This document shows positions 1 to 64,000 of a stretch of DNA of 64,000 nucleotides, piece after piece. Under the pieces are notes generated by a model, which searched no databases, was not told the DNA's origin, and saw only the letters and a list, made by a program, of their open reading frames with translations. The position numbers and the translations under genes were made by a program. How positions within the stretch are numbered: position 1 is the first letter of the stretch; each line of letters opens with the position of its first letter. This DNA is from Candidatus Latescibacterota bacterium (GTDB lineage Bacteria > Latescibacterota > UBA2968 > UBA8231), in NCBI GenBank assembly GCA_965261395.1, contig OZ253462.1:5216001-5280000 (forward strand), written 5' to 3'.

Positions 1-2549
1 CCGGCATTGAAAAGCAGATCACGCAATTTATCTGCGTTTGCATCCACGAATTGCCTTAGCGTCTCACAAGAGGAACTGCTTAGGCCAGTTTGGGCATAAA
101 CCCGTCGCCACGATGGGGCGGGGGCTCGCCTGAACACATTCTCAGCAGCCAGTCGAGCGGACCTGATTAGTGGATCGATATCCACATCCTGACTATAAGC
201 CTGCTGCAGTGCGTATGTTCCCGCTAGGCTAGTGATCCATTTGTCGGAGTCGCCAAGCTCAAGCCCCTCTTCCACCACAATCGCAAGTATTTCTGGATCT
301 AGAGTCGCCGCAGCATTCTCTATCGACTCCTCGGAAATGCGAGAGGAAACGAGTTGTTGGAGAAGTTGAAACAGTGCTCCAGAAACGGGCTCCAGATTCT
401 TAGGATTTCTATAGTGATTATAGTCTCGTCTGTCCGAGGGATTCAGAGTTATGTGGACAACCAAGCCTTCTGTCTCATGCCCGGCACGACCAGCACGACC
501 AGCTATGTTCCAGTAGTCACGCAGAGGAATTCGCGAGCGTTCGCCTTCTTCGTCTGCACGCCATGTGCTGTGTATAATCACGGTCCTGACAGGCAGGTTA
601 ACACCTTGTGCTAGAGTATTGGTCGCAACAATCACTTTGTAATGACCGGCACGACAATCAATCTCAATGGCCTCTCGAACGACATTAGGCAACCGTCCGT
701 GATGAGGAGCGACCCCTTGGGACAAGGCTTGCGTGGCGATATGTTCTTCTCCCAGCCACTCCCTCGCGAGTTTGAGAGATCTGGTCGGCACCGCACCGGC
801 AAAGTGGGGATGGATCGGTTCTTCAGCCTGTCGCCTATACTGGATAGATTTATTGAGGATCACCTTGCATATACTCTCAACCCATTTTGGTTGTGTGCAG
901 AACACGAGCACGGGACCTTGCTCCGAAAACACATACGCTAACTCGGCAGCAGTATCTCCCTTACCCGGCTTTGGATACTTCCGAACCCGCCTGCGCCGCG
1001 TATCAGGATTTATGAAAGAATACTCTCGTTGCTGGATAGCTCCAGGAACAAATGAATCCAAATTTGAAATTTCTGGATCCCGCTCGAATCGGATGACACC
1101 ATTAGTACCTTGCCATTCGAATAGCGCTCGTCTTTGAATTGTTGGTCGCCAATTCGACATGACAGTTCTATCAGGCGAATCCGCAAGCCATGTAGCAAAG
1201 TCTTTCAGCGTTGAATCCGGGACCACGGCGGACATTACCAAGAAGCGGCTCGTTGGCAATCTGTTCTTTATTCTGCTTAACAAAAACTCAAACTTGATAC
1301 CGCGATTTGCGTCATCCATGATGTGGACTTCATCCAACACTATCAGCTTGATCTGATCAAATACCTCTGGGCGGAGGCGCAGAACAAGGTCCAGCTTTTC
1401 GGGCGTAAGTATTAGCAGATTGGCTGTTCGCAGAAGAAACTCCTCAAATTCATCCGACTCGTAAGAACCGATGACGGATGAAACTCGATAACCCAAGTCA
1501 TTCAATACCGCCCCCATACTCCTTTCAACTTCTGATGCCAAAGCACGATACGGAGCAACAAACACGCACTTGGCTTCGGGATGCCGCTGAAGAGTGTCAA
1601 GGATGGCCATTTCTGCGATACGTGTCTTACCACCGCTGGTAGGTAAACGAATGATAGCACTATCATTTGAATCCAGGAAACCAGATTCAAGCACTTTTAT
1701 CTGGGATGGCCATAGTTCAGTCACTCCACCAGATAGGGGCCTTGCAAGAAGAGTCAAGTAACGCCTCCACACTTCAGATTTCCTGGAATGGCGCTCAAGC
1801 TGGGACCAAGTGCTTCGCTTTATCATTAGCGGGAGCACTGATTGAATTCCATACGCGATGTTCGAGTGTAATGGAGCGCCGAGTCCAGTGAATATCTTAG
1901 TAGCTTCACCCAACAACTCCATCGCTTCACGATATGCCGGTTGAGCACCACTCAGAAAAAAACGGCACGCTTTGGATAACCCGTCTGCAAGAACGACTTC
2001 ACCCAACTCTAAAGATAGAGCATCTAGGGGCAGCTCAAGGTCTGGTGGGAACTGGAGGAGACGATTGGCAAGCTGCTCAGTAACAATTATCCTCCGTTGT
2101 ATGAACGACGCGACAAGTGCCAGGGCATCCGCCCTCGAATCGGGTTGAGGCTCGGGCAAGACTTCCTTAGCGAGATATGCTGCGTTGGCTTGGTAGCCTG
2201 CAAGTTCGTATGCTAGGGCAGCATTGAGCAGGGCGGTTGGCCTTGTTATTCCCTCGGTTAGTTCAGCTAGACTCTCCCACGCGAGAGCGAGTTGGCGCGA
2301 GTGTCCTTCATTTCTTTTTGCATAGTCTGGATCAGCAAGGGTCGCTGCCTCAAGCGCGTACAAAGCGGCGGCTGAATTTCGAGAAAAACGATTTGCAACA
2401 TAGGTCCAGTGCGGGGGGTGCTGAAGCTCGCCTATGGCCTGCAATGTTGCCTTCGACCTAACCTGAGCCAGTTCGCTCTGGAATCCTGGGTCGGCCAACA
2501 CAGATTGCATACGAGATTGCAAATCAATGTGAGTGTCATTGGTCATCAT
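1..2549 (-). CDS. Ski2-like DEAD/DEAH-box helicase, HamB-like (runs off window start; absent from supplied ORF track)
   Basis: Manual translation of the minus strand from ATG 2549 (MMTNDTHIDLQ...), overlapping the upstream stop. Q-motif ELWPSQ, Walker A LPTSGGKT, motif Ia VAPYRALA, LTPEKLD, Walker B LDEVH, motif VI AGRAGRAG. Confidence 0.85.
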   Translation of the reverse strand, partial: MMTNDTHIDLQSRMQSVLADPGFQSELAQVRSKATLQAIGELQHPPHWTYVANRFSRNSAAALYALEAATLADPDYAKRNEGHSRQLALAWESLAELTEGITRPTALLNAALAYELAGYQANAAYLAKEVLPEPQPDSRADALALVASFIQRRIIVTEQLANRLLQFPPDLELPLDALSLELGEVVLADGLSKACRFFLSGAQPAYREAMELLGEATKIFTGLGAPLHSNIAYGIQSVLPLMIKRSTWSQLERHSRKSEVWRRYLTLLARPLSGGVTELWPSQIKVLESGFLDSNDSAIIRLPTSGGKTRIAEMAILDTLQRHPEAKCVFVAPYRALASEVERSMGAVLNDLGYRVSSVIGSYESDEFEEFLLRTANLLILTPEKLDLVLRLRPEVFDQIKLIVLDEVHIMDDANRGIKFEFLLSRIKNRLPTSRFLVMSAVVPDSTLKDFATWLADSPDRTVMSNWRPTIQRRALFEWQGTNGVIRFERDPEISNLDSFVPGAIQQREYSFINPDTRRRRVRKYPKPGKGDTAAELAYVFSEQGPVLVFCTQPKWVESICKVILNKSIQYRRQAEEPIHPHFAGAVPTRSLKLAREWLGEEHIATQALSQGVAPHHGRLPNVVREAIEIDCRAGHYKVIVATNTLAQGVNLPVRTVIIHSTWRADEEGERSRIPLRDYWNIAGRAGRAGHETEGLVVHITLNPSDRRDYNHYRNPKNLEPVSGALFQLLQQLVSSRISEESIENAAATLDPEILAIVVEEGLELGDSDKWITSLAGTYALQQAYSQDVDIDPLIRSARLAAENVFRRAPAPSWRRVYAQTGLSSSSCETLRQFVDANADKLRDLLFNA

Positions 2550-3312
2550 CGACTACCTCCACTTCAAGCTCCAAAAATGCCGCGTCAGTGAGTTGCCTAA
2601 GACCAGTGATTCTTGCAATGTACACATGTAGATGTTCAATATCAAGATTTTCGTCTTCAAGATTTTCGAGGATCCGCTCATCCCATATGGTATTTTCATA
2701 TAAGATCATCAAGAGAAACTCATCCAGCTCAGCATCACGATCAAATATGTAGGCTTCGATCAATTCTGTAAGTGGATCACCCGTTTCTCGCAGTTGGCGA
2801 GCCACAAAGGTCAGGATTTCAGAATCCACGTTGTCCGCATCTTCCTGTAGTTGCTTTGTTCCTTGAACAGCTACAGAAAGGTCTGCAGAAGTGCGAAATT
2901 TCGACTCGACGAACGCTACTTTGACGAGCTTACCATCAGAAAATTTAAATGCAATACAGTCGGTTCCGGGTAGGGTCTGATTCGCACTGATTTTGTACCT
3001 GAGCTTCATCACGGGGACACGATAGCCTTCCACGGTCTTGAGATATTCAACGGTTACGGCTTCCCCAAAATCGCCGCGCCTCACTGAGGGCAGCATCCCT
3101 GCACGGGACCTAAGAATTTTGTCGCGAACTTCCCCGTATCCGTATCTTGCTGCTACATTGGCGAGGTAGTCAGTGTCCCAATATGCGTCGGTCATAAGAT
3201 CGGCGAATTCGGCAGCCGATGGTACTGAATTGGTCTCTTTGAGGTCAGTGACCTTAAATGAAAAGCTAGAACCTGCTCGTAGAGCCGGGTTTAGCCAGTT
3301 AACTATATTCAA
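2536..3312 (-). CDS. HamA/DUF1837-like PD-(D/E)xK nuclease
   Basis: GDFGE...KLRYK...PGTD...FVESKFRT motif pattern; TTG start with AAGGA RBS; directly upstream of and overlapping the helicase. Confidence 0.65.
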   Translation of the reverse strand: MNIVNWLNPALRAGSSFSFKVTDLKETNSVPSAAEFADLMTDAYWDTDYLANVAARYGYGEVRDKILRSRAGMLPSVRRGDFGEAVTVEYLKTVEGYRVPVMKLRYKISANQTLPGTDCIAFKFSDGKLVKVAFVESKFRTSADLSVAVQGTKQLQEDADNVDSEILTFVARQLRETGDPLTELIEAYIFDRDAELDEFLLMILYENTIWDERILENLEDENLDIEHLHVYIARITGLRQLTDAAFLELEVEVVDDDQ

Positions 3313-3657
3313 GGTGTCCTTTCTTGGAGTATCGAGTAGAATCGAGGTTGTCCTTCGTTTCGGTTGGCAACGGAAGCGTGATACTCATCGGCCTCAAGGC
3401 CCTACTGCCATCTGGTACCCTTATCCGGGCGCGATGACCGCCTCCAAACGCCACTAAACGCCACTAGTGGTGAGACCAGAGTCGTTTCTTTTTAGGTTCC
3501 ATGATGGTTATCTCTTTGAGGATAACCATCTGAACGGACTCAAGCGTAAATGCAGAAGACCACCCGAGGCGCTTCGTATGGAATTTCTACGTTCCGATCG
3601 CGGCAACGACGGGATTTACCGAACCGTCAGCTAATCCTCGTCAGTCCGAGCAGTAGC

Positions 3658-4542
3658 CTAGCCCATCACCCGCAACCGCGCCGGCACCCCCACCGGCTCC
3701 CCACCGCGACACACCACCGGAAAGTGCGAACCAGCCTCGGCCATAGGCGCATTATCGGGCAAATCGACGAACTGCTTCATCAGGTGCTCGCCGCTTTGGT
3801 CGAAGCGCGCCGCGCCGGTCATGTAGTGGATGGCAATGGCGCGGCGGGGCCGGGGCGACTGATTGAAGGGCGAGCCGTGCCAAGTCATCGAGTGATGGAA
3901 GGAGACTTCCCCGCGCATCACGGGGCACGGCCGGGCCTCGACCTCGCGGATCTCGGAGTCGGCTGGCGGAGTAAAGCCCTGTAGGTCCTTGAAGTTTTCC
4001 AGCAGCGACAAATCTCCCTGCGTGCGCAAAAATGCAATCTGGTTGCCCCACTTGTGGCTGCCGGGCACCATCCACATGCAGCCGTTGTCCTCAGTCGCGT
4101 CGTCCAAGGGAATCCACGCCGAGACCGGCGTCATCGGCTTGATAATCGGCCACAAGGGCGCGTCTTGGTGCCAGTGAGTCGAGCCGCCGTAGCGGGCAGG
4201 TTTGTACTGGATTTGGTCGTGCCAGACCTGGAGGTCGTCATGGCCGGTAAGCTGGCTGATCCCCCGGACGACAGCCGGGTGGTAAATTAGCCGCTCCCAA
4301 GCCGACGCGGCCTCCCAGATATTGACGATCTGCCACACCGGATGCTCGCTGACGCCGCCCCCGCCGGCTAGGTCGCGGAAGGATACCGGCTGCGCTTCAC
4401 CTGGGGCAAAGCCGTCCGGGCCTTTGGTCAGAATCTCGTCGAGCGCGTCGCTCAATTCGCCGAGCTCTTCGTCGGAGAGCACCCGCCCGCCGTTGAGAAA
4501 GCCGTTGCAGTGGAATTCGTCGATCTGTGCTTGCGTGAGCAT
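3658..4542 (-). CDS. Phytanoyl-CoA dioxygenase (PhyH) family Fe/2OG dioxygenase
   Basis: WHQD, PGSH, distal WHGS motifs; start moved to ATG 4542 (MLTQAQIDEF) with AAGGA RBS. Confidence 0.9.
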   Translation of the reverse strand: MLTQAQIDEFHCNGFLNGGRVLSDEELGELSDALDEILTKGPDGFAPGEAQPVSFRDLAGGGGVSEHPVWQIVNIWEAASAWERLIYHPAVVRGISQLTGHDDLQVWHDQIQYKPARYGGSTHWHQDAPLWPIIKPMTPVSAWIPLDDATEDNGCMWMVPGSHKWGNQIAFLRTQGDLSLLENFKDLQGFTPPADSEIREVEARPCPVMRGEVSFHHSMTWHGSPFNQSPRPRRAIAIHYMTGAARFDQSGEHLMKQFVDLPDNAPMAEAGSHFPVVCRGGEPVGVPARLRVMG

Positions 4543-4561
4543 CGTCCATCCTTTCACCGAT

Positions 4562-4589
4562 GTAGGGGCGACCGGCCGGTCGCCCCTAC
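4562..4589. repeat. Perfect 28-bp palindrome, GTAG-type REP-like element
   Basis: GTAGGGGCGACCGG|CCGGTCGCCCCTAC; overlaps the stop codon of the 4586..7072 gene. Confidence 0.75.
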
Positions 4590-7072
4590 TGCATTCGCCG
4601 GAGCAGCTCGCCCCGAGCCTCGTTGAACAGGCCAATCAGCCGCTGGCGAATCGCCTCGTCGCGGAAGACGCCGATCCTTTCGGCCCAAGCAATGCCACCT
4701 TCGAGGTGCGTCAGCAGATAATTGCCCTCCGCTGGCGCAAACGCACAGCGTCGGCCCACGTCGATATAGACCGGCGAGGAATGGGCCATCACTGGGCCGG
4801 CGTCCGTGTGGTGCGGCCCCCAGCAACGGGCCGCGACCCAGCAGGAATGCTTGGCCTTGAGCTTGAACTTCAGTTCGATCTGCTGGGCACCGGACGCGGC
4901 GACTTCGCGCGCGACCGACTCGCCATTGCAAATAAGCTCCAGCCCGGTAAGCGGCCAGACGCTGTCGGCAGTCGCTACCACTTCGACGGTGCCGCCATTA
5001 CCGGGTAGGTGGATTTCCTCGCCCATCTCCCGCCCCTCGACCTGTAGGTTGATCATCGCGCCCGTGCTGGCAAAGGTCTGGCCGCGCCGCACGGCTTGAC
5101 ACCAGTTGTCAAAAGTAAATTCCTCGCCGTCGCGCAGCTTAACATACGTGCGCGAGCCGCCCAAAATGCGGCCGTTGGACATCTTGTCGGTGCCGCCGAC
5201 AATCGGCAGCTTCTGACCCACGTTGAGCCAGCGGTAGTAGCCCTGCTCAGCCGAGCTGATCTGCTCGCCCTCCCAAATCCAGCACATCTCACCAGCGTCG
5301 GCGTGGCCCAAGACGATGTTGGCCGCGTTCTCAAAGTCGGGCAGCGGCATGTGCGGCATGATGACCAGCCCGCCCTGTTTTTTGCACTCCTCGGCCCAAT
5401 CGGCCATCAGCGCATCCACCGAGCCGCCAACCCAATCCTCATTGGCCCCGCCGGTACACATCGGCGCGACCAGTTCCTTGAGACCGAGCAAGCTGATGTG
5501 GCCAAGCACGTGTTGCCGGTTCTCCTGGCTGACCCAAACCAAGTGCTCGTCGCTGCTAGTTGGTGCCAGGCCGCCGGTAAACTCCTCCCACGAGGTAAAC
5601 AGCCGACCCCACTGGCTGGCCAACAGATGCACCACATTGAGGTCCTCGCCCTCGGCCTCTAGGTGAGCCGACTGGGAGGAGAGAAAATGCACGTGGGTAT
5701 CCCCCGAATAGTAGCCGCGCTGCTTCATGTCGAAGGCGCGTTTGACCTTGAGAGTCAGCGCGTTCTGTCCGGGCTTGATCTCGACCCGCTGGCGCAGCGG
5801 CTGGTACTCAAAACCGCGCACTACCTCCGCGTACACCGGGCCGATGGGCAAGTCGATCTGGCAGGTACCGTCAATGTACGCGTAGGGCACGCCCCCGGTC
5901 TTGCAGTCGCCGCCCATGTCCTCAAACCACGCCACATTGACGTCGGCTTGGTGGCCGTGCGGTGCCAGATAAGCTCCGTGCTCGGAGCGGAAGTGGACGC
6001 GGGTCCCTACGGGCTGGCCGGTATCCGCGTCCTCGACCCGCACGTGAACCCACTGCTTGCCGGACGGCGCGACGACCTCAATGCGCACTTTGCCTTGGGC
6101 GACCTTCTTTTCTTTCAGCACGTCGCCCCAGCAGATGCGCTCTTCGTCGTCCCCCGTCTTGATGGCGAGTTGACCTTCGGCTGAGCCGTGGATTTCCAGA
6201 TAGCCACCAGCGACCGTTTCTTGGCCGCCTCGTCCCCAGCCTGCCTCCTCGGAAGTGAGGAAATCTGCACTCGGCACCCAGAGCTGATCCCGACGCACGA
6301 TTTCGCCGCGCTCCATCGCCACTTCGGGCGCTCCTGCGGCATCGACCCGCAGCGCCACCTCCTGACGCGCCGGCCAAGCAAAAGGATCGCGCTCCTCGTG
6401 GCAGAGCGTAATCCCGGCCAAAGCTAGCGCCGTAGAGCCAGCCGCCGACACCGCGATCGCTGCAATCTCCTTGTCGGGCGCGGGATTTTCCCAGTCGTAG
6501 AGCCACCAGCCTTGGAGATCGCTACCCTCGCGCGTAAAGGTCCCGGTCTGCACCATGCCATAGCTGTGCTCGCGGCTGTCCAGCGGCACCGAGTAGAAAT
6601 GGCGGCAGTTGCGACAGAGAAAGGGATGGTGCCCCCAAGGCACCTGCACGTCGTGGATTTCAAAGCGACGACGCAGCGGCTGCTCGACCGAACTGCCGTC
6701 GGCATAGAGGACTCGATAGGTGCCAATCTCTTCGCCCGTGCCCTCGACCGTGGCCCATGCCTCCGGCACCGGCGCACAAGCGTGGGCGTAGAGGATGCGT
6801 CGGGCCTTGGCGCTTATCGGGATCTCCGCCGACGCATTCACTCCACCCCCGGCCTTTTGCGCCACCAGCACCACGGCCCGGTCAGCCCCTGCGGCTGCCA
6901 AGCTAAAGGGCACGCCCCAAAACTGCTGCTCGCCCCAAGGCAGATTCACGAGCGGAGTATGGTCGGGCGCGTCGTCGGGCGCCGGCCAGAGCTTGTCGCT
7001 TTCAGACTCAGCATTGCCGGTGCCAGCGTTATACGTTGCGCTCAAATCCAACGGCACAAACGGATCGTTCAT
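4586..7072 (-). CDS. CehA/McbA family (PHP-like) metallohydrolase
   Basis: GDTHVH, QENRQHVLGH, PHMP, GGTDKMS motifs; 828 aa. Confidence 0.8.
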   Translation of the reverse strand: MNDPFVPLDLSATYNAGTGNAESESDKLWPAPDDAPDHTPLVNLPWGEQQFWGVPFSLAAAGADRAVVLVAQKAGGGVNASAEIPISAKARRILYAHACAPVPEAWATVEGTGEEIGTYRVLYADGSSVEQPLRRRFEIHDVQVPWGHHPFLCRNCRHFYSVPLDSREHSYGMVQTGTFTREGSDLQGWWLYDWENPAPDKEIAAIAVSAAGSTALALAGITLCHEERDPFAWPARQEVALRVDAAGAPEVAMERGEIVRRDQLWVPSADFLTSEEAGWGRGGQETVAGGYLEIHGSAEGQLAIKTGDDEERICWGDVLKEKKVAQGKVRIEVVAPSGKQWVHVRVEDADTGQPVGTRVHFRSEHGAYLAPHGHQADVNVAWFEDMGGDCKTGGVPYAYIDGTCQIDLPIGPVYAEVVRGFEYQPLRQRVEIKPGQNALTLKVKRAFDMKQRGYYSGDTHVHFLSSQSAHLEAEGEDLNVVHLLASQWGRLFTSWEEFTGGLAPTSSDEHLVWVSQENRQHVLGHISLLGLKELVAPMCTGGANEDWVGGSVDALMADWAEECKKQGGLVIMPHMPLPDFENAANIVLGHADAGEMCWIWEGEQISSAEQGYYRWLNVGQKLPIVGGTDKMSNGRILGGSRTYVKLRDGEEFTFDNWCQAVRRGQTFASTGAMINLQVEGREMGEEIHLPGNGGTVEVVATADSVWPLTGLELICNGESVAREVAASGAQQIELKFKLKAKHSCWVAARCWGPHHTDAGPVMAHSSPVYIDVGRRCAFAPAEGNYLLTHLEGGIAWAERIGVFRDEAIRQRLIGLFNEARGELLRRMQ

Positions 7073-7140
7073 CGCAGTTTCCTCTTTAAGGTGAATGGCC
7101 GCTCAATATATCTCCGCCAAAATCCTCGAACAAGGCGGCC

Positions 7141-9624
7141 TTAGTGCGGCACGCCCAACTGGTGCATCCGGCGATGGATCGCCTCTCGCGCTTGCAGGAA
7201 GGGCCGCTCCAGATAGGCGAGGTGATCCGCCTCACCGTGGTGATGCGTAATGTCGTCGCGCAGATGCTGGCGGCTGTTGTGGCGGATGTAGTGCAGTGAG
7301 CCATCCACCAAGGTCAGCATGTACTGCGCCGTCTCTTGGTTGAACATCCACCACTCGCCGCCGCAGGCCAGATACACCGGCGAGGTGTGCGCCATGATCC
7401 CCCGGCCCCATCCATCGAAGTGCTGTACGCTCTGTTCGTAGCCCGGCCCGCTGCACCGCGCCGCCAGCCACGAGTGGCCCTCCACCTTTACCGCAGCCTG
7501 CAGGCGCAACTTGCGCGTCCCCTTGGCCTCTTCCACAGAGGCCACCACCCGCCCCTCCTGCACCACCTCCAGTGTGTGGATCGGCACCACCGACTCGGCC
7601 TCGGCGACCACCTCCACCGTGCCGCCATTGCCCGGCAGCCGCACCGTATCCCCCACCTCATGCCCATCGACGCTGAAGCGGATCAGCGGGCCGCCGCTGT
7701 GGAAGGTGCGACCCGCGGCCATGTACTTGCACCAGTTGTCGTAGGTGAACGGCTCGTCCTTGGGGATCTGCACGTAGGTGCGATAGATCCCCACCGGCAC
7801 ATCGCTGCTCATTTTGTCGGTGCCGCCGACCAGCGGCAGCTTGTAGCCGCAATTGAGGTAGCGGTAGTACTCGCCGTGCATGTACATCCCGTGCCGGAGC
7901 ATCTCCACTGCGTCGGCGCGACCCGTGGCAATCAGGGCGGCTGGCTCGCCGTTGGGGCTGGGCAAATGCGGGATCACCACGCTGCCGCCTTGCGCTCGGC
8001 AGCGGTCGGCCCACTCGGCCATGGGCACTTCGAGCGTTCCGCCCAGTTCGGCTTCGCCCAGGCCGTCCGAACACCACGGCATCACCGGCTCCTTCAGCCC
8101 CATGAGGATCAGATGCCCCAAAAAGTGCTGCCTATTTTCTTGGGATACATAGACGATATGATCGCCATTAGGCGTGGCCATTTCGCCGCCGGTAAATTCT
8201 TCGGTATTGGTAAACAGCCCGCCCCACTGCGATTGCAGCAGGTTGACCACGTTCAAATCCTCACCCTGCGCCTCGGTAAGGCTACCCTGCGCCGAGAGGA
8301 AATGCACGTGCGAGTCGCCGCTGTACCAGCCTTCCTCGTTCATCTGCCGCCAGCGCTTCAACCGCAGCTCCAAGATGCGCTGGCCTGGCTCGATTTCCAC
8401 TTTGGTGCGCAGCGGCTCGTATTCGTAGCCACGCGCCACATCCACGATCACTTCGCCGCGCGGCAGCCAGCCTTGGCAGGTGCCGTCAATGTACGCATAG
8501 GTGATCTGCCCCAAGCGCACATCGCCGCCCACATCGAAGTGCCAAGTCCCCATGTTGGAGTTGACGTGGGCGTGGTGGCCGTGCGGAGCGTAGGGGATGC
8601 CCTCCGGCGAGCGGAAGTGGACGCGGCAGGGCACGGGTTTCCCAGTGGCGTCGTCGATGACCTTGGTATGTACCCAGTTGCGCCCGCGCTCCACCACCTC
8701 CAGCCGCACCCGTGGCGAAGCCTCCACGCGGCCCTGCTGCCGCACCTCCTCCCAGCGGGTCTCGCCCAAAACTTCTCCGTCTCGCTTAACCTGCACGGTG
8801 GCCGAAGGATTGGCGGCAATTTCCACGTATGAAGGGCTGCTGCCCTCGTTTTGGGCTTCGCCCCAGCCCTTGCGCCCATCGAGGAAATCCTCGGCCGTTG
8901 CTTCCGGCAATGGGTAGGGATAGGTCGCAACACCCCGATCTACTTCCACTTCAAGGGCGGCGGATTCGCTCGCGTCCTCTTCTTGCGGCAGAGTGATAAT
9001 GACCTCGCGCATGCCCTCGCGGCAGATCGGCTCTTCGTCCAAATCGCTCAGGGTGATTCCACTAATGACAAAGGCCGGACCCGCAGCCTCGATGGCGATT
9101 TTTTCCAACCCCTTGTCCGGGTGCGGATTCGGCCACGCCCAGAGCACGAAGTGCTGCGCGCGCCCGGCATCGGCCTCGGTCTGGCGACGCCCGACCATGT
9201 CCCACGGGCCCTCGGTGCGCGGCAAGAGTTGATCATTCGTATCGGGCACCGCCACAAACGGCGCACCCCCATACGACGACGGCACAGTCGAGATTTCAAA
9301 GCGATCGCGCACTGGCACCTTGAGCACATCCCCGTCCTCGTAGTGCAGCGCGTATTCAGCTACCGCCACCGCCAGCGGCCCATTGTCGGCGATCCGCGAC
9401 TCCAACAGACGATGCGCCACAATCATCCAAGTCACCCGCCGACCGACCGGGATTTCCACACCGGACCGCTCTCCACCACAGGCGATCAGACAGCGCCCAG
9501 CATCGCTGCCAAGCGCAAAGGGCAAGCCGCGAAAGCATTGTGCGCCGAGCGGGCCTTGGCCCCCCAAGATGTCCAGCCCAGCGTTGTACAGCGCGTTCAA
9601 ATCCAGCGGTGTGTAGGTGCCCAT
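7141..9624 (-). CDS. CehA/McbA family (PHP-like) metallohydrolase, paralog of neighbour
   Basis: GDSHVH, QENRQHFLGH, PHLP, GGTDKMS; 827 aa; AAGGAGG RBS. Confidence 0.8.
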   Translation of the reverse strand: MGTYTPLDLNALYNAGLDILGGQGPLGAQCFRGLPFALGSDAGRCLIACGGERSGVEIPVGRRVTWMIVAHRLLESRIADNGPLAVAVAEYALHYEDGDVLKVPVRDRFEISTVPSSYGGAPFVAVPDTNDQLLPRTEGPWDMVGRRQTEADAGRAQHFVLWAWPNPHPDKGLEKIAIEAAGPAFVISGITLSDLDEEPICREGMREVIITLPQEEDASESAALEVEVDRGVATYPYPLPEATAEDFLDGRKGWGEAQNEGSSPSYVEIAANPSATVQVKRDGEVLGETRWEEVRQQGRVEASPRVRLEVVERGRNWVHTKVIDDATGKPVPCRVHFRSPEGIPYAPHGHHAHVNSNMGTWHFDVGGDVRLGQITYAYIDGTCQGWLPRGEVIVDVARGYEYEPLRTKVEIEPGQRILELRLKRWRQMNEEGWYSGDSHVHFLSAQGSLTEAQGEDLNVVNLLQSQWGGLFTNTEEFTGGEMATPNGDHIVYVSQENRQHFLGHLILMGLKEPVMPWCSDGLGEAELGGTLEVPMAEWADRCRAQGGSVVIPHLPSPNGEPAALIATGRADAVEMLRHGMYMHGEYYRYLNCGYKLPLVGGTDKMSSDVPVGIYRTYVQIPKDEPFTYDNWCKYMAAGRTFHSGGPLIRFSVDGHEVGDTVRLPGNGGTVEVVAEAESVVPIHTLEVVQEGRVVASVEEAKGTRKLRLQAAVKVEGHSWLAARCSGPGYEQSVQHFDGWGRGIMAHTSPVYLACGGEWWMFNQETAQYMLTLVDGSLHYIRHNSRQHLRDDITHHHGEADHLAYLERPFLQAREAIHRRMHQLGVPH

Positions 9625-9665
9625 GGTCTCCTCCTTTGGAGTTGTCTTGCGTTTGGGCTGATAAA

Positions 9666-10454
9666 ATGGCTTGGGGGACCGAGTTATGCAAAAAAGCAGT
9701 CAGTACAAGGGATGTCAGATTAGTTTTTCTGCGTGTTGACCCACAGGCTCAGACAATAAGCTCAATCCTCGTCCTGACCCCAGATTATATCGAGAGAAAA
9801 TTCGGACGCTTTGGTAAGCCGACGATTAAACACCAAATCATAATTCCGCCAAAAGTTAGAGATAAGGCGCTAGATCAAACTCCGCCGGGCATTTTCTGTT
9901 CAGATACGTCTGCTCTTTCTCAACATGTAACGGGGAAGTATGCTATTCCGACCTCTCCAATAGGTGATAAACCTATTTTGGATCAGCTATTTTCTTTGAA
10001 ATTGCTGCGAGAAATGCTAGTGGATGGGCTAATTGGTGAACCATTGGATCAAATGGCTACAAAAAACAGAGGGCAAGCGTTAGAGCGCTTGGTTGCTTGT
10101 CTATTAGGCTACAAAATTAGTGATGCTGAGCTTTTAGAGGGGAATTTTCCCGATATTCCCAACCAAGCCTTGGAAGTCAAGGTACAGGATTCGCCGACCG
10201 TAGATCTAGGAAAATTCAGTCCCCAGTTCAAAGAGTGCGTACCGTCCTGTCCTAGCTTAACGACGTTAGATGTCCGCTACTTGATAGCCTTGACTGATGC
10301 AGAGACGGGCATTGTTCAGGGGATAATTTTATGTCCTGGTGAGAAGTTAGGTGAGCATTTTTCATACGTAAGCGACACTAGTTTTAAGTGCCAAAGATCA
10401 ATCCCTATGTCTTTTTTTCATACGTACCAAGGCAAAGCACTTTACAATCCCTGA
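9666..10454 (+). pseudogene. Type II restriction endonuclease, probably 5'-truncated
   Basis: PD..(D/E)xK motif (FPDIPNQALEVK); convergent with and overlapping the MTase 3' end. The open frame runs back into the divergent CehA gene/promoter with no convincing RBS/start. Confidence 0.55.
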
Positions 10455-10573
10455 GACGAGAGTAGCGGCTCGACGCCAAAGGCTTCCGCTACAACAATCT
10501 CTAAATCAGTCTCATATTTCTCGGTCATATTGTCGCCTACGTCAGCCGACACCAACTTTTTCACCAAATCTAC
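10442..10573 (-). pseudogene. C-terminal ~40 codons of the MTase, separated by the IS
   Basis: Removing the IS and one TSD rejoins ...RRIVDL|VKKLVSADVG...LSSQGL* in frame (587 aa in total). Confidence 0.85.
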
Positions 10574-11758
10574 GGCTTTGGTGCATGAATTGGTGTTTTT
10601 TTCGGTTGATCGGTTGAATAAAAACAGGCTCCTCAGTAGATTGAGCACGACTTTCGCCAAAAAACCCATGCTTTCTCGTCCAAGGAACCTGTCATGGCCA
10701 ACCTATCGTCTTGCCCCTCTTCCGTCAAGCCTGGTCGCTCGCCTCGCCGTCGCTCCAACGTCGTGTACCGGGTACGTAATTGGGCCGACTATGAGGCCGG
10801 GCTGCAACAGCGCGGTAGTCTGACGGTGTGGTTCACGCCCCAGGCCGTCGAAGCTTGGTATTATCAAGGGCCGCCTCAGCGGGGGGCGCAATATACCTTT
10901 TCGGAGGTCGCCATCCAAACGGCGTTGACGCTGCGTCTTTTGTATCACTTGCCCCTACGCCAAACCGAGGGGTTTGTCGCTTCGGTGTTGGCCCTGATGG
11001 GCTTGGATCTGCGGGTGCCCGATCACACGACCCTGTCGCGCCGTCAGGCGGGTTTAGCCGTGGCGTGGCCGCCCCAGCGGGGAGACCAACCGATGCACTT
11101 GGTGGTGGATTCGACCGGGCTGAAAGTGTATGGCGAAGGCGAATGGAAGGTGCGTCAGCACGGCTGGAGCAAGCGGCGCACGTGGCGCAAATTGCACCTC
11201 GGGGTTAATGAAGCCACCGGCGAGATCGTCGCGCAGACCTTGACGACGAATAGCCACGATGATGCGGGGCAGGTGGAGCCGTTGCTGGCACAGATCGAGG
11301 CCCCCGTGGAGGCGTTGGGCGGCGATGGGGCCTATGACAAACGCAAGGTGTTCAAGGCGTTGGCCGCGCCCGAGCAGGGGGCACCTATTCATCCGATCAT
11401 TCCGCCGCGCAAGGACGCCAAAATCGAGCAACATGGCAACACCAACGCCGAGCCGTTGCCCCGCGATGAGACGATTCGAGCCATCCGCAAACGGGGCCGT
11501 CGAGGTTGGAAACACGAGAGCGGCTATCATCGACGCTCGGTAGCCGAAACGCAGATAGGCCGCTACAAACAGATACTTGGTGACACCTTGCGCACCCGAA
11601 CCCTAACCAACCAACAGACCGAAGCGCGGTTGGGCTGTGCCTTGCTCAACCGGATGCGGGCGTTGGCGAAACCTGAGTCCTATCCGCTAACCAAAAAAGC
11701 GTAAATCACACGCGAAAGAAGCCAACACGGCCCCGACCGGTTTTCATGCAACAAAGCC
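10574..11758 (+). mobile_element. IS5 family (IS903 group) insertion sequence, copy 1, 1185 bp
   Basis: Terminal IRs GGCTTTGGTGCATGAA / TTCATGCAACAAAGCC; 9-bp TSD CAAATCTAC at 10565-10573 and 11759-11767. Confidence 0.95.
10694..11704 (+). CDS. IS5 family DDE transposase
   Basis: NWADYEAGLQQRGSL, VDSTGLK, WRKLHL, GDGAYD, YHRRSVAE motifs typical of IS903-like transposases. Confidence 0.95.
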   Translation: MANLSSCPSSVKPGRSPRRRSNVVYRVRNWADYEAGLQQRGSLTVWFTPQAVEAWYYQGPPQRGAQYTFSEVAIQTALTLRLLYHLPLRQTEGFVASVLALMGLDLRVPDHTTLSRRQAGLAVAWPPQRGDQPMHLVVDSTGLKVYGEGEWKVRQHGWSKRRTWRKLHLGVNEATGEIVAQTLTTNSHDDAGQVEPLLAQIEAPVEALGGDGAYDKRKVFKALAAPEQGAPIHPIIPPRKDAKIEQHGNTNAEPLPRDETIRAIRKRGRRGWKHESGYHRRSVAETQIGRYKQILGDTLRTRTLTNQQTEARLGCALLNRMRALAKPESYPLTKKA

Positions 11759-13399
11759 CAAATCTACTATCCTCCTAGAATACGCAGAATGCCTATCTGG
11801 CATTGGGTATTTTTCTACATATTGAGTTAAATAGCGCCGCCGGCCAGCGTACAGTTTGTTATTAAATACCAGCTCGTGATAACGAGTCATCAGATTTGAA
11901 TTCGCTATCCCTTGGATAAGGAAGAGCATATCCGTGTTTTCTTCTTCTGAGACGATCCAGTAACAGTTGCCATCAACCATCAAACCTTCGTGATCATAAA
12001 AGAACATTGGACTAGGACTAATATCGGGAAAGATGAGCTTGGGGCGCTGCAAAGCTAAAGGATCTTGGGGCACCCAAATCTCGTACCATTTTCTATTAGC
12101 CTCAATTACGTATTTCCGTCTTTCTAATCTCTCACGGTGTTGCCTAAGATATGCCGCCGCGCATGGATACTGTTCTATGTCAATAGCTACTCGTTTCGCG
12201 TCCCTGACTTCATGAGTATATAATATTTTTTTAAGCGATTCATTCCTTGTGCCAGATCGCCAGCGGCTAGCGTCGTCGTGTGAGAATATGGGACGTAGTA
12301 AACAGTCCTCCGGTCGCCTATCTTCAGGTACATCGTCCCAGTCCGAGCGAATAAAAACTCGATCGGCTGTCGTCTTAATACCAACCCTCACCTTCACAAC
12401 GTCGCCAATTCGGCACTTTGCCGCCGATTCTACTTTACCAATCCACTCTTTCTCAAGCGCAGTTGCCATCCGCCAGGGTTCGGAGGGTAAGTTAGAAAAG
12501 GAAAGACTCCCCGTCGAAAATTTGAACCGGGTTTTAGATACCAAATATTCACCGTCAGAATTTTGTCTGAGAATGTCGTACACTGAGTTAACATGGACTG
12601 GCTTTTCTCGATCATCGCGATTATTTGTCCTATTCTCGTAAATTCTGACAAATCTATTTAGCAGCCTCGGATCCATAGAGGAACGCAATGTAGAGGGTAC
12701 TTTTCTAGCGATCAAAATAGCTGGCAGAACGGCAGCCTCGAAAAGCTTGGTGTCGCCAAGGTCAATCAATTCGACGATCTCGTAATTTTCGGCGATGAAC
12801 GCTCTGATGGAGGCTCCACCTTTTGTTGAAATAAACCGATTGGACGTGATGACGCCTATAATGCCACTGTCTTTTAAGCACTGGGTCATCGCCACCAGAA
12901 AAGCTTGGTATAAATCGATTCTGCCTTTCAGGCGAAAGGCTTTTGCTAACTCCTGTGATTTCCGAGCGCCGAGGACCTGCGTTCGGACGTAAGGAGGGTT
13001 GGCGATTATAATATCTACAGGAGGAATAGTCTTGTTAGTTGGAGGCCCGTTGTTAAACAGCCCTATCTGTGCCTCTGAATCGGTGTAAAGTTCCAGGAAA
13101 TCCATCCTCTTGAGAAAATTCGATTTTGAGCTGAGCACTTCTAACCGCTCTTGGGCTTTCCCGAGGGATAAATCGTCGAGCTCTATCCCTGTAATGACGG
13201 TATTTCTTAGTGCATTATCTGGCAGTGAGTTAGCTAAGGCGACTAGTAGTTCTCCATCGCCACAGGCTGGATCCAAAACCCTTAGTTCAGGGAGTTGATG
13301 AAAGTCCGCTTCGGCGACTAGTCTCTCTGCGAGAAAACGAGCAAGTTCAGGAGGTGTGTAATGCGAACCAGTAGCTTTTTGTTTAGTAACAAGTGGCAT
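11744..13399 (-). pseudogene. N6-adenine DNA methyltransferase, M.BseCI/M.BanIII (ClaI-type) like, C-terminus cut by IS
   Basis: Motif I LDPACGDGEL, motif IV ANPPY. The blocks QKATGSHYTP, GIKTTAD, WYEIWVP, VDGNCYW, NKLYAGRRRYLTQY match my recollection of M.BseCI. Start ATG 13399. Confidence 0.85.
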
Positions 13400-13691
13400 C
13401 TGGGCATAGCCCTTTGTTTTCAATATTAAGGCTGTAAGAATCAAACTAAGAATCGAATATCAATGGACCCATGTCAACCTGAAAACCTGTGAATGGTTAC
13501 ATTTTTAAACTAAACTTACTACTCACACGCAGATACTTGGGTGCTCTTGCCCCCAATAAGTCTGCTCGCTAACTTGCTGGCCAATGAGGCCGAAGTCCCC
13601 GTTACGCTTCCCGCCATTAGCTTGCGCCTCCTCTCCCACGCCCGTACCTTGGCCGCCCATCGCCTTCCCCGCCCTCAAGGAGCCTCCCAAG

Positions 13692-14927
13692 ATGAAAATC
13701 ACCAACATCGAAGTCATCCCCATCTTCCCCAAGCTGGCCAGCCGCTACGCCGCGCGCCGCGTCGATCTCTACGGCATCGACTGCCGCGTCGTATACAAAG
13801 TCCACACCAACGCCGGCATCATCGGTTACGGCGACATGCGGGTGCGGCCCTACGCCCAACCGTCCCGCGACTCCGTCGCCCAGTTCATTGGCCTCAGCCC
13901 CTTCGACTTCATCAATGACCATCGCTCCGCCGTTCCCTCGGGCCTGCTCTGCGCCCTGTACGACGCGATGGGCAAACACCTCGACCTGCCCGTCCACAAA
14001 CTCCTCGGCCAGAAAAAGCGCAACGCCATCGCCGTGGCCGCCTGGACCCGACCCGCTTCCCCAGAGGTTTTCCGCGACGAGATCAAACGCGCCGCCGCCG
14101 AAGGCTATCGCGTCTTCAAAATCCACACCTGCACCCACCACGACGTCTTCGAGCAGACCCGTCTAGCTACAGAAGTCGCCCCGGAGAGCTTCCGCATCCA
14201 CTACGACTTCAACCACAACCGCAGCCTCGGCAGCGCCCTGCCGATCATCGCCGAACTCGAACGAAATTTCCCCATCGTCGGCTACATCGAAGACCCGCTC
14301 GACAAAAGGGACATCGACGGCTGGAAGCGCCTGCGCCAGCAGACCAGTCTGCCGCTAATCATGCACGGCACGCCCTTGGGCGGGGTCCAAGAACTGATCT
14401 ACGGCCTCGCCGACATGTACATGATCGGCGGCACCCTCGAAGATACCATGGCCGCTGGCTGGGCCTGTGGCCGGGCCAATGTACAAGTTCTGCTGCAATT
14501 TGAAGGTGGTACTCTGGGCAAGGCCATGGCCATGCACATGGCCTCGGTGCTGCCGACCCACACCGCCCATTCGATTAACCTCGACGACCAGTACGCCGAA
14601 GACTACACCACCGAAACCATTCCCGTCGTCGATGGAGCCTCCCCCGTACCCAACGGCCCGGGCTTAGGTTTTGCAGTCGATGAGGACGCGCTGGCGCGGC
14701 TGGCAGCCCAATCGCTCGTCGAGCGTCCAACCCACGTCGGCGTCTTGCAGATGCCCGGCGGACACACGTACTACGGCCCGTCCTACATCTCCCCCACCAG
14801 CATTACCGGCCATCAGGAGGGCGTTGACCGCGGCTTCCGCTCTTCGATTTGGGAAGACGACGGCTCCGCCGAGTTCGCCAAAGTCCACGACCGCGTCAAC
14901 AAGGAAGGCGTCTTCCGCGCCGACTGA
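13692..14927 (+). CDS. Mandelate racemase/muconate lactonizing enzyme (enolase superfamily) protein
   Basis: MKITNIEV start with AAGGAG RBS; ALYDAMGK, FKIH, DFN, IEDP, PNGPGLG motifs. Confidence 0.85.
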   Translation: MKITNIEVIPIFPKLASRYAARRVDLYGIDCRVVYKVHTNAGIIGYGDMRVRPYAQPSRDSVAQFIGLSPFDFINDHRSAVPSGLLCALYDAMGKHLDLPVHKLLGQKKRNAIAVAAWTRPASPEVFRDEIKRAAAEGYRVFKIHTCTHHDVFEQTRLATEVAPESFRIHYDFNHNRSLGSALPIIAELERNFPIVGYIEDPLDKRDIDGWKRLRQQTSLPLIMHGTPLGGVQELIYGLADMYMIGGTLEDTMAAGWACGRANVQVLLQFEGGTLGKAMAMHMASVLPTHTAHSINLDDQYAEDYTTETIPVVDGASPVPNGPGLGFAVDEDALARLAAQSLVERPTHVGVLQMPGGHTYYGPSYISPTSITGHQEGVDRGFRSSIWEDDGSAEFAKVHDRVNKEGVFRAD

Positions 14928-14929
14928 CG
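14887..14929 (+). repeat. 43-bp direct repeat copy 1 (3' end of the enolase-family gene)
   Basis: ACGACCGCGTCAACAAGGAAGGCGTCTTCCGCGCCGACTGACG; 40/43 identical to 16136-16178. Confidence 0.85.
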
Positions 14930-14951
14930 ATTTTACGTTGTCAAATCGCGG

Positions 14952-16073
14952 CTAGAAGCGCGCCGCGGCTAGAGGGCCGGGGTCGCGTCCGTCCAGGGCC
15001 AGTTCCACCATGCGTTCGGCGGCCAACAGGCCGATGGAGTTGCCGTAACCACTAAAGCCTAGGGCAAAGACCGCGTCGGGCAGATCCGGGAGGGCACCGA
15101 CAGCCGCCCGGCGATCCGGAGTGAAGCCGTGGATGCCGGCCCAGTGGTACTCGATTTCAAAGGAGAGGCCCGGGAACCAGCGGCGCAGATAGGTCTCGAG
15201 GTTCTGTAGCAGATTCGGGGTGACGGCGTCCTCGGCAGTGTACTCCTGCTCCTCAAAAAAAGCCCGAGCACCACCGATCATCAAACGCCCATCTTCAAAC
15301 TGACGGAAGTAATGGTATTCGGTGATGCCGGCGACCTCCATCAGGGGTTCCACTGGGGTGGTCACGAGAATCTGGCCGCGCACTGGGCGCACAATGCGGC
15401 GCAGGTACGGGTGCAGATCGCAGCCATATCCGTTGGTGGCGATGTACACCTTGCGGCAGCGGATATGAGCACGGCGTCCACGCACCCTCAGGCCCTGGCC
15501 CTCCGCTTCGATGCGATAGACCTCATTGTGGTCGTAGAAGGTGGCCCCGGAGGAGGAGGCAATGGCCTCGGTGAGGCGTGCTGGTTGCACCATGAAATCG
15601 CCCTCCACCTGTAGAGATGCCGCGTACCCAGCGCCATAGGGATCGCTCTGGGCAAACTCGACCTCAACGCCGTCGGCTGCAAAGGCGCGGGCCCACTCTT
15701 CCAGTTCACGGGCGTCGGCTTGGGTTTCGGCTAGGTGGATGGCACCCTCTTCCCAGGGCACTTCGTACTGCTTGGCCAAGGCGCGCATCCGGGCGACGTT
15801 GTCGCACACCATGGCGAGGATTTGGCGGGCGGCCGGGTGCCCCACTTGGGCGATGAGGATGGGGTACGTCTCGCGCTGCGAGGTCAGCACAAAGCCGGCG
15901 TTGCGGCCCGATGCACCGGCGGCCGGAAAGCGGGCATCGACCAGGGCCACATCGCGGCCCCGCTGGTGCAGCAAGGTAGCTGCGTACGAGCCGACAATGC
16001 CAGCGCCGATCACCACATCGTCGTGTTCAGCCTGCAACGGCTCAGATACTTCCTGCCATTGGGATACAGTCAT
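14952..16073 (-). CDS. FAD-dependent oxidoreductase (DadA/PuuB-like)
   Basis: IGAGIVG, GASGRNAG, ATNGY, WAG..GFTPD, GFSGYG motifs. Confidence 0.9.
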   Translation of the reverse strand: MTVSQWQEVSEPLQAEHDDVVIGAGIVGSYAATLLHQRGRDVALVDARFPAAGASGRNAGFVLTSQRETYPILIAQVGHPAARQILAMVCDNVARMRALAKQYEVPWEEGAIHLAETQADARELEEWARAFAADGVEVEFAQSDPYGAGYAASLQVEGDFMVQPARLTEAIASSSGATFYDHNEVYRIEAEGQGLRVRGRRAHIRCRKVYIATNGYGCDLHPYLRRIVRPVRGQILVTTPVEPLMEVAGITEYHYFRQFEDGRLMIGGARAFFEEQEYTAEDAVTPNLLQNLETYLRRWFPGLSFEIEYHWAGIHGFTPDRRAAVGALPDLPDAVFALGFSGYGNSIGLLAAERMVELALDGRDPGPLAAARF

Positions 16074-16135
16074 AATGCCTCCAAGGGGATGATGGCCGTT
16101 CCGGGATTGTCGCCCCCGATAATCGGCCTAAGTTG

Positions 16136-16178
16136 ACGACCGCGTCAACAAGGGTGGCGTCTTTCGCGCCGACTGACG
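16136..16178 (+). repeat. 43-bp direct repeat copy 2
   Basis: ACGACCGCGTCAACAAGGGTGGCGTCTTTCGCGCCGACTGACG. Confidence 0.85.
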
Positions 16179-16187
16179 CGAGTGCCT

Positions 16188-17003
16188 CTAAACATCCTGC
16201 ACCCGACGCCAGCGGTCGTAGTAGCCCTGCATCCGCGCCGGTAGCCCGGCCCGCACATTGTCGGCCAGTTGCCAGCGGAAGCGCTCGTCGAGGACTTCGC
16301 GCGGTTGATCTTCCTCGTGCTTGACTAACGCGCCCGTCAGGGTCAGCCGCTCGGCCGCGCCAGCGGGCACGCGACCCCGGTGAATAGTGTTGCCGGTCCA
16401 GAAAATGGTCTGCCCCTTTTGCAGCACGATTTGCTGTGCATTGGGTACGGCACCCTTGCGGTCGTTGATCAGCACTTCGCGCTCGCGCTCGGTGCGGTAG
16501 CGGCGCTGGCTGCCCGGCACCAGCCACAGACAGGCGTCGTCGGCCAAGGCCAAGTGCCATTTGACCAAGTTCTTGCGATAGCGGCCCAAAATCTCCAGCT
16601 CCACCTCCCGGCTGCCGTCGCGCTCCTCGTGGCCAAAGTCGCGGTGCCAGCCCGTGTCGTAGTCCGTCGGGCCGCACAGGACAATCAGCCCCACCCAACC
16701 CAAGCGCAACGGGCCGCCCACCACGGCACGCACGCAGGTCTCCACCGGCTCCGACATGAGGTATTCGGCAAAGATCGGCTCGCCAAACTCGGGCGCGATC
16801 AAGCCCAAGATGTGGCGCGGTTCCACGCCCGGGCCGCCGGTGCTGATCCGCTCGTCCGTAGCCACCACCGCGCCGGAGTGCACCTTTTCCGCCGCGCGCC
16901 GTGCCCCGACCTCCAAGGCCGCTAGCATGTCCGGGGCAACTGCGTCGTCGGCAATGAAATAACCCCGCTCGCGGTATTGCTCAATCTGCAATGATGTCGC
17001 CAT
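16188..17003 (-). CDS. PhyH family dioxygenase
   Basis: YRERGY, WHRD, VPGS, IHRG; start reset to ATG 17003 (GGAGAG RBS). Confidence 0.85.
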   Translation of the reverse strand: MATSLQIEQYRERGYFIADDAVAPDMLAALEVGARRAAEKVHSGAVVATDERISTGGPGVEPRHILGLIAPEFGEPIFAEYLMSEPVETCVRAVVGGPLRLGWVGLIVLCGPTDYDTGWHRDFGHEERDGSREVELEILGRYRKNLVKWHLALADDACLWLVPGSQRRYRTEREREVLINDRKGAVPNAQQIVLQKGQTIFWTGNTIHRGRVPAGAAERLTLTGALVKHEEDQPREVLDERFRWQLADNVRAGLPARMQGYYDRWRRVQDV

Positions 17004-17023
17004 GTAGCCCTCTCCTCTCCGCG

Positions 17024-17935
17024 CTAGGGCCGGTACGGCTCGCCCGTGCGCCGCAGCTTCTTGGTCACCGCGATCTGACAGGTCGCGTACCCGCCCATGT
17101 AGCCGGTGGCAAAGCCTGGGCGCGCGTCCCCAATGGTGCCGACGATCATGTTGGCGTATTCGTACGTGGTGTCGTAGCGGTCGCAAATGAGGGCCACCAT
17201 TTCGAGCCACGCCGCTTTGAGCGCGTCGCCCCACTCTTCCGCGCGCGCGCTGGTGAGGTATTCCTCGGCGTCTTCCACAACCCTAGTGGTCTCGACCACG
17301 GGGCTGCTGTTGGGAAACCCAGGCGAGCGATCTACCTTGAGCGTGATGGCCGAGTCGATCTCGACCCCCGCCCCGGTCAACTCGCCATCGCCCATGCGCG
17401 CATGGACATCGCCCAACGAGAGCAATCCCCCGGGCTTTTGCGCGCGGATGTGGACGGTGCTGCCGGGCTGGATGGCATTGAAATCCATGTTGCCGCCGTG
17501 ATCGATGGCGTTGGGTGCCCACGATTCGAGCTGGACAACGCCGATCATCGGCCGCACTGGTACGACAAAATCCGGCGGAAAGTAGATCAGCCCGTCGCGT
17601 ACCGGCGCCACGCAGCGCCAATTGCCCCAATTGGGACCGCCGTTGCGATAGAATCCATAGGGGCCAACCTCCATCTCGACGATCTCAATGGCCACCCAAT
17701 CGTCCGGCCCAATGCCCTCGATGAGAAAGGGACCGCCGGGGCGGGCGTAGCGGCGATGGCTCTCCCCAGAAGTAATCATGCCAGCGCGAGTCTCCCCGGC
17801 CGCTTCAAAGTCGTTGTCCGCGCCGCCAATGGTCTCGATGATGACGGTTTCTCCAAGAGCCAAAGTGCCGCGCACTTGGCCGATTTCCGGGTCGTCCGGC
17901 CCGCTGTAATGGGGGGTGCGAGTAAAGCGACGCAT
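17024..17935 (-). CDS. Acetamidase/formamidase family protein
   Basis: RPMIG, HGGNMD, LGDVHARMGDGE motifs. Confidence 0.85.
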   Translation of the reverse strand: MRRFTRTPHYSGPDDPEIGQVRGTLALGETVIIETIGGADNDFEAAGETRAGMITSGESHRRYARPGGPFLIEGIGPDDWVAIEIVEMEVGPYGFYRNGGPNWGNWRCVAPVRDGLIYFPPDFVVPVRPMIGVVQLESWAPNAIDHGGNMDFNAIQPGSTVHIRAQKPGGLLSLGDVHARMGDGELTGAGVEIDSAITLKVDRSPGFPNSSPVVETTRVVEDAEEYLTSARAEEWGDALKAAWLEMVALICDRYDTTYEYANMIVGTIGDARPGFATGYMGGYATCQIAVTKKLRRTGEPYRP

Positions 17936-18031
17936 AAGCGTTCTCCTTGCTGAGGTCGGCGGCCCAAGCTACAAAAAGGCCCCGCGCCATGATGGATAGG
18001 TTAAGCGGAAAAAAGTGTGTGTGTTAGAATC

Positions 18032-18826
18032 CTAGCGCCCCTCGGCAAACGGAAAGGTCCCGTTGTACCCGAGCGCGGCAATAGCCGGCAGCGGCGAACT
18101 GACAAAAGGAATCCCCGGGAACATCGGCGTCTGCTGATAGTGCAATACCACATTGCCGCGGATGGGTGCGTCGGCATCTTCCTTTAGCTTTGCACCCTGG
18201 TGCGGGATGTGGCTGAAGAACACCACTGCGTCGCCGGTCATGGGATGGAGGTGGATGTGCTCCTGCTGCTCGCACCACTGGTAAAAGGGGTTGTCGGAAT
18301 TGTACCCGCCTAGGTGGCGGATTTCTTCCGGCAGGGCGTTGTGGCAGAAGTTGTTGATGAAGGTCAAGCGCCCGGTCTCTGGCGCGTTGTCCGTCAGGTA
18401 AAACGTGGTGTTTATGCACAGTGGCCGCAGCGCGTGTCGCGCTTCGTCGGGCGCGTCCCAATAATAGCCAAAGTCCTTGTGCCACTCTTGGGTATAAGCC
18501 CCCGGATTGAGGTGCGCGCGAAAGCTCCGCAACTGGCATTGCCGCCCGAGCATGGCCTGTAAATACGACGCGACCGAGGGATGGCCGATCATGGGCCGAG
18601 CCAGCTCGGGTTCCTGCTCCAACAGGTGGTCAAAAGCCACATTGCCCACTTCGTTGCTAATATCCCATTCCCGCCGCTCGTACTTCCGCACCAAGCACTC
18701 CCGCCAAGCCAGCACTACATCCTCGGGCAGCGCGTTGCGCACCAATAGAAAGCCGTGCCGGTCGAGCGCGTCGAGTTGATCTTCCAACTCGGAGATTTGG
18801 GCTGTATCCGCAATGATTTCGCTCAT
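18032..18826 (-). CDS. PhyH family dioxygenase
   Basis: WHKD, FYLTD, GDAVVF..H..HQG. Confidence 0.8.
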   Translation of the reverse strand: MSEIIADTAQISELEDQLDALDRHGFLLVRNALPEDVVLAWRECLVRKYERREWDISNEVGNVAFDHLLEQEPELARPMIGHPSVASYLQAMLGRQCQLRSFRAHLNPGAYTQEWHKDFGYYWDAPDEARHALRPLCINTTFYLTDNAPETGRLTFINNFCHNALPEEIRHLGGYNSDNPFYQWCEQQEHIHLHPMTGDAVVFFSHIPHQGAKLKEDADAPIRGNVVLHYQQTPMFPGIPFVSSPLPAIAALGYNGTFPFAEGR

Positions 18827-18843
18827 GGAAAAGTTCCTAGTCT

Positions 18844-19563
18844 TTAGTGGTCATTTACATTGCGCGCAAAATACCGCTCCCAGCACTCCGTCGGCTCAAA
18901 GCCCAAGATGCGCCGGGCCTTATCGATATTGTACTTTCCGTGCCCCTCCCAGCTAAGCAAGTTGAACTCCTGAAAGCAGTCCGGCACCTCGGGGATTTCC
19001 AACGCCAGCCGACAGGCGTGCTGCAAGTCCTCCCACACCACCGTAAAGGGCGGAAAGTCCCCAGTGCTTTGCGTCGGTCGCGGCCCCAAGCCATTGAACA
19101 CAAAACTGATCGTCTGAATGCCATACGCCCGTGCATACGTCCGGCAAATCTCGCTCGCCAAGCCCTTCGTCAGGCAGTAATAACCCGTGGTCAAAACCGG
19201 CGGCACGTCCGCAATGTCAAAGTCGTGGTCATAGGTGCGGCGGACGAATTGCGGGGCGGAGTGAATCACCTTTTTGATCCCGTGCTCAGCCGCGGCCTGC
19301 ATCGCGTTGAGCGCTCCGCGTGTGTTGACGTGAAAACTCTGCTCAGGATGGTTGCGCACGACCGTAAAATTCATGATCGCGTCCATGCCCGCGGCTGCAT
19401 CCCGCACCTGCTCCCGCGACGACACATCGCAATGCACGATGGGCTTGCCATCCGGGTGCGGGGCGATGTCCGCCAGCGTCATATCGTATGTATCTTCGAG
19501 ACCGGGCAGTAGATTGGGGGCGATCATCCCCGAGGCCCCTAACAGCAACACTTTTTTCTTCAC
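18844..19563 (-). CDS. NAD-dependent epimerase/dehydratase
   Basis: GASGMIA, YCLTK (YxxxK). Confidence 0.85.
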   Translation of the reverse strand: MKKKVLLLGASGMIAPNLLPGLEDTYDMTLADIAPHPDGKPIVHCDVSSREQVRDAAAGMDAIMNFTVVRNHPEQSFHVNTRGALNAMQAAAEHGIKKVIHSAPQFVRRTYDHDFDIADVPPVLTTGYYCLTKGLASEICRTYARAYGIQTISFVFNGLGPRPTQSTGDFPPFTVVWEDLQHACRLALEIPEVPDCFQEFNLLSWEGHGKYNIDKARRILGFEPTECWERYFARNVNDH

Positions 19564-20285
19564 GCCTTGCCTCCGCGAAACTCGCGCTGCGGCCGATAGC
19601 CCATAGACTTAGCTTGATCGAGCAAAAACTTGGGATGGGCGATGGGCGCGGCGATGTGGTACACAGCCCAGCGCGGCACCCAATTTAGGGACGCGCTCGC
19701 GTCGCGCGCCAACGCCGCGCAAAACGCCTGCGCTGCATCCCGAATATCGACCCACATCAAATCGCGTTCCCGCCCGGCGACCTCCTCCTCCCGCACCAGC
19801 TTGCCGAGGCGCAACGCCGTGACCGTGATGGGATACTCGCGCGCAAATTCGCGGCACGTAATCTCGCCCAAATACCGCGCCAGCACCGCCATCTCGGGGG
19901 CAGGCAATGGCTTGTAATGCTCAGTGACGTACACTGTGTCGGGATACGCGCGAAATACTTCAAGAGTGCTGCCGTACACAAACCGCTTGACGCCGGCCTC
20001 CACCGCCGCCTGAAACAGCACGTGCGTACCGCGCGTCGCTCGGTCGAGCAGGGTCTCTTCGCTCTCGGGCGCAGGCGGCGGCTCGCCCGTGTGGACGACG
20101 GCATCTACATTGCGCACCGCCTGCCATATCGCGTCTGGATCCGTCAGCCGGCCTGCGACCCATTCGACATCTTGCCGCGGCGGCGCGCAGTCGTCCAGCA
20201 GACGCAACTCCGCGTTTTCCGCTTCCAGCGCAGCGGCCACCTCTTGGCCTAGTGCACTAGCCGCGCCCGTAACCAATACCCGCAT
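19560..20285 (-). CDS. NAD(P)-dependent epimerase-like protein
   Basis: VTGAASALG Rossmann motif; catalytic YxxxK appears degenerate. Confidence 0.75.
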   Translation of the reverse strand: MRVLVTGAASALGQEVAAALEAENAELRLLDDCAPPRQDVEWVAGRLTDPDAIWQAVRNVDAVVHTGEPPPAPESEETLLDRATRGTHVLFQAAVEAGVKRFVYGSTLEVFRAYPDTVYVTEHYKPLPAPEMAVLARYLGEITCREFAREYPITVTALRLGKLVREEEVAGRERDLMWVDIRDAAQAFCAALARDASASLNWVPRWAVYHIAAPIAHPKFLLDQAKSMGYRPQREFRGGKA

Positions 20286-20309
20286 CGGCTCGTATCCTTT
20301 GCAATATTT

Positions 20310-21440
20310 CTAACGGAACCAATCGTACGTCAGCGCCAAGCTGCGGTCGGCCAGCGGCAATTCCACCCGCTCGCCGCCTTGGGCCGCCGACCGCTTCAGC
20401 CCCAGTTCCACTTCCAGCGCGACCGCGACCCGCCGCCCGGAATTTTTCGGCTCGTCCAACCGCCCCTCCATGCAGGCGATCAGGTCGTCGAGACAGTACA
20501 CCGTCCGCATCCCCGACAAAAACTGCGGCGCGGGCCACGGCATTTCCACCCGCCCTGCCGCCGGTGTTTCCACGTCTTGATAGAGCCGCCACCGATTGTG
20601 CTCAAAGACCATCTCCCCCCGACTCCCCGAAATCCGCACCTCGGGCGCGCCAGCACGGATGTGGACCACCAAGCCATCGCTGCACGCGATCATTCCCTGC
20701 CCCATGAACTCAGTGCTGCCGCGCTCCCGCCGCGGCTGATCGCCCGTGCCGCACACCCAGATCGGATCGCCGGTCAAAAAGTAGCTCCAGTCCTGATGCT
20801 GAGCGAAAACCGGAACCCGCGCTTCGAGTGACCGCACCTGACCAATCACCCCCTCCTCTACCAACGACTTGGCCCGCGCAAACGACGGATGCGAAACACT
20901 CGTCGCCCCACCCACTAACGGCACCCCGGCCTCGGCGCAAGCTCCGACCATGGCGTCGGCGTCGGCCAGCGAGAACACCATCGGCTTATCTACCAACACG
21001 CCTCGCACCCCAGCGGCGACCGCGGCGACCGTCAGCGCGGACCGCCCCTCCGTGTTCGTCGCAATCGCCACAATGTCTAGCCGCTCCTCGTCCAACATCT
21101 CCTGCGCATCCGCGTACAGAGCTTCAATGCCGTAGCGTTCCCCGTACATAGCCCGCCGCCGTGGATCCCGGTCGGCCCCGGCCACCAATTCCACTTCGGG
21201 CCGGTCGAAAAGGGCCGCAGCATACGAAGTAGCCAGCCCCTCCTGCCCAGGGTGATCGTAGAGGTGAAACGTCCGCTTGACATCGAGTCCGTCCGGCAGG
21301 GGCCGGTCGGCACTTTCAACATCGTATATCGGCGTCTGATACGACCCGCCAATGCGCTCGTAGTCGCGCTTGCCCAAGTCGTAGAGAAACCCCATCCACC
21401 CCAAGCCGATGACGCCGGCGCGATATTTTCTTTGTTCCAT
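20310..21440 (-). CDS. Gfo/Idh/MocA family oxidoreductase
   Basis: VIGLGWMG, DIVAIAT, VDKPM. Confidence 0.85.
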   Translation of the reverse strand: MEQRKYRAGVIGLGWMGFLYDLGKRDYERIGGSYQTPIYDVESADRPLPDGLDVKRTFHLYDHPGQEGLATSYAAALFDRPEVELVAGADRDPRRRAMYGERYGIEALYADAQEMLDEERLDIVAIATNTEGRSALTVAAVAAGVRGVLVDKPMVFSLADADAMVGACAEAGVPLVGGATSVSHPSFARAKSLVEEGVIGQVRSLEARVPVFAQHQDWSYFLTGDPIWVCGTGDQPRRERGSTEFMGQGMIACSDGLVVHIRAGAPEVRISGSRGEMVFEHNRWRLYQDVETPAAGRVEMPWPAPQFLSGMRTVYCLDDLIACMEGRLDEPKNSGRRVAVALEVELGLKRSAAQGGERVELPLADRSLALTYDWFR

Positions 21441-21446
21441 GCGAAA

Positions 21447-22415
21447 TTAATCTCCTCGTCCCGCTCTGTGCCTCCCCGCCATGCGGCGGATCAACTCGTC
21501 GGCGATGACCCCCGCTAAAATCACCGCACCGATAATGGCAAATTCGAGTTGGGTGGGAATGCCGGAGATATTGATGGCATTGTAGAGCAATCTCATGACC
21601 GCCGCGCCAATGACGACCCCCAAAATCGATCCCTCACCGCCGCGTAGGGAACAGCCCCCCAACACGGCCGCGGCAATCGCATACAGCTCGTAGAAATTGC
21701 CGTGGGCGGCCGGTTGCACCGAGTTGACGTCGAGAGCGAAGAGGATACCCCCCAAACCAGCGGTGCCCGAGCATAAGACGTACGCCAACACTTTCATCCG
21801 CTCAATTTGGATCCCGCTGTAGCGCGCCGCGGTCTCGTTGCGGCCCAGTGCCAACAGGTAGCGACCCCATATCGTGCGGTTGAGGAAAAGGGCGGCGAGG
21901 ACTCCGACAATCAGCAAGAGGAAAAACGGAATCGGCAGCGCAAAGCCACTGCCCAACGGGACCTTGCCAATCGCCAGTTGGCGCAGGCCCTCGTAGGACG
22001 AGCCAAAGCCCTGCACTTGGTCGTGGGTCAGCCAGCGGGCAAAGCCTCGGTAGAACAGCAGACCACACAGCGTGACGACAAACGGCTGTAGCCCTAGGCG
22101 CGTGATTAGCAAGCCGTGCATCAACCCAATGGCCAAGGACAAAACCACCACGGCCAACAGCGCAATGGCCGGCGCGTACCCAGCGACCAACAGCATGGGC
22201 AGCAGACAACCGACCAAGCCGATCAACGAGCCAATCGACAAGTCAATACCGCCCGTGATAATGACAAAGGCCACGCCGATGGAAATGATGCCAAATAGCG
22301 AGGTCCAGCGGATGATATTTTGCAAGTTATAGGCGCTGGCAAACTTAGGTTCGACGACCCAAGTGACCACAAAAATCGTCACCAACAAGCCGAGGATACC
22401 CAGTACTTTCTTCAT
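21447..22415 (-). CDS. Sugar ABC transporter permease (RbsC-like)
   Basis: GGIDLSIG, GRNETAARYSG, ELYAIAAAVLGG. Confidence 0.92.
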   Translation of the reverse strand: MKKVLGILGLLVTIFVVTWVVEPKFASAYNLQNIIRWTSLFGIISIGVAFVIITGGIDLSIGSLIGLVGCLLPMLLVAGYAPAIALLAVVVLSLAIGLMHGLLITRLGLQPFVVTLCGLLFYRGFARWLTHDQVQGFGSSYEGLRQLAIGKVPLGSGFALPIPFFLLLIVGVLAALFLNRTIWGRYLLALGRNETAARYSGIQIERMKVLAYVLCSGTAGLGGILFALDVNSVQPAAHGNFYELYAIAAAVLGGCSLRGGEGSILGVVIGAAVMRLLYNAINISGIPTQLEFAIIGAVILAGVIADELIRRMAGRHRAGRGD

Positions 22416-22418
22416 CTT

Positions 22419-23909
22419 TTAAGCCGCCTTACCCGTCGCCAAGTGCATAATCGCCTCCTCGCTGAGCGCGTCCCGCTGGAGCTGGCCGGTAATGCGGCCC
22501 TCGTGCATGACCAACACCTCATCGGCCATCCCCAGAATTTCCTCCAACTCACTCGACGTAAACAGCACCGCTACGCCGCTTTCGGCCAACTCTTCCATCA
22601 GGCGGTAAATCGCTTGTTTGGCTCCTATGTCGATGCCGCGAGTCGGTTCGTCGAGCAGCAACACGCGGGGCGCGAGAGCCAGCCACTTGGCCAGCACCGC
22701 CTTTTGCTGGTTGCCACCGGATAGGTACTGAACGATTTGGGCCGGGCCGGGGGTGCGGATGGCGAGGCGCTCAATCATCTGGTCGGCGTCTGCGGCTTGG
22801 CGGGCAAAATTGGCCCAACCGGCAAAGTGCTGATAGTGCCCCAAGCCGGGCAAGCCGATGTTGTCGCACAGGGCCATTTCGAGGATCAGGCCCTGTTGCT
22901 TGCGGTCTTCGGGCACGAGGGCTAAGCCAGCGCGAATGGCGTCGGCCGGCGAGCGGATCACCTGCGGTGCGCCGTCGATGAGAACGCGGCCTCCGAGCGC
23001 GGGAACCAGGCCGAACAGCACCTCTAACAGCTCGGTGCGCCCCGCGCCGACCAGACCGGCGATGCCGACGAGCTGACCGCGCCGGATCGCGAAATTGAGC
23101 CGGTGAGCGGGCCAAGCAGGGATGACCAAGTCCTCGGCTTGGAGGGCGATGTCGCCGGCTGGATGTGCTTGGTGCGCGTAGTACTGGGCAATGTCGCGGC
23201 CGACCATCTTCGCCACCATGGCGTCGTGGCTGATCTCCGCGCGGGCCAGCTCGCCGGCGTTTTTCCCGTCGCGGAGGATCATAACCCGGTCGGCTAGAGC
23301 TTCTACCTCTCCGAGGCGGTGGGAGATATAGACGATGGCCACGCCGCGCTCACGCAGCTCGTTGATGACCGCGAATAGGGCCTCGGCCTCTTGGCTGGTG
23401 AGGCTGGAGGTCGGCTCGTCCATAATCAGCACCCGCGCCTCGGTCGAGAGCGCCTTGGCGATTTCGACGAGCTGCTGGTGGCCAATGGGCAAGTCGCCCA
23501 TCAGGGTATCCGGCGACACCTCGAGCCCGAGTTGTGCGAGGGCTTGGACGGCCCCCCGGCGGACGGTAGCGCGGTCGATCAGCCCCCACTTATGCGGCTC
23601 GCGGCCGAGGTAGAGGTTGGCGGCGACCGAGAGATTGGCGCAAAAGTTGAGTTCTTGATGGATCAGGGCGATGCCGAGCGCAGTAGCACGGCGCGGCGAG
23701 TCGATTATCACCGACTCCCCATCGCGCACAATCTGGCCGCTGTCCGGGGTCTCAATGCCGGCGAGAATTTTCATCAGGGTGGATTTGCCAGCCCCGTTTT
23801 CGCCGATGACGGCGAGGACTTCTCCTGCCTCCACCGCCATGTCCACTGCGTCGAGGGCACGGACCCCGGGAAAGCGCTTGCTAATGCCGCGGGCGGCCAA
23901 CAGCGTCAT
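22419..23909 (-). CDS. Sugar ABC transporter ATP-binding protein (RbsA-like)
   Basis: GENGAGKS, DEPTS, LSGGNQQK, DEPTRGID; tandem NBDs. Confidence 0.95.
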   Translation of the reverse strand: MTLLAARGISKRFPGVRALDAVDMAVEAGEVLAVIGENGAGKSTLMKILAGIETPDSGQIVRDGESVIIDSPRRATALGIALIHQELNFCANLSVAANLYLGREPHKWGLIDRATVRRGAVQALAQLGLEVSPDTLMGDLPIGHQQLVEIAKALSTEARVLIMDEPTSSLTSQEAEALFAVINELRERGVAIVYISHRLGEVEALADRVMILRDGKNAGELARAEISHDAMVAKMVGRDIAQYYAHQAHPAGDIALQAEDLVIPAWPAHRLNFAIRRGQLVGIAGLVGAGRTELLEVLFGLVPALGGRVLIDGAPQVIRSPADAIRAGLALVPEDRKQQGLILEMALCDNIGLPGLGHYQHFAGWANFARQAADADQMIERLAIRTPGPAQIVQYLSGGNQQKAVLAKWLALAPRVLLLDEPTRGIDIGAKQAIYRLMEELAESGVAVLFTSSELEEILGMADEVLVMHEGRITGQLQRDALSEEAIMHLATGKAA

Positions 23910-24901
23910 TAGTGAGTGCCGGTCAGGGTTTTCAGTTCATCCCAAAAGGCTTCGACATTGTCGCGGCGGATGGACCGCGCTGGTACGTCGAGTACTCCAC
24001 CATCGGGCAAGACCGAGCGGTCGCCGCGGGCAAGGGCAGCGAGGATCCGCACCGACTCGTACCCGTAGCGATACGGATTTTGCACCACCGTGCCGTAAAT
24101 GTGGCCGTCGATGATGCCTTGGAGGGTGGGGGCTTCCTCGTCAAAGGCGATGATTTGGATCTGGCCGGTCTTGCCAGCTTCCTTGATCGCTTCGAGGCAC
24201 ATCGGCGGATTGTAGGCAAAGAGGCCGACGACGCCGTGCAGGTCCGGGTACTTGGCAATGGCGTCCTCGACTTGGGCCTTGGCCTTAGCGTAGTCGAACT
24301 GGTCGGTGCGGGTGTCGAGAATGGTGTATTGGTCGCCGGCGATCGGACCGCTGTTCGGGTCGTGGCGCGTCGGATCAAAGGAGCGCCCGAGCAATTCGTC
24401 GATGAGGCCCTGGCGGCGCTGGCGGGCGTTGAGCTGTTCGAGGCGACCAACGAAGATCATGATGTTTCCGCCGTCGGGCAGAGCCTCTTTGACCAGCGCC
24501 CCGCAGACGCGGCCAGCCGAGTAGTTGTCGATGCCAATAAAGCAAAGGCGGTTGCTTTGCGGAGCGTCCGAGTCGTGGGTGAGCAGGTTGGTGCGGGCGG
24601 CGGCTTCGTTGAGCAGGCCAGTCTGATTGTCCGGGTCGATAGGGCTTATGGCCATGCCGTCGATTCCTCGGGCAAGCAGGGCTTGAATGATGCGCTTCTG
24701 ATCGGCGACCCCCTCGCCGGGCATTTGCACCTCAGCGTCGGCGGCAAATTCGGCGGCAGCGGCTTCGACCCCTTTGGTGGCAATGGTCCAAAAGGGGCCA
24801 ACGCCATTGGTGACAAAGGCGATTTGGGGCTTGGCCGCCGGTTGCGGCGCGTCGCTACAGGCGATAACAATCAAGGCGAGGAGCAAAAGGGACGTTTTCA
24901 T
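23909..24901 (-). CDS. Sugar ABC substrate-binding lipoprotein
   Basis: Lipobox [20 protein letters not shown]. Confidence 0.9.
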
Positions 24902-25070
24902 AATTATCTCGCTAGGAGGTTTAAGGACGCGACACCCGCTCTATGGCCGTCGCGCCCTCGACGAGAGCAGGATACTCGTAGGAGCTAACTCTGTTGCCCC
25001 CGCGAATGCGGAATGCCTATGTTACGTCCGGCAAAAAGGAAGCGCAAGATTAACGATAGAAGGAGGGGCC

Positions 25071-26192
25071 ATGCAAAAGTACTTCACCGCGTCTTTAGGC
25101 GTGACCAGCGCAATGTTACTAGCGGTCGCCTTGGCCGCCACCGCAGGAGAGGCCAACGTGAGCAAAGACAGCTTTGGAACCACCGCGACGGGACAGCCCG
25201 TCGATCGCTATACCCTCGCAAACGACCACGGCACTATAGCCCGCGTCATCACCTATGGTGGGATCATCACCGAACTCCTCGTGCGCGATCGCGCCGGCAC
25301 GCTGGGTGATGTAGTGCTAGGCTTTGACCACTTGGAGCAGTACGAGAAGGAAAATCCGTACTTCGGCTGTATCACCGGGCGAGTCGCCAACCGCATCGCC
25401 GGCGGCAAATTCTCCCTAGATGGTCAAGAGTACATGCTCGCAGTCAACAACGGGCCTAATCACCTACACGGTGGGCTAGTGGGCTTCGACAAGGTCGTCT
25501 GGGACGCCGAGGTCGTGGACGATACACGCGGGCCGGCAGTGCGCTTGCGTTACGTGAGTCAAGACGGCGAGGAGGGCTATCCAGGCACTGTGCCGGTGAG
25601 CGTGACGTACACCTTGACCCACGACGATGCCCTAGTCATCGCATACGAGGCGACCACGGACAAGCCTACGCCGATTAATCTGACCAACCACTCCTATTTC
25701 AACTTGGCCGGCAGCGGCCCCGTGCTCGGGCATATCCTCACCCTCCACGCCCGCTACTACACCGAGCCGGACGCCAACCAAGTTCCCACTGGGCGCATTT
25801 TGCCGGTGGCCGACACCCCCCTCGACTTTGTCAAACCAGCCGCCATTGGTGGGCGAATTGGGCAGATCGGGCAGGTCGGCGGCTACGACCACAACTACGT
25901 ACTCGACAATGGGGGTCGGGCTGAGCCGGGGCTAGCCGCCGAGGTGTACGAGCCGGAGAGCGGGCGGGTGATGGAGCTGTACACCACCGAGCCGGGCGTG
26001 CAGTTTTACTCGGCCATCCACCTCGATGGAGTGCAGGGCAAGGGCGGAACAATCTACAATCAGTATCACGGCCTGTGCCTAGAGACCCAGCACTATCCCG
26101 ACTCGATCAATCAGCCGGGCTTTCCGTCGGTGGTATTGCGTCCGGGGGAGATCTACCGGACGGTTACAATCCACAAGTTTTCGACGCGGTAA
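25071..26192 (+). CDS. galM: Aldose 1-epimerase (galactose mutarotase), with signal peptide
   Basis: GRVANRI, NHLHGG, NLTNHSYFNL, GYDHNY, CLETQ; start ATG 25071 after AGGAGG. Confidence 0.9.
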   Translation: MQKYFTASLGVTSAMLLAVALAATAGEANVSKDSFGTTATGQPVDRYTLANDHGTIARVITYGGIITELLVRDRAGTLGDVVLGFDHLEQYEKENPYFGCITGRVANRIAGGKFSLDGQEYMLAVNNGPNHLHGGLVGFDKVVWDAEVVDDTRGPAVRLRYVSQDGEEGYPGTVPVSVTYTLTHDDALVIAYEATTDKPTPINLTNHSYFNLAGSGPVLGHILTLHARYYTEPDANQVPTGRILPVADTPLDFVKPAAIGGRIGQIGQVGGYDHNYVLDNGGRAEPGLAAEVYEPESGRVMELYTTEPGVQFYSAIHLDGVQGKGGTIYNQYHGLCLETQHYPDSINQPGFPSVVLRPGEIYRTVTIHKFSTR

Positions 26193-26225
26193 GGAGCCGC
26201 TTTTGCAGCGCCGATGGCCTGTGAG

Positions 26226-26984
26226 TTAGCCCGTCCAAGGCTCGGGATCGGCGAATAAGCAGCGGGCCGCCGGGCGCAAGCGCTGAGCGGCTGCCGGGCT
26301 GAGGGCACTGGAAAAGACCATGTGCGGGTCGTCGCGGCGGCAGAAAAAACTGGTGAGACTGCGGCGACTGCTAGCACTGCGGTTGCAGGTGGTGCCGTGC
26401 CAGACGTGGCTGTTGAAGACGGCGACCGTGCCAGCCGCGCCGAGCAACAGCTTTTGACGCGGGTGATCTGCGGCGGGGTCCTCCAGCGCCTCTTTGGGAT
26501 CTCCACCACTTCGATGCGTACCGGGAATCACCCGCGTGGCTCCGTTTTCCAGCGTGAATTCCGTCAGCATCCACAGCGAGTTGCACACGGCGTAGCGGCC
26601 TGCATGGGCCGCTGGACCGTTGTAATCGACGTGCAGAGCCTGCTGCTCGCCGCCGGACGGATGGGGCCGGCCGTGAACGCCGAAGGACTTGATAGAGCCG
26701 TCCAAGACGTGGCAGATGGCGGCCAAAACGCGCGGATGGGTAAAGCAGATGTCGAGCCCAGGGACTTTGTTCTGTATGTAGCTACTTTCGGCCGGGCCAT
26801 CCTTTTGCCCCGTGCCCTCGGCGGCGTACACCCCGTCCATTGCACTGCATATCGCGGCGATCTGCGCAGCCGAGAGGATATTGGGCAGGACCACGTAACC
26901 TTCGCGGTCCAAGTGCGCCTTCTCGCCCTGAGAGAGCGTATCGTCGCGCACCCCCAACTCGTATAAGGCCTCCTGTAGCGTCAT
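26226..26984 (-). CDS. PhyH family dioxygenase
   Basis: LHVD, NGATRVIPGTH, WHG. Confidence 0.88.
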   Translation of the reverse strand: MTLQEALYELGVRDDTLSQGEKAHLDREGYVVLPNILSAAQIAAICSAMDGVYAAEGTGQKDGPAESSYIQNKVPGLDICFTHPRVLAAICHVLDGSIKSFGVHGRPHPSGGEQQALHVDYNGPAAHAGRYAVCNSLWMLTEFTLENGATRVIPGTHRSGGDPKEALEDPAADHPRQKLLLGAAGTVAVFNSHVWHGTTCNRSASSRRSLTSFFCRRDDPHMVFSSALSPAAAQRLRPAARCLFADPEPWTG

Positions 26985-27037
26985 CCCCGATTATTTCGTT
27001 GCGACTTCACAATGGATTGCAGCTAATGGCTATTTGG

Positions 27038-27304
27038 TTATATCGCAATGACCTTTTTGGCCCCTTTACTCTCCGGCCAGGCAATATGAATACTCACCTC
27101 GCAATTTAGGCGTTCAAGGAACCGCATCAACCGTTCGATGCTGGAATAAGAAAACTTGCCGCTTTTAAGCCTGGAAATTTCTGATTGCTTAACTGCTAGA
27201 ATCCTCGCGGCCTTTGTCTGAGTCAGTTTGCGGTGTTCGAGAATCCGAAAAATTTCCGCACCAAGTTGGGCTTTGAGCAACTCTTCTTTCGATTTCTCGT
27301 CACT
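27038..27304 (-). pseudogene. XRE/HigA-like HTH antitoxin, N-terminus cut at a MITE
   Basis: SDEKSKEELLKAQL...LTQTKAARIL...QSEISRL...SIERLMRFL; the frame runs into the inverted-repeat element; no toxin adjacent. Confidence 0.65.
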
Positions 27305-27451
27305 AAGAAGCTGTTGAGTTGTTAGGAATAATCTACGAAAAAGGGTTGTTTTCAGCCGTATAACTCCATTTTGAAGGTCCCTGGGTGCAGAAAAATCCCC
27401 GTAGAAATGCCTGATTTTCCCGATATTCGTTTTTAACTCAACAGCTCTTAG
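27303..27451. mobile_element. MITE-like element (~149 bp)
   Basis: Terminal inverted repeats CTAAGA(A)GCTGTTGAGTT ... AACTCAACAGCTCTTAG; no long ORF. Confidence 0.65.
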
Positions 27452-27501
27452 AGGTCATTTTCCTTGCTTTTTTTGCAAAAAATGCACATATTATTGCCCT
27501 A

Positions 27502-28809
27502 ATGGGTTTGGAGGCCCAAATTATGTTGGTGTCATTTAGTCTACAGAATTATCGCTCGTTCTCATCTCGACAGACCATTTCAATGGTTGCCGGTGCTGGA
27601 GCAAAACGACACGAGGGATTCTCATTCCCCTCGGAAAATCCATTTTCCCCGTACCTTCTGCGGTCCGCCTGCTTGTTCGGGCCGAATGGTGCTGGTAAGT
27701 CGGCTCTGGTGGGAGCTTTAGATTTTTATAAAGATTTCACCGTTTCCTCAGCCAAGAACTCGCAAGAAGGCGAAAAAATCGATACAGTCCCTTTCAAGCT
27801 GGATGAGAAATGGCGAGGACAACCAACCGAACTCGAAGCAACGTTCATCCACAGTGGTGCTTTGTATCAATATGGTTTTGCGGTTGACAGAAATCGAGTG
27901 TGGGGCGAGTGGCTATTCTCCAAGCCAAATGCGCATGATAGAAAAATCCACACTTTATTCCAGCGAGAATATGATCCAGAAGCAGGAGAATATGTTTGGA
28001 ACATAAGCAAGACAAAAGTACGAGGTGAGAAGGAAGTTTGGAAAAATTCTACCCGAGACAATGCACTTTTCCTTTCAACAGCCATTCAATTGAAAGCCGA
28101 AGCCTTCAAGGAACCCTTTGATTGGATTCAGAACTATTTAAGGGTTATTGAGTCCACTGAACGGCTATTACCACGCTTCACCGCTCGCCAATGTGTGGAA
28201 GAAGGATGGAAGGGTAAAGTTCTCAATCTTCTGCGAGCGGTAGATATCAAAATCAAGGACATTGAGATTGATGTACGAGATATAGATCTGAAAGATTTTC
28301 CGGAAGATATGTTTTCAGACACGGTAAGTGAAGAAATAAAAAAGAGCTTGCAAGGGAAAAAACAATTTCAGATCAAGTCCTGTCATCAAGGTGCTGATGG
28401 GAATATAGTCGCCTTAGATTTTGACGAAGAATCTGACGGTAGTCAGGTTGTTTTCAACATTGCCGGTCCATGGCTGGATGTACTCAGCAATGGATACACA
28501 TTAGTTATCGACGAACTGCATAACAGCTTACATCCCCACGCCTTAAAATTCTTAATCAATTTGTTTCACGACACTGATATTAACACTAAGAACGCTCAGT
28601 TGATTCTGACCAGTCATGAAACGTCTGTGATGTCTAAAGGCTTCATGCATCAAGATCAAGTATGGCTTGTAGAAAATAATGAAGCAGAGGGTTCAAAACT
28701 AATCGCACTCTCTAACTATAAAGTACGTGACGTCTCAGCCTTTCAGAAAGCATATCTCGACGGTCGCTATGGTGCTGTCCCAAGTCTGAGAGAATTTGTG
28801 AATGCCTAG
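27502..28809 (+). CDS. AAA_21-type ATPase (RloA/AbiLi-like)
   Basis: Walker A GPNGAGKS, ESDGS, Walker B VIDE, LHP, TSH, YLDGRYGAVP tail; alternative start 27523. Confidence 0.88.
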   Translation: MGLEAQIMLVSFSLQNYRSFSSRQTISMVAGAGAKRHEGFSFPSENPFSPYLLRSACLFGPNGAGKSALVGALDFYKDFTVSSAKNSQEGEKIDTVPFKLDEKWRGQPTELEATFIHSGALYQYGFAVDRNRVWGEWLFSKPNAHDRKIHTLFQREYDPEAGEYVWNISKTKVRGEKEVWKNSTRDNALFLSTAIQLKAEAFKEPFDWIQNYLRVIESTERLLPRFTARQCVEEGWKGKVLNLLRAVDIKIKDIEIDVRDIDLKDFPEDMFSDTVSEEIKKSLQGKKQFQIKSCHQGADGNIVALDFDEESDGSQVVFNIAGPWLDVLSNGYTLVIDELHNSLHPHALKFLINLFHDTDINTKNAQLILTSHETSVMSKGFMHQDQVWLVENNEAEGSKLIALSNYKVRDVSAFQKAYLDGRYGAVPSLREFVNA

Positions 28810-29566
28810 TCGTAGTGACAAGATTTTTCAAAAAAGGAAGGCGAAAAGTAAAAAAACCTTAAAACGTAGTAGAGCCACCTTTTCCGAAAGGAGAAGGGTA
28901 ATGATCGTCTGCGAAGGCGAAAAAACTGAACCTCTTTATTTTAAGGCGTTGGTGGCTCGCCTAGGTCTTACAACTGCCGAGGTAGAAGTTTGTGGTGAAT
29001 GTGGCTCGGCACCGAAAAGCGTAGTAAGATTTGGTAAGAAAAAATTTGATTGTGACCCCGATTTTGATCTGATTTTTTTTGTTTTTGATAGAGATTCCCA
29101 CCCTGACTACGATGATGCTATAAGGCTAGTACAGCAATTCCAACTCCAGAGAAAACTTAAAGGAAAGACTGTTGCAGCGATTACTTCGAATCCTTGTTTT
29201 GAAGTTTGGTTTATGCTGCATTTTGAGGCATTCAGAAAACCTTGCGCAGTGGGTGGAGGGAAATCTCCATGCGGCAATTTAATTTCTTTGCTAAAAAGAA
29301 AGCCGGAGTTTGGAGATTACGAAAAGGGTCAGGGTAATCACTTTGAGATTCTATATAGTCGTCTGCCGAAAGCAAGACTAAATGCCGCTCTAACCTTGCA
29401 GCAGAGCCGAGAGATAGGAGATCGTGAACATCACGGAAACCCGACAACGTTTGTGCACTTACTGATTGATGAGCTAGAAGGTGTGGCAGCGACATACAAG
29501 AGATATGGGGAGATAACAGAAGAACAGAAGAAGGCCAAAACGGCTCACCCGCATGTGAAAGCCTGA
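28802..29566 (+). CDS. rloB: RloB family (TOPRIM-like, AbiLii-like) protein
   Basis: CEGEKTE, VFDRD, SNPCFEVW, NPTT; overlaps the ATPase stop. Confidence 0.85.
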   Translation: MPSRSDKIFQKRKAKSKKTLKRSRATFSERRRVMIVCEGEKTEPLYFKALVARLGLTTAEVEVCGECGSAPKSVVRFGKKKFDCDPDFDLIFFVFDRDSHPDYDDAIRLVQQFQLQRKLKGKTVAAITSNPCFEVWFMLHFEAFRKPCAVGGGKSPCGNLISLLKRKPEFGDYEKGQGNHFEILYSRLPKARLNAALTLQQSREIGDREHHGNPTTFVHLLIDELEGVAATYKRYGEITEEQKKAKTAHPHVKA

Positions 29567-29636
29567 GCTACAATACTGCGACAGAGTGCAGGGGTGCGTC
29601 ACGGTCGGAGGAGTTGCCCACGGCCATCCCTTCTGT

Positions 29637-30560
29637 TCAAGCCATTTCCCACCGCTCCCATCCCCGGTGCTCGTGCGTACCGCCGAAGTGTTGGGGATGG
29701 AAAATCTCGGCGAGAATTTCAGCCGATTCTACCAAGCGCGGCCCTGGACGGTTGAAAAACTGGTTGCCATCAGTAAAGAATACCTGCCCCTGCTGCACGG
29801 CTTGCAGCCGGGACCACAGCGGATGCTGGGTAAGCGCTGGCAATTCGCTTTGCGAACGGGGTATATCAAAACCGCAAGGCATCAAGACGATAATATCCGG
29901 CTGGGCCTTTTTGAGCATCTCCCAAGATAGCCAAGGGGAATGCGTCCCTGCCGCCGCGAAGAGGTTCTGACCACCGGCGATCTCCACCAATTCGGGAATC
30001 CAATTGCCCGCGGCCATCAGCGGCTCAAACCACTCGATGCAGGCAATGCGCGGACGATGGTCGATAGTACGAGTGCGAGCGGCGATTTGGTCCAGCCGAT
30101 CCCGTAATTGGGCCACCAAGGCGCGGCCCCGCTCCTCCACTTCTAGCGCCGCAGCCACCCGCTCAATATCACCCCAGACATCGGCTAACGCGTTAGGCTC
30201 CAACGACAGAATGGAGGGCCGGGAGCGCACCAATTGACAGGCGGCTTCTTCGACGTCTTTGAGACTGACGGCGCAAACCTCGCACTGCGATTGGGTCACC
30301 AACCAATCCGGGGCTAAGTCGTCGAGCAGGTCGGCGTCCACCCGGTACACCGAGGCAGCTTCCTGCAAGATAGCTTTGACCCGCTGATCAACCTGATATG
30401 AGGTCCCATCTGGGTCGAATTTGGGAGCCGTGCAAGCGGGTAGGTCGCCGACGCCGGGCGGATAGTCGCACTCGTGAGAGCGGCCGACCAAGTGCTCGCC
30501 GCAGCCGAGGGCGCAGATGATTTCAGTACTGCTAGGCAGGAGGGAAACGATGCGGCTCAT
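29637..30560 (-). CDS. Cobalamin/Fe-siderophore-type binding protein (BtuF-like, no signal peptide)
   Basis: RIVSLLPSSTE, GRSHECDYP, FNRPGPRL. Confidence 0.8.
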   Translation of the reverse strand: MSRIVSLLPSSTEIICALGCGEHLVGRSHECDYPPGVGDLPACTAPKFDPDGTSYQVDQRVKAILQEAASVYRVDADLLDDLAPDWLVTQSQCEVCAVSLKDVEEAACQLVRSRPSILSLEPNALADVWGDIERVAAALEVEERGRALVAQLRDRLDQIAARTRTIDHRPRIACIEWFEPLMAAGNWIPELVEIAGGQNLFAAAGTHSPWLSWEMLKKAQPDIIVLMPCGFDIPRSQSELPALTQHPLWSRLQAVQQGQVFFTDGNQFFNRPGPRLVESAEILAEIFHPQHFGGTHEHRGWERWEMA

Positions 30561-30820
30561 AGGACAACGCTGCTCAGTTTCCGCATCCGTTTGACGTGGC
30601 TCAAGCGGGCGGCAAAATCCAATACGGCGAGGATGTCCAGCGCTTCCAGATCGTCGTAATCGGCGAGGATGTCCTCGTGCGTCATCCCCGCGCTCAATAG
30701 CTCCAAGATCGTCTCGACGGGATACCGCAGGCCGCGAATGCAGGGTTTCCCATGACAGATTTCAGGATCGATGGTAATTCGGGCGCTCAGATCTGTCGAA
30801 TCGTTCAATTGCTGCGTCAT
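30557..30820 (-). CDS. DUF433 antitoxin-type protein
   Basis: RITIDPEICHGKPCIRGLRYPVETILELL...ILADY..L; no PIN partner follows. Confidence 0.9.
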   Translation of the reverse strand: MTQQLNDSTDLSARITIDPEICHGKPCIRGLRYPVETILELLSAGMTHEDILADYDDLEALDILAVLDFAARLSHVKRMRKLSSVVL

Positions 30821-31127
30821 AGCTATGTCTCCATTTTTAACTTTTTCGCTGACGATACGCCTGCACTTTCCAGCATCGTTGTCCGCCGGGAATTGTAATG
30901 GTCTATCCTTCGCGGGTGTACTCTATAAGGTACCTGCAAAATGCACGATTCGCCTGAGAAGCGTCAAGCGGTTACATCCAACTCGTCGAGGAGGAACACT
31001 GGAAACGTATGGACCGAAGTGGTGCTTCTGCGTCCTCGACAGCGTCCGTCTCCGTTTCCTATCTTCCCCAGTCAGGCACAAAGCCCGCTGTCCGAAATCC
31101 CGGGCAGCCAACCCGTGAGCGCACCCA

Positions 31128-32653
31128 TGACTGCTGAAAACCGAATCGAACGGATGGAAGCGCAGATCCGAGAGGCCGGCGATCTCGCTGCCGCCTTGGC
31201 CCGCGACCCGCATCGGCCAGCCTATCACTTCACGCCGCCAGCCGCGTGGATGAACGACATCAACGGAGCCCTGTTCTGGAAGGGTCGCTACCACATCTTC
31301 TATCAGTACAACCCGGACGGCGCCTACTGGAATCTCATTCAATGGGGCCACGCCTCCAGCACCGACCTCGTGCATTGGGTCCACCATCCGGTGGCGCTGA
31401 CGCCGGAAGCGGACGGACCGGACCGCATCGGCTGCTTTAGCGGCGGGGCCTTGGTCAGCAAGGAAGGGATTCCGACGCTGATCTACTACGGCAATCCCGA
31501 CGGCCTCTGCCTCGCCCGCAGCAGCGACGATCTGCTGATCGAGTGGACGAAAGATCCGGGCAATCCGGTGATCCCCCAGCCGGAAGAAGGAAGCGCCGAC
31601 TTCGGCCGCTACACCATCCACGATCCCTGCGGGTGGTTGGCAGGCGACCTCTACTACGCCGCCATCAACAAACGCGATCCGCAAGACCAAGGGGATGCAG
31701 CGTACCTGTTCAAATCGACGGATCTGCGCACCTGGGAGTTCGCCGGTTTGTTCTACCAGTCGCGACGGGAGTGGACCGAAGGAGGCGAAGACTGCGCCGT
31801 ACCGGACTGTTTTCCACTCGGCGACCGGCACCTGCTGGTCTTCTGTAGCCATTTGCAGGGAACCCAGTACTACATCGGCCAGGTCCGGGACGAACGGTTT
31901 TATCCCGAGGTTCACGGGCGCATGAGCTGGGAAGGAGGTCAGCTCGGCGGCCCGCGAACCCTGCTGGACGCAACAGGCCGGCGCATCTTCTTCGATTGGA
32001 TCCGCGAGCTGCGCGGCGGCGAGCGCGAGCGCACCTCGGGATGGTCGGGCGTTATGACCGTTCCGCGCCTGTTGTCGCTGGACCCCAGCGGTCACCTGCA
32101 GATCGACCCAGCCCCAGAGTTGGAGGTGTTGCGGCTGGATCAGCACCGACATGGGTCCATTGACGTGGCCGTCGATTCCGAGGTAGTGGTCGAGAGAGTC
32201 GGCGGTGACTGCTTGGAATTGGCCGTTGAGATCGATCCGCAGGAAGCGCGGGAAGTGGGGCTGAAGGTTCGGCGCTCCCCAGGGGGCGAGGAGGAAACAG
32301 CCATCTCCTACGATGCCGCAGCCGCCGTGCTGCGGATTGACGTCAGCCGGTCGTCGCTCGACCGCGAGATACGCTACACCCGCTACCGCAGTCTCCAGCC
32401 GCATCTGGCCGAGAGCGAGCAGTACGTCACCGCCCAAGAAGGGCCGTTCGAACTGGCCCCGGACGAACTGCTGACCCTGCGCATCTTCTTGGACCGTTCG
32501 ATCCTCGAAGTCTTTGCCAATCGCCGACAATGCGTGACCCAGCGCATCTATCCGACGCGAACCGACAGCATCGGCGTTAGCCTGTTTGCACGCGGAGGTA
32601 ACGCCAAGGTGCAGTCGCTGCAAGCCTGGACTCTGGCCCCGACGCGGATGTGA
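31128..32653 (+). CDS. Glycoside hydrolase family 32
   Basis: WMNDING, YQYNP, WGHASS.DLVHW, FSG, HDP, D.S.LEVF; start uncertain (ATG 31128). Confidence 0.88.
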
Positions 32654-32750
32654 TACCCTCCGTACTAAAGGGCACGTCCCAGCTCTCCGGTGGCGCGCAT
32701 CCTGCGCAACAAACAGAGTCGTCTGAAAATGCACGAGTCCCCCAGAAGCG

Positions 32751-33758
32751 TTAATCAATCGCGTCCTGTTTCAAGTACTTGACCACCTCGTATAGGGTAG
32801 TGCAGATGCGCTCGCCAGCCGCCGTGTAAAGCCGCCAAACCGTGCCGCCGTTGTCGTGGATGATCTCGACGCACGTCGGCGCGTCTTCCGCCACGCGAAA
32901 CCCCGCCCGTTCCAACGCGCGCGCGGTCCACAGGGCATGGATCCCTTCCCCAACCAAGCCGATCTCTCCTTCCGGCTCTTGCGCCAGATGAAAAGAACCA
33001 ATGGCCGGGTCGAATTCCACGTCCGCAAACGTCCGTTGAAAAGCCCCGCTCAACACCAAGTCTTCCGGTGCCCCAGTTTGCAAAGGACCATCCAGCGGCA
33101 GCAGCCAGAGGCGGTCGGCACAGCGCAGGGCCAAGTCCAAATCGTGCGTAGAAAGCAAGACGGCGCGATCGCTATCGCCGACCAAGCGGCGCAACAACTG
33201 CACGATTTCTACCCGCCGCGGCAAGTCCAAAAAGGCTGTAGGCTCGTCGAGGAGCAGCACCGCTGGTTCCTGTGCCAAGGCGCGGGCAATCATCACCTTT
33301 TGCCGTTCGCCATCGCTTAGTTCGCCGACGCTGCGCGCGGCCAAGTCCCTAGCCCCCACTGCGTCAATAGCCCAGCGCACCACCTCTTCGTCCGCAGGGG
33401 AAAGGCTGCCGTCCCAGCCCGTGTACGGATAGCGACCGAGCGCCACGAGTGCATAGGCCGACAAGTTGCCCACATCCACCCGCTCGGTCAGGACTAAGCC
33501 CAAAAGCCGCGCCCGTTCGCTATCGGTCAGCCCGTGCAGGTCGCGGTCTTCGAGAAGCACCTCGCCAGCCAGCGGCTTTTGCAGGCCAGCCAGCGTGCGC
33601 ATGAGCGTGGATTTGCCAGCACCATTGGGTCCCAACAAGCAAACCAGTTCCCCCTTGAGCAATTCCACGCCAAGGTCCGCGGCCACGGTAATGCGCGGGC
33701 GTCGCTTGGGCGCGTAGCCAATGCACAGGCCGCGCGTTTGTAGGATGGTCGCAGCCAC
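32751..33758 (-). CDS. Cobalamin/iron-chelate ABC ATP-binding protein
   Basis: GPNGAGKS, LSDGERQK, LDEPT, HDL; start reset to GTG 33758. Confidence 0.9.
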   Translation of the reverse strand: MAATILQTRGLCIGYAPKRRPRITVAADLGVELLKGELVCLLGPNGAGKSTLMRTLAGLQKPLAGEVLLEDRDLHGLTDSERARLLGLVLTERVDVGNLSAYALVALGRYPYTGWDGSLSPADEEVVRWAIDAVGARDLAARSVGELSDGERQKVMIARALAQEPAVLLLDEPTAFLDLPRRVEIVQLLRRLVGDSDRAVLLSTHDLDLALRCADRLWLLPLDGPLQTGAPEDLVLSGAFQRTFADVEFDPAIGSFHLAQEPEGEIGLVGEGIHALWTARALERAGFRVAEDAPTCVEIIHDNGGTVWRLYTAAGERICTTLYEVVKYLKQDAID

Positions 33759-33763
33759 GGCGT

Positions 33764-34840
33764 TCAGGCGGCAAAAGCCTGCCGCAGCGTGCGACGGCGC
33801 AAGATGATCCAAGTTACCACGGGCGCGCCGATCAGGGCGGTGACCGCGTTGAGCGGCAGGGTAGCTTCGCTGCCGGGCAAACGGGCCACCAGATCCGCAG
33901 TTAGAGCCAAAATGCCACCCAAAAGCACGCTGGCCGGCAGCAGTACGCGGTGGTCCGAGGTGTTGAAGAGAGCGCGGCACAAATGCGGCACGGCCACGCC
34001 CAAAAAGCCAATGGGACCGCAATAGGCCGTGACTGCGCCAGCCAGCAGCGCCGCACTGGCAATGATCCACAGCCGCGCCTGCCGCGCGCCCAAGCCCATA
34101 CTGCGCGCATAGGTTTCTCCGAGCAGCAGGGCATTGAGCGGTTTAACCAGCAATCCGGCAATCCCTAAACCAGCCAGCACCACCGGTGCTAAAAAGGTGA
34201 GTTGGCCCCAAGCGACCGCGCCAAAGCTGCCAAAGGTCCACAGGACGTAGGTCTGCACCTGTTCGGGAATGCTGAAGTAGAGCAATACGCTGACCACGGC
34301 ACTGGTCAGATAGCCGAACATCAGGCCGAGGATGAGCAAGGTCATGGTGTGCTGCACGCGCCGACCCACGAAAAGCACCAAGCCCAGCACTAGCGCCGCC
34401 CCAGCCACGGCCGCAACGACCACGCCGGCTTGGCCCAAAAGCCCCAGACCGGCCAAAAGCCCGCCCCCGGTGACGCCCGTGCCCAAGACGACCAACGCCA
34501 CGCCCAGACTAGCTCCGGCACTGATGCCGAGGATGAAGGGGTCGGCGAGGGGATTGCGGAACAGGGTCTGCATTTGCAAACCGCTGGCACTCAGGGCCGC
34601 GCCGGCCAATAGCGCGGTGAGCGCGCGCGGCAGGCGGATCGCGTAGATGATATGGCTCCAACTGGGCTTTTGGTCGGCTTCACCCCACAGGATGGCGACC
34701 ACCGCATCGAGGGGAATGGACACTGACCCCAAGCCTAGGCTGAGTGCAAAAAAGCCGAGTAAGGCCGCAGCCATCCCGAGGAAAAGTCCCCAGCGCGGAC
34801 CCAGTCGGGGCCATGCAGCAGTAGTGGAAGCAGATGCCAC
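33764..34840 (-). CDS. FecCD/BtuC-type ABC permease
   Basis: IRLPRA, FRNPLADP, GPIGFLG.AVPH. Confidence 0.92.
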   Translation of the reverse strand: MASASTTAAWPRLGPRWGLFLGMAAALLGFFALSLGLGSVSIPLDAVVAILWGEADQKPSWSHIIYAIRLPRALTALLAGAALSASGLQMQTLFRNPLADPFILGISAGASLGVALVVLGTGVTGGGLLAGLGLLGQAGVVVAAVAGAALVLGLVLFVGRRVQHTMTLLILGLMFGYLTSAVVSVLLYFSIPEQVQTYVLWTFGSFGAVAWGQLTFLAPVVLAGLGIAGLLVKPLNALLLGETYARSMGLGARQARLWIIASAALLAGAVTAYCGPIGFLGVAVPHLCRALFNTSDHRVLLPASVLLGGILALTADLVARLPGSEATLPLNAVTALIGAPVVTWIILRRRTLRQAFAA

Positions 34841-34847
34841 GGCGTCT

Positions 34848-36008
34848 TCAGTCCAGTTTCTGATAGAACTTGAACGCGTGTTCCGGCAGGCGGTCGGGAT
34901 ACAGGATTTTTATGAAATCGGCCAACACGATATGAGGTTCGACAAGGCCGCTTTCCCAGTAGTCGTTGCCACCGTGCGCGTTGAGCCGGGCATTGGCGTT
35001 GTACACTCGGCCGCTTTGGAATGCGGCGAACGCAGAGTAGCGCTCGTCCGCGGCCTGCACCTCGGCCAGCGAATGCCATTCGTTGCGCATGGTCAGCCAA
35101 ACGTCGGCCGCATGGGCCTTTTCGTACACAGCCTCAAAGTCCAAAGGCAGGCTTCCCCCGGAATCGTCGTCGGCCCATAGGTACGCGCCGCCGGCTGTGG
35201 CGACCAATTGCGCTGCGTAGCTCTTGCCGCCAGCGACGTGCCAAGTGTCGCGCCAGAGGGAGCCACCGAACACCGTGGGGCGTTGGTCGGTGGGTACATC
35301 CTGCACCAAAGCCGCGTATTGCTGGTACTGGGCCACAATGTCCGCAAAGCGTTTTTCAGCCAAGGCTTCCGCATTGAAAAAAGCCGCGGTGAACTTGAGC
35401 CATTCCGTGCGGCCCAAAAGCGAAGGCTCGGTGTACTCGGCGTTGATGGCCACGGCCACGCCAGCCTGCTGCAAGACCGGGTGGGCATTGTACTGGGATT
35501 GGGCCGAGGCCACCGTCATCACCACGTCGGTCTCCAATTCCAGCACTAATTCGAGATTGACCCCGGCACCGTGACCGATTTCGGCAATTTTGCCAGCCGC
35601 AAAGCGCTGGTTGACGCCGGGCGAATGCACCATCTCAATGTCGCTGACCGCGACCAAATTTTCGAGCGCGTCGAGCAATTCGAGGTGCGGCAATTGGGTG
35701 GTCGATAGCGCCGCGAGGCGGCGGATGGGTACTGTGACGAGCTGAACGCCGTCGTACCCGCCGGGTGCAGGGGTGCCGCACTGGACCAATAAATACTGGA
35801 CGGCTTCTTGCGCACCGGGCCAAGGAGTATGCACGGTGACTACTTTGTAGTTGTTGAAGTACTCAATCGCGAAACTCTCGGCGTATTGTAGTTCGGCCTT
35901 GTGGGGGAAATAGTCCTTCGCCGAATCGTAGGTATCGACGCAGTCGGCCCCATTCGCCGCCGACACGCCGAAGACCAGCCACGCCCAAAAACACACTTTG
36001 CGCATCAA
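34848..36008 (-). CDS. Cobalamin/iron ABC substrate-binding protein
   Basis: Signal peptide; LGRTEWLKF, GGNDYWESG. Confidence 0.85.
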   Translation of the reverse strand: MMRKVCFWAWLVFGVSAANGADCVDTYDSAKDYFPHKAELQYAESFAIEYFNNYKVVTVHTPWPGAQEAVQYLLVQCGTPAPGGYDGVQLVTVPIRRLAALSTTQLPHLELLDALENLVAVSDIEMVHSPGVNQRFAAGKIAEIGHGAGVNLELVLELETDVVMTVASAQSQYNAHPVLQQAGVAVAINAEYTEPSLLGRTEWLKFTAAFFNAEALAEKRFADIVAQYQQYAALVQDVPTDQRPTVFGGSLWRDTWHVAGGKSYAAQLVATAGGAYLWADDDSGGSLPLDFEAVYEKAHAADVWLTMRNEWHSLAEVQAADERYSAFAAFQSGRVYNANARLNAHGGNDYWESGLVEPHIVLADFIKILYPDRLPEHAFKFYQKLD

Positions 36009-36044
36009 ACACCTCCACCAAAAATCGACACCACCAAGATCAAC

Positions 36045-36611
36045 TTACTCATTGGTCGCGCCCTCCCCCGGCTTCCACAACACATCCGCCTCCCCGCCGT
36101 CGTTGACGGCCCGAGCCATCGCGAACAGCAAGTCGGAGAGCCGGTTGAGATACAGCAGAACCGGCTGGCCGACCGACTCTTGCTCCGCTAGCTGCCAAGT
36201 TGCACGCTCGGCGCGCCGACACACCGTACGCGCCAAGTGGAGCCAAGCGGCGGAGAGCCGTCCCCCAGGCAAGATGAAGCTCCGCAAGGGAGCCAAGTCT
36301 TGCGTGAGGCGGTCAATCTGCTGCTCTAGGAAAAGGACCTGCTGCGGCTGCACGCGCAGGCGCTCTTCTGCGCCATCCGCCTGCGGGACGCACAAATCGG
36401 CCCCCAAGTCGAAGAGATCGTTTTGCACCCGGGCGAGGACGTCGTCGTGCTCCGTGCCACTGGCTCGGGCCAGCCCTATCACCGAGTTCAGCTCATCTAC
36501 ACACCCATAAGCGGCGATGCGGGGACTCGTCTTGGGCACTTGCGACATATCGCCCAGCCGCGTCATACCGCCGTCGCCTGTCTTGGTGTAGAGCTTAGAT
36601 AGCGTAACCAT
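36045..36611 (-). CDS. ATP:cob(I)alamin adenosyltransferase (PduO type)
   Basis: LYTKTGDGG, DELNS, RTVCRRAER, NRLSDLLF. Confidence 0.95.
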   Translation of the reverse strand: MVTLSKLYTKTGDGGMTRLGDMSQVPKTSPRIAAYGCVDELNSVIGLARASGTEHDDVLARVQNDLFDLGADLCVPQADGAEERLRVQPQQVLFLEQQIDRLTQDLAPLRSFILPGGRLSAAWLHLARTVCRRAERATWQLAEQESVGQPVLLYLNRLSDLLFAMARAVNDGGEADVLWKPGEGATNE

Positions 36612-36623
36612 GCCTGTTGCCTT

Positions 36624-38033
36624 TCATTTTATCAACATCACCTTGCCCACAGCGCTTTGACTGCCAGCGCGCAACTGCACCAGATACGCGCCGTTGCCCA
36701 CCGGCTCACCTGCGGCATTGCGACCGTCCCAGTGAAGCACGTGTCGCCCGGAGCCCATCGGGCCGGAGGTCAGGGTGCGGATGGTGCGGCCCAAGACGTC
36801 GTGGACGGTCAATTCGACTGGGGTATTGGCCTGCCATACCGCAAAGGGAATCTGCACCGAGGCGTTGAAGGGATTGGGATAGGCCGCCTCCAAGGCGAAT
36901 TCCTGCGGCAAGCCGCTGTCGGCAGTCTCTTCCACGGCCGTGGGGACGGTCACACCGCCCAACACCACGATACCCTGCGGCGGCAGGCCAGTGTCGATTG
37001 GACCGCGCAGAAACGCGCCGGTGGCCGCGTCATAGAATTTGAGTCCGGCGGCGTCCGGGTCGGAGAAGGAGCCGCGGTCAGCGACAATCAAGCGGTCGCC
37101 ATCTACAGCCAAGCTGGGGATAAAACCGCCGCTGATGTTTTCCAAGGGTGCGCCCACACTGCCGCTGGATAACTCAAAGGACCGGACGCTGTTGGCAAAA
37201 TTCTCGTCCGTGACCACAGCATAGCCCCGGTTTTGATCGACGAGTACCATAGATGTAATATCCCCGCCCAAGTCCCCTTCGCTGACGGCCAATCCAAGGC
37301 TGCGGTTGGTCGCCGTATCGACGATTTCCACCCCGCCGGACCGGTCGCCAAAACCGACCACGACCCCCACGGCGATCTGCTCGCCGATCACGGCCATGCT
37401 GTTGGGATTGGCGGAGCTCAGGGCAATACCTTGTACCCCCTCGGTGTCCAGGTCCACGTCCACGAGGGTGTCGCTGTTGAGATCAACGACGATCAGATAG
37501 CTGACGTCGGCCGGTCCCCAGCCGCTGTTGCGGTCGAGGCGCTGGCAGTTCAAGTAGAGCCGGTCGCCCACGCGGACGATTTGCGATACTTCGGGCAGGC
37601 CATCCGCGTCGGCGAACGCGCTCAGATCAATTTCGCCCAATTCTGCGCCGTCCTGGGGATTGACGATCAGCAGGGATGCCGCGTCGTAGCGCGTCACATA
37701 CGCCTTGTCGGGTGCGACGATCTCAATGTCGTGCGGGTTGGCACCATTGCCCACCGAAAACTGAGTCAGAGGAGTGCGCAAATCCATCGCGTCCAGCACC
37801 AAGATATTATCCTGGCCCAAGCGGTTGACGATATAGACGCGGCCGTCGTGGTAGTGCCCCACTGCGTCCGAGTGGATGCCCAACAGATTCACCTCAGCCT
37901 CGGCAGCATCCGCGGCCAAAAAGGCCGTGCTACCAGTGGAAAAGTCCGTGGTGATGACGAAGAGGTCGCTCTGCGCCGACGACGAGTTCGCCAGCAGCAA
38001 GAGAGAGACGGCTAAAATGGAAATGCGGTACAC
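36624..38033 (-). CDS. Secreted beta-propeller (YncE/BtuG-like) with C-terminal FlgD-Ig/T9SS-like tail
   Basis: GTG 38033 with AAGGAGG RBS; signal peptide; NPHDI..V..DKAYV blades; YPNPFN...WDGRN..G..V.NG.Y tail. Confidence 0.7.
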   Translation of the reverse strand: MYRISILAVSLLLLANSSSAQSDLFVITTDFSTGSTAFLAADAAEAEVNLLGIHSDAVGHYHDGRVYIVNRLGQDNILVLDAMDLRTPLTQFSVGNGANPHDIEIVAPDKAYVTRYDAASLLIVNPQDGAELGEIDLSAFADADGLPEVSQIVRVGDRLYLNCQRLDRNSGWGPADVSYLIVVDLNSDTLVDVDLDTEGVQGIALSSANPNSMAVIGEQIAVGVVVGFGDRSGGVEIVDTATNRSLGLAVSEGDLGGDITSMVLVDQNRGYAVVTDENFANSVRSFELSSGSVGAPLENISGGFIPSLAVDGDRLIVADRGSFSDPDAAGLKFYDAATGAFLRGPIDTGLPPQGIVVLGGVTVPTAVEETADSGLPQEFALEAAYPNPFNASVQIPFAVWQANTPVELTVHDVLGRTIRTLTSGPMGSGRHVLHWDGRNAAGEPVGNGAYLVQLRAGSQSAVGKVMLIK

Positions 38034-38058
38034 GTAAATCCTCCTTAGTTCGTGGTTA

Positions 38059-38114
38059 GTAGGGGCGTCCCCTAGGGAGCGGGGCATTTGGACGCCTACA
38101 AGGGTTGCCCCTAC
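38059..38114. repeat. GTAG-type REP-like imperfect palindrome
   Basis: GTAGGGGCGTCCC...GGGTTGCCCCTAC; overlaps the stop of the TonB receptor gene. Confidence 0.65.
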
Positions 38115-40375
38115 TGGTACGCAGCATAGTGCACGGAAAGCCCATACGAGCGGCCCGGCAGCGGGTAGCCCCACAGATCGGCCACTTGATTGTCGGTCAG
38201 GTTGCGCAACTCCCAAGACAAGGAGATGCCCTCGACCAACGGCACAGTGCCGCCGAGGTTGTATAGGGCGCGGACGGGCACGGCGCGCAGATTGGCCCGG
38301 TCGAGAAAATGCCGGCTTTCACGGCTAAATTCGCCGTATAGCTCAGCACGGCCTAGGTCGAGGGAGACGCGCGTATTGAGCCGATGACGCGGCGCATTGG
38401 GCAGGTCGTTGCCCCGTTCAAAAGAGAACGGGGTGCGGTTTTCAGCGCGCTGGTATGCGTAATTCCCACGGAGCGCCAGCCTTGGCAACAGCCGCGCTTC
38501 GACCCGAGTCTCCGCGCCGCGCAGCAAGGCCCGGCCCATATTGTGGGGCCGCGACACCCGCTGTGAGTTTTGTATAAAGCGAATGAGGTTTTCAACGCGA
38601 TTGCGATAGTACACGACCTCGGTCAGAACCAGCCCCACTTCATCGGCGGGACCACGGAAAACCACGCCCAAATCCCAGTTGTGCCCTTCTTCACTGACGA
38701 GGTTGGTATTGCCGATCACCGCGCCCCGGTCGCCGAACAGTTCAAAGAAATTGGGCGCGCGCTGATAGCGGCCGTTGTGGGTCTTGAGGGCCAAGCCAGC
38801 ACCTAAATCCAGGGCCGCGCCCATGCGGTAGCCCCACAGGATTTCGCCGTTGTCCCGGCTCGGCAACACCGCACTAGGCACGAAGTTCTTCCGATCGAAA
38901 AAGCGGTCGTCAAGCCCTTCTGCCTGCGTGCCGGCGTTGAGGGTCAAGCGCTGCCCAAGCGCTACCTCCACCTCGGTCCCGACGGCCAACGCCCGGCGGC
39001 GACTGCGCAAGAACCGACTGTCGGGCCGGAGTAGATCGTCGGGCACAAAGGTTTCGTGCCGAGCCGCTACAAAAGCGGTCAGCAAGGACTGGTCGGGCAG
39101 GAGGGCATTCACTTCGCCGCGCAGGCCCAAGCCCTGAGTGATGTTGCGGTCGTGCTGGCGGCCCAAACCCACTTCGCCGCGCCGATCCCGGTATTCGTCT
39201 TTTTCGCGGGAGAGGTGGGCTTTGAGTCGGTACCCGGCGCGGCTGTGCCCCAGCGGGCCGAAGAGCGCCGCTTCGGCAATATGACGCCACGTGTCGTAGC
39301 GAGTGTGCAGCGATTGGTTGTTGCCAATGCCGGGGATGCCTTTGTAGCTCAGGTCAAAGGTGTTGTGAATCTGCAAGCGGCTGGCACCCAAGCTGCGCCC
39401 GATTTTGGCCAAGCCGCGCAAGCCGCGAAAATCGCTGTTGAGCCGTCGCGCCCAGCCGTCGTCCTGAGAGTTGTACTCGGTGCCGTTGTCGTCCCAAAAG
39501 CGGAAGTCGTTGCGGCTGGCTCGGTAGTTGACCAAGCCCAAGTACTCCCAGCCCTTATAGGGGCCGCTGAGCGAAGCACCCAGTTGGCGGGTGTCGTACG
39601 AACCGGTGGCCGTGTGCAAGCGCGTGCGGACTTTGCCACCGAGTGGCTGGGTGCGGATGTGGACCACACCCCCGAGGCTGTTGCCGCCAAAGCGCGCTGG
39701 CACCGCGCCCCGGTATATATCGACGCTTTCGACGCCGCCGATGGACAGGCCGCCTAGATCCACACCACCGCCCACGGCTTGGTTGAGCGGCACCCCATCG
39801 AGGAAAACTTGGACCTGTTCGGCGGTGGACCCGCGAATGGAAAGGGTGCTAAAACTGCCCAACCCGCCGTAGCGGCGGATGTTGACGCCGGTGGCGCGGT
39901 CGAGGGTCTGGGCCAAGTCCGCACCAGGGGCGCGCCGGTTGCCCAAGGCGATGGTTTCGACGAAGGAGGCAATATGCTTGCCCTCGGGGTCGCGGCGGGC
40001 GCGGACCACCAACTCGTCCATGAGCATGGGCAGGGATTGCAGGTGCAACTCAACTGAAGTGGGGGCTGCGCCGATCTGGATGTGGCCTTGCAGGGGCCGG
40101 TAGCCCAGCCGTTCCACGCGCAAATCCCAAGTGCCTGTTGATAGATTTTCGAGCCGGAAGGTGCCGGTCGTATCACTGCGGACGGAACGGACTGCGCCGG
40201 ATGGGGCGCTCAGCGCCAATACGGCCCCGGACACGGGACGTCCCGCGTCTGGGTCGAGCAACCGGCCCTGTAGCGACCCGGCCAAAAGAGCCTCGGGATA
40301 CAGGGCCAGTAAGAGAAAAACAATAAAAAAGCCCGTCCTCGAATGAGGGCGGGTCTGGGTGCTTGTACTAGGCAC
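38111..40375 (-). CDS. TonB-dependent receptor, probably cobalamin (BtuB-like)
   Basis: Plug SIRGS..QV.VFLDGVP, GGVVHI.T, C-terminal NLTD...YPLPGRS; directly below the B12 riboswitch. Confidence 0.88.
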   Translation of the reverse strand: MPSTSTQTRPHSRTGFFIVFLLLALYPEALLAGSLQGRLLDPDAGRPVSGAVLALSAPSGAVRSVRSDTTGTFRLENLSTGTWDLRVERLGYRPLQGHIQIGAAPTSVELHLQSLPMLMDELVVRARRDPEGKHIASFVETIALGNRRAPGADLAQTLDRATGVNIRRYGGLGSFSTLSIRGSTAEQVQVFLDGVPLNQAVGGGVDLGGLSIGGVESVDIYRGAVPARFGGNSLGGVVHIRTQPLGGKVRTRLHTATGSYDTRQLGASLSGPYKGWEYLGLVNYRASRNDFRFWDDNGTEYNSQDDGWARRLNSDFRGLRGLAKIGRSLGASRLQIHNTFDLSYKGIPGIGNNQSLHTRYDTWRHIAEAALFGPLGHSRAGYRLKAHLSREKDEYRDRRGEVGLGRQHDRNITQGLGLRGEVNALLPDQSLLTAFVAARHETFVPDDLLRPDSRFLRSRRRALAVGTEVEVALGQRLTLNAGTQAEGLDDRFFDRKNFVPSAVLPSRDNGEILWGYRMGAALDLGAGLALKTHNGRYQRAPNFFELFGDRGAVIGNTNLVSEEGHNWDLGVVFRGPADEVGLVLTEVVYYRNRVENLIRFIQNSQRVSRPHNMGRALLRGAETRVEARLLPRLALRGNYAYQRAENRTPFSFERGNDLPNAPRHRLNTRVSLDLGRAELYGEFSRESRHFLDRANLRAVPVRALYNLGGTVPLVEGISLSWELRNLTDNQVADLWGYPLPGRSYGLSVHYAAYQ
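40322..40354 (-). terminator. Possible intrinsic terminator/attenuator
   Basis: CCCGCCCTC-ATTC-GAGGACGGG stem (one mismatch) followed by CTTTTTT on the minus strand. Confidence 0.45.
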
Positions 40376-40417
40376 CGGTGGACCAACCTTTCTGCCGAAG
40401 GGTGTCGTTCACCTCGG

Positions 40418-40612
40418 TCGCAGGCAGGTCTCCTGACTTCCGGTTATGCGCCGTCCGACTCCTTCCCGATCCACATGGGGATCAGTGGCTGATGTCGGGG
40501 ACGCGACGGCTAGTGAGCCGTCAACCGTTCACAGTGGCGGGACCGCGGCAGATTTGCACTGCCTTCCCTATTCTTCCGCTGCCGTAGCCGTACAACAGCG
40601 GACACCTGCGCC
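40418..40612 (-). ncRNA. Cobalamin (AdoCbl) riboswitch
   Basis: Minus strand AGGTG...AATAGGGAAGGCAGTGCAAATCTGCCGCGGTCCCGCCACTGTGA...GCCACTG...GGGAAGG...AAGTCAGGAGACCTGCC (B12 box). Confidence 0.93.
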
Positions 40613-40792
40613 GTTATTTGATTTGGCTATTAAAAGGGCTGCGTTGGATTTCGTCAAGGGCACGCTGAAAAAACCCGTCTTCAGACTCGCGGGCTTTTCC
40701 GCGGCGATCATGGCACGGAAGTCCTCGTACACGGCCGAACCCTAACGCTGGTGAAAGGCCGTGCGCCGTTCTAAGAGCAGTTTAGCCAGCAC

Positions 40793-40963
40793 TTATCTCT
40801 CTTGCGAAGTCTGTTTTCCGCGGAGTACTCTGGCCCGATACTTCTCGTCCAACTCCTGATAATGGCGGACGAGTCTCCCCGGATCGTTCCCAACTTCTTC
40901 GGATATCTTCCGGCGGATAGCTCGAACTCGATCTATCACATCTTTAGAGTGCTCAGACATCAT
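40793..40963 (-). CDS. Small hypothetical protein, probable antitoxin of a lost PIN toxin
   Basis: DVIDRVRAIRRKISEE..ND...L; immediately upstream is a fragment LVTPLELLGGEDDV* resembling a PIN-toxin C-terminus. Confidence 0.5.
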   Translation of the reverse strand: MMSEHSKDVIDRVRAIRRKISEEVGNDPGRLVRHYQELDEKYRARVLRGKQTSQER

Positions 40964-41046
40964 CCTCACCTCCAAGGAGTTCCAAGGGCGTCACAAGATA
41001 CACTCTTCCGCTCACTGTAATCTTCCTTCATGAAGTGGGTTGACAT

Positions 41047-41110
41047 GAAGCCGTCTCTGAACCTCCGGCGGCCTTCGCTTGTAGCTCACCCGGAATTTTA
41101 AGACGGCTTC
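41047..41110. repeat. Short inverted-repeat element at the island edge
   Basis: GAAGCCGTCT...AGACGGCTTC, 10-bp perfect IR that extends imperfectly. Confidence 0.45.
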
Positions 41111-41261
41111 TAACCAAGCCCGGCAAGGCCATGTTCATGGCGTGGTCGATGCCTAGGCAGTTCGCGCTGTTCGACGATTTCGCCGAACAGCCCCTACCGC
41201 TCCCAGCAAGTCTTTCCTGTGGCCCAACGCCACAACAAAGGGGTCGGATGACAAAGCACTG

Positions 41262-41936
41262 CTAGTCCCTCAGTAGGATGTTCTGCTCCTTCAGGCTCTG
41301 GATTAGTTGGCTAAATTTAGGCACCAATCGGATCACGATACGTCGGTTAGGGGACTGTTCATCCTTTGTTCCGGTTAGAACAACCAGCTCTCGCTCGCCT
41401 AAGCCAACCGGGACGATATCAAAATTTTCCCAAGTGAAGCCGACCTGCTCCCAATAGTCCACTATAGTTTGAGATCGTTTCAGGGATAGACTGCGGTTGT
41501 ATTCCTTCTCGCCGTAACTGTCGGTGTGACCCTCTACCACAATACTGAACAATTTACTGTCTTTTTTTTCTATAAACTGCTTTAATTTTTGACCTATTCG
41601 CCTGAGCCGATTTTGCCCTTCGACGGGAATATCATCCAGATCGGATTCATTAAAAGAGAACAAGATATCACTACGCATCACAATAGTACCCTCTTCCACG
41701 ACGACGTCTTCCCCCCCCATAAATTCCTCTAACTCATCGAGATCTTTCTCTATCTTACCCACCAACTCTTCTAGCGTCCGCAGACGGCTCAGATCCACAT
41801 AATTTTTGATCACCATCACGACGAGAAAAAAAGTGACGCAAATGAAAATAGCCGTGATTGCGTCCGTGAAAGAAGGCCAGAAATTGAGCCCACTATGGCT
41901 ACTGTGATTCCTTTTCATCCAGGGCTGCTTTCCCAA
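41262..41936 (-). CDS. MotB/OmpA-domain protein (ZorB-like)
   Basis: FWPSFTD + TM helix (conserved Asp), ILF, VEGHTD, NRSLSLKRS, NRRIVI peptidoglycan-binding motifs. Confidence 0.85.
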   Translation of the reverse strand: MGKQPWMKRNHSSHSGLNFWPSFTDAITAIFICVTFFLVVMVIKNYVDLSRLRTLEELVGKIEKDLDELEEFMGGEDVVVEEGTIVMRSDILFSFNESDLDDIPVEGQNRLRRIGQKLKQFIEKKDSKLFSIVVEGHTDSYGEKEYNRSLSLKRSQTIVDYWEQVGFTWENFDIVPVGLGERELVVLTGTKDEQSPNRRIVIRLVPKFSQLIQSLKEQNILLRD

Positions 41937-41957
41937 GCATTCAGCCGATGGGCCTGA

Positions 41958-43631
41958 CTATTCCTTGCTATTTTTCTTGAATAATCGACGAATCCAACCC
42001 CAATTTCTTCGCGGTCGTACGGTTACAACTTGCGGCGATTTCGCCATGCCGTCCAACTGTTTTTCTATAGCCTGCGCCGTCGCATGCATGTCTTCAAGCT
42101 GGGGGATTACCTGATCGATAGCTTTCAGTACTTGGAGATCCTCGTCCGTTTTTTTGAACCCTTGATTGATGGCTCCTACCATTTGATCTAGCTGGTTCTG
42201 CAACGCCCCTGTCGCTTTGCTCAATCCCTGTAGATCTTGGCGAAGCCCTTCCAAGCCATCTTGTACAGGTTGGTTAGCCCGTTCAAACGCTTCGCCTTGT
42301 TCCTTACCCAATCTTTGCAGATCTTGGCGAAGCCCTTCCAAGCCATCTTGTACAGGTTGGTTAGCCCGTTCAAACGCTTCGCCTTGTTCCTTGAGGCCAT
42401 TACTGACAGCACTGAGCAGGTTCTGGATATTCGTGAAATGGGGACGATAATCTGTGTCATTCAATCCTCTTATCGTCTCTAGAGTCTCCGCTAGGCCGTT
42501 TCCTAGAATCTCTATTCGCTCCTCAAATAACTTGGATTGTTTGTCTATCCGCTCATCAAAGGCTTGAAACTGTCGGGCCATCAGTCGCTCGCTCTCCTTG
42601 AGCATAGTATCGACGCTGTTCTTGAGCGCATTCAGAGGCCAGCTTAGCCGCTCAAAGTTCTCGATGTGTCGAGAAAACTCTATAGCCGCTCTCATTATTT
42701 TTTCCGCCCCCGCAGCTACCGTATCCTTGTGCTGCTCAAAAATCTCCGCGCTCTTCAGACTGGCCTCGCTACTTTCCTTGAGCTTCGTGCCGCTCTCTTC
42801 TATAAGTAAGACCATGCGGGCGTTACTATTGACAATCTCCTTGAGTCTTTTGTCTAAGTATTCGGAAAGAGCAGTGAAATACTTATCGTATAGGTCGTTT
42901 ACTGTTCGAGTAAAGGCGTGACTCAAGCGCAACTGAGGAGGGATTACAGCAAACTTGGGAGCGATCTTCGCGTTGAAGCACTCTTCCATGTTTGCCAATA
43001 ATGTGTTCCTACTGTGGAGTAGTGGGCTGTACAGAGCATTGAGGATTAAGGTGGAAAAAAGTCCTATTATACTGGTAATGAACGCCAGCGGCATCCCGCT
43101 TACGGACTGTCCTAATCCTTCTAGGATGGTACTAAATACATCCTCTATTTTTACCTCTTGGCTCAACGTCGGTGAAATCTGCGCTCCTTGGATAATACCT
43201 GGGATAGGTATGACCACGATTATTAAACCAACGAATGTGCCCAGTAGGCCCAATAGAATGAGGCTGCTGGTAAGTGAGCGGAATGCTTCGTCGTACCGGG
43301 CGAGTTCGTGTTCGATAGAGCCGATAAGACCGTCTACATCTGGAGCTTTATTTTGCCGGTATAAGGCCCTAAAATGTTCGAGCCAACGGACGGCTAGAGG
43401 ATGCTGAGCTTTCTTAAAAACTTCGGGAGATTGCTCAGTCTCTTCCTCCATATTGAAATTAGGATTGCTTTTCTCCCATCTCTCCATAGCATGCAATCCG
43501 CTGCGATATCGCCGCGTTTCTCTGCATCCTTGGACAAATAGGACAAGTGCAACTAGACCGACCAAGATAATGAGAACGATAAAAACGTCCCGAATCTGAT
43601 CGCTGTTTTGGGCTAAAAAGTCTAAACTCAT
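41958..43631 (-). CDS. MotA/ExbB-like membrane protein with long coiled-coil tail (ZorA-like)
   Basis: Three TM helices, LGLLGTFVGL and AFITSIIG motifs, then ~330 aa heptad-rich tail. Confidence 0.8.
   Translation of the reverse strand: MSLDFLAQNSDQIRDVFIVLIILVGLVALVLFVQGCRETRRYRSGLHAMERWEKSNPNFNMEEETEQSPEVFKKAQHPLAVRWLEHFRALYRQNKAPDVDGLIGSIEHELARYDEAFRSLTSSLILLGLLGTFVGLIIVVIPIPGIIQGAQISPTLSQEVKIEDVFSTILEGLGQSVSGMPLAFITSIIGLFSTLILNALYSPLLHSRNTLLANMEECFNAKIAPKFAVIPPQLRLSHAFTRTVNDLYDKYFTALSEYLDKRLKEIVNSNARMVLLIEESGTKLKESSEASLKSAEIFEQHKDTVAAGAEKIMRAAIEFSRHIENFERLSWPLNALKNSVDTMLKESERLMARQFQAFDERIDKQSKLFEERIEILGNGLAETLETIRGLNDTDYRPHFTNIQNLLSAVSNGLKEQGEAFERANQPVQDGLEGLRQDLQRLGKEQGEAFERANQPVQDGLEGLRQDLQGLSKATGALQNQLDQMVGAINQGFKKTDEDLQVLKAIDQVIPQLEDMHATAQAIEKQLDGMAKSPQVVTVRPRRNWGWIRRLFKKNSKE
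42232..42392 (-). repeat. In-frame tandem duplication (87-bp period) in the ZorA-like tail
   Basis: 74 nt identical at 42232-42305 and 42319-42392; KEQGEAFERANQPVQDGLEGLRQDLQ occurs twice. Confidence 0.95.
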
Positions 43632-43688
43632 GGGAGAGGATTTCTCTGCTGTAGTTACAATTCAGTCACAGGACAGGCACCCTTTTAC

Positions 43689-44639
43689 TCATTTCGCTAG
43701 CAAAATCCCGGACTTAACAATTACCTCAGTTCCCCGACGTAATCCAGGTGTAACAAATCGAATCACTTGACCGCGGCCTACCTGAGAATCTTCTCGCTCA
43801 TCGGAAATTTGGTGATCTTCTGGCGAGTATTTGTCCCCTTGCTCTGGCCAAATCAACTCAAAGTCGCGTTCTTGGGCAAATCTTTCCAATTTTGCGGGTT
43901 TCTGTTCTAGCGATTTTTCTTTGCCATCCAACTGTTTGATTAAACCGATCAGTGCAGAATCCCACGGACTGCTACAACTGTCTATCTTAGCTTGGATCGT
44001 CGTCCATTGATCTTTGAGAGCCGATCCCTCCGATATAAAAGAGACAAAATCCAATTTATTCACTGCCTCTTTGATCTTTTTGATGTCCTCGTCAATGGTC
44101 TCGGCATACTGTATCGACGGCATACTCTTTTCAGGTTCTAGTGGCAGTTCGTCGAGCATTTCTCGGAAACGATCTCGGGTATTTGTAATCTTTGAGTATT
44201 TTTTCATCCATTCTTCGGCAGCATCCCGTACTTCTTCTTGGAATGATCTTAGTCTCTTTTCCACATCAACCTCTAGCTTTTGCAGCTCTTGAAACTTGGT
44301 GTTGATAGGGATAGACTGGTAGAGATCTGCGTAATCGTCGTAGGAGGCTTGTATATTGTCGTGGAACTTTGTCAGCTTTTTTCTGAAGTTACTCAAATCG
44401 TTCAAAAACATGCCAACTTTCTTCACAAAGCTCTCTTCCGCTCCATCGAAGCCCTTGGCTACATCGAGGATATCCGAGAAGACGAGGCTGCCGAGATCGC
44501 CCTTGTGTAGTTTCTCGCGGATATGTCTTGTCTTATCGACCATTTCTCGCAGACCTTGGAGTTCTTTCTCCCAGCAGGCAACCTCGCTGCCTAGCGCGTC
44601 AACCTTTTCTTGAAATTCTGCCATTGATACCTTACCCAT
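43689..44639 (-). CDS. Coiled-coil protein with GrpE-like C-terminal head
   Basis: Long helical N-terminus; C-terminal I.P..GDKYSP..H...GQVIRFVTPGL..G..VIVKSG resembles GrpE. Confidence 0.6.
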   Translation of the reverse strand: MGKVSMAEFQEKVDALGSEVACWEKELQGLREMVDKTRHIREKLHKGDLGSLVFSDILDVAKGFDGAEESFVKKVGMFLNDLSNFRKKLTKFHDNIQASYDDYADLYQSIPINTKFQELQKLEVDVEKRLRSFQEEVRDAAEEWMKKYSKITNTRDRFREMLDELPLEPEKSMPSIQYAETIDEDIKKIKEAVNKLDFVSFISEGSALKDQWTTIQAKIDSCSSPWDSALIGLIKQLDGKEKSLEQKPAKLERFAQERDFELIWPEQGDKYSPEDHQISDEREDSQVGRGQVIRFVTPGLRRGTEVIVKSGILLAK

Positions 44640-44706
44640 TTAATGTTTTGCTGATCTTTACTTTTAGTGTCTTACCTGAATCTATCTCATAAATGCCATT
44701 GATACC

Positions 44707-44829
44707 GTAGGGACCGATTTATGAGATGCTTCGACTCGGCTGCGCGGAGTTTATCTTGAGCGAAGCCGAAAGGCTCAGCATGACAGGGGCTAGCTCGGTC
44801 CGTGCTTATCATGCTGAGCGTAGCGAAAC
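44707..44829. repeat. REP-like intergenic palindromic element
   Basis: GATGCTTCGACTC...GCTCAGCATGA...TCATGCTGAGCGTAGCGAA; 11-bp IR at 44773-44783 / 44809-44819. Confidence 0.65.
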
Positions 44830-44864
44830 TTCCTGTCAGGTGCATTGGCATTGCTACAAGGCAT

Positions 44865-47800
44865 TCAACTGTAGTTAAAGTTCTTGCATTCCAAGTATTC
44901 ACCATAGATTTCTTCAAAATCACTTCCATCCTTTTTCTGCCCTACCGCGAAATTGTAATAGAGCCGACCGAGATTGTTTTCATCGCCTCGAAGCTCGAGC
45001 TTGTACTGCCAATAAGCGATCTGCCGAAAAGCCCTGTCCTCTATGTCCTCTAGCGGTATGGGAATATCCGCTACTTTATGCCGATCTGCTCTCCGATTTT
45101 TGTAGTTCCAATCGAAGAATTCGTACAGTGAGATCTGAGAAAGTCGATCCTTAGAGAAAACCTTGCTCGTATAGGGATGTACCTCTCCCTTATTTAGGGA
45201 AATCCAACGATCGAAAATGGGCCTGAAGCCTCGCATTGGATTGTAGGAACCTATCGGATAATTTAGCTTGTGTATCCCGAAGACTTGAAATCTGAACTCT
45301 GGATCGCGTTGAGACATGCCGTAAATAGCCGCTCCCGAAGCTACGCTCGCCTTCAAGTCATTATTGGAGCCTGCCTCTGAAAGAGCAGGGTCAGAAAACT
45401 TTTTAGCCTGTATCTCCTCTGAGGCGACTTCTTGCACAATCGGCAACTTGGACGAATTGCCGGCCAAGATCAGATGATCCAGCCGCATTTCTGATATAAT
45501 CCCCCGATCATAAAGTTCCTTCTGCATCATAGCTAGTTTTTTGAAACCCTGTTTCAATTCTCGGCTGAACACCGAGCGAATAGCCTCGTACTTCATAGGG
45601 CTAAGTTCCTCCGGCAAGGCTTCGTCCTTGTCCTTGATGCTGCGCTTTAATCCCTCCGTGACTTGAAATACATCGCCCCCATCCGGGCTGACCAATTCAA
45701 TTTTGGGCCACTTTAGTTCCTCGTCACTGGCTAGCAGGTCCAGCAATCCCTTATCTCTTGTCTTTTGTAGTTCCTCGTAGCGTTTTTGGGAAAAACATTC
45801 GTCGAACAACTCATAGCTCTTGCTGTTTGTCTTGATCCTCTCAGCTAACTGATAGAGGTGCAGAAAGTTCCTTTTCACACTGGTATCTTGGGTGCGTAAG
45901 CCATCTCGCAGATCTTTTGCAAAGGGATAGCGACTGCGGTACTGTTCCGGGACGAGTTCCTCGTAGAAGTATTTAGCCAAGTGAAATGTCAGCAGGTTCC
46001 CTCCCAGCAGATTGTCGCCATCGGAACCGAGAATTTTCACTTGCACTTCATTATCATCGCTAGTGTAACGTACGATAGACATATCGGTCGTTCCCCCACC
46101 GCAGTCGAATACCCCAATGATCTGTTCATCTCCCGGATTATCCTCCCCGAGCTTCCACACATAATACACCGCAATAGCTTCAGGTTCACTAATAGCTAGA
46201 TCTCGGTCGAACTTAATGTCGTGATCCTGCAAAGCCTGTTCGACCGCGTTCTGCAGAGCCTGTTTTTGGCGATTGAATATCGCCGGATAAGTTAGTACGA
46301 CCTCGCTAGGTGAATACCCGGATTCTCCGATGAAGTGCTCTACCATAAACCGGAGATAAATAGCTACTTGGTCCACCGGAGTCAGGCTGATATGCCGCCT
46401 ATTTATAGAGGGATGTCCATTGATCAAGATACCTTCCGACATCCCGGTAGAAATATAGAAATTCTGATCGTCGGGTTGGCTGAGAGCGTATTTGAAACTC
46501 CAGCAGATACTGCTCATAAAGTTCCAGAACTCATTGACGTCATTATTGTTATTGAGCGAAAGGTCATTCATCTGCCGAAATGGCTGACGACCAAAGCGCA
46601 TGATGGCTTCCTCGTTCTCGGTTGCAACCAAGTGATGCTCATTCGGCTCCAGAGAGTGGGTCAGTTCCAAACGTTCCGTTTTATTATTTATTGCCAGAAG
46701 CTGAAAGACAGTCGGTATTTCGACGCGAGGTTCATCGCTCTCGAGGTCTGCCAAGTGAGGCATCTCTCCATCTTCAACATAATAAGCCAAGCAGGAATTG
46801 GTTGTCCCAAAATCGATGCCAATGGGATAATCTAACGGTTTGGGAGGAATAACCTCGACAGGGAGCGAAAACCTCTCTTCGAACGCCGGATCTTCCGCTT
46901 CTATATCCTCAGCCTCTCCCTTGACTATGATCTCGGGTTCAAAATGCTTTGATTCTGTTGTCTGCGGGATATCGATAGTCTTCACTTGCAACTGCAACTG
47001 GAGATTCAGCACACTCTCCTCATCAGCACCCGCCGCTGCACTCTGAGAGTCAAGGAGGGCCTTCCTTGGGGGGTCAACGACCTGTAGCCAAGGCGTATCG
47101 CTGGTCACGCTATTTATGCGTAGTGGTGCGCCCCGTAAGTGCGTAATGGTGGCACTCACCTCTTTCGGTCTTCGACTTCCGCTGATAAGTGCCGTATCAC
47201 CGGATAAACTCAGCGGATTGAAGTCCAGCTTGAGCACCGGCTGACGAGTGTACTTTAGATTGAGACGAAATTCGACGTCACCTATGTTCTGGATGGGAAA
47301 AACGAGATGTACAGGATGTCCTTCTTCAGACAGATCTTGATGTCGGGTGAGCTCTACCGAAAAGGCTTTGTATGGGGCCAAGCGGAAGGGATAGTTTACC
47401 TCGTTTTCCAGCACCGCCACTTGCTCTTCCTGGGACAGACGGGGACACTTTCCCAAGACCACTTCGCTTGTAGCGTGCAGGGCCAGATTGTGCCTCCAGG
47501 CTTTCTCATTCACCGGCCACAACTGTGCGCCGTCAGTGCCTTGGTCAAACTCCCGCCCCTGCTCGTCAGCCAGCCAGATTCGGGGAGCCTTTTGGACCCG
47601 ATAATGAAATGAAATCGGTGACACCGTGGAGTGCAGGATCAACCGCTCCCGTTGGCCGTGAGACTCGGCATGCAGCCGACGTATTTCTATTGCTTCCCCT
47701 AGATCCAAGGAGACGGGCCAATTCGCTTCCGAAACCCATGCTCCCCATTCTACTCCATCGAGACGTTCCAGTTTCACGGGTATTTTCCCGGTATTCTCGA

Positions 47801-47996
47801 ACCGCATGATGACTGGAAAGCCTTCGAAAAGCGTCAACGACTCAACGGGCTTGGGAGATACCTCTAGACGGGCGAGTTGAGTCCCGCAACTGCTGCAAAA
47901 GATGATTCGGCTTCCACAAGGCCACTGACAAACAGGACAAGCACCCATCGCCTTATCGACCCGCTCTTGACTCGCTTCCCTAGGCATTGGCACCAT
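44865..47996 (-). CDS. Atypical Hsp70/actin-fold ATPase with N-terminal Zn ribbon and Ig-like region
   Basis: CPVC...FCSSCG; GIDFGTTNS, LTYPA.F, SEPEAIA, FDCGGGTTD, LGGN, LAGNSSKLP, VASGAA; 1043 aa. Confidence 0.85.
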   Translation of the reverse strand: MVPMPREASQERVDKAMGACPVCQWPCGSRIIFCSSCGTQLARLEVSPKPVESLTLFEGFPVIMRFENTGKIPVKLERLDGVEWGAWVSEANWPVSLDLGEAIEIRRLHAESHGQRERLILHSTVSPISFHYRVQKAPRIWLADEQGREFDQGTDGAQLWPVNEKAWRHNLALHATSEVVLGKCPRLSQEEQVAVLENEVNYPFRLAPYKAFSVELTRHQDLSEEGHPVHLVFPIQNIGDVEFRLNLKYTRQPVLKLDFNPLSLSGDTALISGSRRPKEVSATITHLRGAPLRINSVTSDTPWLQVVDPPRKALLDSQSAAAGADEESVLNLQLQLQVKTIDIPQTTESKHFEPEIIVKGEAEDIEAEDPAFEERFSLPVEVIPPKPLDYPIGIDFGTTNSCLAYYVEDGEMPHLADLESDEPRVEIPTVFQLLAINNKTERLELTHSLEPNEHHLVATENEEAIMRFGRQPFRQMNDLSLNNNNDVNEFWNFMSSICWSFKYALSQPDDQNFYISTGMSEGILINGHPSINRRHISLTPVDQVAIYLRFMVEHFIGESGYSPSEVVLTYPAIFNRQKQALQNAVEQALQDHDIKFDRDLAISEPEAIAVYYVWKLGEDNPGDEQIIGVFDCGGGTTDMSIVRYTSDDNEVQVKILGSDGDNLLGGNLLTFHLAKYFYEELVPEQYRSRYPFAKDLRDGLRTQDTSVKRNFLHLYQLAERIKTNSKSYELFDECFSQKRYEELQKTRDKGLLDLLASDEELKWPKIELVSPDGGDVFQVTEGLKRSIKDKDEALPEELSPMKYEAIRSVFSRELKQGFKKLAMMQKELYDRGIISEMRLDHLILAGNSSKLPIVQEVASEEIQAKKFSDPALSEAGSNNDLKASVASGAAIYGMSQRDPEFRFQVFGIHKLNYPIGSYNPMRGFRPIFDRWISLNKGEVHPYTSKVFSKDRLSQISLYEFFDWNYKNRRADRHKVADIPIPLEDIEDRAFRQIAYWQYKLELRGDENNLGRLYYNFAVGQKKDGSDFEEIYGEYLECKNFNYS

Positions 47997-50030
47997 CCAT
48001 CACATATATATCGTCTTTGCAGTGAGGATCGCTATAGTCTAGGGGTTTGGCAAAACCATCTTTGTTCTGCAAGTGTTTGCCGATACGGTCGTCCAATTCG
48101 CTGTCGCTAATGCCCAAGCGCTGCTGCACATCCTTGAAATTCTCTTTGAAAGCCTTGATAAGCAAACTGTGGAACAAGTCATCCACATTCACACTCTGGC
48201 CGTCTATTACAACTCTTCTTTTGGGATATACCTCACTCACTAGATGGCTTTGGAGGGCCAAGTACTGCTCAAAAACGAGGCCATTGCCATCCGATTTCCA
48301 GTTATCCCAAATCTTTTGCACCGCTTGGCGCAGCCTATTTCGTTTCTCCCGGTCTCGGGCCAAACTCCGGCGTGCCACCTCGATATTGGGTCCGTAATCG
48401 TCCGTGTGCTTTAGGCCCTGTTCTTGGTAAGTTCGGTAGAATCCCCGTCTGTCAAAAGTCACTACCTCGAGTAAGATACCATCAATGAGCGGCTGTAGGG
48501 CATCCACTAGCATCCGCGCTTCTTGGTCGTCCCTAGGCGGTAGTATCTCCGGATATTTGATATAGTCTTTGGTCATGTACCGACGGAATACATTCTGCGG
48601 CACTCTAAGGTTGTTTTCGTATGCTCTGTGCAGCTTCCTCAAATTGTCGATAGCGAACAGAGGAAAGGCCATCCATTGACTGACAAATATCACCGAATCG
48701 GGGGCGTGATACTCCGCTTTGTATCCTCCCACGTTTTGGTCGACTAGCTCCTCCCACCTTTTTTCATTTGGGGGAAGTCCTATGGTTTTCCGAGTGTGGT
48801 TCGACATACCCTGCGGGGCAGGTTTCAACTCGGACATCCGCGCTTCGGCTAGCCGTGCTCGTTTCTGCATCTCCTCTTTCTCGTTATGTTTCTGATTTTG
48901 CAACTCTTGAACGGCGTTTCTATCGGCATAGAACTCCTTAAATAGGTCAAACGCGAACCGACTCAGTGAATCCTCTACCTCTTCCCAATCACGAGGGGCA
49001 TTGTTCTTATTCGCCGAGCGATTGAAAATAATGCGGGTACAATCTCGTATGGCATCGATCTCTGTCCCTTCGAGATTAGCGTACTCAGCAAACAGCGGCT
49101 TGGCTTCTTCCGAGCGGAAATACCTCCTCAAAATATCTTGCAAAATTTCCTTGAAACCGGCACCTGTCAGTCCTCTTTTTTCGAGCTCCTTCCTTATTGC
49201 CTCCTCATAGTTAAGTTCGGGCATGAGACTGAGGTTGCGTACACTAGGCATCCGCTTTCTATAAGAATTATGGAACCCCTCAAATCGGCTAGCCAGATCT
49301 TGGAGATGTTTTTGAAATTCCTCTACCTTGGCCAGCAAACCGCTGAATTCCACATGGAGTTCACCATCTGCACCCCGGACTTCGGTCTGTTGGCCGACAA
49401 AGCCGATCATATTGTCAAGCAAGCCCTTTTCCTGCACCCGTCCCCCGGAATTGGGATTGAGCAGACGCCCAGCCGCTTCCTTCTCATAGCGAGTGGTGAC
49501 CCATTCCTTGAGTTGCTTCTCGACAGCCTTCACCTGCTGCACCAGATTACGGGTGATAAGCTCGGCGTTCTGCTTAAGGGATTGCTTTTTGCGTCCTTTG
49601 TAATGGTTGATAGCAATGCGTTTAGTTGAGAAGGCAAAGGGCATCTCCTCCCTAGCCGCTTTTAGGCGAGCCTCGTATTTCTCGTAATCTTCGGTAAATT
49701 CGATTTCGAGCGGCGGTGCCTCTAGTGCTTCTATGTCCTGATTCTCCCTAGCCTGCAATTCCTCTTTGATGCGCTCCAGTTCGCGGACGGCGATCTTCAG
49801 CCACTCAACCATAAACTTGGGGCCGAAATTCAAGGGGTCGCACAATAATTCAAGACACTCATCCTCTACCCGCTTTTCGAGCTTGGGACGATCCAAGCCG
49901 ATATTTTCCAGGATCTGCGTCACACCATCGCCCTTTTTGGTGCCTTGCTGTAACAGTCTTTCCCCTACTCGTTCCTTCACCTCGCGGACTAATCTACCCA
50001 TATCCTGCCGCGTTTTTTCCACTAGGTGAT
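47980..50030 (-). pseudogene. C-terminal part of the tubulin-like protein, separated by the IS
   Basis: Rejoins ...QKDLDHL|VEKTRQDM in frame after removing the IS and one TSD; largely helical. Confidence 0.85.
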
Positions 50031-51215
50031 GGCTTTGGTGCATGAATTGGTGTTTTTTTCGGTTGATCGGTTGAATAAAAACAGGCTCCTCAGTAGATTG
50101 AGCACGACTTTCGCCAAAAAACCCATGCTTTCTCGTCCAAGGAACCTGTCATGGCCAACCTATCGTCTTGCCCCTCTTCCGTCAAGCCTGGTCGCTCGCC
50201 TCGCCGTCGCTCCAACGTCGTGTACCGGGTACGTAATTGGGCCGACTATGAGGCCGGGCTGCAACAGCGCGGTAGTCTGACGGTGTGGTTCACGCCCCAG
50301 GCCGTCGAAGCTTGGTATTATCAAGGGCCGCCTCAGCGGGGGGCGCAATATACCTTTTCGGAGGTCGCCATCCAAACGGCGTTGACGCTGCGTCTTTTGT
50401 ATCACTTGCCCCTACGCCAAACCGAGGGGTTTGTCGCTTCGGTGTTGGCCCTGATGGGCTTGGATCTGCGGGTGCCCGATCACACGACCCTGTCGCGCCG
50501 TCAGGCGGGTTTAGCCGTGGCGTGGCCGCCCCAGCGGGGAGACCAACCGATGCACTTGGTGGTGGATTCGACCGGGCTGAAAGTGTATGGCGAAGGCGAA
50601 TGGAAGGTGCGTCAGCACGGCTGGAGCAAGCGGCGCACGTGGCGCAAATTGCACCTCGGGGTTAATGAAGCCACCGGCGAGATCGTCGCGCAGACCTTGA
50701 CGACGAATAGCCACGATGATGCGGGGCAGGTGGAGCCGTTGCTGGCACAGATCGAGGCCCCCGTGGAGGCGTTGGGCGGCGATGGGGCCTATGACAAACG
50801 CAAGGTGTTCAAGGCGTTGGCCGCGCCCGAGCAGGGGGCACCTATTCATCCGATCATTCCGCCGCGCAAGGACGCCAAAATCGAGCAACATGGCAACACC
50901 AACGCCGAGCCGTTGCCCCGCGATGAGACGATTCGAGCCATCCGCAAACGGGGCCGTCGAGGTTGGAAACACGAGAGCGGCTATCATCGACGCTCGGTAG
51001 CCGAAACGCAGATAGGCCGCTACAAACAGATACTTGGTGACACCTTGCGCACCCGAACCCTAACCAACCAACAGACCGAAGCGCGGTTGGGCTGTGCCTT
51101 GCTCAACCGGATGCGGGCGTTGGCGAAACCTGAGTCCTATCCGCTAACCAAAAAAGCGTAAATCACACGCGAAAGAAGCCAACACGGCCCCGACCGGTTT
51201 TCATGCAACAAAGCC
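50031..51215 (+). mobile_element. IS5 family (IS903 group) element, copy 2, 1185 bp
   Basis: Same IRs and transposase as 10574-11758; 9-bp TSD CTAGGTGAT at 50022-50030 and 51216-51224. Confidence 0.95.
50151..51161 (+). CDS. IS5 family DDE transposase
   Basis: Protein identical to 10694..11704. Confidence 0.95.
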   Translation: MANLSSCPSSVKPGRSPRRRSNVVYRVRNWADYEAGLQQRGSLTVWFTPQAVEAWYYQGPPQRGAQYTFSEVAIQTALTLRLLYHLPLRQTEGFVASVLALMGLDLRVPDHTTLSRRQAGLAVAWPPQRGDQPMHLVVDSTGLKVYGEGEWKVRQHGWSKRRTWRKLHLGVNEATGEIVAQTLTTNSHDDAGQVEPLLAQIEAPVEALGGDGAYDKRKVFKALAAPEQGAPIHPIIPPRKDAKIEQHGNTNAEPLPRDETIRAIRKRGRRGWKHESGYHRRSVAETQIGRYKQILGDTLRTRTLTNQQTEARLGCALLNRMRALAKPESYPLTKKA

Positions 51216-52626
51216 CTAGGTGATCCAAATCCTTTTGATCCTCTACCGCCGATGCCGTGTGCAACTCGTTCTGCAACTCATTGAAAGCCGGTTCGATCAA
51301 CTCGTTGACGACCTCATCAATCAAGGTGAAATCCTTTCCCGGCTTGGCCAAGCAGCGTTGCAAAAAGAGTTTCTCAGTTAGGCCCATCCCCTCTAAGCGG
51401 GGTTTGACATCGGCATCATCATAGCCCTGAGGGATTCTGTTGTCCTTGGCCATGATAAGTTCTACCAGATACTGAGCGCAACGGTTAGCAGCCGCATTGG
51501 CCAGACGAGGCTGATTCAATTCAATCTGGGAGAGCCCGAAAGATGCATATCGGCATGGAAAATACTGGACATAGCTTCCGTTGTGGTAGCCTGTCACATC
51601 CTGTAGGTACTGCTCCATATTGGAACGTACGCTGCGCTTTTGAGCGGCAAATCTAGTCCGGTCGAAATCCAGCAGCAGAAACTCAGCAATCATCTGGAAC
51701 GTATCGGTAAATTCGGTGATGCGTTCGCCAGCCACATTCTCGTTGTCGAGCATATAGACCGTATCAAAAGGCGGTGCTGGCACCGGCCGAGGGCTACCAC
51801 CACCCCAATTAAATTCGTGGGTGGAGTATTCGCTTGTCTCCTTATCCTCGTCGGCGACAAACCGGGGCTGCATGAAGTATTCGAGTTCCTTGAGGGCGGC
51901 AAAGCCATTGGCATGGACGGCTTCTGTCCCGGCGGATCCCACTACATCGTCGAAAACCGTGGGCATGGCAAGAAAAGCCGTGCGCGTAGAAGTTGGGAAC
52001 AAAACTCGACACAGAAATCCGACATCGATAAAGCAGCCAGACCCCGTTCCACCGCCGAGAGACGATATAATAATGATATCGAAGGCCCTAGTATCTACCG
52101 TATAATCTGGGTAATCGCGGTTCATGTCCGCGAAGGCCTCTTGGGCAGTTACTTTTCTCCCCAATCTTTCGATGGCGTCGTGAATTTCCGTGTAATGGTG
52201 GAAGAAAGCCAATCGCCCGAAGGAACGGATCTGCCCAGCACCTTGCATGATGGCATTAGCAGGCAGCGCGTCCAGTTCGCTGGGAAACCAGTCCCATATA
52301 TGCGGATAGGCATTCTTGTTGAGCCGGTATCCAGCCAACTCCTCGGGCTGGACCCGTCCATCAATTTTCTGTGGAGCGGTAAGGTCAATGCGCTTGTCCA
52401 ACTCGTCGGGCACCTCTCCGCTCAGGGACTGATTGCGGATATCAGTATCAAACCATAGGTACTCCATGATGGGTAAACCCGCTACTCTGTACTTCTCGTA
52501 GAACATCCGTCGCAGCCGCCGCAGTACTTCCTTTCCCGTACCTCCCAAGCCGATCAAAAGCGTGGGACGGATATCGATCGTTTGGCTTCCTTCTTTTGCT
52601 GTACCTATAGTAGTTATCTCAACCAT
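51163..52626 (-). pseudogene. Tubulin/FtsZ-like GTPase (Tubulin_2/FtsZl-type), N-terminal part
   Basis: IGLGGTGKE, FDTD, GAGQIR..GRLAF, signature SLGGGTGSG, AN.FAALKEL; ATG 52626 with AAGGAG RBS. Confidence 0.88.
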
Positions 52627-52728
52627 GGTGTTCTCCTTCAATGTTGATCCAACTCAGTCATTAGATGCTTTTCAGGTCGAAGCCCCCGACGGCTGTCGTA
52701 CGAGGGCATTGGGACTCACTCGGAATTC

Positions 52729-53760
52729 TCAGCGGCGGCTTGGCCGGGTGACAAGTTTTGCTATCACCACAATGCAGAGGATCACCATCCCAAAGATGAG
52801 GATTCGCCATTCAATTTGCGAACTTGACTCCCAGCCCATCAAAAAATCAAAAAATCCGCTCAACCCCAAAGAGGCGATCAGCGCAATGCCTCCCCACAAC
52901 ACGAGGGCGGACCAACCAAAAGCTGTGGCCGGGTGCATGTCTCGGGTCTTGATGAGTCCGCTAAAAAGTAAGACCGAAAGGATATAGACGATTACAGAAA
53001 GTACCAAAATCCAGACTATGCGCCCAACCTCCACATAGCGAAAGGTGCCCTTCGATCTAGTCTCCGGCGGAGGTACCCCTACCTCGACAGGTTCATATTG
53101 GTCCGAGGAGATGCCCAGCAGCGGTTTAGCTTCATCAATTGAGACCGCAAAGTTGAGATTCTGCCCCTCGTCGTGGCTAGAGCTTAGATTAAAACTTACC
53201 ACGCCAATTACCTCTCCGTTCTGGTCGAATAAAGGCCCGCCGCTATTGCCCGGCGATACGGCGGCATCCGTCTGAATCAGTCTGAGGCCCTCCGGGGTAG
53301 TGCGAACCTCGGAGATAATCCCTTCGGTGACCGAGTATTCTAGCCCCAAGGGGTTGCCTATTGCCACCACGGGATCGCCCGAGCTCATATATTCTCCTGA
53401 CCCAAGCCTAGACGGCTGTAGGTGTTGGCCGCGCGGATCGACGTTTATCACCGCCAGGTCTTTGAGTTCGTCTTGGGCGACAACGCCCGTAATCGGCATC
53501 CAAGTTCCTTTGAAAGGCTTGGCCCATCCTTCTTTGATGCCCTTGATTACATGGTGCGCCGTGAGAATTTGGCCCGTTGACTTGATGATGATTCCGCTCC
53601 CCAGCCCTTCTCCCTCATTGGTAGAGACCTTGAGGAATACTACGCTTCCCTTCTCTTCCTTGGCAATCCGCTGAGTAAACGTGGAGCCGCTTTGTCCCGA
53701 CCCGCCACACCCCATCCAGCCGATAGCCAGTATGAATCCGAGCGTGATGTGCCGTTTCAT
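52729..53760 (-). CDS. Trypsin-like (S1/HtrA-type, no PDZ) serine protease with C-terminal TM helices
   Basis: Triad TAHHV / DLAVI / GNSGGP; N-terminal signal with possible lipobox Cys; three hydrophobic C-terminal segments. Confidence 0.88.
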   Translation of the reverse strand: MKRHITLGFILAIGWMGCGGSGQSGSTFTQRIAKEEKGSVVFLKVSTNEGEGLGSGIIIKSTGQILTAHHVIKGIKEGWAKPFKGTWMPITGVVAQDELKDLAVINVDPRGQHLQPSRLGSGEYMSSGDPVVAIGNPLGLEYSVTEGIISEVRTTPEGLRLIQTDAAVSPGNSGGPLFDQNGEVIGVVSFNLSSSHDEGQNLNFAVSIDEAKPLLGISSDQYEPVEVGVPPPETRSKGTFRYVEVGRIVWILVLSVIVYILSVLLFSGLIKTRDMHPATAFGWSALVLWGGIALIASLGLSGFFDFLMGWESSSQIEWRILIFGMVILCIVVIAKLVTRPSRR

Positions 53761-53775
53761 CTTGACTCCCTAGTG

Positions 53776-55404
53776 TTATTTGAGGCGTTCCAGTTCAAAT
53801 TCATTGCCCTTGTGTTTGAAAACCCATTTTTCATCCTTTTCAAAAGCCATCCCCTCCTCACCGACTGGATCGTCCATCCGATTTCTTAGTTCGGCCCTTT
53901 CGTCGCCCTCTTCGGCCGGCAGTAAGCGGTATTTGCATTTGAACAGGCCGTCTCGCCGCAAATATCCCAAAACGATATCCTTTCCGCTTTGGTTTGTGTA
54001 CTCCAATTCCTTTTGACCGCCGGGGCGCATCCAGTACTTGTACTCGACGTCTGCCAGCCGATAAACGAGCCTCCTGAAATAAACCATTCCCCCGGCAGCT
54101 ACCACAGCGATGGGTAGCAAGATCACCACGACCCAAGCCCGCCACAGATAGAGAGGGGAACGGACTTGCAACCTGCCTCTTATGGCTCCTCCCTTGGGCA
54201 CCACTTCCAAACCCTCTCGGTCTCGGTGCAGGAAGTGTATCAGATCGTCTGGCGTATAGATACGCTCGACCTCTTGGGGGTTGTCGGTAAAGTACTTCTC
54301 CTGATAAAGAGGAGTCATGCGAAACGAGCCAGGCGGTATTTCCAAGACAACCTTGGACATATATTGCATCGGAATCGGGCTGGTACGCGCCATGTCAAGC
54401 TGGTCGAAGAAGCCAACCTCGTTGGGCTGGAACGGGCCTAGGCGGATCCGGCACGAATAGCGGTATTTGTTCTGGGTATTGTGCTCCAGTTTCTCTTCAA
54501 GGCGGGGTGGAGTAACTCGTCCTCTCCCACTGGCTCGAATCCAGTACCGCCGGTCTTCGGGCTGCATGGGAACGATCCTAGGCTGACTCACCTTCAACCG
54601 CACCGGATTACCATGCTCATCTGTCGGCTCGATATTCAGGTAGCTCAATTGCGACTCTAGAGTAAAGGAGAAATCGACCGACTCGGATTCGTCCATGCCG
54701 ATATCACTTAGCTGGTCCGAAGGTGTCCTGCGTTTGCGATGTAGAACAATGCGGTGGTCTAGCGGTTTCATCAGCATCGGTTCCAAGCCGCCAGCCTTGA
54801 GTTGGGAGATGAGTTTGCCGAATCTAGCGCGCTGATCTTCTTCTGTGAGATAGGCATACAGGACCACCCCACGCGGACCTTGGTGGTACGCCTTGTCCGG
54901 GTGATTGAACAACCGCCCGTCAAAGGGCAGACTCAGCGGCACGGCATATAGTACTTGTACCACATCCTCCGCAAAACGCGCATAGAGCCCCCGAACATCC
55001 TCGTCATTGGTGGTCGCCTGCACATTATCGGTTAAGAAAAAAGTAATCGGCGCCCATCCAAGCCCTTCTTCAAAAGCCCTGAGCAAATTAGTATAGCTGC
55101 CCCAGCGTGCGTCTTGGGTCTCCTCGATCCACACTAGCGAATCCGGGTGTTGGGATACAAAAAATAAAGTGCCCGCCTCCAGTTGCTGGTCTTGGCAGGC
55201 TTTTTCCAACGAGGTCAGCAATTTCTGTAGCTCACCTGTCTGCTGGAAGCCCTCCATTGAACCAGAGCCATCGACCAATATGCTGACATCCATCCCAGCG
55301 GCGGCACGAGGGCCGCCAAGCCCTAGGCAGCACAGCAGAGCAGCGTACCAGAATGACCGGCTTTCAAACGGCCAATAGGTCATAGCGATACAGATGGTAC
55401 TCAT
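53776..55404 (-). CDS. Single-pass membrane vWA-like protein
   Basis: Signal peptide; MIDAS-like VDGSGSM...T...LTD; TM (WVVVILLPIAVVAAGGMVYF) then ~95 aa cytoplasmic domain. Confidence 0.65.
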   Translation of the reverse strand: MSTICIAMTYWPFESRSFWYAALLCCLGLGGPRAAAGMDVSILVDGSGSMEGFQQTGELQKLLTSLEKACQDQQLEAGTLFFVSQHPDSLVWIEETQDARWGSYTNLLRAFEEGLGWAPITFFLTDNVQATTNDEDVRGLYARFAEDVVQVLYAVPLSLPFDGRLFNHPDKAYHQGPRGVVLYAYLTEEDQRARFGKLISQLKAGGLEPMLMKPLDHRIVLHRKRRTPSDQLSDIGMDESESVDFSFTLESQLSYLNIEPTDEHGNPVRLKVSQPRIVPMQPEDRRYWIRASGRGRVTPPRLEEKLEHNTQNKYRYSCRIRLGPFQPNEVGFFDQLDMARTSPIPMQYMSKVVLEIPPGSFRMTPLYQEKYFTDNPQEVERIYTPDDLIHFLHRDREGLEVVPKGGAIRGRLQVRSPLYLWRAWVVVILLPIAVVAAGGMVYFRRLVYRLADVEYKYWMRPGGQKELEYTNQSGKDIVLGYLRRDGLFKCKYRLLPAEEGDERAELRNRMDDPVGEEGMAFEKDEKWVFKHKGNEFELERLK

Positions 55405-56653
55405 GATCGCGGGTCATCACGTACACGTATTTGCCGAAACCCGCTGGCGGCACAACCGGATCTTCGCCTAAAGGCCAGCCGCGCAAGAAAGGTTCCCCTC
55501 CTCGTTCATCAAGACGGGAAAGACGAAATTCCGTATTAGCTCCCACTCCTCTTTGGAAGTTGGCGACCAAGCCGCCCAAGCCTTTGGTCTGATCAATGTG
55601 CCTCATGGAATATCCGAGACTACACTCCAATTTGGACGTAACTTGCCGATTCAATGGATCGAACAATAGCATAAAATTAGACCCTATCGCCATATAGCAA
55701 TAGCCGGACTCGATCCGCAGTGCCTGTAGGGCCTGTACCTCTACCTCGGTTCGGCTCGGAATTTCTTTTAGCACCTGTTGGCCGACTAACTGTAGGGCAC
55801 ACAAGCCCCCTTCTTGAGTCAATAGCCATATTGACGGATCCTCGCCGCGCATCACGCCCGCCGAAGCGGCTAATGGACCGCCGCGGGCATCCTCATCCTC
55901 ATACGAGATTTTCTTGCCCTGTTCCAAATCCAAGAAAACAACCCTGTTTTCCTCTTCTATTAAGCCCAGATAGGTCTCGCTTCCCCGAATTGGGATCATT
56001 TCTTGGATAGGCAACGAATTTTTGTCTAGCTCTTGCTTTTGCAATTCGTCGAAAATGCGGTTTTCGCTCTTCCAGTATCGATCGCAACTTGCTTTATCTA
56101 CCTTATATACATGAATAGTCAACGCCTCTTGGTCCAGCAGGAAAAGCCGATTCCGGCCTAAGGCAATCTTCTCGACGCGCTCACATTCCACGGCAAGCGG
56201 CTTCCATGAAGCAGCTTTCAGCATATCGTCGTTCAACAACGAAGAGGTCGGAAACACCTGCAGCGTCCCCACCTCCGTGAGCGCGTAAATCCACCAGCGG
56301 TCAAAATCCACCTGACGCAAGGAAGTCGAATCCCCTTTGAGTGGAGGCAGGTCGTGTGGCTCGTTCTCTATGTAGGTACTCATTTCTCCGCTGGATTTAT
56401 CCACTAATAAAGGCTGGCCGAATACGTTAAAGAGGTCGTCGACTTGGTCCATAATGACCGGCAGATTCCTGACAGCACTGTCTTTACTCTCTCCGGAAGG
56501 TATGTCGGCCATGTAATCGACAGGTTTGCTCTCGACAGCACCGCCGCAAACGGCGCAAAAATTAGCGAGCGCATGATGCTCGCGGCCATCTTTAGAACAC
56601 GTCCAAGCGTTCTTATGCCAATTCCAGTCTTGCATCATTTCTCGCATCCTCAC
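55364..56653 (-). CDS. Hypothetical protein, Zn ribbon + possible beta-propeller
   Basis: WTC...NFCAVCG; repeated short beta-strand patterns (WIYALT..G.L, IWLLT..G.L, YVYVMT). Confidence 0.55.
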   Translation of the reverse strand: MRMREMMQDWNWHKNAWTCSKDGREHHALANFCAVCGGAVESKPVDYMADIPSGESKDSAVRNLPVIMDQVDDLFNVFGQPLLVDKSSGEMSTYIENEPHDLPPLKGDSTSLRQVDFDRWWIYALTEVGTLQVFPTSSLLNDDMLKAASWKPLAVECERVEKIALGRNRLFLLDQEALTIHVYKVDKASCDRYWKSENRIFDELQKQELDKNSLPIQEMIPIRGSETYLGLIEEENRVVFLDLEQGKKISYEDEDARGGPLAASAGVMRGEDPSIWLLTQEGGLCALQLVGQQVLKEIPSRTEVEVQALQALRIESGYCYMAIGSNFMLLFDPLNRQVTSKLECSLGYSMRHIDQTKGLGGLVANFQRGVGANTEFRLSRLDERGGEPFLRGWPLGEDPVVPPAGFGKYVYVMTRDHEYHLYRYDLLAV

Positions 56654-56781
56654 CCTATCTCAATCCCGCGTACCGCTTCCGATCTCGGTTATAGACTTGT
56701 CCCCGTAGGGCGGTCGGCGGCACTCTAAAATAGAGGGCCACTTTGTAACGTCAATGACAGAATACCGCCCCGCTCCAGCCC

Positions 56782-58717
56782 CTAAATCCCAGCTTCCCAC
56801 ACATCCTCCACCCCAGCCCGCAACAACTCGGCCACGCTCCACGCCTGGGCGATGCAGCCGCGAGGCGCAAAAGGCGGCTCGGCGTCAAATATCTCCGAGA
56901 CCGTGCCCAAGCCCGCTTCGTTCAAGTGCACAGCAAAGCCGTCGAGGAGGGCACGAGAACGCTGGCGACCCGCGCGACCGTGGCAACGGCAGAGGGCGGT
57001 AATGTACGGGCCGATGAGCCAGCCCCACACCGTGCCCTGGTGATACGCGCTATCGCGCTCCCAAGGGCTACCCACATACTGGGCGCAGTACGCCGGATCG
57101 CTCGGCGAAAGGCTGCGCAGGCCGCGCGGGGTCAGCAAGTGTTGGTCAATCACGGATAAGATTCGCCGCGCCTGCTCGCCCTCAATGAGCGGGAAGGGCA
57201 GCGAGAGCGCGAAAATTTGATTGGGGCGGATCGCCCAATCCGGCCCCTCGGGAGCGACCACGTCGCATAAATACCCGCGCTCTTCGCACCAGAACAGACG
57301 CTCAAAGGACGCGCGCACCTCAGCGGCGCGCTGGCCGTACTCGGCGTGCTGACCAAATGTCTCGGCCAAGTGCTGCAAAATTTTGAGCGCGTTGTACCAG
57401 AGGGCATTGACCTCCACGGGCTTGCCCATGCGCGGCGTGATCACCCAATCGACGACCTTGGCGTCCATCCACGTCAGTTGCACCCCCGGCTCCCCAGCCG
57501 CGAGCAGGCCATCGACATCAACCCGGATCTGATAGCGCGTGCCGCGTTCGTGCCAAGCCGCTATGTCCTCTAGCGTCGGCCACAGCTCGCGGGCAAACTC
57601 GTAGTCTTGGGTGTATTGCAAATACTTGTAGAGCGCGACAAAAAACCACAAAGTCGCGTCCACCGCGTGGTATTCTGGAACCTCTCCCGCGTCGGGAAAG
57701 CGGTTGGGTATCATGCCCTCGCTGACGTGCTCGGCAAACGCCGCGAAGATGCCCCGTGCCTCGGCAAAGCGCCCGGTGACCAAGCACAGGCCGGGCAGGG
57801 CGATCATGGTGTCGCGGCCCCAGTCCGTGAACCAGTGATAACCCGCGACAATGGTGTGCAGACCGTCGCTGCGCCGCACCAGAAACTGATCGGCCGCCCG
57901 CGCCAGCGATTGCAGCAAAGGGTCGGTGGTCCAAGGGGCGCGCACCACCACCTGCTGACGGCGGTCGCTCTCGCCGGCGAGAAGTGCGAGAGGGTCGCGG
58001 CAGGCGGGAAGCTCGGTGGCCGCAAGTACGCCAACGGTGGCCCCGGGGTCGAGTTGCAGACGCAGGCGACCGGGCGTGAACAGGTCCTCGCTGTAGTCGA
58101 AGCCGCGCTCTTCCTCGCGCGGATATTGGAAGTTGTAGTACCAGTCCGGGGCGGCCTCCCAGCACGCGCCCGGGGCGAGAATGTGAGCGGTGGGCTGCCC
58201 CCGATAGGGGCGATAGACCAGCGTATCCTCAGTCCAAACGGCCGTTGGAGCCACCTGATCGTTGGCCTGCATCAAGTGGTGATAGTCCCGACCCGCGAAA
58301 AAGGGCCGCAACTCCAAACAAAGCGGGTCAGGTGCCTTCTCCAGCTCGTACGCGACGACCAAGGCGTGCTCGTCCGCGAGCAAGGCCAGCCGCTTGCGCA
58401 ACACCCACCCATCCCCCGCGTACGTCCACGTCGGCACCGGCTCGGACGCGAAGGCAGTTAGCCATTGGTCGCCCCGTGGATGAATGACCCCGGGAAAAAT
58501 GCTGCAACTTAGCTCGACGCGGGCCGTGGGCAGGACCAAGGTCTCGTCGAGCCGCGAGAGCAACACCACCCGACCGACCGGCGGCTGAGTGGCGACGACC
58601 AACAGACCGTGATAGCGCCGGGTGTGCGCGCCGCTGACCGTGGAAGAGGCCCAGCCGCCCAAGCCATTGGTCTCCAACCACTCGCGGGAGAATTTGTACT
58701 CGCTGCCTTCAGGTAGT

Positions 58718-58731
<14 letters not shown>
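56782..58731 (-). CDS. Glycogen debranching enzyme (amylo-alpha-1,6-glucosidase)
   Basis: [48 protein letters not shown]; start uncertain. Confidence 0.92.
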
Positions 58732-60673
<1,942 letters not shown>

Positions 60674-60720
60674 GCGAGCTAACTCCTCATTAGGGTGTAA
60701 ATAGCCATCAATAGCGCAAA

Positions 60721-61506
60721 CTACTTACTGCCGGCCACCGGTGGCAAGGGCCACTCGTCGCCGGCCATGAAGCCGCCATCAACGTAGATGCACTGCCCGG
60801 TGACGTAATCCGAAGCTGGCGCGGCGAGAAAGACGGCTGTGCCGACCAAATCTTCGGGCGTCCCCAAGCGGTTGAGCACAACCCGCCCCTCGCCCCAAGC
60901 CCGCATGGTGTCGTCGGCCCACAGCTTCTCACTGAGCGAGGTGAGTATAAAGCCCGGGCAGATGGCGTTGACCTGGATGTTGTGCGACCCGAACTCAATG
61001 GCTTGGCCCTTGGTGAGCTGGCCCACGGCCCCCTTGGTCGCGGTGTACACCGATACTTTGGCGAGGGCATAGCCCGTGGTCAGCGAGCCGATGTTGATGA
61101 TCTTGCCGCCTTGGCCGCGCTCGATCATCTGGCGGCCGACCTTCTGGCTGAGGAAGTACAGGCCCTTGAGATTGACGGCCATGATCTGGTCGTAGTTTTC
61201 CTCCGAGACCTCGACGATGGGCTGGCGGATGTTCATGCCGGCATTGTTGAACAGGATGTCTATGGGGCCGCATTGCTCCAAGGCCGCGTCCATGCCCTCT
61301 AGGTCGGCCATGTCCAATTCGACCGCACGGGCCTTGCCGCCGGCGGCCTCAATGGCAGCGACAGCTTCGTCGAGCTGGCTGCGGGTGCGAGCGGCGCAGA
61401 TGACCGTGGCTCCAGCCGCAGCCATACCTGCGGCCACGCCGCGACCAATGCCGCGACTAGCACCAGTGACAAGGGCAACTTTTCCCTCTAGCGAAAATAG
61501 ATTCAC
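60721..61506 (-). CDS. SDR oxidoreductase (gluconate 5-dehydrogenase-like)
   Basis: [17 protein letters not shown]; GTG 61506 with AAGGAG RBS. Confidence 0.9.
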
Positions 61507-61577
61507 AATACACTCCTTCGTTGTTTGTGGTTGCGTTGGTTTAATGATAAGCGGGGTTGGCGTTCCAGCAAGGCTTT

Positions 61578-62534
61578 TCAAGTGGGGACGGAAGCGATTA
61601 GATACTCCAATTTTTCGCCTCCCAGCGGCGAGATCTCGCAAACGCGCCCAGCCGGTACTAACGCAGTCGCGCCCGTACCCAAGGCGCACTCACCCACGCG
61701 CGCCAGACCGCGGACGACCGTCAGCGACAGAAACGATCCCTCGGCCCGATGCTCGGCCCGACCCCCGTCTAAGCCACAGCCGCGCAGCACAAAGTGCTCG
61801 GACTCTACCAGCACTTGGCCGCGCAGCACGGGATGCGGCACCGGCCCGGGTAGGTGCTGGGCAAAGTCGATGACCTCAAGGGCCTGCTCCCAGTGCAGGG
61901 CGCGCGGCCGGCCGTAGTCGTAAATGCGGAAGGTCAGGTCGCTCGTTTGCTGCACCTCGTACAGGACGACCCCCCGGCACAGGGCGTGTACTGTGCCCGG
62001 CGGCACAAAGAGCACGTCCCCTTGCGCGACCGGGTAAAAGCGGACGACCTCGGCGACGCGATTGGCCGCGTGGGCGGCGACAAACTCCGCGCGGCCCACG
62101 CCCTCGGCCAGCCCACAAGCTACGCGGCCGCCGTCTGATTGCAGCACGTACCAAGCCTCCATCTTGCCGCTGTCCACCAACCCATTGCGCTGGGCGTACT
62201 CGTCGTCGGGGTGCACTTGGATCGACAGATCTTGCTGGGCGTCGAGGAGCTTAATAAGCAGAGGAAAGCGCCCACCGTAGCGCGCCCACACCGCAGCACC
62301 GACCAAGTCGGCGCGATGCGTTTCCACCAACTCGCGCAGCGAGCGACCATCCGCCGCCCGGCTCTCGCGGCCCTCGTACGCCGACAGCTCAAAGGACTCG
62401 CCAATGAGCGCATCGCCCGGCAGGGCCTTGCCGTAGAGCGCGGCTAAGCGGCGACCGCCCCACACCATCTCCCGGTAATAGGGCGTCAAGGGAATGACAT
62501 CGGGCAATTTATCCATCGGCTGCAACACGTTCAC
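61578..62534 (-). CDS. manA: Mannose-6-phosphate isomerase, type I
   Basis: VWGG, FPLLIK.LDA..LSIQVHP, K.EAWY, GTVHA, EVQQTSD.T.RIYDYGR. Confidence 0.88.
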   Translation of the reverse strand: MNVLQPMDKLPDVIPLTPYYREMVWGGRRLAALYGKALPGDALIGESFELSAYEGRESRAADGRSLRELVETHRADLVGAAVWARYGGRFPLLIKLLDAQQDLSIQVHPDDEYAQRNGLVDSGKMEAWYVLQSDGGRVACGLAEGVGRAEFVAAHAANRVAEVVRFYPVAQGDVLFVPPGTVHALCRGVVLYEVQQTSDLTFRIYDYGRPRALHWEQALEVIDFAQHLPGPVPHPVLRGQVLVESEHFVLRGCGLDGGRAEHRAEGSFLSLTVVRGLARVGECALGTGATALVPAGRVCEISPLGGEKLEYLIASVPT

Positions 62535-62728
62535 AGCAGTCTCACAAATTGTTCTCCAGGAACCGCTAGCCCATCCTCCTCAAGAGAAACAATGTATCCT
62601 TCAATCGCCTCTCTGATGTTGGTGATCGCTTCTTGCTTTGTTTTCCCTTGGCTGATACAACCGGGCAAGCTAGGACACTCAGCAACCCAATAGCCATCTT
62701 CACCTCGATAAATAAGCGCTTGTCTCAT
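62531..62728 (-). CDS. hicB: HicB family antitoxin
   Basis: EDGYWVAECPSLPGCISQGKT..EA..NIREAI; ATG 62728 with GAGGAG RBS. Confidence 0.85.
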   Translation of the reverse strand: MRQALIYRGEDGYWVAECPSLPGCISQGKTKQEAITNIREAIEGYIVSLEEDGLAVPGEQFVRLL

Positions 62729-62764
62729 TGTCTCATCCTCCTCACCTAATGATCGGGCACCAAG

Positions 62765-62812
62765 TTCAGTTAAGCGTTTTAGTCCTTTATGACGAATAGA
62801 ACGGATGAACAT
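62765..62812 (-). pseudogene. N-terminal remnant of a HigB-like toxin
   Basis: MFIRSIRHKGLKRL resembles the start of HigB killer proteins; the similarity ends after about 16 codons. Confidence 0.5.
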
Positions 62813-62849
62813 TTAACTTAGGATTTCTAACAAGAATTGTCTCACCTCC

Positions 62850-63857
62850 CTAACGCCCCAACACCAACTCCCGCGAGGTCGCCAACAGCGCCTCCTTGCG
62901 CGACAGATCCGCAGCCAGCGGCAACTGAGCCACGCCGATGAGCCGCCGCATAATCTCCATGCCGGCAAATTGCAGTGCCAAGCTATGGGAAAGCGAGGAG
63001 TTGGCACCGTAGTGGGCAAACACCGACTGCGCCAGTTCCAAGGGGCGACCGGCGAGCAACAAGTGGCCGACGAGAATGCCCACGTCGAATTCCGGCGGGC
63101 CAAAGAAGCAAAACTCCGGGTCGATGATCCACACGCCCCCGCCGGCGCGCACCCAACTTCCCGGATAGAAGTCTCCGTGCAACAGGCAGGGGCCGTTTTC
63201 CAAGTAGAGCGCGCCCAAGCTTTGCAAGGCTTTGCAATACGCCGCGTCGCCTTGCAAAGCTTGGGCGACCCGCGCCAGCCCAGGCGTGATCGCGTCGAGG
63301 TCGAGGCCGTTGTCCGGGCGCAGTGGGAAGCAGTACAGATGCTCGTGGTTGAGCTGGCGCATGGCGCGGTTTTCCAAGCGCGTCCGGGTCGGCTCGTCAA
63401 AGGCCGCTTGGTGCAAGGCCGCCAACCACTGGCACAGACCCGGCAAGGATGCAAACGCAGCTTCGCCATCATTGTACAAATCGGTACAATCCGCAGTCTC
63501 CCCCAAGTCTTCAAACGCGGCAACAAAATTCTCCTCGTCCCAGCCCAAGAAGCCGGGCATGCGCTCGGCCACCAACGGGCAGCCGGCAACGGCTCGGTAA
63601 AAGGCAGCCTCCACCAGCACCCGCTCCTCGGGCGCGGGGATGGCTGGGTATTTCTCGACCCAGGGACGCGATTGCTTGAGTATGAAGGAACGCTCTGCGG
63701 TCTGCACGCGCAGGGTGAGGTTCATGTTGCCTTCGCCAGCGCGGCCTAGCGCACACACCGATTCCGCGGGCAAAAGCCATCCTCGGGAGCGCACGTACGC
63801 GGCCAGCTCTTCAGGCCGGTCGATGTGCAGCAACGTGTAATTCGCTCGGTTTTCCAT
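62850..63857 (-). CDS. APH-like phosphotransferase (methylthioribose kinase-like)
   Basis: GEGNMN, LKQSRPW, HGDFYPGS, IDPEF, FDVG. Confidence 0.82.
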   Translation of the reverse strand: MENRANYTLLHIDRPEELAAYVRSRGWLLPAESVCALGRAGEGNMNLTLRVQTAERSFILKQSRPWVEKYPAIPAPEERVLVEAAFYRAVAGCPLVAERMPGFLGWDEENFVAAFEDLGETADCTDLYNDGEAAFASLPGLCQWLAALHQAAFDEPTRTRLENRAMRQLNHEHLYCFPLRPDNGLDLDAITPGLARVAQALQGDAAYCKALQSLGALYLENGPCLLHGDFYPGSWVRAGGGVWIIDPEFCFFGPPEFDVGILVGHLLLAGRPLELAQSVFAHYGANSSLSHSLALQFAGMEIMRRLIGVAQLPLAADLSRKEALLATSRELVLGR

Positions 63858-64000
63858 TTTATATCGCGTTCGTCTTTTTGCTTGCCACTAAGGTATAAGA
63901 CGACGGGGGCGAGACAATACCAAGGGCGGGATGCGCACACTCCAATCGGCTTGATAGCACCCCCACCAGCTTGACATCAAGCGAGCAAACCCTATCAATT

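Follow-up and report, generated by a model that had tools for sequence, protein, structure and literature searches.

What could join, in a single operon, a putative ion-driven motor, tubulin- and Hsp70-family NTPases, a protease and other envelope proteins? The window (the whole 64,000-nt stretch analysed here, from Candidatus Latescibacterota bacterium; GCA_965261395.1, OZ253462.1 positions 5,216,001-5,280,000) holds at 41262-56653 eight genes (g1 to g8), all on the minus strand in the ORF listing, with overlaps of 41 and 17 nt and gaps of 15, 87, 225, 57 and 21 nt along the cluster, confirming the co-oriented, closely spaced block described in an earlier note. Its AT-richness, also remarked upon there, was borne out: GC is 0.45-0.55 inside versus 0.59-0.65 outside the cluster (0.50 without its insertion sequence versus 0.62 in the flanks), and in its own clade together with L103 and L110 block GC is 0.46-0.50 versus 0.58-0.69 in the flanks. 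The domain calls of a Tubulin_2/FtsZl1 GTPase, an HtrA-like protease, an Hsp70 nucleotide-binding domain, a ZorB-like subunit and an ExbB/TolQ/ZorA-fold subunit with a long helical tail are firm, and those of vWA and GrpE-like domains are weaker; beyond the families named for them below, the cluster genes matched no Pfam family, and no Walker A motif occurs in the nine ORF products of the cluster. The best explanation, to which we assign a probability of roughly 45%, is that the eight genes are one functional, horizontally acquired, envelope-spanning unit inactivated in this genome by an IS5 insertion, a candidate envelope-triggered conflict system with a cytoskeletal output instead of a nuclease.

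A conserved block at a variable chromosomal site

Co-occurrence across genomes, which the earlier note had named beforehand as a refuting test, was found in every relative examined: the eight genes stand in one order at 14/14 other Latescibacterota loci, comprising L001 and all 13 loci fetched among the 15 other genomes of the phylum with the Hsp70-like gene (G118 and G075, whose contigs are fragmented, were left out). Since this order recurs, and is kept down to about 30% protein identity, the arrangement is not due to chance, and the block is a conserved unit on which purifying selection acts, with protein identities among loci down to 25-58% and dN/dS of 0.07-0.60 for each of the eight genes (7 pairs compared). 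That unrelated genes lie together here by chance, or that the DNA is decayed and functionless, is hardly credible: g4 is indeed broken by an insertion sequence (IS) in its own genome, but other public runs contain an intact allele free of the IS, and we rejected this reading on the order kept at the 14 other loci and on dN/dS below 1 in all genes.

Judged by the Hsp70-like gene, 16 of 168 genomes in the phylum have the block; its own genus contributes 8, out of 31 (G000 counted). Within the genus the same two genes border it in 6/6 fetched loci (7 with the window) and the insertion site is empty in four of five genomes lacking it; one chromosomal site is polymorphic for insertion or deletion of the block. 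Comparison of the window with L107 revealed 96-99% identity elsewhere but 72% in g5 and 70% in g6, with dS of 0.42 and 0.28 for these genes versus 0.03-0.06 for the others: g5 and g6 have been replaced by a recombination tract. Decay is also frequent, in the form of the IS in g4 (window), a split g7 (L103) and a truncated g8 (L110 and L112). The block is accessory, mobile and horizontally acquired.

All mobile or toxin neighbours amount to a tyrosine recombinase in two loci, PemK in one and a transposase-type HTH in one. The recombinase gene adjoins g8 in L109 and L111 and, together with the foreign GC and the insertion/deletion polymorphism, could point to mobile-element cargo that does not serve the host cell, such as a TubZ-like tubulin-based DNA segregation device. 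We regard this as very unlikely, as the island consists of eight genes only, the window copy lacks replication, partition-adaptor and transfer genes and an integrase, no relative turned up on viral contigs (0 of 47 pattern matches), and a DNA segregation device would have no use for membrane and periplasmic components. The defence-island enrichment raised in the earlier note was not seen either: among 34 ORFs that flank the block in the window and in L103, L108-L113 and L117, a single one matched PADLOC, through a generic HEAT repeat, and the window flanks consist of metabolic and transport genes. RNA-library contigs (two libraries, one study) cover parts of g1-g6 of a close variant, one of them, IS-less, bridging g3 and g4; expression of this variant is possible, with DNA carry-over in those libraries as the alternative source.

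Envelope-side proteins and a predicted ion-driven motor

Five of the eight cluster proteins lie in the membrane or on its periplasmic side. The first gene, g1 (55364..56653, minus strand), encodes a 429-aa cytoplasmic protein with no predicted TM segment and with an N-terminal Cys/His zinc-knuckle (C19, C33 and C36 invariant in 14 sequences); its body is beta-rich and uncharacterised. It has no match in Pfam, NCBIfam or PADLOC, and its profile touched only zinc-ribbon parts of PDB chains (E 0.08-0.13). Of the Zn-ribbon/propeller protein proposed earlier, the zinc-knuckle thus stands and the propeller is unconfirmed, its link to PQQ/NHL propellers being an Atlas lead that scores only 0.78.

The next gene, g2 (53776..55404, minus strand), encodes a bitopic membrane protein of 542 aa, which starts with a signal/TM segment and has a TM helix at 425-443 followed by ~100 aa of cytoplasmic tail. 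Its invariant residues D45-S47-S49, T105 and D126 (DxSxS...T...D) form a predicted periplasmic MIDAS-type motif. The TM segments of the proposed TM vWA protein thus hold, while its divergent vWA-like domain is a weak call: Pfam vWA matched none of 14 members, comparison with vWA domains of its own genome gave E 1.6e-4 at 51% probability (hhalign), and named Atlas neighbours carry VWA_2/VWA_3 in some members (score 0.83). In g3 (52729..53760, minus strand), the trypsin-type membrane protease that had been proposed was readily recognised, as a 343-aa predicted periplasm-facing HtrA-like serine protease with a lipoprotein-type N-terminus (Pfam Trypsin_2, E 3.9e-29; NCBIfam degP_htrA_DO, E 4.8e-41, under the curated cut-off). 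All 14 sequences keep its catalytic triad (H70, D101, S173), and where PDZ domains would be it has three C-terminal TM helices (within 248-338).

The motor genes stand last. The 557-aa ZorA-like subunit encoded by g7 (41958..43631, minus strand) has three TM helices and a helical tail of ~330 aa with a 29-aa repeat of varying copy number, in line with the long-tailed MotA-like protein of the earlier note. It matches PADLOC ZorA1 (E 4.6e-10) and ZorA3 (E 2.4e-6), and its AF2 model (pLDDT about 80-90 for residues 10-230) retrieved only ExbB, TolQ or ZorA among its best 24 structural rows (Z 11.1-13.3), with 5sv0 and 8qyd_A ranking first in Foldseek. Its motor domain reaches Z 13.3 with ExbB/TolQ versus 11.8 with ZorA; g7 thus fits the former at least as well as the latter, and a Tol/Ton-like energising role is possible. 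The proposed MotB/OmpA partner, g8 (41262..41936, minus strand), was likewise recovered: this 224-aa ZorB/MotB-like protein carries Asp25 in its N-terminal TM helix and an OmpA-type peptidoglycan-binding domain (Pfam OmpA, E 1.1e-12), matches PADLOC ZorB1 (E 5.6e-21; residues 8-218 against profile positions 7-228 of 232) and the E. coli ZorB chain 8qyd_F (E 4.8e-6, residues 7-159), conserves the motif WPSFTD in 12 of 14 rows and has the lowest dN/dS of the eight genes (0.07-0.14). Both lie far under the NCBIfam ZorA/ZorB cut-offs (g7, 16.7 vs 100 bits; g8, 34.7 vs 400). By sequence and model, g7 and g8 are built like a Zorya-type ion-driven motor.

Zorya anti-phage systems combine ZorAB with ZorC/D, ZorE or ZorF/G. 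As in Zorya, the motor here is a two-gene unit, with an A subunit of three TM helices, ExbB/TolQ/ZorA fold and long helical cytoplasmic tail, and a B subunit with a membrane Asp and an OmpA-type peptidoglycan-binding domain that matches ZorB1 end to end as well as the solved E. coli chain. In contrast to Zorya, PADLOC detected no ZorC, ZorD, ZorE, ZorF or ZorG in the cluster, which also lacks a nuclease or other classical effector; the partners are instead the tubulin-like GTPase, the Hsp70-like ATPase and the GrpE-like, vWA-like, protease and zinc-knuckle proteins, and the motor genes close the operon. The Zorya tail is described in the available text of PMC11946911 as needed for defence and long in all subtypes, and the tail-deletion construct given there for E. 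coli spans 223-729, compared with ~330 aa in g7. Distant metagenome relatives possess a vWA-tubulin-Hsp70-GrpE-like core without any ZorAB-like genes, which makes the motor an add-on, not the system's heart.

A motor beside cytoskeleton-family NTPases and a vWA-like protein also recalls the myxobacterial gliding machinery, which is reported to unite a vWA adhesin with a cytoskeletal element and a TolQR-type motor (PMC9946355). The cluster is nevertheless unlikely to be a trans-envelope device for adhesion, motility or export, with an ion motor working alongside a cytoskeletal track and a vWA adhesin: TM prediction anchors the g2 vWA-like domain in the inner and not the outer membrane, Pfam and NCBIfam revealed no outer-membrane component or secretin in the cluster, g8 is predicted to bind the wall like a stator, unlike a moving motor, and most close relatives lack the block.

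Tubulin- and Hsp70-family proteins in the cytoplasm

The only Tubulin_2 copy in the genome, g4, is interrupted. Its 5' part (51216..52641, minus strand) encodes the FtsZl1/Tubulin_2 GTPase domain up to the IS (Pfam Tubulin_2, E 9.1e-66, profile positions 1-355 of 356) and its 3' part (47980..50030, minus strand) an uncharacterised C-terminal region of ~680 aa with no PDB sequence match; no Pfam family other than Tubulin_2 and Tubulin is common to 13 members of the family. The GTP-binding signature GGGTGSG is invariant among relatives, and g4 is, from its sequence, an FtsZl1 tubulin-family GTPase with this signature intact. Between the halves lies an IS5-family element (50031..51215, plus strand; 1185 bp) with terminal inverted repeats of 16 nt and a transposase at 50151-51161 (NCBIfam transpos_IS5_2, E 2.5e-93), flanked by the 9-bp target duplication ATCACCTAG at 50022-50030 and 51216-51224; the genome holds 20 identical full-length copies. 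Removing the IS and one duplication copy places both halves in one frame (checked by eye), uninterrupted orthologues have 1138-1158 aa, in accord with the tubulin-like GTPase of ~1150 aa noted earlier, and the IS-less junction 50021->51216 is present in contigs of public runs X6 and X17. Recent IS5 insertion in g4 would, as part of the best explanation, have inactivated the system in its own genome.

The 1043-aa product of g5 (44865..47996, minus strand) proved Hsp70-like as proposed, with a zinc ribbon at residues 20-37, ~350 aa of uncharacterised N-terminal sequence and an Hsp70-type nucleotide-binding domain with insertions (Pfam HSP70, E 8.6e-14). Its profile aligns collinearly with the nucleotide-binding domain of DnaK over three stretches (1dkg_D is the best chain, E 1.1e-17), and the motifs DFGTTNS, EPEA, FDCGGGTTD and GN are invariant. 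Searches of Pfam, NCBIfam and, by profile, the PDB matched no substrate-binding domain, so that g5 is an Hsp70-type ATPase domain with none recognisable beside it. Divergence is evenly spread along g5 with no hypervariable recognition domain, which counts against a conflict role.

The following gene, g6 (43689..44639, minus strand), encodes a 316-aa helical protein with a GrpE-like C-terminal segment and is a candidate exchange-factor partner of g5. The GrpE assignment of the earlier note is weakly supported: Pfam GrpE scores 21.5 bits, under the 25.8 cut-off, and the last 50 residues align in register with GrpE of the phylum at E 0.0016 and 16% probability (hhalign), while the positional counterpart in a distant locus (L140:7392-8921) reaches 26.7 bits, above the cut-off; g5 and g6 were moreover swapped jointly within the recombination tract. 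The pair thus resembles DnaK-GrpE in the nucleotide-binding motifs kept by g5, in its best solved match and in the GrpE-like C-terminus of the gene that follows, but differs in the unmatched substrate-binding domain, in the 380-aa N-terminal extension with its zinc ribbon, in g5 scores far below the DnaK/HscA cut-offs (NCBIfam) and in the absence of DnaJ from the cluster. A canonical GrpE is encoded elsewhere in the same genome.

A candidate conflict system and its published relatives

In the explanation that we favour, an envelope disturbance (e.g. phage) would lead the g8 domain to engage peptidoglycan and ion flow to turn g7 and its tail, both as proposed for Zorya. In parallel or upstream, the periplasmic vWA-like g2 and the protease g3 would sense or process an envelope signal, relayed inward through the g2 transmembrane helix and cytoplasmic tail. 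The cytoplasmic output would be nucleotide-dependent assembly of the tubulin-like g4 at the motor site, not a nuclease, controlled or remodelled by the Hsp70-like g5 with its GrpE-like exchange partner g6, and the cell may in the end mount a local block or respond abortively. We take conflict with phages or other invaders as the most likely purpose of the system. Counted for it were the conserved unit, its accessory and mobile character, the motor anatomy, the proposals of Kaur et al. 2020 and possible expression; counted against it were the lack of defence-island context, of relatives on viral contigs and of a nuclease or classical effector, the low ZorA/ZorB scores, the motor-less distant relatives and the weak vWA and GrpE calls.

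A non-immune envelope or membrane-remodelling machine carries a lesser, tentative probability. The tubulin-like filament, aided by the Hsp70-like ATPase, would then shape or mend the inner membrane (as vesicles or invaginations, or after damage), the ion motor would provide energy or wall anchorage, and the vWA/protease pair would handle envelope substrates in the periplasm. This is exactly what Makarova & Koonin (2010, PMC2875224) propose for FtsZl1+vWA+OmpA operons, and it agrees with the five membrane or periplasm-facing proteins, with the resemblance of g7 to ExbB/TolQ, which energise envelope maintenance, with flanks devoid of defence genes and with a motor-less core widespread in metagenomes (64 cluster representatives of the g5 family at E <= 1e-30). 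It sits less well with the patchy distribution even inside the genus (presence or absence at one site), the GC foreign to the host, alleles exchanged by recombination and frequent inactivation. Because inactivation is frequent, the system is dispensable, as expected of an accessory conflict system more than of housekeeping, although an accessory module for stress repair would look alike.

The same operons bear out the earlier note on FtsZ-like families beside vWA genes. In both settings FtsZl1/Tubulin_2 adjoins a membrane vWA protein with intact MIDAS, an OmpA-family protein and many uncharacterised membrane partners, whereas the P-loop GTPase and kinases frequent in the operons of PMC2875224 are missing here. 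Hsp70, DnaK, MotA and protease are each mentioned zero times in its main text; its supplementary families A1-A2 and B1-B9 may hold some of them. Kaur, Burroughs, Iyer & Aravind (2020) describe GTPase-centred DO-GTPase/GAP1-N2 conflict systems and propose tubulin and Hsp70 homologues as multimerising conflict effectors (PMC7159879, as far as its text was available). Shared with our locus are a tubulin+vWA theme in which the vWA protein has TM helices and the tubulin a fused helical domain at its C-terminus, an Hsp70+GrpE theme that includes Hsp70 without a peptide-binding domain, frequent zinc ribbons and predicted action near the membrane. The two themes are non-overlapping in that paper, whereas here they share one operon that lacks a P-loop GTPase and adds an HtrA-like protease and a ZorAB-like motor; the words MotA, ExbB and TolQ do not appear in that paper.

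The earlier claim that no described system combines all these components therefore holds in part: the PADLOC scan that it had suggested matched no system model to the locus, NCBIfam has none that covers it, and our literature search yielded no report of ZorAB together with a tubulin or Hsp70 homologue, while the parts were in print in 2010 and 2020. The tubulin/vWA/OmpA and Hsp70/GrpE themes were already known, and what appears new is their union with a ZorAB-like motor.

Organisation, conservation and mobility of the eight-gene block

An ORF listing of the window placed eight genes on the minus strand at 41262-56653, here called g1 to g8 in the order zinc-knuckle, vWA-like, protease, tubulin-like, Hsp70-like, GrpE-like, ZorA-like and ZorB-like, separated by overlaps of 41 and 17 nt and by gaps of 15, 87, 225, 57 and 21 nt. 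The earlier note had described these co-oriented, closely packed genes as an operon more AT-rich than its surroundings, and the GC content indeed amounts to 0.50 for the block without its insertion sequence versus 0.62 for the flanks (0.45-0.55 versus 0.59-0.65 when followed by position). Genes for a glycogen-debranching enzyme and an acetyl-CoA synthetase lie on one side, and a small ORF, a TonB-dependent receptor gene and cobalamin-uptake genes on the other. Three further low-GC patches (window 1-4000, 10001-14000 and 26001-30000; 0.46-0.53 versus about 0.62) may be other acquired segments. A promoter and terminator scan of the locus gave signal no higher than in shuffles, and Rfam returned no match there. 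Between g5 and g6 (window 44716-44819) we noted a perfect 11-nt inverted repeat, GCTCAGCATGA / TCATGCTGAGC, beside some 70 nt (about 44720-44790) at which RNA-library contigs have very high depth and numerous loose ends; this stretch looks like a short repeat common to other contexts or organisms, with only three 26-nt partial copies elsewhere in the genome and no Rfam match of its own.

Full-length relatives of g5 form 53 clusters at 32-95% identity, and the gene is present in 16 of 168 genomes of the phylum, 8 of them among the 31 genomes of the window's own genus (the window's genome included). We compared the neighbourhoods in 13 of the 15 other positive genomes, leaving out two with fragmented contigs, and in one further locus, and found the order g1 to g8 to be identical in all 14 loci, so that the operon proposed in the earlier note stands and its genes do travel together. 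Seven of these loci are close (63-99% identity per gene) and six distant (25-58%); in the distant ones g6 is too diverged for tblastn, and an ORF of 266-313 aa whose C-terminus aligns occupies its position. Since the order is kept throughout and dN/dS is below 1 for every gene in seven pairs (0.07-0.60, lowest in g8), g1 to g8 constitute a conserved gene set under selection. At least 4 of 15 copies are damaged, by an insertion sequence in g4 of the window, a split g7 in the relative locus L103 and a truncated g8 in L110 and L112, some of which may be assembly errors. Contigs in two RNA libraries from one study span portions of g1 to g6 in a variant of 90-99% identity; they miss parts of g7 and g1, uncovered stretches that are not evidence of absence, and are compatible with, and no proof of, expression of the cluster.

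The element in g4 (50031-51215, transposase on the plus strand) belongs to the IS5 family by its DDE transposase, its 16-nt terminal inverted repeats, its target duplication and its multiple copies. It is flanked on either side by the 9-bp direct repeat ATCACCTAG, and removal of the element together with one repeat copy brings the two halves of g4 back into frame. Because 20 identical full-length copies occur genome-wide, two of them in the window (10574-11758 and 50031-51215), the insertion must be recent; another 7 copies are found at 81% identity. The identical copies also point to a recent burst of transposition. Contigs of a close cluster variant from a public DNA run (X6) and an RNA library (X17) join position 50021 straight to 51216, with 9 ambiguous bases, and an uninterrupted g4 allele therefore exists in nature.

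The block occupies a fixed site in its own genus, lying between the same two genes in all 6 fetched loci (7 with the window), and the two directly adjoin each other in 4 of 5 complete genomes of the genus devoid of the block. The site in the fifth (L117:2165-7948) encodes a 1927-aa protein whose Ig-like domains are He_PIG and FlgD_ig, and is therefore a general hotspot of variable cargo. Neither an integrase nor a repeat was detected at the block borders in the window. In the own clade, L103 and L110 the block has a GC content well under that of its flanks; within the distant clade, the diverged loci of the same phylum, the lower-GC genus shows a value close to the flanks. Comparison of the window with the relative locus L107 revealed 96-99% identity for g1-g4, g7 and g8 versus 72% for g5 and 70% for g6, with synonymous divergence of 0.42 (g5) and 0.28 (g6) versus 0.03-0.06 for the others: g5 and g6 were exchanged together in a recombination tract.

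Predicted products of the cluster

The 429-aa product of g1 matches no family and contains no TM segment; it has an invariant Cys/His knuckle at its N-terminus, its profile gave only zinc-ribbon noise against PDB sequences, and the propeller previously suggested for it has a weak Atlas match as its sole support. The g2 protein (542 aa) features an N-terminal signal or TM segment, the invariant residues D45xS47xS49, T105 and D126, and a TM helix at 425-443. None of 14 family members is matched by Pfam vWA models, and the profile against PDB sequences returned noise or nothing; hhalign with vWA domains of the same genome aligned 46 columns of the T...TD part (E 1.6e-4, probability 51%), and Atlas neighbours of like length carry vWA families (score 0.83), which gives moderate support to g2 being a divergent periplasmic vWA protein. 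The protease g3 (343 aa, lipoprotein-like N-terminus) resembles HtrA/DegP in its trypsin-fold domain (Trypsin_2, E 3.9e-29) with an invariant triad of His70, Asp101 and Ser173; it differs from them in that no PDZ domain was matched and three C-terminal TM helices stand in its place, and it falls far under the cut-offs of all HtrA-type equivalogs. For g4, the prediction of a tubulin-like GTPase of about 1150 aa was borne out at the sequence level: the intact protein would measure 1138-1158 aa and matches Tubulin_2, the Pfam family that corresponds to FtsZl1, at E 9.1e-66 with an invariant GGGTGSG, and the family is matched in 13 of 13 orthologues. Its C-terminal region of about 680 aa received no family assignment, and the g4 profile matched no solved chain among PDB sequences.

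The g5 product (1043 aa) carries, in this order, a CxxC...CxxC zinc ribbon, about 350 uncharacterised residues and an Hsp70 nucleotide-binding domain. It shares with Hsp70/DnaK an actin-fold domain bearing the phosphate-1, phosphate-2 and adenosine motifs; its profile is collinear with DnaK residues 5-23, 136-242 and 329-354 (the last below threshold), and 20 of 20 sequences keep the nucleotide-binding motifs unchanged. Unlike DnaK or HscA, it seems to lack a substrate-binding domain, as searches of Pfam, NCBIfam and PDB sequences hit nucleotide-binding-domain positions only, and its best NCBIfam score for curated DnaK/HscA models is 57 bits versus a cut-off of 648. A diversifying recognition module in g5 was considered and dropped, as sliding identity showed divergence to be even along the length, with no hypervariable domain.

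The adjoining g6 (316 aa) is predicted to be helical with a weakly supported GrpE-like C-terminus: Pfam GrpE scores 21.5 bits, under its cut-off of 25.8, and a scan of the whole genome with this model recovered the canonical gene only. Alignment by hhalign to GrpE of this phylum brought its final 50 residues into the expected register (E 0.0016, probability 16%), and the gene in the g6 position of the relative locus L140 exceeds the cut-off at 26.7 bits. The AF2 model of g6 (pLDDT 52) resolves the C-terminus too poorly for its fold to be judged, the profile against PDB sequences gave noise or nothing, and prediction of a complex with the g5 nucleotide-binding region scored 0.28 (mark 0.32), which speaks neither for nor against binding. 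Some genomes of the genus (G129, G140 and G141) contain extra divergent GrpE-family genes away from the cluster (227-375 aa, E 1e-12 to 1e-17).

Zorya is among the commonest bacterial defence systems, and its motor is thought to relay an envelope signal to soluble DNA-targeting effectors. Hu et al. 2024 (PMC11946911) established that this motor, ZorAB, is ion-driven, assembles in a 5:2 ratio and binds peptidoglycan, and that defence depends on its long tail. The g7 protein (557 aa) reproduces the anatomy of ZorA, a MotA/ExbB-type membrane motor domain with three TM helices followed by a long helical cytoplasmic tail, and is matched by PADLOC ZorA profiles at E 4.6e-10 to 2.7e-3. Its predicted model is confident for residues 10-230 only; a fold search with residues 1-241 returned ExbB, TolQ or ZorA in each of the top 24 rows (Z 11.1-13.3), and Foldseek ranked 5sv0 and 8qyd_A first; the modelled fold does not by itself tell ZorA from ExbB/TolQ. 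The tail (residues 232-530) is predicted to be helical at low confidence and includes a 29-residue repeat (residues 415-472) present in two copies in the window and in one to three in relatives, so tail length evolves through repeat gain and loss. In the distant clade the tail has another, longer unit, also of variable copy number. A homologue search with g7 found the own clade only (26 proteins at at least 71% identity, plus 2 weak matches), and its profile against PDB sequences yielded coiled-coil noise or nothing.

The g8 product (224 aa) is likewise built as ZorB, with an N-terminal TM helix bearing a conserved Asp and a C-terminal peptidoglycan-binding OmpA domain (E 1.1e-12). PADLOC ZorB1 matches nearly its full length (E 5.6e-21), residues 7-159 align to the solved E. 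coli ZorB chain 8qyd_F (E 4.8e-6), and WPSFTD in the TM helix is kept in 12 of 14 rows; of the two exceptions, one copy is truncated and the other is an ORF picked in error. Its YNxxLxxxR motif agrees, in a comparison of spacing only, with the four residues reported as changed in a ZorB mutant of peptidoglycan binding. The ZorB-like proteins of four distant-clade loci (L108, L109, L111 and L113) are longer (304-376 aa) with a second OmpA-like segment, and that of L113 also has a Gly/Thr/Lys/Glu-rich repeat. The label of a ZorAB-like ion motor proposed in the earlier note thus stands as regards anatomy; the curated NCBIfam cut-offs are missed by far (antiphage_ZorA_2, 16.7 bits vs 100 for g7; anti-phage_ZorB1, 34.7 bits vs 400 for g8), and PADLOC found none of the effectors ZorC+ZorD, ZorE or ZorF+ZorG in the ten ORF products of the locus.

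Relation to described systems and to relatives without the motor

Makarova and Koonin 2010 (PMC2875224) defined FtsZl1 and predicted a membrane-remodelling system that comprises vWA proteins, a P-loop GTPase, kinases and OmpA-family proteins; the main text of that paper, whose supplements list the associated families, has nothing on Hsp70, DnaK, MotA or protease. The locus shares with these operons the FtsZl1/Tubulin_2 GTPase domain with its tubulin signature (g4) and an OmpA-family protein (g8). The vWA neighbour with its MIDAS motif has a possible counterpart in g2, with its invariant DxSxS, T and D, a protein outside the reach of the Pfam vWA models, and the P-loop GTPase is missing. Related themes emerge from the DO-GTPase/GAP1-N2 conflict systems of Kaur et al. 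2020 (PMC7159879), where gene sets of tubulin plus vWA and of Hsp70 plus GrpE are treated as alternatives that do not overlap, and tubulin and Hsp70 are suggested to build multimeric effector assemblies. These systems encode one or two TRAFAC-clade P-loop GTPases, in contrast to the present locus, where no Walker A motif was found in nine ORF products and no P-loop family by Pfam, NCBIfam or PADLOC. They also carry a GAP1 protein with GAP1-N, -M and -C domains; g1, g2, the C-terminus of g4 and the N-terminus of g5 gave no match in Pfam, which we take to include GAP1 models. A literature search returned no paper in which tubulin or Hsp70 homologues are linked with a motor of the ZorAB type, in keeping with the initial impression that no described system combines all these parts.

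Scanning metagenomes with the tubulin-like alignment unearthed 18 loci at 25-46% identity. The longer ones recur in the order vWA-like protein, in some cases a small multi-TM or protease protein, tubulin-like protein (1072-1249 aa) and Hsp70-like protein (968-1177 aa); a zinc-ribbon protein often comes before this series and a TM/coiled-coil protein after it. No ORF of these loci matched ZorA/ZorB models save an unrelated OmpA protein 8 kb off on the opposite strand, none contained a Walker A motif save for one doubtful match, and hhalign of the g7 profile with the downstream ORFs of L139 and L140 gave nothing. The g5 family counts 64 cluster representatives at E <= 1e-30, and well over 100 among the 150 matches listed are long proteins of similar length. 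As no motor genes were recognised in these metagenome relatives, the core of vWA-, tubulin-, Hsp70- and GrpE-like genes is older and wider than the eight-gene block, and the protease domain and the motor pair would, judging from the sequences, be additions of the Latescibacterota branch. In L139, three opposite-strand ORFs of 324 aa (16744-17718, 19467-20441 and 21346-22320) are scattered between the genes that follow g5 in the cluster; neither Pfam nor PADLOC matches them, and they probably represent an unclassified mobile element in several copies.

A candidate conflict system with a Zorya-type motor

The cluster is best described, from its predicted products, as a core of vWA-, tubulin-, Hsp70- and GrpE-like genes, of the kind seen in predicted conflict or membrane systems, joined to a Zorya-type motor and a putative periplasmic protease. 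Its surroundings count against a role in conflict, as no defence-island setting appeared: only 1 of 34 flanking ORFs has a PADLOC match, a generic HEAT repeat. On the flanks, Pfam identified a tyrosine recombinase adjoining g8 at two loci and, at one locus each, a PemK toxin and a transposase-type HTH, the other genes being ordinary; a viral contig scan revealed no cluster relative. Both recombinase genes belong to the distant clade and lie directly after or overlap the end of the ZorB-like gene (L109:15484-16383 and L111:1954-2841). A non-immune role in membrane remodelling would accord with such flanks; we regard it as rather unlikely, because the block is patchy, recombining, often broken and of foreign GC, and because conflict is the only known role of ZorAB. 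We therefore prefer a role in conflict whose output would be cytoskeletal and involve no nuclease, to which we assign a probability somewhat short of one half (roughly 0.45).

A more specific form of this conflict role, which we put forward as a doubtful proposal, is a Zorya-like immunity without a nuclease. A rotary ion motor, anchored in the wall and extended by a long tail into the cytoplasm, would recruit no nuclease. Controlled by a periplasmic vWA/protease sensor, it would instead trigger or organise a filament of the tubulin family together with an Hsp70-type ATPase that has an exchange factor of its own, and defence would proceed through a cytoskeletal or mechanical output. The motor, grafted on an older core, would replace the P-loop GTPase switch of the related conflict systems. 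Direct tests are feasible, the family being small and conserved and occurring in nature as both intact and broken alleles. If the proposal is true, the connection of such a motor with a tubulin-like GTPase and an Hsp70/GrpE-like pair would show the motor to be a portable sensor module, and it would provide a first handle on the role of the FtsZl1 tubulins, predicted in 2010 and with a profile that matches no solved chain, as well as on the tubulin and Hsp70 homologues of predicted NTP-dependent conflict systems.
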